A stretch of DNA of 64,000 nt. Source: Candidatus Latescibacterota bacterium. Its GTDB lineage: Bacteria; Latescibacterota; UBA2968; GCA-2709665. The position numbers were made by a program, and so were the translations under genes. The stretch spans positions 434,256 to 498,255 of the forward strand of contig CAXXXF010000016.1 of NCBI GenBank assembly GCA_963667175.2, written 5' to 3'. Below the pieces are notes generated by a model. The model was given only the letters and a program-made list of their open reading frames with translations, did no database searches and had not been told where the DNA came from. Shown piece after piece: positions 1 through 64,000 of this stretch. Positions within the stretch are counted from its first letter, which is position 1; each line of letters opens with the position of its first letter.

Positions 1-131
1 GAATAGATCCCGTTCGCGGTCAGATCCAGCCGAAAAAACAGGTCTCTCGACACGAAGTTCAACGCCGCGACGATTACGACCGCCAGGAGCAGATAGATGG
101 TGAACGAACGTCTATTGTGAACCGCAAACAT
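1..131 (-). CDS. GldG-like ABC transporter auxiliary protein, N-terminus (runs off window)
   Basis: Manual translation from ATG at 131: MFAVHNRRSFTIYLLLAVVIVAALNFVSRDLFFRLDLTANGIYS; TM helix then the RLDLT..Y motif typical of GldG N-termini; directly downstream of GldA/GldF-like genes. Confidence 0.8.
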   Translation of the reverse strand, partial: MFAVHNRRSFTIYLLLAVVIVAALNFVSRDLFFRLDLTANGIY

Positions 132-134
132 CGA

Positions 135-848
135 CTACCTCCACTTCCTCATCTCGAGAACCCGCAGGGTGAGCGCCAGAAACAACCAGATCATCCCCGC
201 GAAATAGACAAGATTCCTCGAATCGATAACGCCGCGCGCAATATTCGACAGGTGGAAGTCCACACTGACGTATTGGGCGATCGTCGCCAGCCCGGCCGGT
301 ATGAAAAGCAGCAGTTTGTCCAGCAGGAAAAACACCATCACGATCGCGATCGAGATAATCAACGAAACCACCTGGTTCTCCGTCAGGCTGCTTGCAAACG
401 TGCCAACCGCGGCATAAAACGCGCCGACGAGAACGAGTCCGATGTATCCGGTAATGACCGCGCCGACGTCGACGTGGGTCCCCACGACAAGGAGCGTGAG
501 AAAATGCACCAGCGTAAACAGCAGCCCCACCACGATCAGGCTCACCGCCGCCAGGTATTTGCCCGCGACGAATTCAACGTCCTGGATGGGCATGGTGGTC
601 AATACTTCCATGGTGCCCAGGTTCTTCTCTTTCGCGACCAGTCCCATCGAAATGGCCGGCACGAAGAACAGGAAGACCAGCGGGACGATGTTGAAAAGGG
701 CGCGCATATCCGACTGTCCGATAAGGAAGAACGTGCTCGTGAAAAAGTAACCGCTCAAAACCGCGAAGATCACGAGAAATATATAGGCCATGGGGCTGTT
801 GAAATAGGAACGAAGTTCCTTGAGATAGATCGCCTTCGTATTACGCAT
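135..848 (-). CDS. ABC-2 type permease, GldF-like
   Basis: KELRSYFNSPMAY start, EKNLGTMEVL motif, RGVIDSRNLVYF, multiple TM helices; overlaps the ATPase gene. Confidence 0.9.
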   Translation of the reverse strand: MRNTKAIYLKELRSYFNSPMAYIFLVIFAVLSGYFFTSTFFLIGQSDMRALFNIVPLVFLFFVPAISMGLVAKEKNLGTMEVLTTMPIQDVEFVAGKYLAAVSLIVVGLLFTLVHFLTLLVVGTHVDVGAVITGYIGLVLVGAFYAAVGTFASSLTENQVVSLIISIAIVMVFFLLDKLLLFIPAGLATIAQYVSVDFHLSNIARGVIDSRNLVYFAGMIWLFLALTLRVLEMRKWR

Positions 849-1785
849 CGGACGGCCCCTCCGCGGTGAGGTTTCTGAATACGTCCTCCAGTTGAACCCG
901 GGCCTGGCTCATCTCCAGGATCACCCATCCATGGTCTCTGGCATAGTGAAAAATGCGCTCCCTGGGATCCGTGTCGCGGTCGTATTCCAGAACGAGCGTT
1001 CGAGACCCGTTGCTTTCCGCCGTGCCGGAAAGCACGACGCCCTCCAGCCGTTCCGGCAGCCGCCGCACGCTATCGTCTTCCGCCTGTCTGACCTCCAGCG
1101 TCAACTGCGTCTGTCCCCGGAAGCTGGACATCAACTCCTCCCGCAGACCGTCCGCGACGATTTCACCATTGTGAATGATGATGATGCGGTCCACCGTCGC
1201 TTCGATTTCCTGCAGGATGTGGCTGGACATGATCAGCGTCTTCTCGCGGCCGAGAGACCGGATCAGTTCCCGGATTTCCACAATCTGGTTGGGATCCAGC
1301 CCGGTCACGGGTTCGTCCAGAATCAGGATATCCGGATCGTGCAGCATGGCCGTTGCCAAGCCGATCCGCTGTTTATACCCCTTGGAACACTCCTGCACCG
1401 CCCGGTGAACCACGCCGGCGAGACCGCACTGCTCAACAACGCGTTCCAATGCCTGCCGGAACACCCGTCCCTCCATGCGTCGGATCGTCGCAATAAAGGA
1501 AAGCAGGTCGTAGACGATCATTTCACCGTAGAGCGGATTCAGTTCCGGCAGGTACCCCACCCTCCTGCGGATCTCCAGGGAATCGTCCATGATGTTCATA
1601 TCGTCCACGAATACGTCGCCGCCAGTTGCCGACAGGTAGCCGGTCATCACCTTCAGCGTGGTTGACTTGCCGGCCCCGTTCTCGCCCAGAAATCCCAGAA
1701 TTTCGCCATCGTTAACCTGGAAACTGATATCCCGAACGGCCCGGACGTCACCGTAGTTCTTGACCAAGTTTTCCACCCGGATCAT
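841..1785 (-). CDS. ABC transporter ATP-binding protein, GldA-like
   Basis: Walker A GENGAGKST, signature SKGYKQR, Walker B ILILDEP, SSH switch. Confidence 0.93.
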   Translation of the reverse strand: MIRVENLVKNYGDVRAVRDISFQVNDGEILGFLGENGAGKSTTLKVMTGYLSATGGDVFVDDMNIMDDSLEIRRRVGYLPELNPLYGEMIVYDLLSFIATIRRMEGRVFRQALERVVEQCGLAGVVHRAVQECSKGYKQRIGLATAMLHDPDILILDEPVTGLDPNQIVEIRELIRSLGREKTLIMSSHILQEIEATVDRIIIIHNGEIVADGLREELMSSFRGQTQLTLEVRQAEDDSVRRLPERLEGVVLSGTAESNGSRTLVLEYDRDTDPRERIFHYARDHGWVILEMSQARVQLEDVFRNLTAEGPSDA

Positions 1786-1836
1786 GCACGGTCCTCCTTC
1801 AACCCATGGTGTGACGCACTAAAATTCAACCGGGAA

Positions 1837-1865
1837 ATTTTAAAGAAAAAGACAAATCCTGTCAA
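1837..1865 (-). promoter_or_regulatory. Sigma70-type promoter for the ABC operon
   Basis: Minus strand TTGACA (1865-1860), 17-nt spacer, TAAAAT (1842-1837). Confidence 0.7.
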
Positions 1866-1993
1866 GCCCCCGGCACGAAAAAAAGAAATCACACGCATCC
1901 GCGACCCGCAACGTTCGGATGCCCGGCGCGCGCACGCCGAGACGGGCTGAGCCGAACGCGCGGAAACGAAATGGCGCATACGCCTGATTTTTC

Positions 1994-2022
1994 TTGACAC
2001 GCCATTACAAATCCAGTATTAT
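1994..2022 (+). promoter_or_regulatory. Sigma70-type promoter for the ilvN-leu operon
   Basis: TTGACA (1994-1999), 17-nt spacer, TATTAT (2017-2022). Confidence 0.75.
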
Positions 2023-2066
2023 TCGGATTTTAAGATCCGGATGGATCCCTATCGGAGAGTGCGACG

Positions 2067-2216
2067 ATGAATTCTCACCCTTTGCGTAGCGCACCGGCAA
2101 CCTCCGGCGCCTTCCCCGTACCGGCTTCGCGCGCGGCTTTCGTCGCAAGCACGGATTTTCTTTTTCTCCCCGCGTCCTCCAGCCTCTTGTTGTCCGCCAT
2201 CCTTCCGGACAATTGA
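2067..2216 (+). promoter_or_regulatory. Putative leader peptide (49 aa) of a leucine-responsive attenuator
   Basis: GGAGAG RBS at 2054-2059; [49 protein letters not shown]; the Leu run CTC TTG TTG overlaps stem AGCCTCTTGT (2181-2190)/ACAAGAGGCT (2223-2232). Confidence 0.55.
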
Positions 2217-2343
2217 ACGCACACAAGAGGCTCTCTTCCACGTCGAATCACCTGAAAACTCAAAATACGCCGATCCCGGAACGAGCCTCTCGGGCGATCG
2301 CCAGGCCCTTGCCCTGTCATGTCTTTGCCATGAGGAACGAACA

Positions 2344-2871
2344 ATGCCGACAAGACATACCATTTCCGCGCTGGTCGAGAACCACTTCGGCGTTCTGTGC
2401 CGCATTTCCGGCCTCTTTTCCAGCCGCGGGTTCAACATCGACAGCCTCTCGGTCGGAGAAACCGAAGATCCCACCATTTCCCGCATGACCATTGTCGTGA
2501 GGGGCGACGACCGTGTACTGGAGCAGGTGGTCAAACAACTCAATCGGCTCGTGGACGTCATCCGGGTCATTGACATCACCCAGGGTGAATTCGTCGAGCG
2601 CGAACTGGCGCTCATCAACGTGAAGACACGAGTCGACACGCGATCCGAAATCATTCAGATCGCGGAAATCTTCAGGGCAGGCGTTGTGGACGTCAGCACC
2701 AACTCGATGACCATCGAAGTCACCGGGAAAGAGGACAAAATCGCGGCAATGATCAACATGCTGCGCGACTACGGGATCAATGAAATCGCCAGGACCGGCA
2801 CAGTCGCGCTTCTGCGGGACTCCCAGATGAAGAAAGACGCCGAAGCCGTGAAACAGCAGAGCGTACCGTGA
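2344..2871 (+). CDS. ilvN: Acetolactate synthase small (regulatory) subunit
   Basis: ACT domain: [34 protein letters not shown]; C-terminal EIARTG. Confidence 0.95.
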
Positions 2872-3029
2872 AACGGGCAGAACCCGACAAAGCACACGAC
2901 GGACCGAATTCACCTCTCATCTCGATTCGGAAACGTGAAGCCCCTGCCGGGATTTGCGGCTTGCCCGCAATCGGGCGGGTTTCTGAACCGCCGGTTGCCT
3001 GATCCGGTCGAAGGAGGCGAAAACACCCC

Positions 3030-4574
3030 ATGGACAGTCGAGACCGTGTCATCATCTTCGACACCACGTTGCGCGACGCCGAACAAACGCCCGGCGCCAA
3101 ACTCTCGGTACGGGAGAAGGTGGAAATCGCTCAGCAACTCGGCAGACTGAAGGTGGACGTCATCGAAGCCGGCTTTCCGATCTCGTCGGCAGAAGACTTC
3201 GAAGCGGTACGGCGAATCGGACAGGAAGTCGAAGGTTCGGCCGTATGCGGCCTTTCCAGGGCCGTCATAAAGGATATCGATCGTGCCGGCGAAGCGCTCA
3301 GAGACGCCGCCAATCCCAGGATCCACACGTTCATCGGCACCTCGCCGAACCATATCGCGATGGTCGGCAAATCCACCGACGAGGTTTTCGGCATGGCCGT
3401 CGATGCCGTCAAGAGGGCGAGGGCGTACGTCGATGACGTCGAATTCTCGCCTATGGACGCCGCCCGTACAGAACCCGGGTACCTCTATGCGATCATAGAG
3501 GCCACCATTGAAGCCGGCGCATCCACGGTGAACATTCCCGATACCGTGGGCTATGCCGTCCCCGAACAGTTCGGCGGCCTCATCCGAAATATACGCGAGA
3601 ATGTCCCCAATATAGACCGGGCCGTCATCAGCGTGCACTGTCACGACGACCTCGGGATGGCGGTCATCAACAGTCTCACAGCCATCCTGAACGGCGCGCG
3701 GCAGGCGGAATGCACCGTCAACGGCCTGGGCGAGCGCGCGGGCAACGCCTCGCTCGAGGAAATCGTGATGGCAATTCGCACACGGGGAGATTATTTCCGG
3801 CTGTATACGAATATAGACACAAAGGAAATCTGTCCGACAAGCCGGCTCGTAAGCCGGTTGATGGGCATCCCCGTTGCGCCCAACAAGGCAATTGTGGGCG
3901 CCAACGCCTTCGCGCACAGTTCCGGTATACACCAGGACGGCGTCCTGAAAAACCGTACAAACTTCGAAATCATCGACCCGAAAGACGTAGGCCTCGAAGC
4001 CACGAGCATCGTGCTCACGGCAAGATCGGGACGACACGCCCTCCGGCACCGCCTCGAAGAACTGGGATACCACCTTGAACAGAACGACCTGAACAAGGCG
4101 TACGAGCGATTCCTTATCGTTGCCGACAAGAAAAAGGAAGTGTACGACGAAGACCTTATGGCCATTGTCGAGGACGAGATCCGGGATATCCCCGAAAAAT
4201 ACAAGCTTCAGTATATGCACACCACCAGCGGCACCGGCACCATCCCCTCCGCCACCGTGCGGATTTGCATTGACGGCGAAAGTGAAATCCAGGAGTCCGC
4301 CTGGGGCGATGGCCCGGTCGACGCCACCTACAAGGCCATCGCCAACGCCACTTCGACGGACGCCCGGGTCGACGAATACCATATCCGTTCCGTCACCCAC
4401 GGCGCGGAAGCGATGGGTGAAGTGACCGTTAAAGTAACCGGGCAGGAAGACGGCGCCACGGGCAGGGGCGCATCGACGGACATCATCCAGGCCAGCGCAA
4501 AGGCCTACATCGACGCCCTGAATCACCTTGCCTTGCGCGCGGGCGTAAGGCGGCACCGGACGGAAGCGGTATAG
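3030..4574 (+). CDS. leuA: 2-isopropylmalate synthase
   Basis: IFDTTLRDAEQTPG, HCHDDLG, NGLGERAGN, HSSGIHQDG, C-terminal regulatory domain (GDGPVDA, STDII). Confidence 0.95.
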   Translation: MDSRDRVIIFDTTLRDAEQTPGAKLSVREKVEIAQQLGRLKVDVIEAGFPISSAEDFEAVRRIGQEVEGSAVCGLSRAVIKDIDRAGEALRDAANPRIHTFIGTSPNHIAMVGKSTDEVFGMAVDAVKRARAYVDDVEFSPMDAARTEPGYLYAIIEATIEAGASTVNIPDTVGYAVPEQFGGLIRNIRENVPNIDRAVISVHCHDDLGMAVINSLTAILNGARQAECTVNGLGERAGNASLEEIVMAIRTRGDYFRLYTNIDTKEICPTSRLVSRLMGIPVAPNKAIVGANAFAHSSGIHQDGVLKNRTNFEIIDPKDVGLEATSIVLTARSGRHALRHRLEELGYHLEQNDLNKAYERFLIVADKKKEVYDEDLMAIVEDEIRDIPEKYKLQYMHTTSGTGTIPSATVRICIDGESEIQESAWGDGPVDATYKAIANATSTDARVDEYHIRSVTHGAEAMGEVTVKVTGQEDGATGRGASTDIIQASAKAYIDALNHLALRAGVRRHRTEAV

Positions 4575-4640
4575 TAACGGAAGGACCATTCAGCGCGAAT
4601 TTCCGGCTGCGAACCGTAATATCCGGAGGTTGCACCACCC

Positions 4641-6044
4641 ATGGGCAAGAGTCTGTTTTACAAAGTGTGGGACGCCCACGCCGTTCGCGAACTACCATCG
4701 GGCCAGACCCAGCTCTTCATTGGTCTGCATCTGATTCACGAAGTAACGAGCCCCCAGGCGTTTCAGATGATGCGCGAACGCAGTCTCAAAGTCGCCTATC
4801 CGGAGCGCACCTTTGCCACGGTGGACCATATCGTGCCCACCGATATCCGTACCCGCCCGCTGATGGATCCCATGGCGGAAGAGATGCTCGGCGCGATCGA
4901 GGAAAACTCGCGGGAATTCGATATTCCCCTCTTCAATCTCCACGACGACCGTCAGGGCATCGTCCATATCATCGGTCCCGAACTCGGGCTCACGCAACCG
5001 GGCATGACCATCGCCTGCGGCGACAGCCACACGTCCACCCACGGGGCGTTCGGCGCCATCGCCTTCGGTATCGGGACCTCGCAGGTGCGCGACGTCCTCG
5101 CCACGCAGTGCCTCGCCATGCACCCGCTCAAGGTCCGCCGCATCGAAGTGACCGGCAGCCTCACGAACGGCGTGTACGCGAAAGACGTTATCCTCAACGT
5201 CATCCGCCGGCTCGGCGTCAAGGGCGGCGTCGGCTACGCTTATGAATACGCCGGACCGGTAATCGACGGGTTGAGCATGGAAGAACGCATGTCCATCTGC
5301 AACATGTCCATCGAAGGCGGCGCCCGCGCGGGATACATCAATCCGGACCAGACCACGTTCGACTATCTCGCGGACCGGGCTTACTCGCCCTCCAACGGCG
5401 GGTTCGACCGGGCGGTGGACTGGTGGAAGACCATGGCCTCGGACGCCGACGCCCATTACGACGACGTCTTCGAGCTGGACGGGGCGGCGCTCGAGCCCAC
5501 CGTGACATGGGGCATCACTCCCGGCCAGGGCGTTTACGTGACCGAAAGAGTCCCCGCCCTGCGGGATCTTCGTGACGACGAACGGGACGTCGCCGCCGAA
5601 GCCTACGAATATATGGATTTCGACGCAGGCAGCCCGATCGCGGGTACGCCAATCGACGTTGCGTTCATCGGCTCCTGCACCAACGGCCGGATTTCCGATC
5701 TTCGAGAGGCCGCCAGCGTTGTGAAGGGGCACAGCGTGTCGGCCAACGTCAAGGCCCTCGTGGTACCCGGCTCGGCGGCCGTGCGCAGGAACGCGGAATC
5801 GGAAGGTTTGCATGAGATTTTCCGTGAAGCCGGGTTTGAATGGAGAGAAGCAGGTTGTTCCATGTGTCTGGCCATGAACCCGGACAAGCTCCAGCACCGC
5901 CAGATCTGCGCTTCCTCGAGCAACCGGAATTTCAAGGGCCGCCAGGGCAGCCCCACGGGCCGCACCCTGCTGATGAGCCCGGCCATGGTCGCCGCCGCGG
6001 CCGTTTGCGGCGAAGTGACAGACGTACGTGCCATGCTCACGTGA
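4641..6044 (+). CDS. leuC: 3-isopropylmalate dehydratase large subunit
   Basis: [48 protein letters not shown]. Confidence 0.97.
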
Positions 6045-6056
6045 AAGGGCATCCTG

Positions 6057-6653
6057 ATGAACGGCGCATCCTCCACAGTCACCCGCGTGTCCGGTCGAGG
6101 CATCCCGGTACGGGGCAACGACGTCGATACCGACCGGATCATTCCCGCCAGGTACCTGCGCAAGATCACGTTCGAGGGTCTGGGGGAGTTCGCCTTTGAA
6201 GACGAACGTAAATCCACGGACCATCCTTTCGACGACGCCCGGTACCGGGGTGCGTCCATTCTGGTGGTCAATGCCAACTTCGGATGCGGATCCTCCCGTG
6301 AACACGCGCCGCAGGCGATCATGCGCCGGGGTATCAGGGCCATCGTGGGCGAGTCGTTTGCCGAGATCTTCCAGGGCAACTGCACCGCGATGGGTTTGCC
6401 CTGCGTAACGGCGTCCGCTGCGAGCATTCAGACGCTGATGGAGGCCATCGAATCCGATCCGACACGGGAGATCAGCGTCGACCTGGAAGCAAAAACCCTG
6501 GCTTGCGTCGACCTGGGCGTCGAGGTCCGGATCCCGGACGGCGACCGAATTCAGCTCCTGGAAGGGACGTGGGACGCCACCGGGATGCTTCTGGCCGGCC
6601 GTGAGGCCGTTCGCTGCGTTGCGCGAAATCTCCCCTACATCTCAGGTTTCTAA
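6057..6653 (+). CDS. leuD: 3-isopropylmalate dehydratase small subunit
   Basis: NDVDTDRIIPARYL, NFGCGSSREHAPQA, SFAEIF. Confidence 0.96.
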   Translation: MNGASSTVTRVSGRGIPVRGNDVDTDRIIPARYLRKITFEGLGEFAFEDERKSTDHPFDDARYRGASILVVNANFGCGSSREHAPQAIMRRGIRAIVGESFAEIFQGNCTAMGLPCVTASAASIQTLMEAIESDPTREISVDLEAKTLACVDLGVEVRIPDGDRIQLLEGTWDATGMLLAGREAVRCVARNLPYISGF

Positions 6654-6670
6654 CCCTTTGGAGGAACCCA

Positions 6671-7735
6671 TTGTCCTATAAGATCGCAGTCATCCCCGGC
6701 GACGGCACCGGCCCGGAGGTTGTCGTCGAAGGCCTGAAATGCGTCACAGCCATCGCGCAAAAGTGCGGTTTCGACTTTGAACCGGTTACCTTCGATTTCG
6801 GCGGCGATCGGTACCTGAGAACCGGCGAAACCCTGCCGGACTCGGCGATCGAGGAACTCCGGGGGTTCGACGCCATCTATCTGGGCGCGATCGGCCATCC
6901 GGACGTCCGGCCCGGGATCCTTGAGAAGGGCATTCTCCTGAGAACCCGCTTTGAACTCGACCAGTACATCAATCTGCGTCCGGTCAAGCTGTATCCCAGC
7001 GTGGACTGCCCTCTTAAGGACAAGGGCCCCGAGGACGTCGATTTTGTCGTCGTGCGCGAAAATACCGAGGGCCTCTATTCCGGCGCGGGCGGATTCCTGA
7101 AGAAGGGCACCCCCGACGAGGTCGCCGTCCAGGAGTCCGTCAATACCCGCAAGGGCGTCGAGCGCTGCCTGAGGTATGCCTTCGAATACACGCGCAGGCG
7201 CAAGCGGGAGAATACCCTTACCCTTTGCGGCAAGACCAACGTGCTGACCTTTGCCTTCGATCTCTGGGAGCGCGTGTTCAACGAAGTCGGAAGTGCCGAG
7301 TACCCCGATGTCAAGCGGGACTATGCTCACGTTGACGCGATTACGATGTGGATGGTAAAAAACCCGGAGTGGTTCGACGTCATTGTCACCGACAACATGT
7401 TCGGCGACGTCATCACCGACCTGGGGGCGATGATTCAGGGCGGCATGGGCGTCGCGGCCGGTGGAAACATCAACCCCAAGGGCGTCTCCATGTTCGAGCC
7501 CATCGGTGGCTCGGCGCCCAAATACACCGGTATGGGGGTCATCAATCCCGTGGCCGGCATCGCCGCCGCGCAGATGATGCTCGACGTTCTGGGCGAAACC
7601 GACGGCGCCGCCATTCTGGAAAGCGCGATCATCCACGTCGTAGGCGCCAGACTCAAGGGGATGGGCGCCGGAGAGATGGGCTGCAACACCTCCGAAGTCG
7701 GCGACCTCATCGCTGACGCAGTCGCACGCGCATAG
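6671..7735 (+). CDS. leuB: 3-isopropylmalate dehydrogenase
   Basis: [39 protein letters not shown]; TTG start after GGAGG; leu operon context. Confidence 0.93.
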
Positions 7736-7920
7736 CTGGGGAATCCCGGAGATAGCGCACGTGAGATCACGGGAAGGGAAGTGGAATCAGCCGGGCGGCC
7801 GCCGCCGCCCGGACCGCATTGGATCGGCGGACGATTGATTTCGAGGACGCGACCCCCGGCCGACCGGGCGCGCCTGTTCGAGACCCGCCAATCTCCAATC
7901 CAATGCATAGGGAGCTATTC

Positions 7921-9528
7921 ATGTCCAACCACGTACAGATATACGATTCCACCCTGAGGGACGGCGCACAGGCCGAAGGCATCGCGTTTTCGCTGGATGA
8001 CAAGCTGATGATCGCGCAGCGCCTCGACGAACTCGGTGTTCACTACATCGAGGGCGGGTGGCCGAATCCCACCAATCCCAAAGACCTTGAATTCTTCGAT
8101 CGCATCAGCGAACTCCCGCTCGAGAACGCGAAGGTTGCCGCCTTCGGCAGCACCCGCCGGGCGAACAAGCACCCGGAGGACGACGCCATTCTCAACACCC
8201 TGCTCCAGGCGGGCACGAACGTGGTCACCCTCTTCGGCAAGTCCTGGGAACTGCACGTCACCCACGTCCTCCGCACCACTCGCGACGAAAACCTGAAACT
8301 CATCCGGGACTCCGTCGCGTACATCGGATCGAACGGGCGTGAGGTCGTCTACGACGCGGAACACTTCTTCGACGGGTACAAGGCCGACCCGCACTACGCC
8401 GTCGCCACGCTGCTGGCCGCGCAGGACGGCGGCGCCCGCATTCTCGTCCTTTGCGACACCAACGGCGGCACCCTGCCCACGGAACTGCAGGAAATCATCG
8501 AAGACGTAAAGCGAAAGATCAGCCTGCCGTTCGGGATCCACTCCCACAACGACGCCGGCGTGGGGGTCGCCAACGCGCTTGTGGCCGTAGAAATGGGCGC
8601 GGCACAGGTACAGGGTACATTCAACGGATACGGTGAGCGCTGCGGCAACGCCAATCTCTGTTCCATCATTCCGAGTCTCGAACTGAAACTCGATAAAACC
8701 AGCATCGGCCCCGGAAAACTGGCGAAATTGATGGACTTCTCCCGTTTCCTGAGCGAAATCGCAAACGTCCATCACGACCACCGGCAGCCCTACGTGGGCG
8801 AGAGCGCGTTCGCGCACAAGGGCGGGGTTCACATCGACGCCATGGTCAAACAGCCGGCCACCTACGAACACTGCGATCCCGAGGAGGTCGGGAACGAGCG
8901 GCGCTTTCTCCTGTCCGAGCAGTCCGGAAGCGCCACCATCGCCGCCAAGTTGAATCACCTCATCCCCGGACTCGACAAAAAACATCCGGCGCTTCAGCGC
9001 ATTCTTCGACAGATCAAGCAACTCGAAAACGAGGGCTACGTGTTCGAGGCCGCGGAGGCATCCTTCGAGATTCTGGCGCGCAAGGCGCTGGGCGCCATTT
9101 CCGACCCGTTCCGGTTAATCGGATTCCGCACCATCAACCGCAAATCCGCGGAAGCGACGGAAGTCGAAGCGATCGTCAAAGTCGAGGTGGAGGGTCGGAC
9201 CTATCATACGGTTGCCGATGGAGACGGTCCGGTAAACGCGCTGGACGCGGCGCTGCGGCAGGGCCTGGAGCAGGAGTACCCCATCCTCAAGGACGTCCAC
9301 CTGGAAGACTACAAGGTCCGCGTCCTCTCCGCCCACGACGGCACCGCCGCAAAGGTACGGGTACTCATCGAGTCCTCGGACAGCCGGAGAATCTGGAATA
9401 CGATCGGCGTGTCCGAAAATATCATAGAAGCCAGCTGGATCGCTCTGGTCGACAGCCTCACGTACAAGCTGCTGATGGAGGGCGTGCTTGCAAACAGCGA
9501 ACCGATCCTGCATGAAGCGCTGGCGTGA
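7921..9528 (+). CDS. cimA: Citramalate synthase (LeuA paralog)
   Basis: YDSTLRDGAQAEG, YIEGGWP, AFGSTRR, YDAEHFFDG, AFAHKGGVH, DYKVRVL; start placed at ATG 7921 after GGAG. Confidence 0.9.
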   Translation: MSNHVQIYDSTLRDGAQAEGIAFSLDDKLMIAQRLDELGVHYIEGGWPNPTNPKDLEFFDRISELPLENAKVAAFGSTRRANKHPEDDAILNTLLQAGTNVVTLFGKSWELHVTHVLRTTRDENLKLIRDSVAYIGSNGREVVYDAEHFFDGYKADPHYAVATLLAAQDGGARILVLCDTNGGTLPTELQEIIEDVKRKISLPFGIHSHNDAGVGVANALVAVEMGAAQVQGTFNGYGERCGNANLCSIIPSLELKLDKTSIGPGKLAKLMDFSRFLSEIANVHHDHRQPYVGESAFAHKGGVHIDAMVKQPATYEHCDPEEVGNERRFLLSEQSGSATIAAKLNHLIPGLDKKHPALQRILRQIKQLENEGYVFEAAEASFEILARKALGAISDPFRLIGFRTINRKSAEATEVEAIVKVEVEGRTYHTVADGDGPVNALDAALRQGLEQEYPILKDVHLEDYKVRVLSAHDGTAAKVRVLIESSDSRRIWNTIGVSENIIEASWIALVDSLTYKLLMEGVLANSEPILHEALA

Positions 9529-9580
9529 GTCCCGCACCCGCCGGGCCTGACGGACGCGGTTCTTTTTTCCGATTGCGAAA

Positions 9581-10753
9581 ATGAAAATCACCTCCCGTAG
9601 AATCGAACGCCTTCCGCCATATGTGTTTGCCGAGGTCAACGCGCACAAGATGCGCCTGCGCCGGCAGGGTGTGGATATCATCGACCTCGGGATGGGAAAT
9701 CCGGACCAGCCCACGCCGGCGCACATTGTGGACAAACTCATCGAAGTCGCCGGTGATCCGAAAACCCACCGCTATGCCCCGTCACAGGGCATCGCCGCAT
9801 TGCGCGCGGCCGTCTGCCGGCATTACAGACGGCGTTTCGGCGTCGAACTGGACCCCGACACGGAGGCCCTCGCGACCATCGGCTCCAAGGAGGGCCTCGC
9901 CCACATCTGCCTGGCGCTTCTGGATCCCGGCGATCTCGCGATTGTACCCAACCCGGCGTACCCGCTGCATCTCTACGGCGTGGCCATTGCAAACGGCAAT
10001 GTCCTGAGCCTTCCTCTCCGCCCGGAGAAAGAGTTCATCCCCGAAATCCGGATGGTGGCGAGGGAGCTGTGGCCAAAACCGAAAATGATGATTTTCAACT
10101 TCCCGAACAACCCCACGACAGCGACGGTTGACGCTGCTTTTTTCGAAGAGATCGTGGATTTCGCCCGGCGTCAGGAAATCGTCATCATCCACGATATGGC
10201 GTATTCCGACATCGTCTTCGACGGCTACCGGGCGCCCAGCCTGCTCCAGATGAAAGGGGCAAAGGAGGTGGGCGTGGAATTCTACACCATGTCCAAGACG
10301 TACAACATGGCCGGCTGGCGGGTCGGTTTCTGTCTGGGCAATCCGGAAGTCATCGAAGCGCTGAAGACGATAAAACACTACTACGACTATGGTATCTTCA
10401 CGCCCATCCAGGTCGCCGCAATCGCCGCCCTGGACGGTCCCCAGGACTGCGTCGTTCAGGCCGCTGAGATCTACCGATCCAGGCGTGACGTACTGGTCGA
10501 GGGACTCAACCGGATCGGCTGGCCCGTTTTCAAACCCAAGGCGTCGATGTTCATCTGGACGCCGATTCCCGACAAATACCGCTACCTGGGCTCCATGAGG
10601 TTTGCCCTCAAGATGATGGAAGAAGCGGAGGTCGCCGTTTCTCCCGGGATCGGTTTCGGCGACATGGGCGAAGGTTACGTGCGGATTTCTCTCATTGAAA
10701 ACGAGCACCGGATCCGTCAGGCCATCAGAAATATCAAGCGGGCATTCTTCTGA
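9581..10753 (+). CDS. PLP-dependent aminotransferase class I/II (AlaC/LL-DAP aminotransferase-like)
   Basis: LPPYVFAEV, DLGMGNPD, NFPNNPT, HDMAY, SKTYNMAGWRVG. Confidence 0.9.
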   Translation: MKITSRRIERLPPYVFAEVNAHKMRLRRQGVDIIDLGMGNPDQPTPAHIVDKLIEVAGDPKTHRYAPSQGIAALRAAVCRHYRRRFGVELDPDTEALATIGSKEGLAHICLALLDPGDLAIVPNPAYPLHLYGVAIANGNVLSLPLRPEKEFIPEIRMVARELWPKPKMMIFNFPNNPTTATVDAAFFEEIVDFARRQEIVIIHDMAYSDIVFDGYRAPSLLQMKGAKEVGVEFYTMSKTYNMAGWRVGFCLGNPEVIEALKTIKHYYDYGIFTPIQVAAIAALDGPQDCVVQAAEIYRSRRDVLVEGLNRIGWPVFKPKASMFIWTPIPDKYRYLGSMRFALKMMEEAEVAVSPGIGFGDMGEGYVRISLIENEHRIRQAIRNIKRAFF

Positions 10754-10764
10754 GAGGATCGGCT

Positions 10765-11958
10765 GTGAACGTCACCGAAGGGAGTTGCATCTGCCCCGAA
10801 GGGTTCCGCGCCTCGGGTATCGCGTGCGGCCTGAAGCCGGAAGGCAGGGATATGGCCCTCATCGCGTCAGACAGACCGGCGGCGGCGGCGGGCGTGTTCA
10901 CGACAAACCGGGTTCAGGCGGCCCCGATCCAGGTCAACCGGGAACACCTGACCGACAAAACGGCGCAGGCCATCGTCGTCAACAGCAAGAACGCCAATGC
11001 CTGCACGGGCGAGCGGGGGTTGGCCGATGCCCGGCTGACGGCGCGCGAGGTGGCGCGTGAGCTCGCCGTCGCGCCCGAAGACGTGCTGGTCAATTCGACG
11101 GGGGTGATCGGCGTGCCGCTTCCCATGGAGAACATCCGGGCGGGCATCCCTGCGGCCGTCCGCGGCCTTCGCGAGAATGGTTGGGCGGACGCCGCTCTCG
11201 CGATCATGACCACCGATACGGCGCCGAAGCAGGCGTCCGCGGAAATCCGGCTCGACGGGCGCGCCGTTGCCATCTCCGGAATCGCGAAGGGCGCCGGAAT
11301 GATCGCGCCCGATATGGCCACAATGCTTGGCTTCGTCGTCACGGACGCCGCTGTGCCTCCGGGACGCCTGGAGACGTGTCTCCGCGTGGCTGCAGACCGG
11401 TCTTTCAACTGCATAACGGTGGACGGCGACACAAGCACGAACGACACGGTGATCCTGATGGCCAACGGCGCCGCATGCGGACGCCCGATATCCGGCGGCG
11501 ACGTCGAGACCTTTCAGGCCGGACTGAACGCCGTCTGCGGCAGCCTGGCCAGGCAGATCGCACGCGACGGCGAGGGCGCCACCAAGCTCATCACCATCCG
11601 GGTCGCCGGCGCCCCAACGAGTCAGGATGCCCGAAAAATCGGCCTGGCCGTCGGCAATTCCAACCTGGTCAAGACCGCCGTCTTCGGCAGAGACCCGAAC
11701 TGGGGCCGGATCCTGTGCGCGGTCGGGTACGCCGGCGTTCCGGTCGAACCCGGCAGGATCTCCGTGTCGATGGCCGGCATCCCCATCTACGGCGAAGGAG
11801 GCGGGCTTCCTTTCGATGCCGGGGAGGCCATTCGCGCATTGTCGGCGGCTGACGTGGAAATCGAAATCGACCTCGGCCAGGGTGACGAAACCGCCACCGT
11901 CTACACCTGCGACCTTACATACGACTACGTCAGGATCAACGCCGAATACACGACCTGA
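10765..11958 (+). CDS. argJ: Ornithine/glutamate N-acetyltransferase
   Basis: NANACTG, STGVIG, IMTTDT, KGAGMIAPDMATML autocleavage motif, DGEGATK, DPNWGRI, INAEYTT end. Confidence 0.96.
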   Translation: MNVTEGSCICPEGFRASGIACGLKPEGRDMALIASDRPAAAAGVFTTNRVQAAPIQVNREHLTDKTAQAIVVNSKNANACTGERGLADARLTAREVARELAVAPEDVLVNSTGVIGVPLPMENIRAGIPAAVRGLRENGWADAALAIMTTDTAPKQASAEIRLDGRAVAISGIAKGAGMIAPDMATMLGFVVTDAAVPPGRLETCLRVAADRSFNCITVDGDTSTNDTVILMANGAACGRPISGGDVETFQAGLNAVCGSLARQIARDGEGATKLITIRVAGAPTSQDARKIGLAVGNSNLVKTAVFGRDPNWGRILCAVGYAGVPVEPGRISVSMAGIPIYGEGGGLPFDAGEAIRALSAADVEIEIDLGQGDETATVYTCDLTYDYVRINAEYTT

Positions 11959-12059
11959 CGGGGCGCGGGTCTGGTGATTGAACTGGACCGCGGATCGGCT
12001 CCAACGCACGTGGAATGCGGTTCCCTCAATCCCACACGCCCCGTAGTCGATTCAAACCT

Positions 12060-13253
12060 ATGGATAAGACGGACTCACCGTTCGCCAGACGCGTTCTCGA
12101 TATCGATGAATCGCTTACCGTCGCCACGTTTGCCCGAATGGGTGAATTGAAGCGCAGGGACATGGATGTCATCGCCCTGGTCGCGGGCGAGCCCGACTTC
12201 GACACACCTCGGAACATCAAGGACGCGGGTATTCGGGCCATCGTCGACGGGCGTACCAAATATACGGCCCCCGCATCGGGTCTTCCCGAACTCAAACGAG
12301 CAATCGCGAGTAAACTCGAGAGAGAAAACAATCTGGACTACGACCCGTCGGAGATTGTTGTCACCTGCGGGGCCAAGCAGGTTATCTTCGACGCGGTTGT
12401 GGCGATGATCAACCCCGGCGACGAGGCCATCATTCCCGCTCCTTTCTGGGTCAGCTACGCTGACCAGGTCAGACTGATGGGCGGGCGGCCGGTCATTCTG
12501 AAGACAACCGAGGCCACGGGTTTCAGGCTTACCCCCGGGATGCTTGCGGACGCCATCACGGCGCGGTCCAAGTTCGTGCTCCTGAACAGTCCGTGCAATC
12601 CAACCGGCGAAGTGTACACGCCCGATGAACTGGGCGCCCTCGCCGACGTCATCGTGAATGCCGGCATCTACGCGATCTCGGACGAGATCTATGAAAAAAT
12701 CGTCTATAACGGCGCCGAGCACGTCTCGATCGCCGCCATTCATCCTGAGATCAAGCGAAGAACGCTGCTTGTCAATGGTTTCTCCAAAGCCTACGCGATG
12801 ACCGGCTGGCGGGTGGGCTACGGCGCCGGTCCGCCCGACCTGATGAAACTGATCGCCAAAGTACAGAGCCAGGAAACCACCAACACGTGCACGATTTCCC
12901 AGTACGCGGCCATCGAGGCGCTTAACGGGCCTCAGGATAGTGTGGACGCCATGCGAGCCGCATACCAGGAGCGCCGGAATCTGATCGTCGGCCTTTTGAA
13001 CGGCCTGCCGGGGGTCTCGTGCCTCCTTCCGGGCGGCGCCTTCTACGCCTTTCCGAACGTGTCCGCCCTGTACGGCGAACGGATCAGGAACGACGTCCAA
13101 CTCGCCGATTACCTCCTTGAAACAGCCGGGACGGGCTGCGTACCGGGCAGTGGCTTCGGTTCCGGCGACCACCTGCGCTTTTCCTATGCCGCGTCTTTAG
13201 CGGATATTCGGGAGGCCATGGACCGAATCGAAACCGCCATCAGGCGGATCTAG
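12060..13253 (+). CDS. Aspartate aminotransferase-like PLP enzyme
   Basis: [42 protein letters not shown]; start chosen at ATG 12060 (12015 also possible). Confidence 0.9.
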
Positions 13254-13281
13254 CAGTCCGTATCCCGTCGAAAAGGACATC

Positions 13282-14253
13282 ATGACCATGACGGACAAGA
13301 AGAGAATCTATCTGGATTTCGAGCGCCCCATTGCCGAACTGGATGAGAAGATCGAGGACCTGAAGAACCGCGCCGAGACCGAAGAGCTCGACATGACTGC
13401 CGAGTTGACCACTCTGGAAAAACGGCTGCAGAAACTGGAAAAGGAAGTCTACTCGGACATGAGCCGGTGGCAGATATACCAGGTGGCGGGGCACCCCCAG
13501 CGCCCCCATACGCTGGATTTCATACGATTGATGCTCACCGATTTTACGGAGCTTCGCGGCGACCGGACCTTCAAAGACGATCCCGCTCTTGTGAGCGGCT
13601 TCGCCCGGCTGGAAGGACAACCCCTCCTGGTCCTTGGAACGCAGAAAGGACGCAATACAAAGGAAAATATCCTCAGGAACTTTGGCATGGCCCACCCCGA
13701 AGGATATCGAAAGGCGCTTCGCGTCATGAAACTCGCCGCCAAATTCAAACGCCCCGTCCTGTGTCTGATCGATACGCCCGGCGCCTACCCGGGCATCGGA
13801 TCAGAGGAACGGAGCGTTTCGGAAGCCATCGCCAGGAATCTCTTCGAGATTTCCAGGCTTCCGGTTCCAATCATCGTCGTCATCATCGGCGAGGGCGCAA
13901 GCGGCGGCGCGCTGGGAATCGGGGTCGGCGACAGAATCCTGATGCTGGAAAACGCGTGGTACTCCGTGATCAACCCTCAGTCCTGTTCTCTCATTCTCTG
14001 GCGGAATCGCGACAAGAGAGAAGAAGCGGCCGAAGCACTGAAGATCACCGCGCCCGACCTGGTTCCCCTCGGAATCGTCGACAGAATCGTACCCGAGCCA
14101 TTCGGCGGGGCGCACAGAGACGCCGTTACGGCGGCCGGGAACCTGAAGCGGATTCTGCTGGACGAACTTCAGCATCTCCAGGGCATGCGCCCCGACGAAC
14201 TCGTGCGCGAGCGGGTGGACAAGTTCGGTCGCATGGGGGTCTGGGATGAATGA
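13282..14253 (+). CDS. accA: Acetyl-CoA carboxylase carboxyltransferase alpha subunit
   Basis: [42 protein letters not shown]. Confidence 0.96.
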
Positions 14254-14314
14254 CCCGCACCTGCGGCGGTCCCACCGGATCCATGTCGTCTCCATGCAAC
14301 GAAATTAGCAAAAA

Positions 14315-14342
14315 ATGGGCCAGTGATTGCCCGTTTTTTTTT
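14315..14342 (+). terminator. Intrinsic terminator after accA (possibly bidirectional)
   Basis: ATGGGC-cagtgatt-GCCCGT stem followed by a T run and preceded by an A run. Confidence 0.7.
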
Positions 14343-14555
14343 ACGCTTGACGCCTTTCAGCGCCGGGACATTTCTAACTTGCTGTTTACGTGAGACGTTT
14401 CTAAAGTTGAGCGAATTTCTGGACCATTTTTCGGGAAGAATGGCCCGAGGATACCTTCCGCACTGCGAAAAAAAAGTCAGTACGTCCAGCCAGTTGTGTT
14501 TCAATATCTTATGCGAACGTCACAAACTCGGTCTCTCATTTTCTCAAATTACCCC

Positions 14556-14584
14556 TTGACGGAAAGGGGCTCGGATTATATATT
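14556..14584 (+). promoter_or_regulatory. Sigma70-type promoter with no downstream CDS
   Basis: TTGACG (14556-14561), 17-nt spacer, TATATT (14579-14584). Confidence 0.6.
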
Positions 14585-14590
14585 CTCAAT

Positions 14591-15034
14591 CGTTCTTGCG
14601 AAGAGACCGTCTTCTCATAAGACGTTGCCTTGGAACAAGTTACATTGCAGAATCCGTGTGTTTTTTCCGGCAGACGCTCCTGGGAAATCGCGACCGGATT
14701 TCAGACGCAACCGGGGGTTTTCTGCGGTTTGTTTTGATGTTGGGCCCGGACCGACAGGATCAAGACAGACGGTCCCGGGAGTTGGACATCGCAGAAGCCT
14801 CGTCTTCCAGGCAGGTATTGCTATAATGGGCGGTATGGCCGTTACCGTAATTCGCTTCGGCACCTGATCCAGCCCGGGGGAAGTTGAAAGCATCGGCTCT
14901 TTGGTTGGCGGCAGTCTTATTGGGGGAGATAATACTGCCAGCTAGACCGATCACGCAGAACTGCTGCTTTTCTTCCTATGCATCGTGACTCTGTGCCGAA
15001 CCCGCGTTCCAGTACGTCCAGCCGCCCATTTTTT
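14591..15034 (+). ncRNA. Candidate large structured ncRNA (3' half rod-like, 6S-like architecture possible)
   Basis: Nested complementary segments found by eye, e.g. AATGGGCGG/CCGCCCATT, TTCGGCAC/GTGCCGAA, GGCAGT/ACTGCC, TGCCTTGGAA/TTCCAGGCA; G-U pairs favour the + strand; upstream promoter; ends in a T run. Confidence 0.5.
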
Positions 15035-15039
15035 CGCCG

Positions 15040-17403
15040 TCAGCGCCCTTCCAGCCATCCCCGTGCGTCTATCCCCTCCTCGTCGATCCGGATTTCCACC
15101 GCACCCATCATATCGGTCCGATAGACCGAGGTCCCCATTGTCTCAAAACGCCGAATGACCTCGGGAGAGGGATGGCGAAATTTGTTCCTGATTCCGCACG
15201 AGACCGCTGCAAGCTCCGGACGCACGCCGTTCAGAAAAGCGGCGGTGGACGAGGTGCGGGATCCGTGGTGGGCCACCTTCAACACCTGGGCGTGAAGTCG
15301 GTCGCCCCACCGCAACAGATCCGAATCGGTCTCATGTTCGACGTCGCCCGTTAAAAGGACGGCGGATCCACCGTACGTCAGCCGGATGACGACGGAACCG
15401 TTGTTGAGTCCCATCGGGGCCGGTCCTTTTTTCGAAACATAATCCGGTGTGGGGTGCAGAACAAGGGCGTCCACGCCGCCCAGTCCGGCGAGCCGGTCGC
15501 CCGCCTCGACTGCGGCATAACGGATATCCTTCTCCCGGATCAGCGTCCGGATCCGCCGCGCCGTCCAGGAGTCGTAATGTTGTCCGGCATCCAGGTACCA
15601 TCCGACCTCTATCCTCTCCAGTAGCGTCACGAACCCGCCGATGTGATCGCTGTGCGGGTGGGATGCCACCACCACGTCGATGCGGCTGATTCCTTCCGCC
15701 TTCAGAAACGGGATCAGCACCCGTTCTCCCATATCGACGTTCACCGCGCGCAGACCGCCGTCAACCAGCATGGTCCTCCCGTTCGGAAACCTCAGAAAGA
15801 TCCCGTCGCCCTGCCCCACGTCCAGTACCAGCAACCGCAGGCCGGCGCCTCGCGGCCAGAGGTCCGACCAGACCCAGAGATTCGCCAGAGACAGCGCGAC
15901 GATCACAATCCGGCGGCCCCAACGCTGCGACCTGGCTTCGGGATGGATGAGAAGGACCGCGCAGAGATACAACCCCACGGTCGTCCAACCGGGTCGCGGT
16001 ATTTCCACGGCGGCCCATGCCGGTCCGGCGAACCATCCTGCCGTCTGGATAGCACCCGTCAGGACAAGCCAGTTTGCGCCGTTCAACAACGCAGCGACCG
16101 GCGGCGAAGCGTGAAAGACAATCACGCCGAGCAGCCCCAGCGCGACGGCAGCCGCCATTAAGGGCACCACGACGAGGTTGGCGAGAACCGAGACAACCGA
16201 GAGAAACCCGAAATAGGTCAGCACGAAAGGCAGCGTGCCCACCTGCGCGGCCACCGATACGGCCAGCGGCGACCATACCCAGTGCGTGAGACCGCCCGTG
16301 CCGCCTCCCGGGAGCCAGGCCCGGATTGGTCGATAGAGCAGCAGGATTCCTCCAGTGGCGGAAAAAGAGAGTTGGAATCCCACGTCGAACAGATCCTGGG
16401 GCCTGAAGACCAGAATCACAAGAGCCGCCAGACCGAGTGAATTCAATCCTTCCCCCTGCGTGTTTCCCAGGCGACCCCAGATGGTAATCGCGCACATCAT
16501 AGAGGCTCTCACCACCGAAGGCGGCAACCCCGTAACCAGCGCGTAGAGCGAAACCCCGCAGACGGTTGCCCATGCCGTGGTTCTCCTGCCGCATCCGAGC
16601 GCGCCGAGGCCGAAAAACAAGACCGCGGCAATCAGACCTACGTGCAGGCCCGAAACGGCCAGGACGTGGTTGACGCCGGCCCGCGTAAACGCGGTTCGAA
16701 CGCCGTCGGGCACCCCGCGTTTCTCTCCCAGCAATACCCCGTTCAGCAGGCCCGCCGGCCCTCCCGAGAGGTTGTTCGCCACGCCGCGGCGCACGCCACG
16801 GCGCACGGGCAGCACCACGTACGTCCACAGCCAGCCCCCCCTGCCCGCACGGGTGTCCAGGACCTGTTCCGCCCTGAACACCGACCCCATAACGTGGATT
16901 CCCTTCCGTTTCAGAAAGGCGCGGTAATCGAACGCGCCCGGATTTCTGGCCGGGTGCGGCCGCCGCAGGTTGAGCCGCGTCACCAGACGGTCTCCGTAAT
17001 CCACCTGCGGCCGGAACTTCCAAAACCGTACAAGAACCGCTCCCTGAATCGAAAACACGGTATCACGTACGGTCACGCTCTCCGCGGCGAGCCGAAGTCG
17101 CAGCCCGTCTTCAATCCATTCAGGTTCTTCAGCGACGCGCCCATGGAGCACCACCGGATGGTCCCGACCCGCAAACCGTGCGACGTGGTCATCGGGCAAC
17201 CCCTGTGTAACGCATTCATACCTCAAGGCCCCCAGAGCGACAAAGAGGGCCACCGGCCACACGGAACGCCTCCAACGGATCAGGGACACGATCCAGAACG
17301 CGAGACCACCGGCCCATAGCATCCATACCGGCAGCTCCCACGGATGAGCCAGGAGCACGCCCGCGGCGAAAGACGCCGCGGACAACAACGCCGGACGATG
17401 CAT
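15040..17403 (-). CDS. comEC: DNA internalization competence protein ComEC/Rec2
   Basis: RNPGAFDY, HVLAVSGLHVG, DVGFQLSF, metallo-beta-lactamase domain DVGQGD, SHPHSDHIGG, KVAHHGS; start at MHRP after GGAGGGA. Confidence 0.95.
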   Translation of the reverse strand: MHRPALLSAASFAAGVLLAHPWELPVWMLWAGGLAFWIVSLIRWRRSVWPVALFVALGALRYECVTQGLPDDHVARFAGRDHPVVLHGRVAEEPEWIEDGLRLRLAAESVTVRDTVFSIQGAVLVRFWKFRPQVDYGDRLVTRLNLRRPHPARNPGAFDYRAFLKRKGIHVMGSVFRAEQVLDTRAGRGGWLWTYVVLPVRRGVRRGVANNLSGGPAGLLNGVLLGEKRGVPDGVRTAFTRAGVNHVLAVSGLHVGLIAAVLFFGLGALGCGRRTTAWATVCGVSLYALVTGLPPSVVRASMMCAITIWGRLGNTQGEGLNSLGLAALVILVFRPQDLFDVGFQLSFSATGGILLLYRPIRAWLPGGGTGGLTHWVWSPLAVSVAAQVGTLPFVLTYFGFLSVVSVLANLVVVPLMAAAVALGLLGVIVFHASPPVAALLNGANWLVLTGAIQTAGWFAGPAWAAVEIPRPGWTTVGLYLCAVLLIHPEARSQRWGRRIVIVALSLANLWVWSDLWPRGAGLRLLVLDVGQGDGIFLRFPNGRTMLVDGGLRAVNVDMGERVLIPFLKAEGISRIDVVVASHPHSDHIGGFVTLLERIEVGWYLDAGQHYDSWTARRIRTLIREKDIRYAAVEAGDRLAGLGGVDALVLHPTPDYVSKKGPAPMGLNNGSVVIRLTYGGSAVLLTGDVEHETDSDLLRWGDRLHAQVLKVAHHGSRTSSTAAFLNGVRPELAAVSCGIRNKFRHPSPEVIRRFETMGTSVYRTDMMGAVEIRIDEEGIDARGWLEGR

Positions 17404-17584
17404 CACCGCTCCCTCCGTTTGGCCCCGGGTTCGCGACACAATGCGGCAAATTTCGTGCCGCTCCGAATAACGGCGGATTTTCCGGGTTTCCCGTTGTTGT
17501 CTGGAACGATCCTTTCAATCGATGTCTCGAAACGTTCACCCGCGTGTTATGACTCCGGCCACTCGACGCCGCCGGAACAATCCA

Positions 17585-17613
17585 TTGACATTACCCGGTG
17601 GAGATGCTATATT
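17585..17613 (+). promoter_or_regulatory. Sigma70-type promoter upstream of truA
   Basis: TTGACA (17585-17590), 17-nt spacer, extended -10 TGcTATATT. Confidence 0.75.
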
Positions 17614-17683
17614 TCGGGGAAAATCCGTCGGTCAACAGTCTTCATTGGCGGCGTCCCTGACTTTTCATGCCGATCCAGCTGGA

Positions 17684-18430
17684 ATGCGACGGAATATTCG
17701 GCTTCGACTGGAATACGACGGAACAGATTTCAAGGGCTGGCAGATTCAGCCCGACCAGCGCACAGTCCAGGGAACACTCGAGTCCTGCCTGGAATCTCTA
17801 ATGGGACACCACGTCCGCGCCGTCGGGGCCGGGCGCACGGATGCAGGCGTCCACGCGCTTGAGCAGGTGGCCAATTTTACCACGTCCAACCCCCTGCCAT
17901 TGCATCGCGTCGAGGCCGCCTTGAACGGAATGTTGCCGGCAGACGTGGTTGTCCTCGACGCAGATGAGGTTCCGCACGCGTTTCATGCACGACGTAGCGC
18001 AAGGCGCCGGAGTTACCTGTATCGCATCGCGTACCGACGCCGGGCAATCGGCCGCGGACAGGCGTGGCACCTGCGAAGCAGGCTGAATATCGACGCGATG
18101 CAGTCCGCGGCGGCACGCACGCTGGGCTGTCATGATTTCACGTCGTTCTGCGTGGCTGCGGCTGAGAAGGAGAACCGGACCTGCCGCGTCTTCGAGTGCC
18201 TGCTGGCCAGCATCGGCGACGCGGTCCACGTGGAGATTTCGGCCGACAGGTTTCTCAGGTCGATGGTGCGCGGCATTGTCGGTACTCTGGTGCAGGTGGG
18301 AAGAGGCACACGGGCGCCCGACGCGATGGACACCATTCTGAAGGCGCGAGACAGGCGCCAGGCGGGGCCCAACGCCCCGCCCCAGGGCCTTTTCTTAAAA
18401 AAAGTGACTTACGACGACCCGGAAGAATAG
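17684..18430 (+). CDS. truA: tRNA pseudouridine(38-40) synthase
   Basis: LEYDGTDFKGWQ, GAGRTDAGVHA, FHAR, HDFTSF, FLRSMVR, APPQGL. Confidence 0.96.
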   Translation: MRRNIRLRLEYDGTDFKGWQIQPDQRTVQGTLESCLESLMGHHVRAVGAGRTDAGVHALEQVANFTTSNPLPLHRVEAALNGMLPADVVVLDADEVPHAFHARRSARRRSYLYRIAYRRRAIGRGQAWHLRSRLNIDAMQSAAARTLGCHDFTSFCVAAAEKENRTCRVFECLLASIGDAVHVEISADRFLRSMVRGIVGTLVQVGRGTRAPDAMDTILKARDRRQAGPNAPPQGLFLKKVTYDDPEE

Positions 18431-18433
18431 CGC

Positions 18434-19579
18434 GTGCGGCAACCGGTGCGGATCGTTCTCAAAAGCGTCGTTGCGGGATTGATACTGGTACTTTGCGCCG
18501 ATGGTCAATCGGAAGGGGCGTCTCCGGCTGCCGCCGCGGGCCCTGAAATCGACGCCTCACGTAAAAACGCCATCGTGCGGGCCGTCGAGAGGGTGGCGCC
18601 CACGGTCGTCGGGGTAACCACGGTTTCCTTCGAACCCGTCGACGTCCGGGTTGCGCACCCGTTTTGGGATCTTTTCTGGTATCCGGGAACCGTCCGGAAA
18701 GAACGTCCGGGGATCGGATCCGGCGTGGTTATCCGGTCCGACGGGTACATCCTGACCAATCACCACGTCGTCAAGGGCGCGCGGGAAATCACGGTCACGT
18801 TTTCGGACGGTCGGAGCCTGAAGGTTCGGGACACCCGCAAAGACGTGATGGTCGACCCCGGCGCTGATCTGGCGGTCATACGGGTTAACGCGACGAATCT
18901 CCCGGTTCCGGAACTGGGAGATTCCGAAGACGTGATTATCGGCGAGTGGGCGATCGCCATCGGCAAGCCCTTCGGGCTGCTGATCGAAGAACCCGAACCC
19001 ACCGTGACCGTCGGCGTCGTAAGCGCCGTAAACCGGAACCTGTCGCTGCGGCAGGATGAGGGCGGCCATTCCTATTCGAATATGATCCAGACCGATGCGT
19101 CAATCAATCCGGGCAACAGCGGCGGGCCCCTGGTCAACGGCGTCGGTCAGGTCATCGGCATCAACACCTTTATCTTTACCAAGAGCGGGGGTTCCCTCGG
19201 CATCGGTTTCGCGCTCCCCATCAACCGGGCAAGAAAAATAGCCGAACGTCTGATCGCAGGGGGTGTGCAGGAATTCTGGACCGGTTTCGAGGTGCATCCG
19301 AACCTGACGCCAGGGCTGGCGAACGCTTTGGGGTTATACACGCATCGGGGCGCGCTGATCACGCGCGTGGCGGACCGCAGTCCGGCGTCTCGCGCAAGGC
19401 TGAATCCGGGCGACCTGATCATCTCCGTGAACGGCCGCGCCGTCCGAAACGCCGACGACGTGGACAGGATCATCGAAGACGCACGCGTCGGGGACGTCCT
19501 TTCACTGAGCATTCTGCGAGGCAGGCTGCGCTTAGCGACCCGTCTCCGGCCGGAACGGGCCCCTGCCGCTCAACAGTAG
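18434..19579 (+). CDS. HtrA/DegP-family serine protease with one PDZ domain
   Basis: GSGV, LTNHHVV, DLAV, IQTDASINPGNSGGPL, C-terminal PDZ; N-terminal signal/TM. Confidence 0.93.
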   Translation: MRQPVRIVLKSVVAGLILVLCADGQSEGASPAAAAGPEIDASRKNAIVRAVERVAPTVVGVTTVSFEPVDVRVAHPFWDLFWYPGTVRKERPGIGSGVVIRSDGYILTNHHVVKGAREITVTFSDGRSLKVRDTRKDVMVDPGADLAVIRVNATNLPVPELGDSEDVIIGEWAIAIGKPFGLLIEEPEPTVTVGVVSAVNRNLSLRQDEGGHSYSNMIQTDASINPGNSGGPLVNGVGQVIGINTFIFTKSGGSLGIGFALPINRARKIAERLIAGGVQEFWTGFEVHPNLTPGLANALGLYTHRGALITRVADRSPASRARLNPGDLIISVNGRAVRNADDVDRIIEDARVGDVLSLSILRGRLRLATRLRPERAPAAQQ

Positions 19580-19624
19580 GTAAACCGGCAACGGGGTAGC
19601 ACTGTATTTCGGAGCCATGACGCC

Positions 19625-20341
19625 ATGAGAAAAAGGGCCGCAGTCCCGAGCATGGTTACACTCTGCAATCTCTGCTGTGGATTCCTTGCGATCGCGTACG
19701 CCATGGACGGGAAACTGGTCCCGGCGGCGTGGTTAATCGTTATCGCGGGCTTTCTCGATGCCTTCGACGGCAAGCTCGCCCGACTGATGGACTCGCCCAG
19801 CAACTTCGGGGTTCAGTTCGACTCCCTGGCCGACGTCTGTTCGTTCGGCGTGGCGCCCGCGGTCCTGATGTTCCAGTACCTGCAGGGTTTGCTGGATGCC
19901 GTGTGGTTGCCGTTCGCGGCCTGTTTTCTGTTCCTGCTGTGCGGCGCGTTGCGCCTGGCGAGGTTCAACGTTCAGGTCAAAGGCGACGAAAAGGAGGACT
20001 TTGTCGGCCTTCCGATTCCATCGGCCGCCGGAACGATGGCCGCTTATATCGTCTTTGCCGAGCGGGTCTGGCAGAGTACCCGGGAACCCCATGTCGCCCT
20101 TCTCCTTTGCATGGTTCTGGGCCTTCTTATGGTCAGTCCGTTCGGATATCCCGCCTTTCCCCGGTTCAGCATCGAAGCGCGGAGGGACCGCTGGAGGCTG
20201 GGAATCGCCCTTGCCGCGTTTATCCCCGTCGCGGTATTTCCGGACGAAGCGTTTTTTCCGATCGCGTTTGCGTTTTCGATCTCGGGCGCCGTGCGGTGGG
20301 TGTCGCATCTGATTATACATAGAGAAGTCGCGGATATGTGA
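19625..20341 (+). CDS. pssA: CDP-diacylglycerol--serine O-phosphatidyltransferase
   Basis: CDP-alcohol phosphotransferase motif DAFDGKLAR...FGVQFDSLADVCSFGVAP, RLARFN, FVGLP. Confidence 0.9.
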   Translation: MRKRAAVPSMVTLCNLCCGFLAIAYAMDGKLVPAAWLIVIAGFLDAFDGKLARLMDSPSNFGVQFDSLADVCSFGVAPAVLMFQYLQGLLDAVWLPFAACFLFLLCGALRLARFNVQVKGDEKEDFVGLPIPSAAGTMAAYIVFAERVWQSTREPHVALLLCMVLGLLMVSPFGYPAFPRFSIEARRDRWRLGIALAAFIPVAVFPDEAFFPIAFAFSISGAVRWVSHLIIHREVADM

Positions 20342-20373
20342 ATCGTCCTGAAACGAGAGTGGAGCGGAAATCG

Positions 20374-20655
20374 ATGAAGAACAAGAGCATCGGACTCCTG
20401 GTTGTGGCAATCTTCCTGGGTATTCTGGCAAGCCAGGTCTTCGGCGCGGTCCTGAACGTGATCTTCGGCAGCCTCGGCCTGCAAGACAACATGGTCTCCA
20501 GGGTACTTGTGGATCCCCTGGTCGCCTACGAATTCTACCCGATGCGCCTCAATCTGCTCGTGATGACGCTCACCCTGGGGTTTTCGCTCAATTTCAACGT
20601 ACTCAGCCTGATCGGCATCGGAACCGCGTACTATTACGTGAAGTACTCCTACTGA
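20374..20655 (+). CDS. Small membrane protein (DUF4321-like)
   Basis: ATG after GGAG; N-terminal TM and C-terminal LNLLVMTLTLGFSLNFNVLSLIGI pattern; operon position. Confidence 0.65.
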   Translation: MKNKSIGLLVVAIFLGILASQVFGAVLNVIFGSLGLQDNMVSRVLVDPLVAYEFYPMRLNLLVMTLTLGFSLNFNVLSLIGIGTAYYYVKYSY

Positions 20656-20749
20656 GTGACGGCCGCGCCACTGCGCGACGGCTGCCGCCGGCGTCCCCGG
20701 CGCCGCTTCGGATCGAATACGGCCGTTTTTCATAGATACGAGGTGATTC

Positions 20750-20974
20750 ATGCTGGGTGGAATCGGAACATGGGAAATCCTCCTGATCTTCCTGGTCATC
20801 CTCCTGCTGTTCGGGGCCAAACGCATTCCCGATATCGCCAAGAGCGTGGGCAAAGGAGTTACGGAATTCAAGAAAGGCCTTCGGGACATCCAGGACGAAA
20901 TAGAGACCGGAGGCGACCCCCCTTCCCGGTCCGGCGACAAAACACCGGATACGGAAAAAACCGCCAAACCCTAG
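20750..20974 (+). CDS. tatA: Twin-arginine translocase TatA
   Basis: [40 protein letters not shown]; GAGG RBS. Confidence 0.95.
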
Positions 20975-20985
20975 GGGGAGGTAAG

Positions 20986-22443
20986 TTGGCAGTCTCCGGG
21001 AAGCCACTGAACGAACGGCCCGCCCACGAACTGACGGCGTCGATTCTGTCGGGAAGGGTAACTTCCAGACAGCTGGTCGAGGCCGTTTTTCGTTGCATTC
21101 GGGCGACGAATCCGACGCTCAACACATACGTCACCCTGAATGAATCAGAGGCGATCCGCAAGGCGGAGGAAGTAGACGCCAGAATATCGGCAGGAAATCC
21201 GGTCGGTCCGCTGGCGGGTATTCCCGTTGCGCTTAAAGACCTGCTTTGCACCAGAGGATTGCTCACCACCGCGGGTTCCCGCATCCTCGAAAATTTCGTT
21301 CCGCCCTACGACGCCACGTCCGTCGAACGCCTCCGCGATGCCGACGCGGTTATCGTTGGCAAACTCAATCTGGACGAGTTTGCCATGGGGTCATCAAACG
21401 AAAACTCGGCGTACGGTCCGGCGCGAAATCCCCACGATCCGGCGCGTGTGCCGGGAGGTTCCAGCGGCGCCAGCGCCGCCAGCGTGGCCGCGAACCAGAC
21501 CGTGCTGGCCCTGGGCACGGATACCGGTGGCTCCATTCGCCTTCCCGCCTCCTTCTGCGGCGTGGTCGGTCTCAAGCCCACCTACGGCCGGGTCTCCCGC
21601 TACGGCCTCATTGCGTACGCGTCTTCCCTGGACCAGATTGGCCCCGTGGCACGGAACGTGACGGATGCAGCGCTCCTCCTGAACGTCATTGCCGGGCACG
21701 ACCCGCGAGACTCCACGTCCGTGGACCTGCCAGCGCCGGACTACACGGCGGGCCTCGATGCGGGTGTCGCCGGCCGGACCGTGGGTCTTCCAACGGGGTA
21801 TTTCGGGGACGGGCTGGACGAAGAGGTACGGGCGTCGGTATTCCGAGGCGTTGAAGTCCTGAAAGACGCCGGCGCGGAAATCCGGGAGATCGACCTCCCC
21901 ATCGCGTGCCATCCGGCCTACTCGATTGCCGCCTACTACATCATCGCCACGGGTGAGGCATCTTCGAACCTCTCCCGGTACGACGGCGTCAAGTACGGCA
22001 GTCGAACGGAAGGTGACGATCTGATCGACATGTATTGCCGGACCCGAAGCGCAGGGTTCGGCGCGGAAGTCAAACGCCGCATCATGCTTGGCGCCTACGC
22101 CCTCAGCGCGGGCTACTACGATGCCTATTACCTGAAAGCTCAGCGGGTGCGCACGCTCGTCAAGGGGGATTTCGACGGCGCCTTCGAATCCTGCGACCTG
22201 CTCGCCGCGCCCGTTTCGCCCACACCGGCTTTCCCCATTGGCGAAAAGACCGATGACCCGCTCCAGATGTACCTCTCCGACATCTACACCGTCTCCGTCA
22301 ACCTGGCGGGCATTCCGGCCATCTCGGTCCCCTGCGGCCTTTCGGGCGAGGGTTTGCCAATCGGTCTGCAACTGTTGGCGCCGGCGTTCAAGGAAGAGAA
22401 CCTGCTCAGGGCCGCCTACGTGGTCGAACAGGAACTGACCTGA
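20986..22443 (+). CDS. gatA: Asp/Glu-tRNA amidotransferase subunit A
   Basis: [55 protein letters not shown]; TTG start after GGAGG. Confidence 0.95.
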
Positions 22444-23909
22444 TGAGATACGAATCCGTCATCGGTCTGGAGGTCCACGCGCAGCTTGCCACGCAGACCA
22501 AGATATTCTGCGGTTGCAGCGTGTCGTACGGCGCCGAAGCCAATTCGCGCACCTGTCCGGTCTGCCTGGGGCTGCCCGGCGCGCTGCCGGTGTTGAACAG
22601 GGAGGCGGTCGAGCACACCATTCGCATTGCCCTGGCGGTTGGCTGCACCGTCCAGAGCCGAAGCCGCTTTCTGAGGAAGAACTATTTCTACCCCGATCTG
22701 CCGAAGGGGTATCAGATTTCGCAGTTCCAGTCCAACGAGGAAATGCCGCTGGCCACGGGAGGCCGTATCGAGATCCCGTCCGGCAGCGGCACAAAGACCA
22801 TTCGCCTCATCCGCATCCACATGGAAGAAGACGCGGGCAAGAGCATCCACGACGAGGCGTTTGTCGCCGCCGGCGAGTCACTGGTGGACGTCAACCGTTG
22901 CGGGGTCCCGCTCATCGAACTCGTCAGCGAACCGGACATCGCGACGCCGGAAGAAGCCTCCCTCTTCATGACCCGCCTGCGACAGCTGCTGATCTACACG
23001 GGAGTTTCGGAAGGAGACATGGAAAAGGGCCACATCCGCATCGACGCCAACGTATCGATCCGGCCGGACGGCGCCACCGGACTCGGCGCCAAGGTCGAGA
23101 TCAAAAATATGAACTCCATACGCAACTGCCGGCGGGCCCTCGAAGCCGAAATCCTGCGCCAGATCGACACGCTGGAGACCGGCGGCGACGTCATGCAGGA
23201 AACCCTGCTCTACGATCCCGACCGCAACCGGCTGCGCACGATGCGCGGCAAGGAGTCCTCCGACGACTACCGCTATTTCCCAGAGCCCGATCTGGTTCCG
23301 GTCGTCGTCGATCCGGAATGGACGGACCGGATCCAAGCCACCGTTCCCGAACTGCCGGAAGCGAAACGCACCCGTTTCGAGCTCGCGTACGGGCTGAGAA
23401 CAGACCAGATCGACACCCTGATCGCCGACCGGAAAATGGCCGATTACTATGAAGCCGCCGTGTCGGCCGGGGCAGAGCCCGCCACGGCCGCAAACTGGGT
23501 CCACGGCGACGTCCTCCGGACTCTCAACGAACGAAAAATCGACGTCGATCAACTCAAAGCCGCCCCCGCAGATCTTGCGGCGCTGCTCAAGTTGATCGAA
23601 GGCGGCGTCATCAGCGCGAGCGTCGGGAGGACCGTATTCGCCCGGATGGCCGAAACCGGCGACGCACCCGAAGCCGTCGTCGAACGGCAGGGTCTCGCGC
23701 AGATCAGCGATTCGTCCCGGATCGACGGCCTGATCGAAACGGTGATTTCACAGCACCCCGACGCCGTCGAGAGATACAGGAGAGGCGACGCAAAGCTGCT
23801 GGGTTTCTTCATGGGGCAGATCATGAAGGCCACAAGAGGCCAGGCGAACCCCGGCATGGCGAATCGGCTGTTGCGGGAGAAGCTGGCGCCCAGACCCCCG
23901 TCCTCCTGA
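22443..23909 (+). CDS. gatB: Asp/Glu-tRNA amidotransferase subunit B
   Basis: VIGLEVH, RKNYFYPDLPKGYQISQ, HMEEDAGK, YRYFPEPDL, C-terminal GFFMGQIMK. Confidence 0.97.
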   Translation: MRYESVIGLEVHAQLATQTKIFCGCSVSYGAEANSRTCPVCLGLPGALPVLNREAVEHTIRIALAVGCTVQSRSRFLRKNYFYPDLPKGYQISQFQSNEEMPLATGGRIEIPSGSGTKTIRLIRIHMEEDAGKSIHDEAFVAAGESLVDVNRCGVPLIELVSEPDIATPEEASLFMTRLRQLLIYTGVSEGDMEKGHIRIDANVSIRPDGATGLGAKVEIKNMNSIRNCRRALEAEILRQIDTLETGGDVMQETLLYDPDRNRLRTMRGKESSDDYRYFPEPDLVPVVVDPEWTDRIQATVPELPEAKRTRFELAYGLRTDQIDTLIADRKMADYYEAAVSAGAEPATAANWVHGDVLRTLNERKIDVDQLKAAPADLAALLKLIEGGVISASVGRTVFARMAETGDAPEAVVERQGLAQISDSSRIDGLIETVISQHPDAVERYRRGDAKLLGFFMGQIMKATRGQANPGMANRLLREKLAPRPPSS

Positions 23910-23929
23910 CTGCAAAGCCGACGGCAACC

Positions 23930-24616
23930 GTGAGCAATCATCTCGTTATCTTCGCCAAAAACCCCGTTCCCGGCGCGGTCAAGACGCGCCTCCATCCCAG
24001 GTACACACCGACACAGGCGGCGGCGATCTACCGTGCCTTCGTCCTGGATACCGTGGACGCTGCGATGCAGGCCCGCGTGGACCTGCGCTGCGTTGCCTTC
24101 GATCCGCCGGGAGCGGAAGTCGAACTCGGCGATCTGGCCGGTCCTGGTTGGGTACTCTTCGCCCAGGTCTCCGGCGACCTGGGCGAACGCATGTACCTGG
24201 CGGCACGCCACTGTTTCGACCTGGGCGCGCGGCGCGTCGTGGTCTTGGGAACCGACGTTCCTTCGCTGCCGCCCAGCCGCATCGATCGTGCATTCGAACT
24301 CCTGGAAGCCAACGAGATCGTACTCGGACCCAGCATGGATGGCGGGTACTATCTCGTTGGCCTCTCACGACCGGTCCGGGAGATCTTCCGCGACATCGCG
24401 TGGAGCACCGCCCGGGTGTTCGCGCAGACGCTTGAGCGGGCCAGGGCCGCCGGTCTCGCCGTTGGCGTTCTTCCGTCGTGGCACGACGTGGACACGCCCC
24501 GGCAGCTGGATTATCTCGTCGACCACGCGCGCGCGCATCTCCACGCCGGCACGGTCGACCCCATTCCTCACACCCGCGCCTGCCTCTCGACCATCGACGG
24601 GCCCGCTGGACCGTGA
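23930..24616 (+). CDS. DUF2064/TIGR04282-family glycosyltransferase-like protein
   Basis: FAKNPVPGAVKTRL, GDLGERM, GTDVP, LGPSMDGGYYLVG, DVDT. Confidence 0.88.
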   Translation: MSNHLVIFAKNPVPGAVKTRLHPRYTPTQAAAIYRAFVLDTVDAAMQARVDLRCVAFDPPGAEVELGDLAGPGWVLFAQVSGDLGERMYLAARHCFDLGARRVVVLGTDVPSLPPSRIDRAFELLEANEIVLGPSMDGGYYLVGLSRPVREIFRDIAWSTARVFAQTLERARAAGLAVGVLPSWHDVDTPRQLDYLVDHARAHLHAGTVDPIPHTRACLSTIDGPAGP

Positions 24617-24651
24617 CGGCAGACGGCGATGCCGCCGCAAGGGAAACCAGG

Positions 24652-25794
24652 ATGACAATCAAACGCATCGAACAGTTTTTCCCGCGTCCTCGCACCCGCC
24701 TGCTGAAAATTTCGACCGATAACGGCCTCGAGGGCTGGGGAGAAACCACCCTGGAGGGCAGACCCGGAAGCACCGTTGCCGCGGTGGAGGAACTGTCAGC
24801 CTATCTCATAGGCAAAGACCCGCTCCGGATCCAGCACCACTGGCAGCATATCTACCGTTCAGCGTTCTACCGAGGAGGCGCTGTCCTCATGACCGCGCTG
24901 TCGGGCATCGACCAGGCGCTGTGGGATATCGCGGGCAAGTACTATGGCGTACCCGTATACCGGTTGCTCGGAGGCCCGGTGAGGGACCGGATCCGGGTCT
25001 ACGCCCACTGGGGAATCGGCGGCCTCACGGAGGACGAACAGGCCGCATCGAGACAACGCCTGGACAGTCTCCGGAAAAAGGGCGGTTACAAGGCGTTCAA
25101 GACCGGGCCCGGGGGCAAGTGGCGTGCCCACGAACCTCCCGCCGTTATCGATGAATTCGTCCGCCGCGCCTACATGATGCGGGAGTGGGTCGGGCCCGAC
25201 GTGGAGCTCTGTTTCGATTTTCACGGAAAAATGACACCGGCACTGGCGGTCGAAATCTGTCAGGAACTCAGAGGCATGCGGCCGATGTTTGTGGAAGAAC
25301 CCGTACCACAGGAGAACGTGGATGCGCTGAAACACGTCTCCGACAGGGTCCCCTTTCCCGTCGCCACGGGCGAGCGGCTGCTCAGCAGGTGGGAGTTCCG
25401 GCGCGTCTTCGAAAACCAGGCCGCCGCGTACATCCAGCCGGACGTTTCTCACGCCGGCGGTATTTCGGAAACCCTCAGAATCGCCAATATGGCCGAAGTC
25501 TACTACATGCACGTCATGCCCCATTGCGCCATCGGACCCGTTGCGTTCTCGTCGTGCCTGCACGTCGACGCCGCCGTGCCCAACTTTCTGATTCAGGAGC
25601 AGGTCGACGCGTGTCTTGGAGAAGGCCTGCTGATGCAACCCTGGCAGGTGAACGACGGTCACGTCCCGCTTCCGGCCGGGCCCGGCCTCGGCATTGAACC
25701 CGACGAACGCGAAGTGCGCAAGATGAGCGACTACACGGAGGAACTGGGAGGTGAATATTACCACCCGTCCGACGGGAGTGTGGCGGACTGGTAG
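24652..25794 (+). CDS. dgoD: Galactonate dehydratase-like enzyme (mandelate racemase/enolase superfamily)
   Basis: ALSGIDQALWDIAGK, DFHG, FVEEP, ATGERL, QPDVSHAGGI, PHC; substrate not proven. Confidence 0.75.
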   Translation: MTIKRIEQFFPRPRTRLLKISTDNGLEGWGETTLEGRPGSTVAAVEELSAYLIGKDPLRIQHHWQHIYRSAFYRGGAVLMTALSGIDQALWDIAGKYYGVPVYRLLGGPVRDRIRVYAHWGIGGLTEDEQAASRQRLDSLRKKGGYKAFKTGPGGKWRAHEPPAVIDEFVRRAYMMREWVGPDVELCFDFHGKMTPALAVEICQELRGMRPMFVEEPVPQENVDALKHVSDRVPFPVATGERLLSRWEFRRVFENQAAAYIQPDVSHAGGISETLRIANMAEVYYMHVMPHCAIGPVAFSSCLHVDAAVPNFLIQEQVDACLGEGLLMQPWQVNDGHVPLPAGPGLGIEPDEREVRKMSDYTEELGGEYYHPSDGSVADW

Positions 25795-25853
25795 GTGGGC
25801 CCGACATTGCCGGTGAACAGCGACGCCGCGGCACAGGCCGGCGACCGCGTGGG

Positions 25854-27131
25854 TCACTCTTCCGACTGTCGCCAGTATCGCCGGATCGGTACCGGCACGA
25901 TCGTCGTCTCCCAGTAGTCCTCGGGCAGGTCCTGCCACCGCGCCATGCTCCGGGCGTCCGCGTCCCAGACCAACTCGCCTTTGCGGAGCGTCAGCTTGCA
26001 CACCAGACGCTCGTTCCCGTCCATCCGCCCCCATCCGCAGTCCCGGAAGGAAAACGCTCCCTCGAGGCGCGAGAACACCGCGACGTCGGCCTCCGCCCCG
26101 ACGCCGAGCGTGCCCAGGTCCGGCCGGCGAATCGCCTTCGCCGGCGTTGCCGTGGACCGGTAGATCACCTCCCGCAGGGGCATTCCCATCAGGAGGCACT
26201 TGGACATCACGTCGGTCATGCTGACCACGGACCCGTGGATATTTCCGGTATGCAGGTCCGTGCTGATGGAGTCCGGCGAAAACCCGTCCGCAATGGCGGG
26301 AACGCCGTTGCGGTACCAGAAACTCGCCGCGCCGTGGCCCAGGTCGAACCAGACACCCCGATCCCTGGCCTCGAACATATGGTCCCGGACCCGCCCGTTA
26401 TCGTCCACGACGGGAAACTGCCGGGCGAAAACGTGCGTGTGAATGTCCCCGGGACGCAGCTTCCGCAGGATCAGATCCTGGTAGGACCGCTCAGGCGGAC
26501 GGGGCCAGAAGTCGACCATCACCGGCATCTCGCACAGGTCGCCCGCCTCGACCGCCCGCTCGACGGACGCCCAGGGAGGATGGTTGTCGTCGAACGGTCC
26601 TCGCGGCCAGTAGTGGGCTGTCTTGATGCCCACGACCACGTCCCCGTGATCCGCCGCCGCCGCCGCCGCGCCCGCGGCGTCGAACGTGCGGATATCCTGC
26701 TCCGAACTTCCCATTCCCGGAGCGGAGACGTTGACAAGAGCCAGAATCCGGCAGATCTTTTTCTCCATCACAGTCTGCCTGAAATGCGCGATTTCCTCAC
26801 ATCCCGCGGTTCCGGTATCCACGCAGGTCGTCACTCCGTCGCTCAGAAAATGCGCATCCGCGTTCAGACTGCTGGTGAATTTTCCGGACCCCGGGTCCAG
26901 CCTGGTGTCGTAGGCATGGACGTGAATGTCCACCAGCCCGGGCGTGACCAGCAGGCCCGATACGTCGATGACGCGCGATGCCCGGTCCGCGGCGATCCGG
27001 TCCGAAACTTCGGCGATTTTTCCGCTCCGAATGCCAACGTCACGGTTACCTTCGACGTCATTCGCGGGATCGATGACGTACCCGCCCTTCAGCAACAAAT
27101 CCAACCGAACATCCTCCCGGACAGTCTCCAT
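25854..27131 (-). CDS. Metal-dependent amidohydrolase/deacetylase (dihydroorotase-like)
   Basis: TPGLVDIHVH, GVTTCVDTG, LRPGDIHTH, DLGHG, ISTDLH, GTLGVGAEADV; start at METVRE. Confidence 0.88.
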   Translation of the reverse strand: METVREDVRLDLLLKGGYVIDPANDVEGNRDVGIRSGKIAEVSDRIAADRASRVIDVSGLLVTPGLVDIHVHAYDTRLDPGSGKFTSSLNADAHFLSDGVTTCVDTGTAGCEEIAHFRQTVMEKKICRILALVNVSAPGMGSSEQDIRTFDAAGAAAAAADHGDVVVGIKTAHYWPRGPFDDNHPPWASVERAVEAGDLCEMPVMVDFWPRPPERSYQDLILRKLRPGDIHTHVFARQFPVVDDNGRVRDHMFEARDRGVWFDLGHGAASFWYRNGVPAIADGFSPDSISTDLHTGNIHGSVVSMTDVMSKCLLMGMPLREVIYRSTATPAKAIRRPDLGTLGVGAEADVAVFSRLEGAFSFRDCGWGRMDGNERLVCKLTLRKGELVWDADARSMARWQDLPEDYWETTIVPVPIRRYWRQSEE

Positions 27132-27310
27132 ATTTCCACGCTCCTTTATTGTGAGTTTCCCGGCTTTCCGCCCGTCCACTAGAATTTTGAAATTACACCT
27201 CGGTACGTTATATTGTAGGCCCTTGCTCGAAGTCGCGCGCGTTCGGCGCAACCGCCGGCAGGAATTGAATCAAACGGGACTCAGCCCGGCACATTTGCGA
27301 AGGAATTAGC

Positions 27311-27853
27311 GTGAAGCGGAAGAAGCTCGGACTCAATAAATATCAGAAGCGAGCCTTCAGAATCGGGGAAGCGCGCGTCAACGGCGAAAGTATCGGTAGG
27401 CTGATCGACCTCTCCCGCAGCCCCAACCCGGTAGATCGCGAAACCGCCGCCAGATTCCTGTGCCCCTGCCACGTCCGGCGCCGCCGGCAAGACGTCTGGG
27501 ACGCGCTTTACCGGATGCTCGAAGACCCCGATCGGCGTGTGCGCAAGGCCGCGTGGCACACCCTGGAAGACGGCGGGAGACCGGACGACCCCGCTTTGGA
27601 TTCCATATTCGAACGTGCGGCACAGGAAGATTCCGAAAAGGGAATTCGACTGCAGGCTGGCGCCTATCTGAAGGCACGTCGGGGATCTGCAGACGCCGCA
27701 CTTCAGGCGGATGCCGAAGCCGGTTACCGAATACGCGGCAAGTGCGACTTCTGCGGTTCAACGGATGTATTCGTAAAAACAGACATTGGAACCGAAATCC
27801 CTGACGACGGGCGGATGCGCTTCAGTCTCGTCTGCGAGGCCTGCGACAACTGA
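27311..27853 (+). CDS. HEAT-repeat protein with CPCH motif and C-terminal Cys4 ribbon
   Basis: LYRMLEDPDRRVRKAAWHTL HEAT-like unit; LCPCH; CDFC...CEAC. Confidence 0.7.
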   Translation: MKRKKLGLNKYQKRAFRIGEARVNGESIGRLIDLSRSPNPVDRETAARFLCPCHVRRRRQDVWDALYRMLEDPDRRVRKAAWHTLEDGGRPDDPALDSIFERAAQEDSEKGIRLQAGAYLKARRGSADAALQADAEAGYRIRGKCDFCGSTDVFVKTDIGTEIPDDGRMRFSLVCEACDN

Positions 27854-27881
27854 GTCCCGCGTCCGGAACGGAGGACGAAGC

Positions 27882-28673
27882 ATGCAGATCATTGTCCGAA
27901 ACGAAGACGATCTCAAGGACCGCTGGAACAGGCTTCAGAACTTTCTCTTCGACCCTGAATACTTCAAGTTTGACATGGAGTTCCCCTCCGCCGAGGAGAT
28001 CGTGGACATTCTCCGAAGGGACAGTCAGGCACGAATCAACGTTCCCGGCGACCTTCCGGAGGAGGAAGAAATCGAGAAGCGTGAGGAATTCAAAACGCTG
28101 CCCATCGCCGACGTCATCGACCGCCCCTTCTCGCTGGCCCACTTTCACCTTCAGAGCTTCTACGGCGAAGGTCAGTTCCTGCGGGACTTCCAGAAGAAGG
28201 TGATGATTCCGTGGCGCACCTTTCTGGCGTCGAGCGGATTCACCTGGCAACGGTGTTATCCCATTATTTTCATTTCCGGGAGGCATTGCAGTTCTTCCTA
28301 CCACATGGACACGTCGCACGTCGTTGCCTGGCAGGTCTGGGGGGTAAAATACTTCAATGCATTCAAAGATCCCTACAAATATGCGCCCCTGGATGACGCC
28401 GTCAACAACCGCGAGTCACTCAGAGGGCCAGACGGGCCGCCGGAACACGATCCCGGCGACGTTCTTAGCTATAAAATGGAAAAGGGCGACCTGCTCTGGA
28501 ATCAGTTGCTCACCCCCCACTGGGTTCCCGCGGGGGACAGCGTTGCCGTTAGCGTCAACATTTCGCACGGCGGCATCGCTTTTGGCGGGCAGTTCAGCCC
28601 CAACGAAACGGCCCTGAGAAAACGCTGGGAAGCCCATCCAAGGGAAGCGTGGCTCGTGGATACCCGCTACTGA
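27882..28673 (+). CDS. JmjC/cupin-fold Fe(II)/2-oxoglutarate oxygenase-like protein
   Basis: YHMD...WQVWGVK...GDLLW...TPHWV (HxD...H triad); ATG after GGAGG. Confidence 0.7.
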   Translation: MQIIVRNEDDLKDRWNRLQNFLFDPEYFKFDMEFPSAEEIVDILRRDSQARINVPGDLPEEEEIEKREEFKTLPIADVIDRPFSLAHFHLQSFYGEGQFLRDFQKKVMIPWRTFLASSGFTWQRCYPIIFISGRHCSSSYHMDTSHVVAWQVWGVKYFNAFKDPYKYAPLDDAVNNRESLRGPDGPPEHDPGDVLSYKMEKGDLLWNQLLTPHWVPAGDSVAVSVNISHGGIAFGGQFSPNETALRKRWEAHPREAWLVDTRY

Positions 28674-28816
28674 CGGGGTGCGACCAAACCGGCGAGACCT
28701 GCTGCTGCCGGAATCGCCTCCAAGCCGGAAATCTCGCGCAGGCGATTCCGGCATCGGTTCCGGGCGAAACTACAGACGTCGGCGGCGGTCACGGTCGTTT
28801 AATTCTCGAAAACCAA

Positions 28817-29647
28817 ATGGCGTACGAAAAACCAGACGCGCCTCCGGTTTCAGGATGGCAGCGGCGTCTACGGAACCTCTTTTTTGAATCGGACACGCCC
28901 ACGGGACGCCGGTTCGCCCTCGTGCTCATCTCCAGCATCGTCCTGAGCGTGCTGACCGTGATGCTGGACAGCATCGACGCGGTCCGGGAGTCCCATGGCG
29001 GCCTGCTTTATGGACTCGAATGGTTCTTTACAGTCCTATTCACACTCGAGTATTTCATGCGGCTGATCTGCGTTGGCCGCACGTTGCGTTATGCGTCTTC
29101 GTTCTTCGGCGTCGTGGACCTGCTTGCAATCATCCCCACGTACATCAGTCTGCTCCTGCCGGGCAGCCAATATCTGGTGGTCATCCGCGTCCTCCGCGTA
29201 CTGCGCGTTTTTCGCGTCCTTAAACTGGTGCAGTACATGGACGCGGCCCGAATGATGGCCCGCGCAGTCCACTCGAGTTACAGGAAGGTTGCCGTTTTTG
29301 CGGTTACGGTGATGACGGCAGTCGTTATCCTCGGCTCCCTGATGTACATCATTGAAACACCTGAGAACGGCTTTACCAGCATACCCCGGAGCATCTATTG
29401 GGCCATCGTGACCCTCACGACCGTCGGATACGGTGATATTTCCCCGAAAACCGCACCCGGCCAAATCCTTGCGACCGTTGTCATGTTGCTGGGCTTCAGC
29501 ATAATCGCAGTGCCCTCCGGAATCCTGTCGGTCGAAATCTTCCAGGCCTCGAAAGGCCGGTCCGCCGCACGGTACTGCCCGGGATGTAACGCCGAGACCC
29601 GTGAGGCCGATGCGAACTATTGTCGATATTGCGGCACGAGATTATAG
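28817..29647 (+). CDS. Voltage-gated potassium channel (6-TM)
   Basis: S4 RVLRVLRVFRVLK, selectivity filter TTVGYGD, C-terminal CPGC...CRYC. Confidence 0.93.
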   Translation: MAYEKPDAPPVSGWQRRLRNLFFESDTPTGRRFALVLISSIVLSVLTVMLDSIDAVRESHGGLLYGLEWFFTVLFTLEYFMRLICVGRTLRYASSFFGVVDLLAIIPTYISLLLPGSQYLVVIRVLRVLRVFRVLKLVQYMDAARMMARAVHSSYRKVAVFAVTVMTAVVILGSLMYIIETPENGFTSIPRSIYWAIVTLTTVGYGDISPKTAPGQILATVVMLLGFSIIAVPSGILSVEIFQASKGRSAARYCPGCNAETREADANYCRYCGTRL

Positions 29648-30620
29648 GCTGCTGACCGTGCTCGTCGTCGCGGGGATGGCGGCCGTCCTTTATCTCCCGG
29701 CATCCGGGACGCCGGAACAGCGGGCGGCGGACCTGTGCGCCGGCGCCGAAACCGCGCAAAGACACGGAGACGACGAATCGGCGATTGCGACCTACCGGGA
29801 AGCCGTCGGCATTCACTCTGAATCCGTTTGTGCACGCCTGGGCCTTGCAGGCCTTCTGACTGAAAGGCGAAGATTCTCCGAAGCAATGGAAACTCTGCAG
29901 GCGGTATCACCCGCCCTGTTGCGTCCCGGGGAGTGGATGGAATATGCGCGCGCCCTTAGAGACGCACGGGCTGACAGCGAGGCCGAGTCTGCATATCTTA
30001 CGGCCTCCGCAAGAATGCCGGAGGATCCAGGTCCCGCCCTGGAGTTGGCCGAATTTTACCTCTCTGCGGGAAGACTCGACAGCGCAGAATCCCGGTTCCG
30101 GCGCGCAAGGTCTCTGGACGGCGATCCCGGCGCGATTCACGCCGGCATGGGGCGCACGTTCGTCAGTCGCGGCGAACTCGACTCGGCTGCTGTCCGCTTC
30201 CGGCTTGCGCTTCAGGAAGACCCGGCAGACGTCGAATTGCTCTGCGACACCGCCCGGAACGAGCTCCAGCGAAAGCGGCCGGGCGCCGGCTTGCGCTATC
30301 TCCGCGGCGCCGTCGCACTGGACCCGTATCTGCCTCGCGCACGGTACCTGCTGGGACGGACGCTGCTCGCACTCGGGCATGAAGAGGAAGCCCGGGCTCA
30401 ACTGGACGTCTTCGACCGCCAGAACAGGCTGGCCCTTCGCATACGCGTACTGAAACATCGCGTTGCCGAGAACCCGACGGCGGAAGACTATCAGGCGCTG
30501 TCTCACCTTTACAGTCTGACGGGACGGGACAGCCTGGCGTCGTCGTGCCTTCAGCGGGCCACCGCGCTGAATCCGCTGGCAACCGCGCCTCACGAGGCCC
30601 AGGGCGCCGTCCGCTTCTGA
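29601..30620 (+). CDS. Tetratricopeptide-repeat protein with N-terminal membrane anchor
   Basis: Repeated TPR-like units (e.g. AVALDPYLPRARYLLG); hydrophobic N-terminus; start uncertain. Confidence 0.75.
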   Translation: MRPMRTIVDIAARDYRLLTVLVVAGMAAVLYLPASGTPEQRAADLCAGAETAQRHGDDESAIATYREAVGIHSESVCARLGLAGLLTERRRFSEAMETLQAVSPALLRPGEWMEYARALRDARADSEAESAYLTASARMPEDPGPALELAEFYLSAGRLDSAESRFRRARSLDGDPGAIHAGMGRTFVSRGELDSAAVRFRLALQEDPADVELLCDTARNELQRKRPGAGLRYLRGAVALDPYLPRARYLLGRTLLALGHEEEARAQLDVFDRQNRLALRIRVLKHRVAENPTAEDYQALSHLYSLTGRDSLASSCLQRATALNPLATAPHEAQGAVRF

Positions 30621-30718
30621 CCTCGTCGTTTCACGAAAATGCGTCCCTCGGGTCGGCGCCTTCTTCCCCACGCCGGACGTCGGGCAACCCGAACCGCGTT
30701 CGAGAAAACGCCCATCTC

Positions 30719-32728
30719 ATGTCAATGCCATCGCCGAAATCGAGGGATTCCCGGGTGGAGACCACCTCCGGATCGGACGCAGTGAAAAATCGCGGCGTGA
30801 CCGTGAGGGCCATTGTCTACGGGCTCCTGCTTTCCGTGGCCATCGGAATTCTGGGCGACACGGTGCGTTATGTCCTGCACGCGTCGTTCATGGCGTACAG
30901 CCATATGCCCATGGGCAACCTGATCCTCACGCTGGTCTCGATCATCCTCTGCTCGCTGCTGGCCTACAGGTTCGGCCGGCGGTTTGTCTTCTCCTCATCG
31001 GAATGGATCACCATCTTCTGCATGGGGTTCATCAGCTCTCTGGGGCCTACCTACGGGATCAGCGGTTACCTCGTGGGTATCATGGTGGCGCCGCACTATT
31101 TCGTGACCCAGGAGAACGAGTGGGTAAGGTACCTGCATCCCTATCTTCCCGGATGGCTGATACCGGAAAACGACGGCAATGCAATGGCCTGGTTCTACGA
31201 GGGCCTTCCACAGGGCGCATCCATACCCTGGGGCGTCTGGGCCGTGCCTCTCTTCTGGTGGTTCACGTTTCTCTGCGCGGTCGCCCTGGCCGTAGCCTGC
31301 CTGTCCATCATCTTCCGCAAGCAGTGGTCCGAGTACGAACGGCTCGTCTTTCCGGCGATGGAACCCATCATAGAATTCACAACACAGGCGGGAACGGGAA
31401 AACGCCGGTTGCCGGAATTCATGAAGGGTAAGGCGTTCTGGGCCGGATTTATGCTCACCACGTTTGTTTTCGGCTGGAACATGATTGCATGGTTCTATCC
31501 CCAGTTTCCCCGGTTTCCCACGGCTTCCGCCCGGTGGGTCTTTTTTTCGCGTGACTATCCGCCCGGCTTTTTCTTTTTGAGTGCCGTTGTCATCTGTTTT
31601 TCTTACTTCGCCAGCCTCGAGATTCTCTTCAGCCTCTGGTTTTTCGACGTCCTATTCATTCTTGAGGGCGGCATCCTCAATGAACTCGGCATATCGGCGA
31701 TTTCGCCCTACTACGGCAGAGGTCGATATATCTGGCAAACGGCCGGAGGGTTCACGGCCTTCGCCCTCTGGGGGATCTGGGTCGCGAGACACCACCTGCG
31801 GGACGTCTTCGCGAAAGCGCTGAATCCGAACCGGTCCGCCCCGGACGACAGCACTGAGTTGCTCTCGTGCCGGCACGCCGTGCTGGGGCTTGTTGTCGGA
31901 TGTCTATACATGGCGCTCTGGCTGGCATGGATCGGGATGCAGGCAAAGGTGATTGTCCTCCTCATCCTTTGTATGCTCATCGTCTACACCACCGTTTCAA
32001 AAATGCTGGCGGACTCAGGCATCATCTACCTGAACCCACCCACGTCCGCATGGGGTCTTGTCAGCAGATTTCTGGGCGGTTCACACACCTATACCGCGTC
32101 GACCAAAATGGCGTTGAGCCTCTCCTCGCGGGCCGTAAACCACTATCGAGGCCTGTCCATGGGAACGATGGCCCATATCAACCGCCTCGCGGAGTTTCTT
32201 CCCACCGGAAAACGTCGGCTGTTCGGGGCGGTCTGCGGGGCGTTCGTGGTGGGGATGGTTACGTCGACGCTTTATACCGTGTGGCTCGGCTATACCATGG
32301 GCGGGTACAATATACAGCCCAACTGGCTGATCATCCACGCGGGCATCCGGCAGGTAACCGGCATTGCCAATTCAATCAAGGCCGTCGACAGCCCGATTGA
32401 GCCGGTCAACTACTGGTTCTTTCTGGCCGGGGCCGCCGTCATGGCAATTCTCAATCTGATGAGGTATCGATTCGTCTGGTGGCCGCTGCATCCCATCGGG
32501 TTTGCGCTGTCCGGCACCGCGCTTTCGAGGCTGACCAGCGCGACCATATTCGTGGCCTGGCTGGTCAAACTGACCATGCTCAAGCTCGCGGGCGCCGCCT
32601 TTTACCGTAAGTCCAGACCCTTCTTCATCGGGATGCTGGTGGGTTATATTCTCTCTGTCGCCTCCGGCGTTGTCGTTGACGCCATCTGGTTCCAGCCGGA
32701 TGGCCACGTGGTACACAAGTGGTATTAA
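30719..32728 (+). CDS. Large polytopic membrane protein (DUF6785/DUF6784-like)
   Basis: Many TM segments; RKQWSEYERLVFP, WWPLHPIG, RPFFIGMLVG motifs recalled for this family; start approximate. Confidence 0.8.
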   Translation: MSMPSPKSRDSRVETTSGSDAVKNRGVTVRAIVYGLLLSVAIGILGDTVRYVLHASFMAYSHMPMGNLILTLVSIILCSLLAYRFGRRFVFSSSEWITIFCMGFISSLGPTYGISGYLVGIMVAPHYFVTQENEWVRYLHPYLPGWLIPENDGNAMAWFYEGLPQGASIPWGVWAVPLFWWFTFLCAVALAVACLSIIFRKQWSEYERLVFPAMEPIIEFTTQAGTGKRRLPEFMKGKAFWAGFMLTTFVFGWNMIAWFYPQFPRFPTASARWVFFSRDYPPGFFFLSAVVICFSYFASLEILFSLWFFDVLFILEGGILNELGISAISPYYGRGRYIWQTAGGFTAFALWGIWVARHHLRDVFAKALNPNRSAPDDSTELLSCRHAVLGLVVGCLYMALWLAWIGMQAKVIVLLILCMLIVYTTVSKMLADSGIIYLNPPTSAWGLVSRFLGGSHTYTASTKMALSLSSRAVNHYRGLSMGTMAHINRLAEFLPTGKRRLFGAVCGAFVVGMVTSTLYTVWLGYTMGGYNIQPNWLIIHAGIRQVTGIANSIKAVDSPIEPVNYWFFLAGAAVMAILNLMRYRFVWWPLHPIGFALSGTALSRLTSATIFVAWLVKLTMLKLAGAAFYRKSRPFFIGMLVGYILSVASGVVVDAIWFQPDGHVVHKWY

Positions 32729-32860
32729 ACCGGACGAAGGCTTCGTGTGTCGTTATTCGGCGATCGGCATCCCTGAGGCGGCACGCTGCCGTGAGCCGGA
32801 AGTTCCAAAACGTCGAACTGACCTTGTGCCCGAAATCTTTCGCCTGATGCAGGTGTCTTC

Positions 32861-35800
32861 GTGAAAACCAACAACGTCGCGCTTGGTCTGTGCATCCTGA
32901 TCGCCTTTCTACTGTTGACCCTGGTCTCACCGCAGGCGATCACCGACCGCCTGTTCCAATGGTTCGATATTCGCTATCCGGAACCTCCGCCCGCCAGGGT
33001 GGCCACCGGGCAGCAGGAACTGGCCGATACCATCACAGACTGGATAACGCCCGCCGAAGTCGAGTCGCGTCTGCGCCGACTGGCCGAATCGGGTTCGCGG
33101 GTGGTCGGCTATCCGGGCCACGGCGCCGCGTCCCGATACATCCAGGCAGAATTCGAGCGCATGGGTCTGGAGAACGTCTCCATCGAATCCTACGACGTCA
33201 CGTCTCCCGTGGACAAGGGCGGCGGACTGCGCATCATCGGCGAGCCCGGCGTGATACCGATTCATGCGGTCTGGCCCAACCTTGTGCGCACGTCCACGCT
33301 GCCGCGCGCGGGACTGCGAGCTCCGCTGATTGACGGGGGCGGCGGAGAATTCGCGGATTTCAACGGCAAGGAGCCCGGCGGCAGCGTCGCGCTGCTGGAC
33401 TTCAACTCCTGGAACCGCTGGATGAACGCCTCCATGCTGGGCGCCCGGGCGATTGTATTCGTTGCGCCGGATTCCACCACAACCGCCGAAGCCGAGCAGA
33501 AGTTCTTCCAGGTTCCGCTCAACGCGCCGCGGTTCTGGATCGGCAGGTCCGACGGGGAACGCCTCCGGAGACGCCTGGCCGCCGGCGAGCGGATCGACGT
33601 GGAACTGAAGGCGCGAATGGACTGGGAAAGGCACTCCGCAGACAATATTATCGGCTGGATACCGGGTACGGACCCGCAGCTTCGGGAACGCGTGGTACTG
33701 ATCGACGCCTATTACGACGCGATGTCCGTTGTGCCCGCGCTCGCCCCCGGCGCCGAGCAGGCGTCCGGCATCGTGGGCCTTCTGGAAATGGCCGAATACT
33801 TCAAGGCGCATCCGCCCGCCCACACCATCCTCTTTCTGGCAACGTCGGCGCACCATCTCGGTTTTCGCGGCGTCTGTGACTTTCTGGGCAGACACGCCAG
33901 AAAAGAGGAACACTTCGCCGAACTGATGACGGACCCCATCGATATCCGGCTCTGGATCTCGCTGGATCTCACCTCGCAGACCGACCAGATGGCGGTCTGG
34001 AACGGCTCCACCGCGTTCTATTTCCAGCGTTTCTTCACGCCACTGGGCAAACGTTTCAGCGGCCATGGCGCGGACCTGGCGCCGGCATTCGGCATGGACG
34101 CAAAGAGGTCGCTTGTCGACGGCATCAACCCTCCTTCGGGCATGAGTTGGCGAATGTTCATCCCGGGCGGCAATCTGAAGACCGACTCGCAGGTGGTGCT
34201 CACCGCGGGAATGCCGACCCTGGCTTTCGTGACCATCAACGACGCGCGATTCAGGGTGGATACACCCTACGACACGGTAGACCACGTCAATCTCACCCAT
34301 CTGACGAATCAGATCAGGCTGCTTACGGCGGTGCTCAGCAAAGCGCTGAATGAACCCGATTTCCTGCCCGACTATCGCGTCAAGATGAAGGACAGGATGC
34401 GAGCCCTGAAGGGGCGCCTGCTTACGTTTCCGAGGCGCAGCATCACCCCGGACCGGCCGCGCAAAGGCGCGGTGGCGGTACTGCGAATGTCTTCCGAAAA
34501 AACCGTCAAGGGGGTACGCGCCATATTCTACGACCAGGCCGACGAGAACGGCGAGTTCTACGTTCCCGGTCTCGCGGTGCGCCGGGTCGGCCTGGACGCC
34601 TATTACCTCGACCCGGAGAGCGGTGAAATCACCTATGCGGCGGATCGGGGTCAGGCAGCGCGGATCTACAAGCCCGAATTCGGCATGGACTGGTGGATTA
34701 CACGCGCCACCCGCATCATGTTTCCCTGTGTGTCGACCGACTTCTACGAAACCGTAGATCCGCGATATCTCACCAAGCTCCCGAGCCTCTCCCTGTACGG
34801 CGACGGAAACACCGCCCCCCGGGAATACGGATATACCCTGGGTTACGGACCCAACGAACCGGTCGGCGTGGTCTTCACGCCCCCGGGCGTCAAGCTCAAG
34901 ATCACGATGCAGACGAAGGGTATCGGCATCCGCTACATGCTGCTGAATGCCACCGATACGACCAGCGTGGAAGCCGCGCGCAAGAGCGGATTCGTGGCCG
35001 CCACCCACGGCGCGATCACCCACACGGCCTATCAGGCCGCCAAAGACATGTGGGTCCTCGACCACGCCAGGATGCGCGAGCTCAACGACTACGGAATCGA
35101 AAACGACCGGCTTTCCGATCTGCACAACCGGGCGGGGGTGCATCTGGCGCGCGCGGACTCGGCCCGGCAGCAATTGCGATGGGACGACTTCATCAGACAT
35201 TCGCGCGCTGCGCTCGGCCTTGAATCGCGCGCCTATCCGGACGTGAAGGGGACGCAGAACGACGTGATCCGGGGCATCATCTTTTTCATGGCGCTGGTTC
35301 TGCCCTGCGCCTTTTTCGGCGAACGGCTGATTTTTACCGCGGTGGACATCCGTTGGCAGATCGTGGGTTTCGCCGGTATATTCGTGGTTATCTGGGTCTT
35401 TCTGTCCATCGTTCATCCCGCATTCGACCTTTCGAATCCTTTCGTCATCCTCCTGGCATTTGTGCTCCTGGCACTGGCCAGCTTCGTGATCAGCCTGGTT
35501 TTCTCCCGGTTCAACAGTCAGATGCGCAGCCTGCGCACCGAGGCAGCCGTTATCCACGACGTGGACGTGGGACGAATTTCCGCATCGCTGGCGGCCTTCC
35601 AACTGGGCATCGCCAATATGAAGCGGCGCAAGCTCAGAACGGCGCTCACCTTTAGCACGCTCGTCCTGCTTACCTTCACCGTGTTGTCTTTCTCTTCGAT
35701 CAAGTCCCAGCTCAGGTTTCACCAGATTTCACGGGACAATCTGGGCCCGTATCCTGGAATGCTCATCCGGAGCAAGTATTGGGCGCCCCTCGAGGAATCG

Positions 35801-37396
35801 GTACTGGACTATGTAAACGCCAACTTCGGCCGGGAAGCCGTAGTGGCGGCGCGCAGCTGGTACGCCTCCAAGGAAAAAAAGGCCATCCAGGTCGTTTCGG
35901 ACAGCGCGTCGGCCAACGCACTCGGCATTGTGGGGCTGACCGCACAGGAAACCGGCGTGATCGGGATTCAGGACTGTCTGTCTGTCGGTCGGTGGTTCCT
36001 CCCGGGCGAGCGGAACGTCGCCATACTGCCCCAGGCAATGGCCGACCTCCTAAAGATCGGAGAGTCCGATATCGGACAGGCCGAGGTCCGGCTCTTCGGA
36101 GAGCGATTCAAGGTGGTGGGTCTGATCGACGCCGAGCGCATGAAGGATCTCGAAGACCTCGACGGAGAGCCCCTGACGCCCGCGGATTTCGTTCTGACCG
36201 ATGAAAACGTGTTCATGCAGATGGCTCAACAGGAGAAACGCGAGAAAGCCGGCCTGGAAGAGACCGACGTCGAGATCATGGAATTCGAACACCTCGACCC
36301 GGCCAACGTCATGGTGGTGCCCTACCAGGCGCTAAGGGAAGTCAACAGCCCGCTGCAGGCCATCGCCGTGAGGTTCCGGGACCCAACGGTGGTCAGGCAG
36401 CGGGTGGAAAGCTTTATCTCGCGGCTCTCCGTCGTCCTCTTTGCGGGGGTCCCGGAGGTCTCGCCCGAGGGAAAGATCGGACGTATTGCCGTTTCCGTCT
36501 ACTCCTCTTTCGGACAGGCCTCGGCGCAAGGCCTGAGCAACCTGTTTATTCCCATTGCGATCGCCGCCCTGATCGTGTTGAACACGATGATGGGGTCGGT
36601 TTACGAACGATTCCGAGAAATCGGCATCTATTCCTCGGTCGGCCTGGCGCCCGTGCACATCGCCTTCCTGTTCCTGGCGGAGTCCTGCGTTTACGCCGTG
36701 CTTGGCGCGGTTTCGGGTTATCTGCTTGCGCAGGGTGTTTCAAAAATCGTGCTCTGGCAGGGGCTTCTGCAGGGCATCACCGTGAATTACTCCTCCATCT
36801 CCGCCATGGCCTCCTCCACGCTCGTGATGCTCGTGGTGATCCTTTCCACCATCTATCCCGCCCGCCGGGCTTCGCAGATGGCGGTTCCGGATATCACCCG
36901 ACGCTGGAGACTGCCGGAGCCGGATGCGGACCGCTGGGATTTTGAGTTCCCGTTCACCATATCCGGCAACGAAGTCGTGGGTCTGTTTACGTTTCTCACC
37001 AGGTATTTCGACTTTCATACGGAAAGCTCGATGGGCACGTTCTTCACGCACGGGGCCAACCTGTCCGCGTACGACACGAACCGGGGCCGCGGGTACCGGA
37101 TCGATACGACCATCTGGCTCGCGCCCTTCGATCTCGGGGTCAGCCAGACCATCCGCCTGACGTCCACGCCCACGGGCGCCTTCGGCATCCACGCCCTCGA
37201 GATTACCATTGACAGGCTGTCGGGCGACCTGGCCTCGTGGAAACGATGCAACCAGCGCTTTATGAACCAGATCCGAAAACAGTTCCTCATCTGGCGCACG
37301 ATCCCGGAAGAAAGCCAGCGTCAATATGGAAACGAGGGTAACGAACTGATCCAGGAGTCCGCAGCCCGCCTGGCGTCTGCCGGGGAGAACGCCTGA
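32861..37396 (+). CDS. Fusion of an M28-peptidase-like domain and an FtsX/MacB-like permease (1511 aa)
   Basis: SRVVGYPG, NIIGWIPG, DAYYD...PGAEQASG (M28-like); NMKRRKLRTALT and SVYERFREIGIYSSVGL...FLAE (FtsX-like); TM bundles. Confidence 0.85.
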   Translation: MKTNNVALGLCILIAFLLLTLVSPQAITDRLFQWFDIRYPEPPPARVATGQQELADTITDWITPAEVESRLRRLAESGSRVVGYPGHGAASRYIQAEFERMGLENVSIESYDVTSPVDKGGGLRIIGEPGVIPIHAVWPNLVRTSTLPRAGLRAPLIDGGGGEFADFNGKEPGGSVALLDFNSWNRWMNASMLGARAIVFVAPDSTTTAEAEQKFFQVPLNAPRFWIGRSDGERLRRRLAAGERIDVELKARMDWERHSADNIIGWIPGTDPQLRERVVLIDAYYDAMSVVPALAPGAEQASGIVGLLEMAEYFKAHPPAHTILFLATSAHHLGFRGVCDFLGRHARKEEHFAELMTDPIDIRLWISLDLTSQTDQMAVWNGSTAFYFQRFFTPLGKRFSGHGADLAPAFGMDAKRSLVDGINPPSGMSWRMFIPGGNLKTDSQVVLTAGMPTLAFVTINDARFRVDTPYDTVDHVNLTHLTNQIRLLTAVLSKALNEPDFLPDYRVKMKDRMRALKGRLLTFPRRSITPDRPRKGAVAVLRMSSEKTVKGVRAIFYDQADENGEFYVPGLAVRRVGLDAYYLDPESGEITYAADRGQAARIYKPEFGMDWWITRATRIMFPCVSTDFYETVDPRYLTKLPSLSLYGDGNTAPREYGYTLGYGPNEPVGVVFTPPGVKLKITMQTKGIGIRYMLLNATDTTSVEAARKSGFVAATHGAITHTAYQAAKDMWVLDHARMRELNDYGIENDRLSDLHNRAGVHLARADSARQQLRWDDFIRHSRAALGLESRAYPDVKGTQNDVIRGIIFFMALVLPCAFFGERLIFTAVDIRWQIVGFAGIFVVIWVFLSIVHPAFDLSNPFVILLAFVLLALASFVISLVFSRFNSQMRSLRTEAAVIHDVDVGRISASLAAFQLGIANMKRRKLRTALTFSTLVLLTFTVLSFSSIKSQLRFHQISRDNLGPYPGMLIRSKYWAPLEESVLDYVNANFGREAVVAARSWYASKEKKAIQVVSDSASANALGIVGLTAQETGVIGIQDCLSVGRWFLPGERNVAILPQAMADLLKIGESDIGQAEVRLFGERFKVVGLIDAERMKDLEDLDGEPLTPADFVLTDENVFMQMAQQEKREKAGLEETDVEIMEFEHLDPANVMVVPYQALREVNSPLQAIAVRFRDPTVVRQRVESFISRLSVVLFAGVPEVSPEGKIGRIAVSVYSSFGQASAQGLSNLFIPIAIAALIVLNTMMGSVYERFREIGIYSSVGLAPVHIAFLFLAESCVYAVLGAVSGYLLAQGVSKIVLWQGLLQGITVNYSSISAMASSTLVMLVVILSTIYPARRASQMAVPDITRRWRLPEPDADRWDFEFPFTISGNEVVGLFTFLTRYFDFHTESSMGTFFTHGANLSAYDTNRGRGYRIDTTIWLAPFDLGVSQTIRLTSTPTGAFGIHALEITIDRLSGDLASWKRCNQRFMNQIRKQFLIWRTIPEESQRQYGNEGNELIQESAARLASAGENA

Positions 37397-37488
37397 TGAT
37401 TTCCCGGTTCGCCCTTCCTCGCCCGGCGCCCACCCGGGCCCTCCGTTCGACGCGCAAATGCGCGCACGCGCCACGGAAGCCGTAAACC

Positions 37489-38787
37489 GTGCCTCTCGGC
37501 AGACACATTCTGGTTGAACTGTACGGGTCTCCCCCATCCGTACTGGATGACGTCATCCGCATCGAAGCGTGCATGGTTCGCGCGGCCCACGCGGCGAACG
37601 CGACCGTCATCAACACCGCCTTCCACCATTTCTCTCCCTATGGCGTCTCGGGCGTTGTTGTGATCCACGAGAGCCACCTGTCCATCCACACGTGGCCCGA
37701 ACATGGATTCGCCGCCGTCGATCTGTTCACCTGCGGCAATACGATCGATCCGTGGAAGGCGTACGAAGCGTTGAAGTCGGACATGGAAGCCACGCGGGGC
37801 ACAACCCGTGAAATTGACCGCGGACAACCCGACGCTCCGGTTCAGTGCGGCGCCGCGCCCGCGCAAATGGAGTCAAACGCGCCTCGTGCGCACGTCCGCA
37901 ATCTCTGGTTTACCAGGAGAGAAGAACAGATTGCGCTCTCGCTGCGGCACGCCGGCGTGCTTTTCCAGCGCCAGTCGACCTACCAGAGAGTTGAAGTCCT
38001 CGAAAGCTACGGGTACGGAAAGGTCCTGGTGATCGACGGGGCGATCGCGTGCACCGAACACGATGAGCACATCTATCATGAGATGATCGCCCACGTACCC
38101 ATGCAGACCCGCCCCGACGCCCGGCGAGCCCTGGTCATCGGAGGCGGCGACGGCGGGGCCGCTCGGGAATTGCTGCGATACGAGCAGATCGAGCAGGTTG
38201 TCGCGGTTGAACTCGACGCCGCGGTTGTCGAGGCCTGCAGGCAGCATTTCCCTGCCCTCGCGCCGGCTTTCGACGATCCAAGGCTCTCGCTGCATATTGT
38301 GGACGGCCTTACCTATATTCAATCCTGCCCTGCCGAATCCTTCGACGTCGTGATTGTGGACGTGGCCGACCCCTCAGGCGGGTCCCGACGACTCTTTACC
38401 GAGCCCTTTTACCTGCGCGTTCGCGAAAGTCTCTGTCCCGACGGGGTCATGGTGGCTCAGACCGAACCACCCGCGCTCAACGGCCGCGCGTTCGCGGAAT
38501 TAACCCTGCGTCACAAGTCGGTCTTCGGCCGCGCAAACGTACACTGCTATCTCGCCTGCATTCCCACGTATGCGACCGGACTGCTCAGCTTTTCCTATGC
38601 CGAAAAGCAATGCGCGGGCCCGCTGAAAACGCTCGACCCGCTGAGGGCCCGCCAATTCTCGGAAACACACGGGCTCAAGTACTACAACGAAGAGATACAC
38701 GCGGCCGCCTTTGCCCTTCCCACGTATATCAGACGTCTTCTTCGAGACGATGCGCCAACGCCCGTGGGTCCCGCGCGCCGCTGGTGA
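37489..38787 (+). CDS. speD-speE: S-adenosylmethionine decarboxylase-spermidine synthase fusion
   Basis: N-terminal LGRH...[28 protein letters not shown]; C-terminal [29 protein letters not shown]; one continuous ORF. Confidence 0.93.
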
Positions 38788-38904
38788 TGGCCGCCGCGCC
38801 CTCTCCGAGGCGGTGTGTGAGGTACGCGTTGTAAAGCCGGATTACCGCGCCCCGGCACGCCAGCATGCCCACCAGCGATTCGAGCGGACTCGAGTACTTT
38901 CCAG

Positions 38905-38933
38905 TTGACAATACCCCCGGGTGATTTTAGCTT
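38905..38933 (+). promoter_or_regulatory. Sigma70-type promoter upstream of the RDD gene
   Basis: TTGACA, 17-nt spacer, TAGCTT. Confidence 0.5.
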
Positions 38934-38984
38934 CTGCAACACCCGCGTTTCGCAGTTCGCTGGAATGAATGGAGGGAATCGACC

Positions 38985-39530
38985 ATGGCATACGACCACC
39001 CCGCGGAGGTCCGGCCTGATGACGTCACCGGCGAAAGAACCGGATTCGGCAGGCGAGTCGGGGCATTTGTTCTCGATGTCATTCTCATTTTGATCGTCAC
39101 GTCCATCGCGAACTCTCTCACCGGCGAAAAAGCCGCCATCGACCCTTCGGACCCACACTATCTTTCCGTCCTGACCCGCATCATGGCGGGTGTGGGCTTG
39201 TACGTCGCCTCCATACAGCTTCTGTACTGTCTGATCGAAGGTCTTACCGGCGCATCGCCCGGCAAGATGTTTCTCAGGATGCGGATTCGAGACGCCAGCG
39301 GCGCGCCGGCGTCCATCGGTACGTTGATTCTTCGCATGGCTGTTAAACACGTCCAGATTGTCGCCACCTTCCTGGTTGTGCTGACCGGCAGCCAGTTGCT
39401 GGCCGTGGTCGGTCTGGCAGGGGGCGTCATCGTCTTTTTCGGATGCTTGCTCGCCATGAGCCCCGCCGGGCAGGCGCTTCACGACAAGCTGGTTCAGACT
39501 GCCGTATTTTCCGTGCGAACGCGCGCCTGA
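38985..39530 (+). CDS. RDD family membrane protein
   Basis: GFGRRVGAFVLD, GASPGK, QALHDKLVQTAV. Confidence 0.9.
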   Translation: MAYDHPAEVRPDDVTGERTGFGRRVGAFVLDVILILIVTSIANSLTGEKAAIDPSDPHYLSVLTRIMAGVGLYVASIQLLYCLIEGLTGASPGKMFLRMRIRDASGAPASIGTLILRMAVKHVQIVATFLVVLTGSQLLAVVGLAGGVIVFFGCLLAMSPAGQALHDKLVQTAVFSVRTRA

Positions 39531-39599
39531 ACCGTTTCCCGATGCCCGAATTCCCTCCGAGCGGGATGCCCCGGGGAGAATTTCGTATCTTCTATTGGA

Positions 39600-40367
39600 A
39601 TGCATGATGACTTGAGACGCGCAGGAGAACGTCCCGTGCCGCGGTCACACACGGTCGATACCCTGAGCAGCGACCTGAATCATCTCGGACTCGAGTCGGG
39701 CGATACCGTTTTCATTCACGCATCGTTCAAGAGCCTGGGACCGGTCGAAGGCGGCGCGCTCACCGTCGTGCGCGCTCTGGAGAATGCAACGAACCCCGGG
39801 GGCCTTGTCCTGATGCCCTCGTTCAATCTCCTGTCGAATACCCGGTTGCGGGCTGAAGCGTGGGACCCCGATACGACCCCCTCCTCGGTGGGCTGGCTCA
39901 CCGAGTTCTTCCGCGCCATGCCCGGCACGTTTCGCTCGGACCACTATTCACATTCCGTCGCCGCGCGCGGCAGGAACGCCCGGGCGTTCGTTGCCGGCCA
40001 TCGCGACAGAACAGGCCGCTCTTCGCCCTGGGACCGCGATCCGTGGGGCAAGACGTACGGCGACAATTCTCCGATGGTCAGGGCCTATGCGGCCGGCGGC
40101 AAACTGCTCATGCTGGGCGTTACCTATGAAACTTCAACCTATATTCACCTTGTGGAAGTCATCTGCTGGCACCGGCGCCGCGAGATCGAGCCGGATGCCG
40201 GATACGGCAGGATCGACCGCCCGGCGCTGGGGTCATACTGGGAGGGCAATGGCGCGCTGAACCTGGGGCGTGTGGGCGATGCCGAGTGCCGGCTGTTCCC
40301 CATCCGGACCTACGTGGATGCGCTTGTCGAGGAGATCGAACGCCGGCCGGAGGCCTATCTCAGATAG
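39600..40367 (+). CDS. AAC(3)-family N-acetyltransferase
   Basis: LGLESGDTVFIHASFKSLG, LMPSF, VGWLTEFFR, RSDHYSHSVAARG, LMLGV, TYIHLVE; start may be slightly downstream. Confidence 0.85.
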   Translation: MHDDLRRAGERPVPRSHTVDTLSSDLNHLGLESGDTVFIHASFKSLGPVEGGALTVVRALENATNPGGLVLMPSFNLLSNTRLRAEAWDPDTTPSSVGWLTEFFRAMPGTFRSDHYSHSVAARGRNARAFVAGHRDRTGRSSPWDRDPWGKTYGDNSPMVRAYAAGGKLLMLGVTYETSTYIHLVEVICWHRRREIEPDAGYGRIDRPALGSYWEGNGALNLGRVGDAECRLFPIRTYVDALVEEIERRPEAYLR

Positions 40368-40411
40368 GCTGTTTCCGCCGGTCGACTCGCCGACCGGCGC
40401 TTTTGCAACCG

Positions 40412-40438
40412 CCTGCCTTGCCTGCGGTAGCAGGCAGG
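40412..40438. repeat. Palindromic micro-element copy 1 (27 nt)
   Basis: CCTGCCTTGCCTGCGGTAGCAGGCAGG between CG and CG, intergenic. Confidence 0.65.
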
Positions 40439-40485
40439 CGCGAATACCGCTGGAGATTCCAAAACAGCTTCTGAAGGAGACTGTC

Positions 40486-40734
40486 ATGACGTCGGAACAG
40501 GCCGCGGCGCTGAAAGAAGCCCTCGAATCCATGATGGACGCGATCGGAAAGAAGGAACCGATCACGGAACACCTGCTTCATCTGACCGCACTCCAGCGGA
40601 AGCTCGCGTCCGTCTCATCCCCGCAGTTGAATCACTTCCTGCAGAACAGAAGTTATACCAAGGCGTTGGAATACCTCCGGAACGGAGTCGTCATCGAGGA
40701 CCCGCGTCGACCCGCCTGCGACGACGACGCATAG
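40486..40734 (+). CDS. Small helical hypothetical protein
   Basis: ATG after AAGGAG; MTSEQAAALKEAL...LNHFLQNRSYTKALEYL. Confidence 0.75.
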   Translation: MTSEQAAALKEALESMMDAIGKKEPITEHLLHLTALQRKLASVSSPQLNHFLQNRSYTKALEYLRNGVVIEDPRRPACDDDA

Positions 40735-40782
40735 TCGCGCCGTGCCCGATCGATCCTAACGACCACGCAGAGAGAGTTCACC

Positions 40783-41550
40783 ATGGTAAAAGGCATCCGC
40801 CAACGCGCGCTTGACCGCGACCTGGTCGCGGGGACGTTCCTGAATCTGGGTTCGCCGGTAACGGCCGAAATCGCGGGGAAGAGCGGACTCGACTGGGTCC
40901 TGATCGACATCGAACACGGCGCGTCAGACCTGGAAACGTTGCGAGTCCAGCTTCAGGTCGTCTCCGGCACGCCCGCCGTGCCCATCGTCCGCATTGCCGC
41001 CAACGAACCCCCGCGTTTCAAGCGCGTGCTGGATATGGGCGCATCGGGCGTGATGGTGCCTTACGTGAGCACGGTGGCCGAGGCCGAGCAGGCGGTGGCC
41101 TCGACCCGCTATCCCCCGCGCGGCATTCGGGGTGTGGCGAAGTTGAACCGGGGCAGCGAGTTCGGCCGCGATTTCGATGACTATTTCGAATCCTCCCACG
41201 AGTTCCTCACGACCGTCGTACAGATCGAAACCCCGGAAGCCGTGGACGCCATCGACGATATCGCGGTGGTAGACGGCGTGGACGTCCTGTTCATCGGCCC
41301 CCTCGACCTCAGCGTCAATCTGGGGATTCCGCAGCAATTCGACCATCCCAGGTTTCTGGATGCCAGGGCCAGGGTCTCCGATGCCGCAAGGCGAGCGGGC
41401 AAAGCAGCGGGTATCCTGCTGCTGGACCCCGGTCACCTCGACGCCGCGGCGCGGGACGGATTCACTTTTGTCGCGCTCGGATCCGACGGCGGCCTCGTCG
41501 CGGCAGGCATGCAGAACATCGCGGCCGCATTCGATCCTCACAGGGGGTAG
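40783..41550 (+). CDS. HpcH/HpaI aldolase family protein
   Basis: DWVLIDIEHG, RYPPRGIRG, VQIETPEAV, DVLFIGPLDLS. Confidence 0.92.
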   Translation: MVKGIRQRALDRDLVAGTFLNLGSPVTAEIAGKSGLDWVLIDIEHGASDLETLRVQLQVVSGTPAVPIVRIAANEPPRFKRVLDMGASGVMVPYVSTVAEAEQAVASTRYPPRGIRGVAKLNRGSEFGRDFDDYFESSHEFLTTVVQIETPEAVDAIDDIAVVDGVDVLFIGPLDLSVNLGIPQQFDHPRFLDARARVSDAARRAGKAAGILLLDPGHLDAAARDGFTFVALGSDGGLVAAGMQNIAAAFDPHRG

Positions 41551-41572
41551 CGACACGCCGCGGCGGCCCGAA

Positions 41573-41732
41573 CAGTCCACTGAAAAAGTCGCTCCGCAGG
41601 CGAGGCCGAGGCATTGTGGCCGAAGACAAGGCGCGCGACCGACGCGAATCCCTGGATTCGGGGAGGGAGCGCAACGCCGTAGTTCGGCCACAAGGGCCGG
41701 ACGCAGCCCGGATGGGCTTTTTCAACGGGCTG
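41573..41732. mobile_element. MITE-like repeat (~160 bp), full copy
   Basis: Imperfect terminal inverted repeats CAGTCCACTGAAAAAGTC / GGCTTTTTCAACGGGCTG; right half recurs at 45888-45977 (inverted) and 60006-60084. Confidence 0.7.
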
Positions 41733-41771
41733 CTACGTTGGACCACGGGCGAAGGCGACGGGAAACCAACG

Positions 41772-42722
41772 ATGAGCGAATGCCGCACATTGAGGGAATC
41801 GATGAACGCGCGAGGGGTCTTCGTCTTTGTCATGACCCCGATGAAGACCACCCTGAACCGCCAGGGCGACTACCGGATCGATACGGCCGGATTGGAGAAA
41901 AACACGCGTTATTTCGCAGGGGTCAAGGGCCGGAAGACCCTGGTGATCTGCGGCGGTTCGGGGGAATTCTACGCCCTGTCGCCATCGGAAGTCAGAGACG
42001 TTGCCGCGGCGGCCGTTGCGGGCGCGGGGGGAAAGTGCGCAATCGTGTGCGGCATCGGCGGAAGCACCGGAACCGCCGTAAAGATGGCGGAAAACGCCCA
42101 GGAAGCGGGCTGCGACGCCCTGCTTGTGATGCCGCACGACCCGATCGTCGCTCGCGGAGAGGGGGCGATCTGGCGGCATCATTGCGCGATCGCGAAAGCC
42201 GCGCACGTCGGCATGATCCCCTTCCGGGCCCCGCGCCAACTCCTTTCAATCGATCTGGTAAAGCGGTTTTCCGGGATGGAACGGGTCGTGGCCATCAAGG
42301 AGGAGAGCAACGCGGTGGACTGGGTGCGTACCGGCTGCAGGGTTGTGGGCAACCGCGTACCCATCATCACCGGGGGCGGCGAGAATATGGCGCCCTATTA
42401 CTATCTCGCGGGCGCCAGGGGGTTCACGACGGGGATGGCCAACCTTACGCTGCCGACGTCCATCGCCTTGCACAACGCCTGCATTCGACGCCGCTGGAAC
42501 GCGGCGATGGAACTTTGCGACGTCTTCGAGCCGCTGACTCTTCTGAGGGGCGAACTCGGAACGCCCATGCTCAAGGCGGGGCTTGAAATGATGGGCCTGG
42601 CCGGCGGGCCGATGCGGGTCCCGCCGGAATCGCAATCGACGGGAACCCCGTCCGGCGGCGTGCTCACGGCAAAGGACCGCGCCAGGGTGCGACGCCTGCT
42701 AAAAAAAAAGGGAGTGCTGTAG
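41772..42722 (+). CDS. Dihydrodipicolinate synthase (DapA/NAL) family enzyme
   Basis: GGSGEFYALS, AGCDALLVMP, VVAIKEE (Schiff-base Lys), LKAGLEMMG. Confidence 0.85.
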   Translation: MSECRTLRESMNARGVFVFVMTPMKTTLNRQGDYRIDTAGLEKNTRYFAGVKGRKTLVICGGSGEFYALSPSEVRDVAAAAVAGAGGKCAIVCGIGGSTGTAVKMAENAQEAGCDALLVMPHDPIVARGEGAIWRHHCAIAKAAHVGMIPFRAPRQLLSIDLVKRFSGMERVVAIKEESNAVDWVRTGCRVVGNRVPIITGGGENMAPYYYLAGARGFTTGMANLTLPTSIALHNACIRRRWNAAMELCDVFEPLTLLRGELGTPMLKAGLEMMGLAGGPMRVPPESQSTGTPSGGVLTAKDRARVRRLLKKKGVL

Positions 42723-42801
42723 GCTGCACGCTCCAGCTCGACGCCCTCACGCCTCTGAGGGTCGAACGTCCCGCGATCCCGCGTCCGTCAACGGCCGGGA
42801 A

Positions 42802-44073
42802 TCAACCGGATCGCGGTCCGGACGTCGTCAGATTGCCTTCCCCGTCGAAGTTCATAGCTTCCGGTTCACCTGAGACCTCCACGTCGGGCAACGCCGAGAG
42901 TTCAGGCAGAAGGGACTCGGACGCCCGGAGGCGCTCCAGTTCCAGCGTCGAGCGTATCCGCATGACCCGCGCGTCCGGATTACCGCCGTTGCCGGACGCT
43001 CCAAGCGCGATCTCAATCGCCTCCCGGTCGGTTTCGCCCACGATGGGTATGTACGCGCGATTCAGGAACGTGCTGGTCATCGCGTTGGCATACGTCGCCT
43101 TGAAATCGATAGTGTCCACAAGCCGGCGCGTGGTCACGTCAGCCAGACCGATTCCATTGGCGTTGCCGTGCGTTTCGGGCGTCAGGTCCAGCACGACGAC
43201 CCGTCCGATACGCGGTGATTCCGGCTCCTCGATCCCAGCCAGCCATATCCGTCCGATGATGTTCGGGTCCATTCCCGTACCGCTGACGTTCTTGCCGATC
43301 CGGTCCACGATCAGGACGTCGATCCGTTCGACGGGCAGCCGCGGCATCAGTTGCCGGGCCTCATCCAGCAATTCCGGCTCGATCGCCTCCAGCTCGTCCG
43401 GCGCCACGGCAACCACTTTTGCGGTTTTCTCGTGGGCGTTTTCAAGGATCGCCACCCCCAGGGCAATGGGCGCCTCCCGAAGGATCACCCGTCCCCACGC
43501 CGGTATCACACGCGGAAGGCAGGCCGCGCCCATCGAATGCGCCAGCGTGGCGCCCCTGTGCGACCCCAGCCCGATCGTCATCATCTTCATCAATCCGCTT
43601 TCGAACGGGCCGCGAAACGACGTGTGCGGCTTGATCCGGTTCACCAGTACCACGGCGTCGGCCTCTTTCGCCAGCCGGTTCAGGACCACAGGAATGCCGT
43701 CATCCGTTTCCCCGACCTGTACCACGTCCATCGTGGCTTCGACGGGCGCTCCCATCGTGGATTCGTCGATGCCGTACGAGGCGAGGATCTCCTTCTGCCC
43801 GTCGGCCGTGGCCCCGCCGTGACTGCCCATCGACGCGAGAACGAACGGCATTCCCCCCAGTTCCCGGACGCAGTCCACGATGGCCCGGGTCAGCGGCGCG
43901 ATCCCGTGAATGCCGCGGCTGCCTGCGGTAATCGCGACCCGGTCGCCCGCGGAAATGCGTCCGCCCAGCGATGAGCTCATGACGCAACTTCGGGTCTGCG
44001 CGACGGGGTCCGGCAGGCTCACCGCGGCGAATCTCTGCCGCAATGGAAACATCCTGGGGAAATTCATTTCCAT
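42802..44073 (-). CDS. Lactate racemase (LarA)-domain/DUF362-like protein
   Basis: VAITAGSRGI, MGSHGGAT, NRIKPHT.F, ESGLMKM, GKNVSGTGMDPNIIGR, HGNANGIG. Confidence 0.8.
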   Translation of the reverse strand: MEMNFPRMFPLRQRFAAVSLPDPVAQTRSCVMSSSLGGRISAGDRVAITAGSRGIHGIAPLTRAIVDCVRELGGMPFVLASMGSHGGATADGQKEILASYGIDESTMGAPVEATMDVVQVGETDDGIPVVLNRLAKEADAVVLVNRIKPHTSFRGPFESGLMKMMTIGLGSHRGATLAHSMGAACLPRVIPAWGRVILREAPIALGVAILENAHEKTAKVVAVAPDELEAIEPELLDEARQLMPRLPVERIDVLIVDRIGKNVSGTGMDPNIIGRIWLAGIEEPESPRIGRVVVLDLTPETHGNANGIGLADVTTRRLVDTIDFKATYANAMTSTFLNRAYIPIVGETDREAIEIALGASGNGGNPDARVMRIRSTLELERLRASESLLPELSALPDVEVSGEPEAMNFDGEGNLTTSGPRSG

Positions 44074-44148
44074 CCTTCTCAGTCAGGTCAGGGCTTCGAA
44101 TGGCAGATCCGGGCGGGTCACAATCAGTCGGCGAGGAACCGGGGCCGC

Positions 44149-44997
44149 CTACGATATCCGGAACACCTCTGCCGCGTTTTTCGCCGTGATGCGTTCAATG
44201 GCATCCGTTGAGAGATCGGCTTCCCGTAGATAATGCAGCATCGGCGGCGTGCCCACGATCGAACACGCCGGCGACGGCCGCGTGTGGATGGTGTCCGTGG
44301 CGAACATCAACCGATGCTTCCATCGCTTCAGAAATTTCAGCCCGAATGCCGGGTCCCGTGTGATGGCGTTGAAGCCCGATTGCGCCGAGAGGTCCGCATA
44401 CAGATTCGCGTAATCCCGAAACAGTGACTCCAGACGCCCGCCGGGCGTCACCGGCCCCTCCGGATAGCGCTCGCCCTGTCCGATCTCCGCGGAGATCTCC
44501 CGCCAGAAATATTGCGCGTGGCCCACCCACTTCACGTTCCCGTAGGTCTTCAGCATCCGCTCAAAACCGGGCAATCCGGGTTCGTCTCGGTTGATCCAGT
44601 GGTCGATGTGCATCACGATTGCCAGACCCAGCCGGTCGCACGCCTCGTACACGCGCTGCTGCATCGGGTCGTCCACCGGCAGGCCGCACAGATTCTCGCC
44701 GTATCCCACGCAACCCTGGTCCATGTAGTGTTCGAGGATCGGGTACGGATTGAAACTCCCCGGGGACCGGTGTCTCGGATCCACGGCGCACAACGGAAGC
44801 AGCCGGTCCCGGTGCGGCCGGGTCAGCTTCAGCAACTCCTTCGTCGTGAGGTAGAAGTCAAGCTCTTCCGGCACTTCCACCGCCATCACAATCCCCTTTT
44901 CTATCCCGTGGCGGTCCATCCAGCGCAGAAGCTTCCCCGGGGTCAGGCCGGGGTCTTCCAGAACGAGTTGTCCAAGATGCAAGTGCGTGTCGATCAT
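44149..44997 (-). CDS. Amidohydrolase family 2 protein (paralog B)
   Basis: MIDTHLH, AIVMH, GHAQ, LYADLSA, LMFATD, KNA. Confidence 0.88.
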   Translation of the reverse strand: MIDTHLHLGQLVLEDPGLTPGKLLRWMDRHGIEKGIVMAVEVPEELDFYLTTKELLKLTRPHRDRLLPLCAVDPRHRSPGSFNPYPILEHYMDQGCVGYGENLCGLPVDDPMQQRVYEACDRLGLAIVMHIDHWINRDEPGLPGFERMLKTYGNVKWVGHAQYFWREISAEIGQGERYPEGPVTPGGRLESLFRDYANLYADLSAQSGFNAITRDPAFGLKFLKRWKHRLMFATDTIHTRPSPACSIVGTPPMLHYLREADLSTDAIERITAKNAAEVFRIS

Positions 44998-45030
44998 TGT
45001 CTGTTCTCTCGTGTGCGCCGAAGGGCCCCT

Positions 45031-45852
45031 TCAGAGGCTGAACACCTTCTCGGCATTCTTCCGCGTGATGCGTTCAAACGCGTCTTTCGACAGCGGCGCG
45101 TTCTTGATGTACTCGACAATCGGGGTTTCCTGGCCCACCCTGAGATAGTCGGTGGCGAACATCAGCCGATGTTTCCATCGCTTCAGGAACTGCAGGCCGA
45201 ACACCGGGTCCCGCGTGATCGCCCCGTAACCGGACCCCGCGGAAAGGTCCGCGTACAGATTCCGGTACGTTCGAAACAGCGCGTCAACCCTGCCGCCCGG
45301 GGCCACTTTCCCACGGGGATAACCCACTCCCCCTTCCACGTTTCCCGATATCTCGCGCCAGAAATGGGGTGAATGCCCGATGAATTTCACGTTTCGGTAC
45401 GTCTTCAGCATGTTCTCAAACCCGGTGAGGCCGGGTTTGTCCCGGTTGATCCAGGCATCGAAATGCATGACGATGGCGATATTCAGCCGGTCGCACGCCT
45501 CGTAGACCCGCTGCTGCATCGGATCGTCCACCGGCAATCCGCACAGATTCTCCCCGTATCCGACGCAACCCTGGTCGATGTAACCGGCAATGATGGGATA
45601 GGGCTCGAACCGCCCCGGATACCGGTGACGGGGATCCACGGCGCAAAGCGGCTTCAGCCGGTCGCGATGCCGGCGCGTCATTCTGAGCAGTTCCTTCGTG
45701 GTCACGAAGAAGTCCAGTTCCTCCGGCGTCTCCACCGCCATCACCACCGCTTTTTCGATGCCCTGCCGGTCCATCCATCGGAGCAGTTTGGTGGGCGTCA
45801 ATCCCGGGTTGTCGAACAGGAGTTGCCCAAGGTGTACGTGTGTGTCGATCAT
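45031..45852 (-). CDS. Amidohydrolase family 2 protein (paralog A)
   Basis: MIDTHVH, AIVMH, GHSP, LYADLSAGSG, LMFATD; tandem paralog of 44149-44997. Confidence 0.88.
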   Translation of the reverse strand: MIDTHVHLGQLLFDNPGLTPTKLLRWMDRQGIEKAVVMAVETPEELDFFVTTKELLRMTRRHRDRLKPLCAVDPRHRYPGRFEPYPIIAGYIDQGCVGYGENLCGLPVDDPMQQRVYEACDRLNIAIVMHFDAWINRDKPGLTGFENMLKTYRNVKFIGHSPHFWREISGNVEGGVGYPRGKVAPGGRVDALFRTYRNLYADLSAGSGYGAITRDPVFGLQFLKRWKHRLMFATDYLRVGQETPIVEYIKNAPLSKDAFERITRKNAEKVFSL

Positions 45853-45887
45853 TTCCGTTGCCCCATCTGAAAACGTCTGACCCGTAA

Positions 45888-45977
45888 CAGCCCGTTGAAA
45901 AAGTCCATCCGGGCTACCTGCCTGTGCGTTCGCACGCAGACAGGCGTCCGGCCCTTGTGACCGAAATACGGCGTTGC
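45888..45977 (-). repeat. Partial MITE copy carrying a 28-nt palindromic insertion (45917-45944)
   Basis: Reverse complement matches the right half of 41573-41732 except for CCTGCCTGTGCGTTCGCACGCAGACAGG. Confidence 0.8.
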
Positions 45978-45993
45978 AGGATCCGCCACCGGC

Positions 45994-47142
45994 TCACCCG
46001 TCTTTCGGACCCTTTCGAAGTGTGTCCATGATGAGCAGAGCAATCGACTGCACGGTCTCGTCGAGGTCCGAATTCTCGAATGCCGGCACGCCGGATCCGT
46101 CGCCAACGTCCAGAATGTGCTGTTGGATTTTCATGATCTGGTCCAGGTATTTGACGTACCGGTGCCGCGTGCGACGGACGGCGCCCTTTCCCCGACTCTC
46201 AAACCGATCTGTAAATTGTTGCAAATCAGTTAGATATAGATTGACATGAATGAAAAGCGCCTTTTGGGCGTATTCTTCCAGTTCGAGCAGGCCGGGCATC
46301 AGATGAACGCCGTCCACGATCAGGCTGGCATTTTCGTCGATCGCCCGTTCGATGGTCGCCCGCACCCCCACGCAGACGCGGGCCGCCTGCTCGCGAAAGC
46401 CGTAGATGACCGGATCGGGCGCCTCGACGGTGGGTACGGGAATCGCCTCCCACGCCGCGTATGACGACACCTGCAGCGCGGGCATGAGATCGGACGCGAT
46501 CATCAATCGCATCACATGTCGGATCTCGTCGGTCGACGCCACCCGCGACACCCGCAGCAGATTGGCCAGCGCCACGCCGACCGTTGTCTTGCCGACGCCC
46601 GTCGCGCCGCCGATCAGGACGATCAGGGGCGTCGTTGACCCGCCCTTGCGAAACTGGTTCCAGATGCCGTACCGCTCCGCAAACGCGTCACCGGAATCGC
46701 TTCGGAGCATCTTCAGCGTCGCTTTCAGAATGTCGTCGCGGGTAACCACCGTCCTGTCGTTCTGGATGAAGTCGCCCTCGATTCGCTCGGCGATCCGGTA
46801 GGCCTGGCTTTCGTCCACGCCGGTGATGGCAAGGGAGTCGGAGAGATGGTCTTTCGAGAACGGCCGGGTGCCCAGATCGTCCTCGACCAGGATCTGCCGC
46901 GACCGCGGCGCCCAGAAAACGCCGTCTCCCACGGTACGGTCGGCGAAAAGTTCGCGCGCGTGGGTATGGACCAGATCGATCATCTTGCCGGCGGGCACCT
47001 TTTTCTGCTTCTGAATGGAACTCCTGACCCGGTCTGCGACCTGGTACGCCTCTCTGAACGAGAACCCCTGCTCCAGCAGATAGTGCGTGAGCATTCCTCT
47101 CAGAAACGGAATGCGCCGCCCGCTATCCACGATGATGGCCAC
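45994..47142 (-). CDS. 2-phosphoglycerate kinase-like protein (ATP-cone repeats + P-loop)
   Basis: PFLRGML and PFSKDHL ATP-cone starts; LIGGATGVGKTT, STDEIRHVMR, LQVSSY, IVDGVHL; GTG start inferred. Confidence 0.8.
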   Translation of the reverse strand: MAIIVDSGRRIPFLRGMLTHYLLEQGFSFREAYQVADRVRSSIQKQKKVPAGKMIDLVHTHARELFADRTVGDGVFWAPRSRQILVEDDLGTRPFSKDHLSDSLAITGVDESQAYRIAERIEGDFIQNDRTVVTRDDILKATLKMLRSDSGDAFAERYGIWNQFRKGGSTTPLIVLIGGATGVGKTTVGVALANLLRVSRVASTDEIRHVMRLMIASDLMPALQVSSYAAWEAIPVPTVEAPDPVIYGFREQAARVCVGVRATIERAIDENASLIVDGVHLMPGLLELEEYAQKALFIHVNLYLTDLQQFTDRFESRGKGAVRRTRHRYVKYLDQIMKIQQHILDVGDGSGVPAFENSDLDETVQSIALLIMDTLRKGPKDG

Positions 47143-47327
47143 GGTTGCCCCCCGAGACAACGCGGTGAAAACCCGCGTTCTGACTGAAATAAGACAGCGC
47201 CGCCGCGAAGAACGGCTCTGCTGGAATTTGGCCGGCCGGCCGGCGGATGTCAACCGAAAACGCACGCGACCGACGTTGGACGTCGCCCTCTCGAACGCTC
47301 GAGCGGCAGGTCCGTTTACAGGAATGA

Positions 47328-48467
47328 TCACCCCTTGAACGGGAGGAGATCCAGCGGATACTCAGACAGGGTTTCAACCCCTGCAGGCGTGATTGCGAAC
47401 GTGTTTTCGAGGCGGATTCCAGCGCGCAGGTCGTCGCTGTACGCCCCGGGTTCGCATGAAAAAACGTCTCCGACTTCAAAGACCGCGTCCCGGTCCCGAT
47501 TGACGTCCGGCGCCTCGTGGGGCCGCAGCCCCACGCCGTGGCCGCCGTGGTGGATCAATCCCGAGTCGGCCAGGTGCGGGTGTTCGCGAATGCGCGCGTC
47601 GATGGTCTTCCATAGTGCCGTCGCGCTTTGCCCCGGCCACACCAGGCCCGGAACGTCGTTCAGAATTCCCGCGAGGTGCTCGTAGACCGACGTCTGCAGG
47701 TCCGTTGGCTCCCCACCCACGGCAAAGGTGCGCGCGAGGTCCGACCAGTACCCTCGATAGGTGGACTGCGCGTCGATAATGTAGAGTTCGCCCGCCTCTA
47801 TCTTTCGATCTCTTGCCGTCCCGCCGATGACGCCCGCCTGATAGTCGCCCCCGTGGTACACCACCTCCCCCGCTGCGCCCATGGCCGCCTGCTGCGCTTC
47901 GGCCAGTACGTCCAGCTCATTCACGCCCGGTTCTATCACCTGTTGCGCTCGAGTGTATGCCGCCAGATCGACCCGGATGCTTTTTCGCAGCAGCGCCAGT
48001 TCGTCGGCATCCTTCCGTTTGTGCATTTCCGCGAGCAGGTCGTCGACGGGCGCCCAGGCATCCGGCGAGAGCCGGGCATCCACCGTTTCCGCCAGCAGCC
48101 GTTCCAGGCCCTCCTCCTGCCAGCCCACGCGGGAGACCGGCTTCACGCCGCTCAGTTTCGCCGCCACCGTCCTGTTGAGCAGCCGGAGCGGGTCGGGATT
48201 CATGGTACTCATCACGTGCCATTCGTACGTGACCCGATCGTCCACCAGCGCGTCGCCATCTTCCGTGTGCGCCGCCAGCCACGAACCGCCATGGGTCTCG
48301 AAGAACATAAACGCCGGGAAGGAAAACGCCGGGAATGCCGACAACAGCAGGCCCGTCAGATAATAGATTTCTATGGGATCGCTAAGCACGACCGCGTCGA
48401 TTCCCTCCGCATCGAGCTTCGCGCGCAGCCTGTGCTGCCGGTCCCCGCAGCCTTCGGGTGTCAACAT
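47328..48467 (-). CDS. Xaa-Pro peptidase (M24B family)
   Basis: YYLTG, KDADEL, IDAQS...YWSDLART, HHGGHGVGLRPHE, EPG, GIRLEN; start MLTPEG after AGGAG. Confidence 0.9.
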   Translation of the reverse strand: MLTPEGCGDRQHRLRAKLDAEGIDAVVLSDPIEIYYLTGLLLSAFPAFSFPAFMFFETHGGSWLAAHTEDGDALVDDRVTYEWHVMSTMNPDPLRLLNRTVAAKLSGVKPVSRVGWQEEGLERLLAETVDARLSPDAWAPVDDLLAEMHKRKDADELALLRKSIRVDLAAYTRAQQVIEPGVNELDVLAEAQQAAMGAAGEVVYHGGDYQAGVIGGTARDRKIEAGELYIIDAQSTYRGYWSDLARTFAVGGEPTDLQTSVYEHLAGILNDVPGLVWPGQSATALWKTIDARIREHPHLADSGLIHHGGHGVGLRPHEAPDVNRDRDAVFEVGDVFSCEPGAYSDDLRAGIRLENTFAITPAGVETLSEYPLDLLPFKG

Positions 48468-48526
48468 CGAAAAGACTCCTTTCACGAGCCGGACGGTTTC
48501 TCTGTTCAGAAAACGGATTCCGTCGT

Positions 48527-48556
48527 ATGATAACAGCGACGGAGGCGGGCAGTCAA
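48527..48556 (-). promoter_or_regulatory. Putative promoter for the M24 peptidase
   Basis: Minus strand TTGACT, 18-nt spacer, extended -10 TGtTATCAT. Confidence 0.45.
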
Positions 48557-48611
48557 GCGAATTGGCGGCCACATAAACAAAAATCGGGTACGATCCACTG
48601 AAAGGAACGCT

Positions 48612-49646
48612 ATGGCATCTTTTCGTGCCGGTGTGGTCGGCGCGGGGAGCATTTCCCGGAGACACATCAGCGCATGGCAGGCCCATCCCCACGTCGACCT
48701 GACCTGCATCGCGGACATCAGCGAGGAGGCCGGGAACAACCGCGCGGATGAATACGGCATCCGAAGCCGGTATACCAGCTACCTGGAGTTGCTCAACGAG
48801 GAACGCCCCGATATCGTCAGTATCTGCACGTGGATGAATGCCCACGCCGAGATCGCCGTTGCCGCGGCGGAGGCCGGCGTTGCCGGCATCCTGTGTGAAA
48901 AACCGCTGGCCGGCAGCCTGGAGGAGGTGGACCTCATCCTCAACGCCGCCAGTCGGCACGGAACGCGCGTCGCCGTGGGGCACCACCACCGCTTTCGCGG
49001 CGCGTGCGAGAAGGGCCAGGACCTGGTGTCGGGAGGCGCGATCGGTCAGCCCGTGCTCTTTTTCGGCAGCACAACCGGCGGCCTGCTCAACAACGGCGCC
49101 CACTTCGTCGACGTCGCGCGTTTTCTGATGGACGATCCGGCGCCCGCGTGGGTGATCGGGCAGGCGGTACGACACACCGACCGGCACGAGCGTCACGACC
49201 CTATCGAAGACCTCTGCGCGGGGATCGTCGCGCTCGAAAACGGCGCCCGCGTCGTGATCGACAGCGATATGCCCGAACCCGCGCCGCGGGACGGCGCGAT
49301 GACGCTTCATGGAACGGAGGGCGCCCTCGTCGTCACCTCCAGGGGCGCACGGCTGCTCGACGGAAACGGATGGCATGAGGTCGACGCCGCCCAGGACGCC
49401 GACGTCGGCGTCGCGCAGGCCGCGGAACTCGTGGACTGGATGGAAGGCCGGGTGAAGGAGCATCGCAACGCCATCCGGAAGAACCGCACGGTGATTGAAA
49501 TTCTGATGGGCCTCTACGAATCCGCCCGCATCCGCGACACGGTCGCCTTTCCCCTCGGTTCGGGGCCCTCGCCCCTGCGCCGTATGATCGAGAGCGGCGA
49601 CCTGCCCGTTACGATTCCGGGGAAGTATGATATCCGGATCAGGTAA
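48612..49646 (+). CDS. Gfo/Idh/MocA family oxidoreductase
   Basis: GVVGAGSIS Rossmann motif, PDIVSICT, ILCEKPLA, HHHRF. Confidence 0.92.
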   Translation: MASFRAGVVGAGSISRRHISAWQAHPHVDLTCIADISEEAGNNRADEYGIRSRYTSYLELLNEERPDIVSICTWMNAHAEIAVAAAEAGVAGILCEKPLAGSLEEVDLILNAASRHGTRVAVGHHHRFRGACEKGQDLVSGGAIGQPVLFFGSTTGGLLNNGAHFVDVARFLMDDPAPAWVIGQAVRHTDRHERHDPIEDLCAGIVALENGARVVIDSDMPEPAPRDGAMTLHGTEGALVVTSRGARLLDGNGWHEVDAAQDADVGVAQAAELVDWMEGRVKEHRNAIRKNRTVIEILMGLYESARIRDTVAFPLGSGPSPLRRMIESGDLPVTIPGKYDIRIR

Positions 49647-49876
49647 AAACCGGATCAGGATTGAACAGGATGAGGGACCGATTGAACAGAATTACACCAA
49701 ATTCGAAAAAAGAAAACCACAAAATCGGCCACAAAAAGCACAAAAGGCACAAAGGGACGTTGGCTCCATTCACCGCCAGTGACCTGAAGGCACATGGAAG
49801 TCCGACGTCAAATCGCCTTTATTCACTTGCATAACTTCGAATTAACGTCCCGGAAAAACGACGAATCGAGATTAAC

Positions 49877-50401
49877 ATGAGACGATATCTGATTCTGGTT
49901 GTTGCACTTGCAGCGATTGCTCCGGAGGTTTGGGCGGAGACGGAAAACCTTTCCAGGACAAAGGGTTCGATCGAGGAGTTCGAACTCTACACAAAATGCC
50001 TTGGTGTGATTCTCGTGGTTGAGCGCCTGTCCGACGACGCAAGAAAAATCGGACTCGTACGGGAGGAGATTGTCTCTGCCGTGGAGTCCAGGTTGCGCGC
50101 CGCCGGCCTGTATCAATCCGGTTATTTCGGGTTCCCCGAGGGGTCCGTCGTTTTCTTCCCGCACCTTTACGTGGATGTCAATGTGAAGGGAAACGCGTTC
50201 AGCGTTCTCATTGAATTGAAAAAGTGGGTCAACGAACCCCTTTCCGGTCAGCTGAACTTCGCGCGAACATGGCGGAGAGGGACGCTCGGGACCCTTGGGT
50301 CGGGAAGCCCCTCCTTCATGTCTGCCGTGCGCAGCCTGACGGATGAGTTTGTCGACGAGTGGAACAAGGTGAACAAGCCGCACGGGAAGTGCGTTGAGTA
50401 A
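49877..50401 (+). CDS. Hypothetical exported protein
   Basis: Signal-peptide-like MRRYLILVVALAAIAPEVWA; VESRLRAAGL, DEFVDEW. Confidence 0.7.
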   Translation: MRRYLILVVALAAIAPEVWAETENLSRTKGSIEEFELYTKCLGVILVVERLSDDARKIGLVREEIVSAVESRLRAAGLYQSGYFGFPEGSVVFFPHLYVDVNVKGNAFSVLIELKKWVNEPLSGQLNFARTWRRGTLGTLGSGSPSFMSAVRSLTDEFVDEWNKVNKPHGKCVE

Positions 50402-50460
50402 GGCTGTCCGCCATACAGGGGCAATTCCGGTGTCATTATTGAAACAGGAGGATTGAATAT

Positions 50461-51603
50461 ATGATGAGTTTCCGATTTTTCTACATCGCCTGTCTCCTCT
50501 CCCTGCTGCTCTCCTGCTCCAAGTCCCAGGACCCGATCTCCAACGATACGATAAGAATCGGACTCCTGGTTTCCGGCGATCGTTCCTCGTATGCAGACGC
50601 GGCCCAGTTGGCCGTAGACGAGATCAACGCCAACGGCGGTCTGCTCGACAGAACCGTCGAACTGGTAACACGAATCAATATCGAGGAGGCGTCCGCGGCG
50701 GTCCAGGGCGCTCAACAGATGATTCAGGATGATGGGGTCTTCGCGATCCTCGGCCCCAACCGCTCAACCCACGCGGTCCAGGTGGGACCGGTTGCTCAGC
50801 GGGCGCAGATTCCTATGATCACGACCACGGCCACGAACCCGAACGTGACGCGGGCGGGCGACTTCGTATTCATGGCAGCTTTTACTGATCAATTTCAGGG
50901 GTCGGTTCTCGCCCGTTTTGCGTGGGAAGATCTGGGTAAGTCCGTGGCCGCGGTCCTGACTCTGACGGGTGACGTTTATACTGAAGGGATTTCAATGTTC
51001 TTTGTTTCCCATTTCACGGAGCCAGGCGGGACGGTCGTCGCAAACGAGGTGTATACTGCCGGCGATACCACCTATACAGAACAGCTTGGGCGGATCTCCC
51101 AGGCCGAACCGGACGTGTTCTTTATTTCGGGATTGGTTTCGGAGTTGACCCACGTGGTACGGGAAACGAGAACTGCTCCCGTACTGAACGCCCAGGGCGC
51201 ACCCGTGACCCTCCTGGGCGCTGACGCTTGGGACAATCCTCTATTCTTGAGTGAAGCAACAGCAGAGGTGGAAGGGAGTTACTTTAGCGGACACTTTTCC
51301 GCGGAGTCAACGGAACCGGGTGCGAGGATGTTTGTGGAGGCGTACGCGGCCGCAACCCAACGCACCCCAAGCGGTGGGGATGCGGTCAGCTATGACGCTC
51401 TTCGGCTGCTCTCTGAGGCGGTAGAACGGGCTGGAAGTTTTGAGGGAGCGGCAATCCGTGACCAGCTGGCGGCAACGCGAGATTACCGGGGAGCGACTCA
51501 GATCGCGCGGTATGATGAAAACCGGCATCCGACCAAGAGTGCGGTGATATTGACGATCCGGGATGGGGAGAGAAGGTTCTTCAAGGAGGTTGGGGCGGAA
51601 TGA
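50461..51603 (+). CDS. Branched-chain-amino-acid-type (LivK-like) substrate-binding lipoprotein
   Basis: Lipobox LLSC, AQLAVDEINANGGLL, AILGP, ATNPNVT, YDAL. Confidence 0.88.
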   Translation: MMSFRFFYIACLLSLLLSCSKSQDPISNDTIRIGLLVSGDRSSYADAAQLAVDEINANGGLLDRTVELVTRINIEEASAAVQGAQQMIQDDGVFAILGPNRSTHAVQVGPVAQRAQIPMITTTATNPNVTRAGDFVFMAAFTDQFQGSVLARFAWEDLGKSVAAVLTLTGDVYTEGISMFFVSHFTEPGGTVVANEVYTAGDTTYTEQLGRISQAEPDVFFISGLVSELTHVVRETRTAPVLNAQGAPVTLLGADAWDNPLFLSEATAEVEGSYFSGHFSAESTEPGARMFVEAYAAATQRTPSGGDAVSYDALRLLSEAVERAGSFEGAAIRDQLAATRDYRGATQIARYDENRHPTKSAVILTIRDGERRFFKEVGAE

Positions 51604-51873
51604 AGGTGTAGAGAGTGACCGGGACAAGGTGTTCGCGTGATGCAACAAGGCCCCTGGGTTATTCCTCGATTGCTAAAATTGCCCGGGGCACGTTGACGAC
51701 GTGCCATTCACGACTTTATCGCTGAGACAATAGTTGTTCGAGCGAATACCGAAACGATCTTAGACTGGCCTGATAGAACCGATCCTGCTGTGGCCGCACT
51801 ACTACCTATTGACTTCTAATCGTGGTCGTGCTTATAGTCTGATGTCTCCCCTGAAGAGGAAGGAGCCATCGAG

Positions 51874-53020
51874 ATGCCTAAGAGATACGTTGTGCGTCTG
51901 AGCCCCGAAGAACGCGAGTGTCTGCAGGATCTGGTAAACAAAGGCAAGACGCAAGCCTACCGAATCAGGCACGCCCACATACTACTGAAGGCGGACGCGG
52001 AGGGTCCGGCGTGGCTGGACCGTCAGATCACGGAGGCCTTTTCGTGCAATCGGTCTACGGTTGAGGGCATCCGTAAGCGTTATGTGTTGGGGGGCCTGGA
52101 GTCGGCCCTTGACCGAAAGAAGCGCGCGCATCCACCCACACCAAGGAAGCTGGATGGGGCCAAGGAAGCCCGCTTGATCGCGTTGGCTTGCAGTGAACCT
52201 CCAAAGGGACGTAAGCGGTGGACGCTGAAGCTGTTGGCCGATGAGCTCGTGGCCTTAGAGGTCGTGGACAGCATCTCCTACCGAACGGTGCAGCGTACGC
52301 AAAAAAAACAAACTTAAGCCTCACCTGAGAAAGTGCTGGGTGATACCGCCCAAGCAGAACGCCGCGTTTGTCGCCGCGATGGAGGATATCCTGGACATCT
52401 ATCAGCGGCCGTATGACGCCAAGAAGCCCGTGGTCAATATGGACGAACACCTGGTACAATTGGTCAAGGAGACGCGGTTTGGGGTCGCAACACGTCCTGA
52501 CAGCCCCCAACGCTTTGACTACGAGTATGAACGGAACGGAACCGCCGTGAACTTCATGTTCACCGAACCCCTTTCGGGCTGGCGCAAGGTGCGTGTAAGA
52601 CAACGCAAGACCGCACTGGACTGGGCACACGAGATCAAGGAGCTTCTCTCTACCGACTACCGTGACGCCGAAACCGTCGTGTTGGTGTGTGATAACCTCA
52701 ACACGCACAAGCCCGCCTGCCTGCCGGCAGGCAGGCGGCACTCTACAAGGCCTTCCCACCCGAAGAAGCGCGCCGGCTGGCCAGGCGTCTCGAAATCCAC
52801 TATACGCCCAAGCACGGGAGCTGGCTCAACATTGCCGAGATCGAACTGAGCGTCTTGAGCAGCCAATGCTTGAAGGAACGCATCCCCGATATCGAATCCC
52901 TCAAAGAACAGACTTCCGCATGGATGCAACAACCAATGCCAGACTGTCGATTGGCGGTTCACGACCGACGATGCTCGCATCAAGCTGAAAAAGCTATACC
53001 CTGACTACGCCGATAATTAG
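51874..53020 (+). pseudogene. IS630 transposase with programmed -1 frameshift plus two disabling frameshifts
   Basis: HTH OrfA; A8C slippery site at 52301-52309 joins KNKLKPH; MDE, DNLNTH, TPKHGSWLNIAEIE, DWRFTTDDARIKL; 20-nt insertion at 52716-52735 and a second shift near 52935. Confidence 0.9.
52716..52735. repeat. Palindromic micro-element (20 nt, perfect palindrome) inside IS630 tnp
   Basis: CCTGCCTGCCGGCAGGCAGG; removing it restores HKPAALYKAF. Confidence 0.9.
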
Positions 53021-53043
53021 CCGTCAATAGGTAGGAGTATAAA

Positions 53044-53817
53044 ATGCGAATTTTGATCTGCCTCATAGTGTTGGGGTCGACTCAGCTAGTTTATGGAGGG
53101 TGTCCAGCACCTACTAGTCAAGAACTACAGGAGTGGGAACAGGGATTAGACGAGGGCAAGAATAGTTTGGTGTATGAGATTGCTGATCGTCTGTACCACT
53201 TGCCCGAGGAACCTTGGGCGGAGGATCATAGGCGATTGCTTCTTAAGGTCCTTAACCGCCATCAGGAAATACGATACAATTTAGGTAAGGATCGACCGGT
53301 CATTGGGGAAGGTGTTATACCGAAGGACCGCGGCCATTATGCGGCTAATATGATTGAAATGGCCGCTTGGCAGGAGGATACTCGATTTATTCCGTTTATT
53401 GCAGATCATATTGGTGGTGGACTACTACCTGAAATCAGTTTGGCCAATCTCGGTGAGCCTGCGTTCGAAGCGGCGATGGCAAATCTAGATGAAAGATTCG
53501 ATGGTTGGTCAAATCAACAAGGTGCGGCAGGTGTGTTTGAGATATGGTTAGGAAAGAAGACACCTTTCCTATTGCACGGGATTAAACGGGAGCGTTTAAG
53601 AAAAGAACTCTTTCGTATGTCCTTGGCCGAAGTCAAGGAAGCACGATTCTTTGCAATTAACGTCTTGCGGCACTTTAATGACAGAGAGGTATTTGCACAC
53701 CTTGAATCGATAAGCCGTAACGATACCTTTGCTCTGGATGGCAGGTTTCCGGTTCGGTCCCACGCCCAGGAAGCGTTGGATTATATGCGTACGAACGGGG
53801 GGGTGGGTGGGTTCTAA
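53044..53817 (+). CDS. Hypothetical exported helical (HEAT-like) protein
   Basis: AGGAG RBS, signal-like N-terminus, helical repeats (LANLGEPA; VRSHAQEAL); AT-richer than the core. Confidence 0.7.
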   Translation: MRILICLIVLGSTQLVYGGCPAPTSQELQEWEQGLDEGKNSLVYEIADRLYHLPEEPWAEDHRRLLLKVLNRHQEIRYNLGKDRPVIGEGVIPKDRGHYAANMIEMAAWQEDTRFIPFIADHIGGGLLPEISLANLGEPAFEAAMANLDERFDGWSNQQGAAGVFEIWLGKKTPFLLHGIKRERLRKELFRMSLAEVKEARFFAINVLRHFNDREVFAHLESISRNDTFALDGRFPVRSHAQEALDYMRTNGGVGGF

Positions 53818-54866
53818 CGAGAACGGCTCACCGAGCGCACAACAATCCCCTAGGCCTAAAATAAGCGAGTATTGATATTTGCTGACCAGAGTCTCAGATT
53901 TGTGCGACGTTTTGTTTGAATGAAGTGTATGTGTTGGGTATTGAGGTATGCGTGAGGTCGTTTTGGCGTTTGCGGAGCGTCTGTTGGTGTGTTAGAGGGC
54001 GCGGTCAGGGGTGTGTGGTCGGTGTAGGGTTGTGGTGTAGGCGTAATTGTCCGCTACGTCGTGTTAGACGTTGTGTATGGGTTTGTATGTGATCACGATT
54101 CTTGATTCGTGTCCATGTGAAGCCGGTGCGTTGGATGGTGCTCCATGCGCCCAAGAGTCTGTTGAGTGACGGCTGATAGCCGATGATGCGTATGGTGGTG
54201 CTTCGTGCGTGTTTCACGACCCGACAGGGATAAAGGATGATGTGGTTGAGGAAGGTGCGAAAGTCCATCCGGATATAGTGTCGGCGGTGTTTTTTTAGAT
54301 GCATCATCAGTGCCAACCACGACTTGACGTTCCATGCCAGTGCGGCGATGACCATGTAGGCCCAGTTGCTGACCAGGTCATACAGGGGCACGCGCAGGGC
54401 ATTGACGCCGTTTTTGAGCTGTTCGATGACGTTTTCCTGGTCGCATCGTTGGTTGGCAGCCGCGACGACCTGCGCGGGGGTGAGGTCGCTACGTGTGGTG
54501 ATGTAGAAGAAGTATCGGACATCGTCGAAGAGGGTGTGCTCCCCTTTGGTCTTACTGATGTTTTTGCGTAGGGCCACGATGCGGTAGGACCGCTTGCACT
54601 TGCCGGGCTGATAGTCAAATGCAGCGACGTCTTCGAAGTTGAGCGCCAACTTGAGGTAGCCTCGTTGCCTGACGATGCGCTGCTTTTCATTGTCGCGCCG
54701 CTTTCTCTTCTGTGTCGCTTCAGGCCGGTGCAGGCGCTGCCAGTCGGCTTCTTCAAGGGCCTCGGCACGTGTTTGTAAGGCTTTATTACAATCCATCCCA
54801 AAGATAAAATCGACGTCCTCGGCCCAGCCATCGAAGTGCGCCGTCAGCGAAAAGTCCGTGTCTGCG

Positions 54867-54885
54867 CCTGCCTGCTGCAGGCAGG
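54867..54885. repeat. Palindromic micro-element (19 nt) inside IS1380 tnp
   Basis: CCTGCCTGCTGCAGGCAGG; removing it restores RVCLRADTDFSLTAHFD in frame with ORF 54005-54796. Confidence 0.9.
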
Positions 54886-55335
54886 CGCAGACACACGCGC
54901 CCCGCGTGGGGCTTCACCAGGTCAATGGCCGCATCAATCCAGGGGGCGGCGCCCTGGTGAGACGGCGCGTTGCAGGGACGATTGACCACGTACAGCACCT
55001 CTTTGGTGTTGGCCAACGACACGATCAGGGGGGCATACCCCCACACGCCCTTGTAGGAGATGTCCATACCGCCCTTCTTCTCTCCATACGTCGGGGCACT
55101 CGTGCCGTCCACGTCGATGTAGGCTACCCCCGACAACAAGTCGGCAGCGCGTTTGCACCACAGCTTGGGACGTACCGCGTTAATGCAGTCCATCAGCGTG
55201 ATCACGTCCGCCTGACGAAAGCGACGCATGAAGTCGCCCGCCGTGGTCGGGTCCGGGATGACCTCCGTGTTCAGGGCATTCATATACGCCTCGTCGTGCC
55301 GCAAACGCTCGATGTCCTCCAAGCACGTGCCACCG

Positions 55336-55368
55336 CCTGCCTGCCGAGAAAGGCACGGCGCAGGCAGG
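55336..55368. repeat. Palindromic micro-element (33 nt, in frame) inside IS1380 tnp
   Basis: CCTGCCTGC-15 nt-GCAGGCAGG; removing it restores NVMCGGTCLEDIE. Confidence 0.9.
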
Positions 55369-55822
55369 CACATCACGTTGTACAAAAGGTTCAACACGTG
55401 ATCCGACTCATGATACGGCAGATGCACCTTCAACAACTTCAGCCTCTCGTCGAGCTGCTTGACCAATCCCAACTTCGTCACCAGACGATGCGCGGCGACA
55501 ATGCCACCATAGTTCATCGCTTCTGCCGAGGCGCTGACCTCGTAGTGCACACCACCGCTGCCAAACATCGGCCTGGCTTGCGCACAAAATCCACGGACAC
55601 GCTGATGACGGGCACGGACACGACGCCTGCATTTTTCACTGTTCCTGCGGCTGTCTTTTGTCGATATTCTCTTCACCGGAAAGGCCCCTTATGATTGAGT
55701 AGCAATTTCCCGTCAGATACTGCTAACTCTCTCTAAGGTAAGTCTTTCCGGTACTTTTGTATACAAGAAACTGAAAAAATCCGCTTTTTTAAGGCCTAGG
55801 CTGATATAGGTGGGATTGTGTA

Positions 55823-56398
55823 ATGAGGAATCGTTTGGACTTAGCCATCTTTGGTGTGCTTCTGGGTAGCGGGTTATTCGTGGGTGGTTTTATTAACCAC
55901 GACGTCAATTACACCGGCGGACCTGATTATCGCATTATTGACATTGATGGAGACCGGTATAGGGTAACCCCCGGTAGTAATGGTGAAAACCGCGCCTTTC
56001 TTGTTGCAACAGCAGGAGCCGCTATACTGACTGTTTCGTTGAAGCATCTCTGGAAACAACGGAGAGGCGCACCCAAGAGGCCCTATGGCAAATTTCAATT
56101 GTCGCGAGATATGGCCGCTGGATTTGCGCTCTGGATGGTGGGGATAAATACCCACGACTATGGCCGAGAAGTCAATGATGGGTGGGTCAGCCGCCGAAAC
56201 GCAAATGGTGAGTGGGGGCCATTTCAAGATTTGCGCTACCAGGAACCTGAGCGGTTAGGTTTCGCAGGAGGAATGTTGGGCTCTGTTTGGATGTCGGCGG
56301 CCGCGAAACACTATTGGGATGCTCGACGGGCAGGGACGCCCAATAGGATGCTTGATCAGGCATATCAGGATCTTCGGCTACAACTACTCACACAATAA
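55823..56398 (+). CDS. Hypothetical membrane protein with an internal two-fold repeat
   Basis: Hydrophobic segments; GGFINHD..Y / VGINTHDY and LKHLW / AKHYW repeat pairs; AT-richer. Confidence 0.65.
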   Translation: MRNRLDLAIFGVLLGSGLFVGGFINHDVNYTGGPDYRIIDIDGDRYRVTPGSNGENRAFLVATAGAAILTVSLKHLWKQRRGAPKRPYGKFQLSRDMAAGFALWMVGINTHDYGREVNDGWVSRRNANGEWGPFQDLRYQEPERLGFAGGMLGSVWMSAAAKHYWDARRAGTPNRMLDQAYQDLRLQLLTQ

Positions 56399-56558
56399 GA
56401 GTACTGATCTCGCGCACCAATACAACCCCCAGGGGTGATGGCCGTCCCGGGGGGTTGTGATTTGTGGAGTGAGAGTCCTTGCGCGCACTTTATTGGCCAT
56501 TGGTTGTATTGCTTTGATCCTGTTCGGTGTCGTGACGTGGATAGCGTATGCGAAAGAG

Positions 56559-57008
56559 TGTTAATGATCGCCCATATGCGACCAATCAATGCAGGATCGG
56601 CACAATCAAACCAATTGAAGATCGGGCTAATCAGGCCATTTGGAACGCGATTAAGGTCTCGGACTTCCCGCCGACGTTTCCACATTCTGAGTGTCTCAAC
56701 GACAGTCAGGTGGGAAGTATATGGCAAACCGGAGATTCGAGATGGATCAGTATCGTCAGGTATTGACGCGTATGCGGTTGGGCGCTTCGGACTGTGTGAC
56801 CGCCCGTGCCTCGATCACTGGTCGTCAGAAGGCCGGCGCGCATCGTGAAGTGGCAGTCCGTGAGGGATGGCTGGAGGCTTTCGGCGTGTAGCCCGATGAT
56901 GCGACTGTCCCGCAGGTTCTACAGGCTCCCCGGGCAGTTTTCTTGGCGGGAGGAACAACGTGCAGGCGTAATGCAAATTGAGCCGAACCGCAAAACGGGT
57001 TGGTTATG
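56559..57008 (+). mobile_element. IS21-family left-end remnant with truncated istA
   Basis: TG start; three GATCG...CCA sub-terminal repeats; MANRRFEMDQYRQVLTRMRLG at 56721 with in-frame TAG before PDDA, then truncation. Confidence 0.75.
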
Positions 57009-58016
57009 TCAATAGATCGTGACCAGCCTTTCATGACTGTTACTATTAATCGGCCGGCTAAGAACCAATGTCTTACTGATGTGGATCGGTAGCCATTCAG
57101 CAAGGTTGATATCAGGGATCTCCAAAATAGCCAGCTTGGAGCGTCCCCCATTGGGATTCAGAATCGTCGGCGTTAGACGTCCTTTTTTGAATTCGAGAAT
57201 TTGACCCGTATTGTCAACTGAGATATGAGGACTGTAATCCTCCTTAATATCCAGGTTGGCAAACTGATTAGCGAGGGTTGGGTTATTATCAAGATCGTAG
57301 ACTAAAATCCAACGACCTGATCCACTGAGCTCATGTTGATGAATGACCAATTCATCCTTTTGATCATTGTCAGTATCCCCTATTGCAAACTGGCTCCATA
57401 TTTTCGACACGCCCAGCTGGATCCCCGTCGCTTCGACCAATAGACCACCATTTTGCCAATGGCCGATCTTTATCTCAAATTCGGGCCACGAAGGACAACC
57501 TTCAAGTTCATCTTCCAATTCAGGATGAGAGTTAAACCTATCTGAGAATACAATCTCCGGCAGTCGATCCCCATCTATATCCCCAATCACCAAGTTCTGA
57601 ACCTCGATATCTTGTGGAAATACGTGCTTCTGATACTGATTTTTTCCATTGCTCGTGTAGAGGGCAATGAAAGCCCGATATTCGTCTTCCAGGCTGCCCG
57701 AACCAGCGACGGCAAAGTCAAGTTTACCGTCTCCGTTTATATCGGCCGAGTCCCAATCCTTCACGAAGGTAAAGGTGTTGTTATCTTCCCATACCTTTAG
57801 CAGATGTTGATCTCTAATTTCCAATACGACAATACCACCACTGATAAAGGGCGTGTGCTGATATCTCCAAAAACCGATCAGTTTTTCAGTCCCATCCTCC
57901 TCGGTTTCCAGAAATACCTTCCGAACACCTTTCAGTTCCGGGGAGTTAAATTGCCGCACCTGAGCAAGGGTCTCTTGCACAAACAAACTCAGAATAAAGA
58001 AACAGGCGAGTCTCAT
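57009..58016 (-). CDS. Secreted FG-GAP/VCBS-repeat protein
   Basis: Signal peptide; ADINGDGKLDF, GDIDGDRLPEI, GDTDNDQKDEL; GGAGG RBS; AT-richer. Confidence 0.85.
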   Translation of the reverse strand: MRLACFFILSLFVQETLAQVRQFNSPELKGVRKVFLETEEDGTEKLIGFWRYQHTPFISGGIVVLEIRDQHLLKVWEDNNTFTFVKDWDSADINGDGKLDFAVAGSGSLEDEYRAFIALYTSNGKNQYQKHVFPQDIEVQNLVIGDIDGDRLPEIVFSDRFNSHPELEDELEGCPSWPEFEIKIGHWQNGGLLVEATGIQLGVSKIWSQFAIGDTDNDQKDELVIHQHELSGSGRWILVYDLDNNPTLANQFANLDIKEDYSPHISVDNTGQILEFKKGRLTPTILNPNGGRSKLAILEIPDINLAEWLPIHISKTLVLSRPINSNSHERLVTIY

Positions 58017-58158
58017 TCCACGCCTCCGTCAATTGGGAATGAGGGTTTTCATTTTGGGATACCTGTAAATCTGAACCCTACGTGCCAATATAGGGTGAGA
58101 CAACGCTCCGTCCGAGATTAGCGGGGCATATAGTAGACCGCGCGATATTTCATCAGGT

Positions 58159-59238
58159 TTAACCCTCCCCCACCTCCACCAGGTCCACCCCAAATTCCAT
58201 ACCGATTTCGCAGACCGTCTGCCACGTACGGTCGTCCACCTCGATGCCCTCTTCTTGCCGGATGCGCGCGGTCCGGAACTCCGGTTCGCCGGGGGCCAGG
58301 ATTTCGTCGAATCCCTCCGCGAGGCGGCTGGATTTCACGTGGCGCATCAGGCCTTCCACTTCGTCGTAGAACGTCTCCACGTCCGTGAAGTGTTCGACGT
58401 CGTACGCGTTGATCAACACGCCGTTGCTGATCATCTCCCGGTCGCCCGCCGCGCAGCCCTGGCCGCTGAGCGCCCCGCCCAGTAATTCGACCATAATGCT
58501 CAAGCCGTATCCCTTGTGACCCGCGTCGCCGCCCAGCGGCAGAATGGCGCCCGGCGGATCGTCCTTGAAATCGTTCGGCTCCGTGGTGGGCGCCCCGTTC
58601 CCGTCGATGAGCCATCCCTCCGGCACCTTGACGCCCTGGTTGATCGCCAGCCGGATCTTGCCTTCGGCGACGATTGACGTGGTCATGTCCACGAGGATCG
58701 GCTCCGCGTCCCTCCGCGGGGCCGCGAACGCGATCGGGTTCGTACTCAACCGGCCGTCAATGCCGCCAAACGGCGCAATCTGATAACCCAGCCGCCCGGC
58801 GTTCACGAAAATCTGCCCGATCATCCCTTCCATCGCGACCATCAGCGGATACGCGCCCACCCGCCCGATATGGCTGGTATTTCGCAGTACCACGGTCGCA
58901 ACACCGCTTTGGCGGGCCTTCTCCATCGCCAGCCGGGTCGCGAACGTCGCGCCGACCTGCCCCATGGCGCCGCCCCCGTCCACAACCGCCGTACAGGCGC
59001 GTTCGGAAACCACCTCGGGAGACGCATCCGGGCTGAAACGGCCGTCCTGTATCGCCTTTGCGTACTCGTAGAAGCGAATCGCGCCGTGGGAGTCGTGCCC
59101 GAACAGGTTGGAGTCCACCAGGTGGTCCACCACCGTCCGCGCGTCCTCGTCGCGGCACCCCGCCGCGCGAAACAACGTATACCCCGCCCCGCGCAACACG
59201 TCGGGCTCGAATCTGGGCACATCAACTCCTTCCGTCAA
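58159..59238 (-). CDS. Ldh_2-family (malate/L-lactate dehydrogenase-like) oxidoreductase
   Basis: GHDSHG, HIGRVGAY, TNPIAFAAP, DMTTS, LPLGG..GHKGYGL, PGEPE. Confidence 0.92.
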   Translation of the reverse strand: MTEGVDVPRFEPDVLRGAGYTLFRAAGCRDEDARTVVDHLVDSNLFGHDSHGAIRFYEYAKAIQDGRFSPDASPEVVSERACTAVVDGGGAMGQVGATFATRLAMEKARQSGVATVVLRNTSHIGRVGAYPLMVAMEGMIGQIFVNAGRLGYQIAPFGGIDGRLSTNPIAFAAPRRDAEPILVDMTTSIVAEGKIRLAINQGVKVPEGWLIDGNGAPTTEPNDFKDDPPGAILPLGGDAGHKGYGLSIMVELLGGALSGQGCAAGDREMISNGVLINAYDVEHFTDVETFYDEVEGLMRHVKSSRLAEGFDEILAPGEPEFRTARIRQEEGIEVDDRTWQTVCEIGMEFGVDLVEVGEG

Positions 59239-59431
59239 TGTCGTTTACGATAAATATACGTTCCTCGCACCATTACACAGCTCACGAACCCCCGGTCGCT
59301 TTTTGAGGGATGTAATGGGACAATAACGCCATTTAAAGGTCACGTCCAAATACAAACTGCTCGCATGTCGGAACGACCTTGCGCCGTCGTCTTATCACAG
59401 GACCTTGACGGTCAACGGGTGCCGGATCTCT

Positions 59432-59608
59432 TTACCCCCGATGTTCGGCGATGACGTCACGAAATATATCGGCGTATCGGCAACTTGACCTGGCGATTTG
59501 CTCGATTTCTTCATCGCTGGTGACGCCGTCAGCTGCCTCCTTGCCTAACAGTTCAACGAAAATTCGTTCACGCAGGGTCGCCCCTTCTCGTGCGTAATCT
59601 AAAGGCAT
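59432..59608 (-). CDS. Small hypothetical protein (58 aa) absent from the ORF track
   Basis: AGGAGG RBS 6 nt upstream; MPLDYAREGATLRERIFVELLGKEAADGVTSDEEIEQIARSSCRYADIFRDVIAEHRG*. Confidence 0.6.
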   Translation of the reverse strand: MPLDYAREGATLRERIFVELLGKEAADGVTSDEEIEQIARSSCRYADIFRDVIAEHRG

Positions 59609-59713
59609 TTTACGCCTCCTGGTAGATTAGGGTTTAGACTGATACTGTAGGGCTACTCCCTACGCAGAATGCGTTCATGTTTCTTCATGCTGCCAGCATA
59701 CGAAAGGCGTTGA

Positions 59714-59783
59714 ATTCCCCCCTCCGCATCAGCCGTCGCCTGACGGCTTGGCTTCTGCGACTCCCCCTCAAGGGGGGAGTGAT
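59714..59783. repeat. REP-like palindromic element
   Basis: Hairpins AGCCGTC/GACGGCT and ACTCCCCC-TCAA-GGGGGGAGT; intergenic; single copy in the window. Confidence 0.5.
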
Positions 59784-60005
59784 TGCAATATCGAACGGGC
59801 TTGGACGTTCACTTCAACCTATTCGGTTGCGGCTTAGCATAGCGAAGCCGCGCCAGGGAGTGCGCGAGAAAATCATCGTCTGATTTATCCGGAATGGTCG
59901 GACCATCCGTACCAGGGATTCTGTCGACGGATTTCTCTTTACCAAAGGCGACGGATTGACTGTGACCACGCCAATCTTACCACATAGCCACAATGGAAAA
60001 CGAGG

Positions 60006-60084
60006 GGATTGGGGGAGGGAGCGCAACGCAGAAATTCGGACACAAGGGCCGGACGCAGCCCGGATGGACTTTATCAACGGGCTG
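60006..60084 (+). repeat. Partial MITE copy (right half)
   Basis: GGGGAGGGAGCGCAACGC...CACAAGGGCCGGACGCAGCCCGGATGGACTTTATCAACGGGCTG matches the 41573-41732 element. Confidence 0.8.
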
Positions 60085-60190
60085 GTAAGGCGGAAATCTA
60101 TTCAGATGCGTCTAATCTGGCTTCGGCTTTGGCAATACGTTCGCCAATAGCGTCCAGGCGTTTTTCGATTTTCTCAAAGCGGTGCATTAA

Positions 60191-60574
60191 TTATTCCGTA
60201 CCGGGAGCCTTCGGAAACAGGTACTTCACGACCACAATGAACAGTCCGACGACGTTTGCAGTTGCACTGGTTATGAGGGCTATGAACACGTTTTCGGGGA
60301 TTCGAAAGTCGGTGTATATAGACCAACCTTGAACCAGGACCAAGGTATAAAGAGCTATCAAACAAGCACTTACAAGCCAATAAATCCTATCTGCGTATCT
60401 TTTGCGTTCTGATATATTTTGATTGAGTTCTCTGTTTTTCAGTCTGAGTTTCTTCGTTTCTTCCGAGCGGCGTTCGCGGACTATCAGCTTGTCTTCATGG
60501 TCCGTAAGAGCATCGGGCTGCTTTGGAACAACCTCGACGGGTGGTGACACGTTTCGGCCGGTGCTCTCGACCAC
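60191..60574 (-). CDS. 2-TM membrane protein, candidate toxin partner of the Panacea antitoxin
   Basis: Starts 3 nt after the DUF4065 stop; coiled N-terminus (NISERKRYA), two TM helices, ends VVKYLFPK. Confidence 0.7.
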   Translation of the reverse strand: MVESTGRNVSPPVEVVPKQPDALTDHEDKLIVRERRSEETKKLRLKNRELNQNISERKRYADRIYWLVSACLIALYTLVLVQGWSIYTDFRIPENVFIALITSATANVVGLFIVVVKYLFPKAPGTE

Positions 60575-60577
60575 GAA

Positions 60578-61090
60578 TTACACCTGTCCCTTGGGATATG
60601 TTTCATAATATTCACGGATGATATCATTACTTATAATTTCATGCAGTCCAATCCCACCATCCTGATTGCACACCTGATGCCAAGGTGAACCTTCAACATG
60701 AAGCCAGTTTGATAACTGGAATCCTGTAAACCCCTGGTATACCTCCCATACCTCCTCCAAGAGACCCATTGTCCTACTGTCGTATTCTGGAATCTCATGA
60801 ATCTCCGCACCATAGATTTCGACTTCATCGAGTTCCAATATCCCCAAATCGGTAATCCTTCCGCGGATGGACTCTCTTCCGAATTCCTTTACTTCGTGGT
60901 ACAAATCGCTAATTACTGGCCCCCACTGCCAAGCTTCGATTTCCTCTCGGACAAGCGGGGCCTTGTAAATGGCAAGATGCCATCCGTGCGCGAGAAAAAC
61001 AAGCTTCTGCAATTTCATTGGAGACAATCCAACATTGTCCCGATCGGCAAAATCAAGGAATTTGTTCGCGACAGCGAGGGCGCTATACAT
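60578..61090 (-). CDS. Panacea-domain (DUF4065/SocA-like) antitoxin
   Basis: ALAVANKF, SPMKLQKLVFLAHG, IEAWQWGPV, LSNWLH..GSPW; start at MYSA (61111 also possible). Confidence 0.9.
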   Translation of the reverse strand: MYSALAVANKFLDFADRDNVGLSPMKLQKLVFLAHGWHLAIYKAPLVREEIEAWQWGPVISDLYHEVKEFGRESIRGRITDLGILELDEVEIYGAEIHEIPEYDSRTMGLLEEVWEVYQGFTGFQLSNWLHVEGSPWHQVCNQDGGIGLHEIISNDIIREYYETYPKGQV

Positions 61091-61616
61091 GCTGAGAACT
61101 CCCCGTGCCATTACACAATGATCGAATCGTGGGACAATCTAACCGGTAGGTGACTAACATTTACATTAATCGTAACGCAGGAGGGAAATTATCAGTGTTT
61201 ATCGCTGTGTAACAGGTTTCCGTACACAAGAGAGGCCAACTCGCAGGTAACGACAACGTCCTGGCCAAAGTGTGTCTGCGCCACAGCGCACGGAGAGCTC
61301 AGTGCACATGCTTAAAAACCAAGTTATCGTCCTCCGACGGGGACGCCAGAGGCTTTTTTCGGGGTTTGCATCTGACGCACCAAAGACTATTCATATTTTA
61401 CTCAGAAACGGTTCGCATTGCAAGTCGTTTATGTCTGTGGTACAACTTGTGTGCGCGTCAACCGGCGCCCGTACCTTCCAATTCTCCAAGTTGCCAAGCC
61501 GGTCGCCACCACGCCAATACTACCTGACGCTTACTACTCTCCCGCACTGTGCTATTGAACGTGTCGCACGGCCCGCTCCTGGCACTGAAGACGTACAAGC
61601 TGACTGCGGCCACGGC

Positions 61617-62588
61617 TCAATGCTCTGACGCGTCACGTTGTGTGCGCGATTGCGCATCGCTGGCTTGTTTCCTGTACTGCGCGGCCTTCATTCCATGTTC
61701 CGACATGCGAAGTTGAAAATACTGGCGCCCGATGCCGCTGTTTCGGGCCGCCCGCGACACGTTTCCACCGGCGCGAAGAAGGGCGCGGTGCAGATACTCC
61801 TCTGTGAATCGCTCCATACACACCCTCCGCGCGTCCTTGTACGGCAGGCTGTAGATGCCTCGGTCCGGTCCTATCTCGGCGTCCTGGACTTCGTACGGCA
61901 GGTCGTCGGGCGTGATCACGTCTCCGTCGGTCAGCGCCAGCGCGCCCGCGATGGTGTGCGCGAGTTCCCGGATATTCCCGGGCCAGTCATAGCCCTCCAG
62001 CAGGGCGCGTGTCTCGGAATCAATCCGGCAGGCGGCTCTTCCGGCGCCGCCGAATCGATTCAGAAAGTGGGCGACCAGAATGGGAATGTCGCTTCGACGT
62101 TCGCGCAGCGCGGGCAGGTGGAGATGAATCACCCGAAGACGGTAATACAGGTCGTTTCGAAACCGCCCCGCGTCAACCCCCTGCTTCAGGTCCCGGTTCG
62201 TCGCCGCGACCACGCGGACCCGCGCCCGTTTCCATCGGTGATCCCCAACCGTTCTGTATTCACCCTCCTGGATCAGGCGAAGCAGTTGCCGCTGCAGGGG
62301 CTCGTCGAGTTCACCCACTTCATCGAAAAAGAGCGTCCCGCCGCGAGCGACGCCCACCAGCCCCGGTCGGGACTCCGTGGCGCCCGTGAACGCGCCCCTG
62401 ACATGCCCGAACAGTTCGCTCCGGCCCATTTCCTTCGCCAGAATGCCGCAATCCACAACCACAAACGGCGCACCGGCTCGGGGGCTGCGGTCGTGCACTT
62501 CGCGGGCGATGAGCTCCTTCCCGGTCCCGGACTCGCCGGTGACCAGCACGGGAAGCTCGCTCTCTCCGGCCCGTCGCGCGGTGCGGAC
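61617..62588 (-). pseudogene. Sigma-54 enhancer-binding protein (AAA+ and HTH), N-terminus lost at the IS66 junction
   Basis: VLVTGESGTGKELIAR, SELFGH.RGAFTGA, GTLFFDEVGEL, YDWPGNIREL, GNVSRAAR; no start codon of its own before the IS66 sequence. Confidence 0.85.
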
Positions 62589-62617
62589 CGGGGTTGGCGG
62601 AGCTTGGCTTGCCGGCG

Positions 62618-64000
62618 TCAGGCGGGTGGCGGCAGCGCAAGCGCTTCGGGCACGACGGGTTCGCGGGCGCACAACATCGTGGTGATCAGAGCGCGGGGGT
62701 CGAGACGGCGTTGGCGGGCGGTGCGCACGACACTGGCCAGCACCTGCTGGGTGTCCGCGCCGCGCCGGGTGCGGTTGCCGCCGCAGACCTTGCGGGTGGC
62801 CACCGCAGGGCGGATGGCCTGCTCGGCCCGCCAGTTGGTGGCGTCGATCGACGGGTCGCACAAGAAGAGGAACACCGCCGGGAATTCGTTGGCCAGGTGC
62901 TTGGCGAAGCGCTCGGCCAACGCCAACGGGGGCGGGGTGTCGATCAGCCGGCCGAGCCGCGCGGCGAGCCGGCCGCGGGCCGACGCCAGACCGTGCTCGC
63001 TGATGTCGCCGGCATTGCAGCGGTCCCGCAAGGCGAGACCGTCCTGCAGGACCGCCTGCACCTTCCCCGCCCAGGGACTGTCGGGATGAGCGGCCTGCAA
63101 GTCCTTGCAGCGGCGCAGGAGGTGACCGACGCATGTCTGGGCCGGCGCGTTCTTGAAGCCCCGGTAGGCCACCCAGCCGTCCCGCACCAGCACGCCGGAG
63201 AAGTTGGGACCGAGGACCGCGGCCGCATGCTCGAACCCCCGCCCGTCGCAGATGGCGTAGACCGTCGTCTCCGGGGTGGTGAACACCCACAGCCAGTAGC
63301 GGAGCGCGTCCACCCGCCAGCCCGTTTCATCCGGCGTGACCACCGGACTGCGGCGGACCTGATCGCGCAGCGCCGCATACGCGGGCGCCGCCGCGGCGGC
63401 GGTACGGTGCAGCAGTTGGACCAGGGCGCCCTTGGTCACGGGCAGTCCGAACTCGTTCCGCAGAACGCGGGTCACCTTCTCCAGCGGCATGCCCAGCTCG
63501 GTGTGCAGCTCGACGACCAGCGCGGCGACGTTCGGACCCAGTTGGGCGGCGGCTGCGCCCAACGCATCCGAGGTCTGCAACGGGTGCCGGCCCTGCACGC
63601 GACGCCGACACTGCGAGCAGTGACCCACCTCGACGTCGAAGCGCCGCACGAGGGGGCGCACCGCCGGCAGGTCTTCCTGATACTGGGCCTCCATCCGGTC
63701 CAGCGCGACCGCGCCGCCGCAGTCGGGGCACATCGTCGGAACCGGCGCCGCATGCGTCTCGTCAACCCGCGTCGGCGGACGGCGGCATCCGTGCTTCCCG
63801 TACTCCGCGCCGGCTCGCCGTCCGGGAGGCCGTTTGCGTCCCTGCGGCTTGTCCTTGGCGAAGGGCGCCGCCTGTCGGCGCCCGGCGCGCTGCGCCGCCT
63901 CGAGCTCCTTCTCCAGATGCTCGCTGCGGCGCTTCCAGCGGTCCCGCTCCTCGATCAGCTTCGCCTTGTCTCGCTCGAGGCGGTCGATGCGCCGCACGTC
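62618..64000 (-). mobile_element. IS66-family transposase TnpC (start and left end outside window)
   Basis: Coiled coil, RQAAPF, CPDC...CSQC zinc finger, PDETGWRV, QTCVGHLLR, DATNWRAEQAIRPAV. Confidence 0.92.

Follow-up and report, generated by a model that had tools for sequence, protein, structure and literature searches.

A structured RNA family with a conserved rod-shaped core, encoded in one order of Latescibacterota

The window, a 64,000-nt stretch of a Candidatus Latescibacterota genome, carries the convergent genes accA and comEC, for which Pfam agrees with the names given in the original prediction, and between them lies a spacer that holds a promoter, a long RNA stem and a T run (Table 1). 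The A-run, hairpin and T9 that follow accA are kept in the genus and also in genera g3 and g4 (loci L018 and L019). A simple terminator scan returned 0 terminators, so that of the accA terminator described earlier the conserved hairpin and T9 stand, as a 4-bp GGGC/GCCC stem followed by nine T residues, and detection as a terminator does not. An 11-nt inverted repeat flanks the spacer.

Table 1. Features of the accA–comEC region, in positions of the window (position 1 is its first letter).
Feature	Positions	Strand	Description
accA	13282–14253	+	Pfam PF03255, E 2.7e-138; acetyl-CoA carboxylase carboxyltransferase alpha; upstream neighbour, outside the RNA
End of accA unit	14310–14343	+	A-run, short GGGC/GCCC hairpin, T9; alignment columns 69–108
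Distal conserved block	14368–14392		CTAACTTGCTGTTTACGTG; about 190 nt upstream of the −35; 94% mean column identity, 15 genomes
Proximal conserved block	14482–14516		contains GTTTCAATATCTTAT; about 45–75 nt upstream of the −35; 94% column identity
Promoter	14556–14584	+	−35 TTGACG (14556–14561), 17-nt spacer, −10 TATATT (14579–14584) inside TATATATT
Predicted transcript	14590–15034	+	about 445 nt; the −10 box and the T run give the inferred start and end, respectively
5'-terminal hairpin	14595–14639	+	CUUGC...GCAAG closing an inner AAGAGAC/GUUGYCUU helix; kept within the genus
Variable 5' region	14640–14821	+	local hairpins, e.g. AACCGGGGG...CGGUU at 14709–14731; not conserved beyond the genus
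Conserved rod, family core	14825–15030	+	closing stem AAUGGGCGG/CCGCCCAUU; supported by fold z, covariation and model R1
Central internal loop, 5' strand	14872–14877	+	GCCCGG; in most genera a CCNGG or CCGG core; absent from g8 and g9
Apical loop	14922–14927	+	GGGGGA inside UUAUU-GGGGGA-GAUAA; invariant columns
Central internal loop, 3' strand	14977–14984	+	UAUGCAUC; consensus GAUGCAUC, variants GGUGCACC and GGUGCAUC; self-complementary 8-mer
T6 run	15029–15034	+	directly after the closing stem; presumed 3' end; 5 nt from the comEC stop (opposite strand)
comEC	15040–17439	−	Pfam Competence, DUF4131, Lactamase_B; convergent neighbour, outside the RNA

The stretch from 14556 to 15034 is a separately transcribed, stand-alone non-coding RNA gene with a near-consensus sigma-70-type promoter and a U-run end. 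The predicted TTGACG-17-TATATT promoter matches the consensus at 10 of 12 positions and was recovered by a promoter scan, which found 3 promoter-like sites in 14100–15300 against 0.4 ± 0.7 in shuffles; it is also kept across genera: in 41 of 49 genomes, TTGAC[G/T]-N15-TATATATT stands no more than 600 nt before the rod. An extended −10 (TGcTATAAT, 14819) that had been put forward as a second start occurs in only 2 of the 15 genus members in the alignment, and we discard it. Upstream of the promoter, the distal conserved block is a candidate regulator site, and a related motif, ACTAACCTrTTGT, is seen in other genera; the proximal block resembles the consensus for IHF, WATCAANNNNTTR, and CTTAAGTTTCAAGA precedes the promoter in most of the 41 promoter-matched loci.

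The conserved and functional core of the RNA is a rod of about 210 nt, unbranched, with about 70 base pairs and a length of 180–218 nt in 49 sequences. Every arm quoted in the original prediction sits where it was placed, and the 3' rod folds beyond shuffles (14822–15036; −82.0 kcal/mol, z −3.22, 0 of 200 shuffles as good) and ends in the T6 run. Homologous rods reach z −4.15 in genus g6 and −4.68 in family f4. Within the genus, rod columns are 86–100% identical, compared with 42–53% in the adjoining end of comEC. Covariation, proposed earlier as a check, is strong along the rod: 24 of 57 pairs are compensatory in a set of 19 sequences, and among 24 diverse relatives changes on both sides affect 46 of the 57 pairs, a count that 0 of 500 shuffles reach, with 86.3% of cells paired against 36–50% when the strands are slid. 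The G-U pairs noticed on the plus strand are confirmed, many pairs being G-U or alternating between G-C, G-U and A-U.

The minus strand of the rod region folds well too (z −2.66). Together with the setting between convergent genes, the closeness of the T run to the comEC stop (5 nt) and the inverted repeat around the spacer, this would suit an element that acts in cis, as an oversized bidirectional terminator, an accA/comEC 3' UTR or a DNA-level palindrome, but we consider such a reading extremely unlikely. Sense scores far exceed antisense scores (model R1 gives the window rod 231 bits in sense and 32 bits in antisense, and across genomes at least 89.8 and at most 37.5 bits, respectively), and many of the G-U pairs become C-A on the other strand. 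A conserved promoter of its own precedes the rod by 270 nt (64–526 nt in other genera), and the accA hairpin and T9 come a further 250 nt before that promoter. The RNA is kept when one or the other neighbour changes: genus g2 has comEC without accA, and g3 and g4 have accA and a response regulator. Most genera have a further, canonical terminator beyond the rod, as in family f2 and genera g2 and g4, in which the rod is succeeded by a distinct GC hairpin and T run, and contigs from RNA sequencing stop short of both genes. A plain intrinsic terminator was also rejected, in view of the stem of about 70 pairs, the conserved promoter and the additional terminator beyond the rod in most genera.

Those contigs come from four metatranscriptome runs in two studies. 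They are 442, 410, 433 and 301 nt long, fall on 14578–15020, 14602–15011, 14603–15032 and 14825–15024, and together span 14578–15032 and reach neither accA nor comEC; the flanks 14200–14577 and 15033–15200 stay uncovered, which we take as a hint only. They are assembled sequences from relatives that are 82–95% alike, from which strand, ends and level cannot be read, and in them the letters of 14669–14816 are swapped for 147–151 unlike ones. The metatranscriptomes are from marine and sponge samples, and the RNA appears to be expressed in them.

As the original prediction held, the locus has no credible coding sequence: no open reading frame is common to all 15 genus genomes, and the best shared stop is found in 10 of the 15, with differing starts. 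One frame within the rod, beginning at a TTG at 14884, could in principle make the RNA the messenger of a type I toxin-like peptide, small and hydrophobic (LKASALWLAAVLLGEIILPA..., 24 to 78 amino acids, open in 8 of 15 genus members; 14884–14988 in genome G000). This idea is largely refuted and scarcely credible to us: in 7 of 15 members the frame is absent or startless, for example through a 1-nt deletion in G010 and G014, its nucleotides do not vary at any of the three codon positions, and the same columns change as compensatory pairs in other genera. A type I toxin or small-protein mRNA was rejected, since the most widely shared stop reaches 10 of the 15 genus members, with starts that differ, and the rod frame 8 of them.

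The part of the RNA that precedes the rod behaves differently. The locus had been described as a large, highly structured RNA of about 440 nt; the rod of about 210 nt is conserved, but the leader is lineage-specific, and high structure does not extend to the full length. The whole 447-nt RNA has z −1.25, with 12 of 100 shuffles as good, and the 5' domain alone folds like its shuffles (z −0.73, 46 of 200 as good). The helix proposed to close that domain, TGCCTTGGAA/TTCCAGGCA, is not supported by comparison: 71% of cells are paired, a slide by one column still gives 60%, and shuffles do as well in 166 of 500 cases. The 5'-terminal hairpin, by the same measures, has 91.9% of cells paired and two-sided changes in 7 of 14 pairs, which 0 of 500 shuffles reach; this hairpin and the long-range TGCCTTGGAA/TTCCAGGCA helix compete with each other. 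The variable region behind it has a poor consensus fold (−22 kcal/mol), and the distance from the −10 box to the rod ranges from 64 to 526 nt across genera. The promoter-to-rod part is a lineage-specific extension in both length and sequence.

Covariance models find one sense copy of the rod in 51 of 53 genomes of the order. Model R2 detected none in the 79 other genomes of the class (families f3 and f4), model R1 none in 102 other genomes of the phylum sample, and R2 run with laxer filters on 5 selected genomes gave a single 15.9-bit chance match. One of the 79, a member of f4, carries a divergent copy that was located by gene order; its score of 24 bits is obtained only in an unfiltered search confined to that locus. 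In the sister family f3 the RNA went undetected in 76 genomes, and the syntenic sites there have other genes after accA (4 genomes) or after comEC (5 genomes) and no rod; it is therefore not a universal housekeeping RNA. BLAST with the spacer found nothing beyond the genus in 26 genomes, a search that was too insensitive, because synteny and covariance models recovered copies that it missed.

Known families do not account for the RNA. At gathering thresholds, Rfam has 0 matches in the 64-kb window, OLE, ROOL, GOLLD and raiA included; at E ≤ 10 the interval 14250–15100 gives nothing beyond a narK match due to chance (E 4.8) at the accA terminator, and 10 diverse relatives give only weak terminator-driven matches to leaders and small RNAs. 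With the strong covariation, the single copy across the order and the contigs from RNA runs, this bears out the suggestion of a new RNA class: the RNA is a new, undescribed structured family of one order of Latescibacterota. Divergent forms of RNase P RNA, SRP RNA and tmRNA were rejected as identities, as all three are found elsewhere in the genome (293.9, 68.5 and 198.1 bits).

The other identity that had been suggested, a divergent 6S RNA, is not upheld, with no RF00013 match at E ≤ 10 in the window or in 10 relatives and with a loop that is too small. 6S RNA binds the sigma-70 holoenzyme and templates a product RNA, and the likeness to it is real in outline: an unbranched rod of about 200 nt with a closing stem, an apical stem and an interruption about 50 nt from each end, in keeping with the general 6S form (unbranched, about 160–200 nt, closing stem and terminal stem–loop), encoded in single copy behind its own strong promoter in a genome without an Rfam-detected 6S. 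Against a curated cut-off of 46.4 bits for RF00013, the best score in this genome is 14.2 bits, at a different locus, and none of 151 genomes of the phylum has a match above the cut-off. Candidates for 6S in families f9 and f12 (22.7–43.2 bits) were set aside; they lie at unrelated loci and bear no visible likeness to the rod RNA.

A broader version of this idea, in which the rod is the 6S or Ms1-like RNA of the lineage and binds polymerase as a promoter mimic with the GAUGCAUC loop as its central bubble, draws on the same similarities of size, shape, copy number, promoter and loop position, and on the lack of an Rfam 6S match in a genome in which RNase P, SRP and tmRNA are all found. According to PMC9130861, Ms1 of Actinobacteria is a rod-like RNA, about 300 nt long, that has terminal hairpins as well as a central bubble and binds the polymerase core, and it was first found via synteny and structure, sequence searches failing; polymerase-binding rods can thus be longer than 6S and unlike it in sequence. 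The rod RNA is compatible with Ms1 in its length, beyond that of 6S, and its rod shape, and resembles it in having extra hairpins and in its restriction to a single lineage, but Ms1 keeps its central bubble, whereas the rod RNA has no comparable one, belongs to another phylum and has no sequence link to it.

We regard the polymerase-binding reading as unlikely, if well short of negligible. The loop region is loosely paired over 14–16 nt in the genus of the window, which would suit that reading, but the 15/16-nt bubble originally drawn there holds only when weak GA/UC and CCA/UGG pairs are ignored, and in other genera the region is mostly a helix of 6–11 bp. In minimum-energy folds of 49 members, the central loop, where resolved, is at most 8 × 8 nt, with 2–3 × 7–8 in g2 and g4 and 0–1 × 10–11 in g8 and g9; two folds have larger loops elsewhere (10 × 9 in G043, 7 × 7 in G002), and the f4 homologue has no sizeable internal loop at all. 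The bubble of the Rfam 6S consensus is about 16 × 13 nt and two-sided, whereas the loop of the rod RNA is smaller and, in some genera, one-sided; open-promoter mimicry is unlikely because the bubble shrinks to these sizes, and the would-be template strand for a product RNA is not single-stranded in g2, g4, g8 and g9. The rod RNA also differs from 6S in its variable 5' extension, its apical GGGGGAG and its GAUGCAUC element, neither of which is a 6S feature. Because family f3 has neither the rod RNA nor an Rfam 6S match, the two RNAs do not replace each other cleanly.

The 3' strand of the central loop holds a self-complementary 8-mer that is mostly unpaired in predicted folds (mean unpaired probability 0.32–0.98 among correctly picked 8-mers; a regular expression run on 49 sequences returned none for 2 and mis-picked G044). 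In 24 sequences its cells are self-complementary in 95.8% of cases, compared with 26–56% when slid, and positions 2 and 7 form A-U in 15, G-C in 5 and G-U in 4; in 47 of 49 sequences the counts are 29 A-U, 13 G-C and 5 G-U, and in neither set is this pair ever unpaired. These figures, and an inner UGCA that is unable to pair within one loop, would fit an RNA–RNA assembly in which copies join through GAUGCAUC into a dimer or higher-order particle, as in the ornate bacterial RNAs GOLLD, ROOL and OLE, which PMC12286853 presents as natural RNA-only homo-oligomers. Like those, the rod RNA is an orphan structured bacterial RNA, and its exposed self-complementary element could mediate homo-oligomers; it differs in being a simple unbranched rod and not a multi-domain RNA, and in that assembly is hypothetical here.

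As the way in which the RNA works, such assembly strikes us as unlikely. The A-U to G-C switch in the 8-mer is confined to genus g6 and so represents few independent events, and in genus g1 the outer pair 1/8 is non-complementary (U-C, C-C or A-C) in 16 sequences. A mini-stem of 2 bp capped by a UGCA loop would suit the switch just as well, and the data are also explained by such a stem and loop or by a protein site. The 5' strand of the loop is not significantly palindromic, its self-complementarity being within chance (shuffles reach it in 8–96% of trials).

The second conserved element is the apical loop, whose GGGGGAGAU is unchanged in all family members seen, with GUUGGGGGAGAC as the form in the f4 homologue. 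GGGGGA-like motifs also lie at 14712–14717 and 14877–14882. An invariant, recurrent G-rich motif might act as a Shine–Dalgarno mimic, pairing with the 3' end of 16S rRNA to hold or tune the 30S subunit: the 16S 3' end of this genome is GGAUCACCUCCUUUCU, and, judged by eye alone, 8 of 9 positions of GGGGGAGAU could pair with AUCACCUCC (one of them as G-U, with one A-A mismatch). We hold this to be very unlikely, since the apical stem takes up the last three bases of the motif, neither a start codon nor an open reading frame is conserved downstream, and G-rich loops are able to bind many things. The recurrence of G-rich motifs with GGA, including one in a hairpin loop, also recalls CsrB and RsmZ, but the rod RNA has only 2–4 such motifs and forms one long rod in place of a string of short hairpins. 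A CsrA sponge was rejected, with 0 matches to PF02599 at E ≤ 0.01 in G000 (95% complete).

We therefore favour, with confidence a little above even, a stand-alone gene of a new RNA family whose rod acts in trans as a scaffold for a conserved partner, perhaps with self-pairing, and not as a 6S mimic. On this model the RNA is probably a protein-binding scaffold and possibly self-associating. The rigid rod would display the apical GGGGGAG loop and the GAUGCAUC 8-mer to the partner, most likely a protein that would be bound or titrated by it. Two copies may pair through the 8-mer, because it stays self-complementary through the compensatory A-U to G-C change. The rod would not be an open-promoter mimic of the 6S type, given that several genera have only a short 5' strand facing the 8-mer, or none. 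A more far-reaching picture, which we rate as rather improbable, would make the rod the protomer of an as yet unseen RNA-only or RNA–protein dimer or lattice of rigid helices, each of about 70 base pairs, held together by GAUGCAUC, filling the niche of an abundant rod RNA in place of 6S in an order of Latescibacterota and leaving the apical loops free for a partner such as the 16S 3' end.

A literature search, judged on titles and the opening of abstracts, found no publication on non-coding RNAs of Latescibacterota, and we know of no cultured, genetically tractable member of the phylum. The constraint on this RNA is about that of a housekeeping RNA, with some 100 nt nearly invariant in the genus while the ends of the neighbouring protein-coding genes are about 45–50% identical. 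The apparent absence of 6S RNA from the lineage should not be filled by shape alone. A well-supported new family joins the short list of large orphan bacterial RNAs, and its two short invariant elements make binding and dimerisation testable in vitro without culturing the organism.

A stand-alone, structured and strongly constrained RNA gene lies in the 786 bases, free of any credible gene, between accA and comEC (both named correctly in the original prediction, according to Pfam). All of the sequence strings quoted in that prediction are where it placed them, and a promoter scan recovered its TTGACG-17-TATATT promoter at 14556–14584, one of 3 promoter-like sites in 14100–15300 compared with 0.4 ± 0.7 in shuffles. 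Of the ~440-nt highly structured RNA proposed downstream, the 3' part stood and the remainder did not. This conserved 3' core (14825–15030), hereafter the rod, folds clearly better than shuffles (14822–15036; z −3.22, 0 of 200 as good), its minus-strand complement somewhat less well (z −2.66), whereas the full 447-nt RNA (z −1.25) and its 5' part alone (z −0.73) fold no better than shuffled sequence.

Features of the accA–comEC locus and contigs from runs recorded as RNA (window coordinates).
Feature	Position	Strand	Remarks
accA	13282–14253	+	Pfam
Distal upstream block	14368–14392		recurs as ACTAACCTrTTGT; 94% column identity
Proximal upstream block (GTTTCAAnnnnTTA)	14482–14516		recurs as CTTAAGTTTCAAGA in both families of the order; 94% column identity
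RNA-run contig, 442 nt	14578–15020
RNA-run contig, 410 nt	14602–15011
RNA-run contig, 433 nt	14603–15032
RNA-run contig, 301 nt	14825–15024		101 unlike letters upstream
comEC	15040–17439	−	Pfam

Covariation, one of the checks proposed with that prediction, is extensive. The consensus rod is unbranched and has 57 pairs, 24 of which show compensatory changes in a MAFFT alignment of 19 sequences from four genera. An alignment of 24 diverse members, which was fitted to the model and is thus biased toward structure, but with which the independent MAFFT alignment agrees, has both sides changed in 46 of the 57 pairs and 86.3% of cells paired, compared with 36–50% when partners are slid; on none of five measures does a single one of the 500 shuffles do as well. 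Invariant features are a closing stem GGGYGG/CCRCCC, an apical hairpin exposing GGGGGAG, an A-rich 3'-strand bulge and a central internal loop with GAUGCAUC or a near variant as its 3' strand. With the covariance model built from the 24 members (the second model), the sense strand never scores below 89.8 bits, nor the antisense strand at those positions above 37.5 bits; the model from the 19-sequence alignment gives the rod of the window 231 bits in sense and 32 bits in antisense.

The entire spacer is 72–88% identical in each of the other 14 congeneric genomes; within the genus, rod columns are 86–100% identical compared with 42–53% for the adjacent end of comEC. BLAST with the spacer found no match outside the genus. 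The first covariance model, from the 19-sequence alignment, places the rod in 49 of the 53 genomes of the order and the second in 51 (20 of 22, window included, in the family of the window, f1, and 31 of 31 in family f2); both genomes missed by the second belong to one genus, g5. Each genome has one sense copy, except for one assembly, G048, with copies at C1:34474–34684 and 5919674–5919884, some 34 kb from one end of its single 5.94-Mb contig and 16 kb from the other; the pair may reflect an untrimmed overlap where a circular assembly was opened. The second model had no match among 79 genomes from f3 and f4, the class's two remaining families, nor the first among 102 other genomes sampled across the phylum. 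A public-genome search with the apical motif gave 16 matching records, labelled Candidatus Latescibacterota (12), Gemmatimonadota (3) and 'uncultured bacterium' (1). One f4 genome carries a divergent copy for which the accA–RNA–comEC order is unchanged, with a TTGACT-17-TATATT promoter, a rod of ~180 nt (z −4.68) and apical loop GUUGGGGGAGAC, which scores just 24 bits and solely when the locus is searched alone; syntenic f3 sites downstream of accA (four genomes) and comEC (five genomes) lack such an RNA. Within the detection range of these models, the RNA is confined to one order and, in a neighbouring family, one genome or more.

Downstream of accA, the layout recurs in further genera of the family: conserved blocks come first, then a TTGACT-17-TATATT promoter, a segment that varies, a rod bearing the identical apical loop and a U run. 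In genus g2 (G015) the RNA adjoins comEC ~143 kb from accA, so the linkage to accA has been broken at least once; the gene 3' of accA there (L017, 2620–2875) encodes a product that by eye resembles ribosomal protein S20. Because the RNA has its own conserved promoter, scores very differently on the two strands and keeps its place while its neighbours change, a plain terminator or DNA palindrome is ruled out. A 14-nt sequence, CAGTACGTCCAGCC, is repeated exactly and in direct orientation, once at the proximal upstream block (14478–14491) and once in the 3' strand of the closing stem (15010–15023); other species of the genus preserve this repeat only loosely. The entire spacer is flanked by a perfect inverted repeat of 11 nt, AAAAAATGGGC/GCCCATTTTTT (14310–14320 and 15024–15034).

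Of 49 genomes examined, 41 have TTGAC[G/T]-N15-TATATATT upstream of the rod, with an A/T tract and a conserved block of the CTTAAGTTTCAAGA type ahead of it. The two upstream blocks match the RNA itself in conservation, and the proximal one resembles an IHF site, which suggests that expression is regulated rather than constitutive. The rod is followed directly by a U run in the genus of the window and g3, and by a separate GC hairpin and U run in f2, g2 and g4.

The leader, between promoter and rod, is where the original '5' domain' lay. It is a lineage-specific extension, because the distance from −10 box to rod differs by genus: 64–70 nt in most of g6, 232–238 nt in the genus of the window, 304–349 nt in g3, g10 and g11, 394 nt in g4 and 526 nt in one g2 genome. 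Within the genus, the long-range helix proposed to close this domain is unsupported, unlike a rival hairpin immediately downstream of the predicted start (14595–14639). A small share of the words of the stretch occurs in five runs recorded as RNA. Four of them, drawn from two studies, were compared with the window and yielded a single contig apiece, in every case from a relative and 82–95% alike. In these contigs 147–151 other letters take the place of the variable 14669–14816, and all stop short of accA and comEC. Although such contigs are uninformative about strand, exact ends and level, they are a consistent hint of a discrete ~440-nt RNA spanning leader and rod.

A 6S or Ms1-like identity, one of two options originally offered, is improbable. 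These RNAs are the nearest in outline: the rod fits 6S in size and shape, and the genome has RNase P RNA, SRP RNA and tmRNA (Rfam) but no 6S, a circumstantial case. However, RF00013 matches neither the window RNA nor ten diverse relatives, even at E ≤ 10, and the defining bubble is lacking. The Rfam 6S consensus bubble is ~16 × 13 nt, as seen aligned to a likely true 6S from another family in the phylum; instead of the predicted 15/16-nt bubble, the central loop is 6 × 8 in the consensus for the window, at most 8 × 8 in g6, 2–3 × 7–8 in g2 and g4 and 0–1 × 10–11 in g8 and g9, and the region is a 6–11-bp helix in several genera. Product-RNA templating by 6S requires an open 5' strand, the very part lost here. 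Family f3 has neither RNA by these models, so the two are no neat substitutes for each other. Loci L087–L092, in families f9 and f12 of the phylum, carry ~178-nt RNAs with their own TTGCAT-17-TAAATT-type promoters; their Rfam 6S scores of 22.7–43.2 bits fall slightly short of the 46.4-bit cut-off, and they appear to be true 6S RNAs missed by the curated threshold.

The other option, a new class, fared better: the RNA matches no Rfam family, covaries strongly and is conserved across the order. A literature search of main texts found nothing combining 'Latescibacter' with '6S RNA', and papers combining it with 'Rfam' included none on such an RNA, by their titles and abstract openings. We class it as a new orphan RNA family.

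A coding role is rejected, as no ORF is common to all genus members; a TTG-started ORF within the rod (14884–14988; hydrophobic peptide LKASALWLAAVLLGEIILPA...), open in 8 of 15, seems a by-product of invariant RNA sequence. A CsrA-type partner is also rejected, no CsrA gene being found in the 95%-complete genome. Judged by eye, GGGGGAGAU of the apical loop could base-pair with the 3' end of 16S rRNA (GGAUCACCUCCUUUCU) at 8 of 9 positions. The genome of the window has two 16S rRNA genes (C7:187256–188815 and C3:561802–563301; L108 and L109; 1575 and 1502 bits) that differ near their 3' ends and in downstream DNA; given an estimated contamination of 4.75%, one may come from another organism.

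The loop 8-mer is self-complementary in 95.8% of cells of the 24-sequence alignment (26–56% when slid). Its positions 2/7 are A-U in 29, G-U in 5, G-C in 13 and unpaired in none of the 47 of 49 sequences with a regex-extracted 8-mer, that of G044 being a mis-picked neighbour. As the inner UGCA cannot pair inside one loop, it is attractive to suppose that two RNA molecules pair with each other here. However, the A-U to G-C change is limited to one genus, the outer pair is not maintained in the genus of the window, and the pattern is equally consistent with a 2-bp stem capped by a UGCA loop; palindromy of the CCNGG core on the opposite strand is not above shuffles. The RNA probably acts in trans, as a scaffold displaying two invariant unpaired elements.

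Follow-up and report, generated by a model that had tools for sequence, protein, structure and literature searches.

Five very short palindromes lie in a 64,000-nt stretch of DNA (hereafter the window) from a sponge-associated Candidatus Latescibacterota MAG of 5,520,873 bp, with about 60% GC and not rich in HIP1. Three of them sit inside the transposase genes of insertion sequences (IS). What are these palindromes, and how did they come to be there? A sequence-only reading of the window had proposed a non-autonomous unit far smaller than typical MITEs, and our analysis supports an element of that kind, very small, non-autonomous and precise in its insertion. All five copies are present with the lengths it gave (27, 28, 20, 19 and 33 nt). 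The copies and their hosts are as follows.

40388..40480, no strand: small dispersed repeat that hosts the 27-mer (positions 239-331 of the query 40150-40700)
40412..40438, no strand: 27-nt hairpin (left arm with one additional T), inside the repeat of about 90 nt; an ORF begins downstream of it at 40487
41572..41737, + strand: MITE-A copy of 166 bp with all three hairpin sites empty (junctions 41635/41636, 41671/41672 and 41703/41704)
45917..45944, no strand: 28-nt hairpin of type II with arms CCTGCCTG and CAGACAGG, at site 3 of a partial MITE-A copy
51874..52988, + strand: broken IS630-like transposase gene (Pfam HTH_32 at 51874-52317 and DDE_3 at 52340-52849)
52716..52735, no strand: 20-nt perfect palindrome without inner hairpin, which shifts the frame of the IS630-like gene
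54005..55676, - strand: IS1380-like transposase gene in two ORFs (Pfam DDE_Tnp_1_4, model positions 22-208 in 54786-55676 and 249-433 in 54005-54796)
54867..54885, no strand: 19-nt element that splits an 18-bp perfect palindrome of the IS1380-like gene exactly at its centre and shifts the frame
55336..55368, no strand: complete 33-nt element with outer stem, GC bulge, inner stem and loop, which keeps the reading frame of the IS1380-like gene

A full unit measures 27-36 nt, most commonly 33 nt, and the whole family spans 19-36 nt. Its conserved outer stem of 7-9 bp, in which CCTGCCTGC pairs with GCAGGCAGG, leads to a 2-nt GC bulge, an inner stem of 4-7 bp whose sequence covaries between subfamilies, and a loop of 4-5 nt. 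Because the GC bulge is present on one side only, the unit has an orientation. The 19- and 20-mers are the same unit minus the inner hairpin. The element has no coding capacity.

To find empty sites for the window copies, 90 nt of flank from each side were joined and blasted against the same genome. Gapless empty paralogues were found for the 28-mer (61 copies), the 20-mer (4), the 33-mer (2) and the 19-mer (2, on contigs C6 and C4), so that four of the five window copies are insertions, as had been proposed. Deletion of the copies reopens the frames, that of the IS630-like gene included, and brings back the peptides HKPAALY, CLRADTDFS and NVMCGGTCL; the two frameshifts attributed to the 19-mer and the 20-mer are likewise real. 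At the IS630-like gene an X2 contig is without the 20 nt, and at the IS1380-like gene an X1 contig joins 55334 to 55368, omitting 33 nt. At the empty MITE-A copy, loose ends of other contigs at 41635 and 41671/41672 run on into hairpin sequence. For the 27-mer no empty paralogue was found within the genome. Its host repeat, which has numerous matches in all 15 genomes of the genus, has its halves directly joined without the 27-mer at at least four places in a hairpin-free relative (G004; query positions 239-263 and 289-331 abut). The orthologous locus of another relative (G009, 95% identical) has the 27-mer, and two sister copies of this variant are found on contig C6.

Across the genome, the pattern suggested by the sequence-only reading (CCTG[CT]CTT?G.{0,30}CAG[GA]CAGG) gives 317 matches at 279 loci, compared to 0 matches in each of 168 genomes for the pattern reversed without complementation. 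A reverse arm follows within 60 nt for 321 of 660 forward arms, compared to 50 of 604 in an everted control. The loci span 16-56 nt with modal lengths of 19, 28, 30 and 33, and 38 of them are nested or overlapping; the 279 simple copies comprise 94 distinct sequences with one common layout. An empty paralogous site exists for 200 of the 317 matches, and for 149 it is gapless at 85% identity or more. Among 41 relatives the counts range from 0 to 165.

The 33-mer is shared with many other phyla, where it is found in isolates and viral contigs as well, and its arms are identical across them. The isolates Thiorhodospira sibirica and Pelomicrobium sp. G1 are among those with copies. Five genomes of other phyla have 43, 23, 19, 43 and 2 copies. 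The 43 copies of Thiorhodospira sibirica ATCC 700588 are nearly identical among those listed, with nested copies and an identical 33-mer in at least five unrelated contexts, while tiny CPR genomes have 1-4 different copies. The spread of the hairpin is patchy and burst-like.

In these other phyla the hairpin also enters coding genes. Thirteen of the 14 ORFs that span it translate it in a single codon phase, as LPA...QAG, and Pfam domains flank the in-frame hairpin on either side; its orientation in coding regions is 7 versus 6. Peptides of this type, mentioned in the sequence-only reading, do occur in predicted proteins. For example, 7 of 8 close homologues of an HsdR protein lack exactly the 11 residues of the insertion, and solved GGPPS homologues of a polyprenyl synthase (locus L030) show an 11-residue gap at the hairpin; in both alignments the extra residues amount to 33 nt. 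The remark that core coding sequences contain no copies fails beyond the window, as in-frame copies are found in HsdR, DNA methylase, TsaD, polyprenyl synthase and phage capsid genes. An Rfam scan of 12 loci from other phyla gave only tRNA and C4 antisense RNA at the gathering score, both away from the hairpins.

Could the hairpin be a structural element useful to its host, such as an mRNA stability hairpin, a protein binding site or a site acting on supercoiling as proposed for REP/BIME, with arms under selection and copies made by replication template switching from one hairpin to another without a dedicated enzyme? The identity of the arms across phyla and the retention of different copies in tiny CPR genomes would fit, as would insertions at the apices of other hairpins and terminator-like stems, the lack of a linked dedicated transposase among the Y1 loci examined (below), and a conservation of the hairpins at least threefold higher than that of their MITE backbones. 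Nonetheless, a range of 0 to 165 copies among close relatives rules out a generally needed function. It also shifts the frame of genes and sits in coding regions in either orientation, and template switching fails to explain exact foot-to-foot boundaries at sites nearly or wholly free of homology. We therefore regard this explanation as unlikely.

A second explanation is that the hairpins are not mobile alone and belong to larger repeats, MITEs or BIME-like mosaics, that spread by amplification or gene conversion. Much of the copy number is compatible with it: both flanks lie in DNA repeated at least three times at 135 of the 279 loci and one flank at another 76, and the dominant 33-mer of one relative (G016) has identical flanks every time. 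Of the 87 near-full MITE-A copies in the genome, 41 have none of the three sites occupied, and each pair of sites shows all four presence/absence combinations. Each site nearly always holds one hairpin variant, and occupied copies are somewhat more alike than random subsets, which means that much of the spread within MITE-A is hitchhiking or gene conversion and not repeated transposition; the tree of MITE-A backbones gives no signal in either direction. In this genome the larger part of the copy number arose second-hand, with hairpins riding in MITEs that amplified. Thirteen of the 17 28-mers at site 3 are identical, in backbones that differ by 9%, and overall the hairpins in MITE-A diverge by 0-3% compared to 8-9% for their carriers. 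Judged from these divergences, the MITE-A hairpins appear to be either recent or constrained. One homologous site has up to seven different occupants in ten copies, which, together with the four combinations among the MITE-A copies, points to recurrent gain or loss.

Amplification of larger repeats does not account for the hairpins that stand alone. Bare copies in the IS630- and IS1380-like genes have gapless empty paralogues, solo copies in HsdR and polyprenyl synthase match exact 11-residue gaps in homologues, the Thiorhodospira 33-mer recurs in unrelated contexts, and unique DNA hosts 24 of 113 independent sites. The hairpins are improbable as mere passengers, and the solo copies instead argue for an element that inserts by itself.

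The insertion sites bear on how it does so. Empty sites are gapless once the copies are removed, so insertion is exact from stem foot to stem foot with no target base duplicated. The insertion point lies mostly between G and C: among 70 oriented contexts in this genome, G is found at -1 in 62 and C at +1 in 58. At the window copies the site reads CG^C on at least one strand and CG^T at the MITE copy, as had been noted. In other phyla the flanks are mostly not G..C, with G at -1 in about 20 of 34 counted by eye. We detected no target word longer than the G at -1 in the hairpin flanks, and in the oriented flanks of this genome, which show just G at -1 and C at +1, a GTAG or CGTC tag is absent.

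These flanks could also describe the shortest possible MITE, namely the bare terminal inverted repeats of a DDE transposon moved as a duplex with a 2-bp GC target duplication. Most sites of this genome can be written as a GC duplication around a core of 18-34 nt, and inverted repeats would produce apparent covariation in the inner stem. The sequence-only reading had left insertion without duplication and a 2-nt GC duplication side by side; the former fits better, since 8 of the 70 contexts lack G at -1 and 12 lack C at +1, other phyla mostly depart from G..C, and two proteins gain 33 nt and not 35. Terminal inverted repeats with target duplication as in MITEs were not found, given the gapless empty sites and proteins that gain exactly 11 residues. 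No longer element with these ends exists in the genome, where arm pairs at 800-3200 nt, as a parent IS would have, show no excess (64 compared to 132 in the everted control). Finally, 19-36 bp is far below the sizes known for duplex synaptic complexes. A minimal MITE is thus very improbable.

An artefact of assembly or library preparation (hairpin adaptors or chimeric palindromes), conceivable for a window taken from a metagenome-derived assembly, since library preparation can create palindromes, can practically be dismissed in view of 94 variants with compensatory changes, recurrence in contigs of four independent runs, occurrence in many assemblies from different groups and assemblers, in isolate genomes and in viral contigs, and in-frame read-through in conserved genes. 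The copies are very probably independently inserted mobile hairpins.

Where do they land? Destinations include other hairpins (nested copies, REP loops and the centre of a palindrome), MITEs and IS genes. DNA with at least three copies hosts 47 of the 113 independent sites compared to 32 of 600 random 120-mers (5%). This excess confirms the enrichment that the sequence-only reading had asked about, yet hitchhiking in MITEs together with tolerance of neutral DNA can account for it, so that it does not establish targeting, nor the parasite of parasites or IS silencing proposed there. At 11 of 113 sites the junction falls within the loop of a hairpin whose stem has at least 6 bp, compared to 58 of 1500 control G^C sites, and the flanks fold at -6.76 kcal/mol compared to -5.56 kcal/mol in controls (P = 0.00025). 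The preference for apices is weak in this genome: with stems of at least 4 bp the counts are 23 of 113 and 252 of 1500 (P = 0.36), and an earlier test was also non-significant. Most Thiorhodospira contexts likewise show junctions at hairpin apices.

Since the unit is too short for bending and synapsis as a duplex and carries a bulge that specifies the strand, we infer that the hairpin would move as a folded single strand. A putative trans-acting enzyme would cleave at the stem foot and also join the hairpin into DNA that is briefly single-stranded, for example at replication forks and in extruded hairpin loops. HUH-type or other structure-specific ssDNA transesterases are candidates for this chemistry. 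A lagging-strand mechanism might have given an orientation bias; none is seen relative to local GC skew (31 versus 33 distinct contexts, with replichores approximate in an assembly of 18 contigs), and this counts against such a route. We hold a single-strand hairpin mechanism with a trans-acting enzyme to be plausible, at slightly less than even chances.

Mobilisation by a RAYT or HUH protein, as had been suggested, found no support in linkage. About 30 RAYT/IS200-like Y1_Tnp loci in 11 genomes are each flanked by their own, different palindromes, with two exceptions: a pseudo-RAYT (C7:62893 of this genome) between MITE-like repeats that bear hairpins, and a CCTG 20-mer 1.7 kb from a Y1 gene at L170. 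The five RAYT-like loci of this genome have GTAG-tagged REPs of other sequence next to their genes. Outside this genome the hairpin is absent from 8 Y1 loci in one set and 7 in another, and a further 13 have their own palindromes, L170 alone also having the hairpin 20-mer. In a relative with 109 hairpins (G015), the sole Y1_Tnp matches are an IS200-type gene and its broken second copy. Because each Y1 locus carries its own palindromes, a link to RAYT or IS200 is unsupported, and we doubt that the trans-acting enzyme is an HUH Y1 protein.

IS200/IS605 elements transpose without target duplication and use imperfect hairpins with extrahelical bases as recognition elements. Our element resembles them in both respects, and single-strand chemistry would fit its size. 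It differs in that a single hairpin makes up the entire element, in place of two subterminal ones, in the lack of TnpA beside any copy examined and in the lack of orientation bias against GC skew; as for the target, a preference for G at -1 was all that we detected, with no fixed word of 4-5 nt found. Integron attC sites have R''/R' core sites (AAC / GTT) and lie in cassette arrays; the arms CCTGCCTGC/GCAGGCAGG and the dispersed copies without cassette arrays led us to reject this assignment. CRISPR repeats were rejected as well, the copies being solitary or nested, mostly one per 8-kb locus, with no regular array. The SDR repeats of heterocyst-forming cyanobacteria reportedly measure about 21-27 nt, occur nested within one another and within further repeats, and are inserted with no obvious duplication (Elhai et al.); no enzyme is known for them. 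Their sequence and host range differ from those of our element, whose host here is a Candidatus Latescibacterota MAG and not HIP1-rich.

The closest known kind is the REPs. REPs, BIMEs and REPINs are imperfect palindromes of 20-40 bp in tens to hundreds of copies, with several subfamilies per genome and mosaic clusters, sometimes intragenic and in frame, and associated with IS elements and other repeats (Di Nocera 2013, PMC3733652; Bertels and Rainey 2011, PMC3116915). Our hairpin is likewise a short imperfect palindrome in many dispersed copies (279 loci). In contrast to REPs, it is without a GTAG or CGTC tag and is not the palindrome that flanks RAYT genes (those of this genome have GTAG-tagged REPs of their own), and it inserts as a single hairpin and not a doublet, and keeps the same arms across many phyla. 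With the CGTC superfamily it shares the lack of a dedicated transposase and nothing else. Rickettsia palindromic elements are found in frame in many unrelated protein genes with a conserved peptide (PMC10969869, PMC3733652); they measure about 100-150 bp and are confined to Rickettsia and relatives. Our hairpin is similar in lying in frame in unrelated protein genes, in other phyla only, whereas it measures 19-36 bp, adds 11 residues and occurs in many phyla. The literature searched, with subscription journals and supplements outside reach, contained no description of the element, though one may be in print.

Taken together, we think it probable that the copies are an untagged, REP-like palindromic micro-element that inserts exactly and may move by a single-strand mechanism. 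More speculatively, and with the odds somewhat against it, the 19-36-nt hairpins may be one homologous, self-contained pan-bacterial mobile family, among the smallest known. Such a family would move as a folded single strand with the help of an enzyme other than a linked RAYT or an IS200 transposase, either a novel protein acting in trans or a conserved enzyme of the host, and would cross phyla on phages and defence islands. Its arms would be shaped to read LPA...QAG in one phase in either orientation, which would allow it to colonise coding genes, including those for restriction-modification and phage capsid proteins, and other mobile DNA.

If our reading holds, a bacterial transposition unit can be as small as one hairpin of 19-33 nt without target duplication, and one family would be common to Latescibacterota, PVC phyla, Proteobacteria, Acidobacteria, CPR bacteria and phages. 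This raises the question of what enzyme would do the cutting and joining at the hairpin foot, for which Thiorhodospira sibirica ATCC 700588 is usable. For annotation, the hairpin breaks the frames of IS genes, places 11-residue LPA..QAG loops in enzymes, restriction-modification proteins among them, and splits repeat families that repeat finders assume to be unbroken. In sponge symbionts it would be a marker of recent genome dynamics.

The window (C16:434256-498255) belongs to a 5.52-Mb, 18-contig assembly of about 60% GC, and its DNA is also present in contigs of sponge-metagenome runs. The five palindromic micro-elements claimed by the sequence-only reading, hereafter hairpins, are all present in the window sequence with the coordinates and lengths proposed:

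Hairpin copies in the window with their hosts, and an empty host copy
From 40412, 27 nt, in a small repeat
From 45917, 28 nt, in MITE-A, a 166-bp MITE
From 52716, 20 nt, in an IS630-like gene
From 54867, 19 nt, in an IS1380-like gene
From 55336, 33 nt, in an IS1380-like gene
41572-41737, fully empty MITE-A copy

Across the assembly, the search pattern of that reading gives 317 matches that merge into 279 loci, 38 of which are nested or overlapping. Match lengths peak at 19 nt (n = 51), 20 nt (n = 16), 27-28 nt (n = 45), 30 nt (n = 36), 33 nt (n = 81) and 36 nt (n = 15). This abundance is far beyond chance because a forward arm is paired with a reverse arm within 60 nt in 321 of 660 cases compared to 50 of 604 in the everted control, the arm octamer is about twofold more frequent than its reversed word (478 versus 215), and the reversed, non-complemented pattern has no match in any of the 168 phylum genomes searched. 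The tiny hairpin family is real and abundant.

The 279 simple copies comprise 94 distinct sequences with a single common layout: an outer stem 7-9 bp long and constant in sequence, an unpaired GC dinucleotide on one side only of the stem, an inner stem of 4-7 bp with subfamily-specific sequence and compensatory changes, and a loop of 4-5 nt. A second group, the 28- and 30-mers (including the window copy at 45917), has this layout with one mismatched outer-stem pair. The 19- and 20-mers correspond to the outer stem alone and are derivable from the 33-mer by losing 13-14 nt; they are also found as young solo insertions in IS630 and IS1380. An arm-pair search of the assembly found no bigger parent element that shares the ends of this hairpin.

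To find empty sites, the flanks of each match were joined and compared with the assembly using BLAST. An empty paralogous site was found for 200 of the 317 matches, gapless at 85% identity or more for 149. In the window, gapless empty paralogues number 4 for the 20-mer in the IS630-like gene (Pfam HTH_32 and DDE_3), 2 for each of the copies in the IS1380-like gene (DDE_Tnp_1_4) and 61 for the MITE 28-mer. Removing the hairpins reopens the host frames that hold three peptides singled out by the sequence-only reading, as it had claimed. For the 27-mer at 40412, the assembly contains no empty paralogue. Its host is a small repeat of about 90 nt, the halves of which abut at at least 4 places in the hairpin-free relative G004; the orthologous locus of relative G009 (95% identical) holds the 27-mer, and the intergenic sequence of more distant species differs.

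Four of the 20 listed sequencing runs, all available as contigs, were also compared with the window, and the comparison speaks for its covered parts only. The contigs without the 20-, 19- and 33-mers are diverged; they are probably paralogous IS copies and add no support beyond the paralogue test. Contigs of all four runs join window position 41668 to 54864, skipping 13,195 nt. Since both ends fall at hairpin sites, this join is most likely repeat-induced and not a deletion.

Both flanks lie in DNA of at least three copies at 135 of the 279 loci compared to 32 of 600 random 120-mers, and the association of hairpins with repeats is real. For the flank classes, the loci were collapsed to 113 independent sites:

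Flank classes of the 113 independent hairpin sites
At least three copies of both flanks: 47
At least three copies of one flank only, mainly close to the end of a MITE: 35
Flanks in two copies: 7
Unique flanks: 24

Such an association can arise without targeting: hairpins can ride in amplifying MITEs, neutral DNA can tolerate them, and hairpin-rich repeats can offer hairpin targets. The main carrier is MITE-A, with 87 near-full copies, in which three sites are filled in every pairwise combination and each site by essentially one hairpin variant. This 166-bp element is bounded by terminal inverted repeats, offers three fixed sites that accept hairpins, and is present at 41572-41737 of the window and about 87 other places in the assembly. 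Filled copies resemble one another somewhat more than random subsets do. On a tree of the MITE-A backbone, label changes equal those of shuffles; the tree is uninformative, and the probable reason is the low signal in 166 bp.

Pairwise difference of hairpins and backbone at the MITE-A sites
Site 1, 30-mer, 8 copies: hairpin 0.000, backbone 0.0845
Site 2, 19-mer, 35 copies: hairpin 0.030, backbone 0.078
Site 3, 28-mer, 17 copies: hairpin 0.017, backbone 0.091

The low divergence of the hairpins compared to the backbone points to recent arrival, homogenisation or constraint. In other repeat families, up to 7 different occupants are found at one homologous site in 10 copies, which needs repeated insertion or an exchange of interiors between copies that share arms. 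Hairpins spread in part by hitchhiking.

The target was profiled from 70 distinct contexts of the assembly, oriented by the bulge. G is found at -1 in 62 and C at +1 in 58; G or C predominates at -2 and -3, and G occupies +2 in 40. The sequence-only reading had left two options, insertion without duplication or a GC duplication. Since the hairpin begins with C and ends with G, GC-flanked sites can indeed be written as a 2-nt GC duplication. Of the 70 contexts, the 8 without G at -1 and the 12 without C at +1 do not fit this description, nor do most flanks in other phyla, and it is contradicted by two protein alignments with exactly 11 added residues. Insertion without target duplication is therefore the simpler description of the two; the hairpins insert exactly, without duplication.

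Some insertion sites are the apices of other hairpins. For example, the 54867 copy splits a perfect palindrome of 18 bp exactly in the middle, and one site is the loop of a palindrome flanking a RAYT-like gene. Hairpin copies nest in one another, the nested copies being located at the stem-loop boundary of the host hairpin. For stems of at least 6 bp, 11 of 113 junctions are within a hairpin loop versus 58 of 1500 control G^C sites; for stems of at least 4 bp there is no difference (23 of 113 versus 252 of 1500, P = 0.36). An earlier, cruder test for a palindromic-target preference in the assembly was not significant, and the folding test is weakly positive, for long stems only.

A narrower search motif, the strict pattern, has 165 copies in the genome under study, 0-105 in genomes of the same genus, and 109 and 99 in two other genera of the family; relatives G004 and G008 are hairpin-free. 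Most of the remaining phylum has no strict-pattern copies; a match is found in 25 of the 168 phylum genomes including the one under study, and in 15 of the 21 genomes of its own family when that genome is left aside. The dominant hairpin interior differs from genome to genome. Such patchy, burst-like copy numbers are characteristic of a mobile element. The broader pattern has a 21-nt match at C14:322172-322192 and at L011:2790-2810 of relative G016. These are paralogous open frames, each about 1080 aa long and from two genera, and the match occupies the same relative place in both. It could be an old insertion that became fixed, or a false positive that reflects conserved coding sequence.

The hairpin family spans phyla. 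Using the exact 33-mer frame and one genome per species, a cross-phylum scan gave at least 109 loci, and 55 of the 109 matches listed have an inner stem of at least 4 bp on the expected side. Among the matches listed, 37 of these 55 full-layout loci are not Latescibacterota as labelled in their records. The hosts among them include Verrucomicrobiota, Lentisphaerae, Kiritimatiellae, Planctomycetota, Methylomirabilota, Acidobacteria, Omnitrophota, Elusimicrobia, Thermodesulfobacteriota and other Deltaproteobacteria, Patescibacteria and Dehalococcoidia, as well as two isolates, Thiorhodospira sibirica and Pelomicrobium sp. G1. Phylum assignments from single contigs need care as MAG binning can misplace contigs; isolates and multi-contig cases are independent of binning. 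Some 33-mers are identical across phyla, such as CCTGCCTGCCGCGCTCCGCTTGGCGCAGGCAGG in the genome under study, Planctomycetota and a Nitrospira MAG.

Strict-pattern copies in genomes of other phyla
Thiorhodospira sibirica isolate (L065): 43
Planctomycetales MAG, 1.4 Mb, partial (L090): 43
Lentisphaerae MAG (L037): 23
Desulfarculaceae MAG (L021): 19
Omnitrophota MAG, 1.2 Mb (L081): 6
Patescibacteria MAG, 0.8 Mb (L039): 4
Omnitrophota MAG, 2.2 Mb (L066): 3
Syntrophaceae MAG (L093): 2
Parcubacteria MAG, 0.9 Mb (L063): 1
Kaiserbacteria MAG, 0.9 Mb (L110): 1

A match is also present in 16 viral contigs, 11 of them with the full architecture, and in one group of these contigs a prohead-protease/capsid fusion ORF holds the hairpin. 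Rfam has no match at the hairpins of 12 loci scanned, and HIP1, examined as a test of cyanobacterial origin, is not enriched in the genome under study.

Hairpins are tolerated in frame. We considered 14 long ORFs spanning the 33-mer (11 from other phyla and 3 from Latescibacterota), and 13 share one codon phase. The resulting peptide of 11 residues, LPA[AP]xxx[AR]QAG, is encoded in either orientation (7 one way and 6 the other), and the one exception reads PAC...GR. Because stop codons are absent from all three phases of the 33-mer, differing tolerance of the encoded peptides is the most likely source of the bias. The host genes are unrelated: two N6_N4 DNA methylases, two HsdR subunits that carry the hairpin at different positions, a SNF2/PLD protein, a DUF1156 methylase, TsaD, a polyprenyl synthase, a GH20-domain protein, an FHA protein and DUF1802. 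Aligned with the polyprenyl synthase, solved geranylgeranyl diphosphate synthases are 11 residues short in total around the insert. For HsdR, exactly 11 residues are absent in 7 of 8 close homologues (75-82% identical), and the eighth and most distant holds another hairpin variant at the equivalent place. In the genome under study, few copies lie in convincing genes and these show no phase bias. As a side observation, of the 11 other-phylum genes that hold the 33-mer in frame, 6 are of restriction-modification or defence type (the two N6_N4 methylases, two HsdR, SNF2/PLD protein and DUF1156 methylase; L035, L089, L070, L093, L081, L095), a raw count from a small sample.

The sequence-only reading had suggested a HUH/RAYT-type transposase or a nuclease as the mobilising enzyme. 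The RAYT idea found no support: RAYT-like genes carry their own palindromes, and among relatives the presence of Y1 genes is no guide to copy number. Matches to PF01797 were sought in 41 relatives, the genome under study and 10 genomes of other phyla, and the loci were then inspected. The RAYT-like genes of the genome under study have HUH and Y motifs and are each flanked by their own palindromes, namely GTAG-tagged REPs at the genes on C7, C8 (17431-18174) and C12 and a different palindrome, in doublets, at the one on C3. A pseudo-RAYT at C7:62893 is the sole RAYT-like locus there between hairpin-bearing MITE-like repeats. Relative G004 has 0 copies with 2 PF01797 matches, and relative G006 has 30 copies without a match. 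Y1_Tnp genes occur in 9 of the 10 genomes of other phyla; no hairpin is near any of 8 Y1_Tnp loci or 7 IS200-type loci in other phyla, and own perfect palindromes bracket all 13 CPR and Omnitrophota Y1 loci. For want of linkage at the loci inspected, RAYT/IS200 was rejected as the mobiliser.

Other palindromes were observed beside these genes. A second, GTAG-tagged family of tiny palindromes (about 29 nt, at least 17 sites) lies inside RAYT-like genes at C7:59766-59794 and 63134-63162, separating the HUH motif from the Y motif and reading VGAGLKPAP, and in tandem units downstream of the C8 gene (C8:18465-18497 and 18911-18942). At C3:192250-194000, a RAYT-like gene with an intact HUH motif (C3:192478-193110) has REPIN-like doublets of another 20-nt palindrome on both sides. 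This palindrome has 5-7 mostly local copies, and its loop is elsewhere a target of the CCTG hairpin. A 0.8-Mb Patescibacteria genome (G173, L170-L179) has 11 Y1_Tnp-like genes; the 10 inspected are each bracketed, about 700 nt apart, by a perfect palindrome of their own (19-39 nt), a minimal HUH element set that is unusually dense for a CPR genome.

A DUF1156 methylase with an embedded Y1-like domain was also rejected: it is found in relatives G007, G009 and G011, and the orthologue in the genome under study (983 aa, C3:~208315) lacks the insert. Such methylases of 1200-1440 aa with a Y1_Tnp-like (RAYT-like) domain are additionally seen in G016 and at L095:3470-7615, and orthologues without it in relatives G001 and G004; the domain could have arisen by fusion or by in-frame insertion of a RAYT gene. 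In G016, gene pairs flanked by rare hairpin variants proved to be paralogous coding sequence or MITE contexts, with no enzyme. No common family was found among 142 neighbouring ORFs scanned across phyla, and hairpin orientation in the genome under study shows no bias relative to GC skew (31 versus 33).

The small dispersed repeats of cyanobacteria resemble the hairpin family, as do intragenic REPs and RPEs. The family differs from the GTAG/RAYT system, DDE MITEs and IS200/IS605 derivatives, and could be assigned to none of them. No published description was found in the literature searched; the supplementary REP lists of PMC3733652 may include the family. REPs are the closest known kind, the likeness being to the untagged or orphan situation of CGTC REPs, which PMC3733652 describes as likewise being without a dedicated transposase. 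We infer that the hairpin moves as a folded single strand, which an enzyme acting in trans would cut at the foot of the stem.
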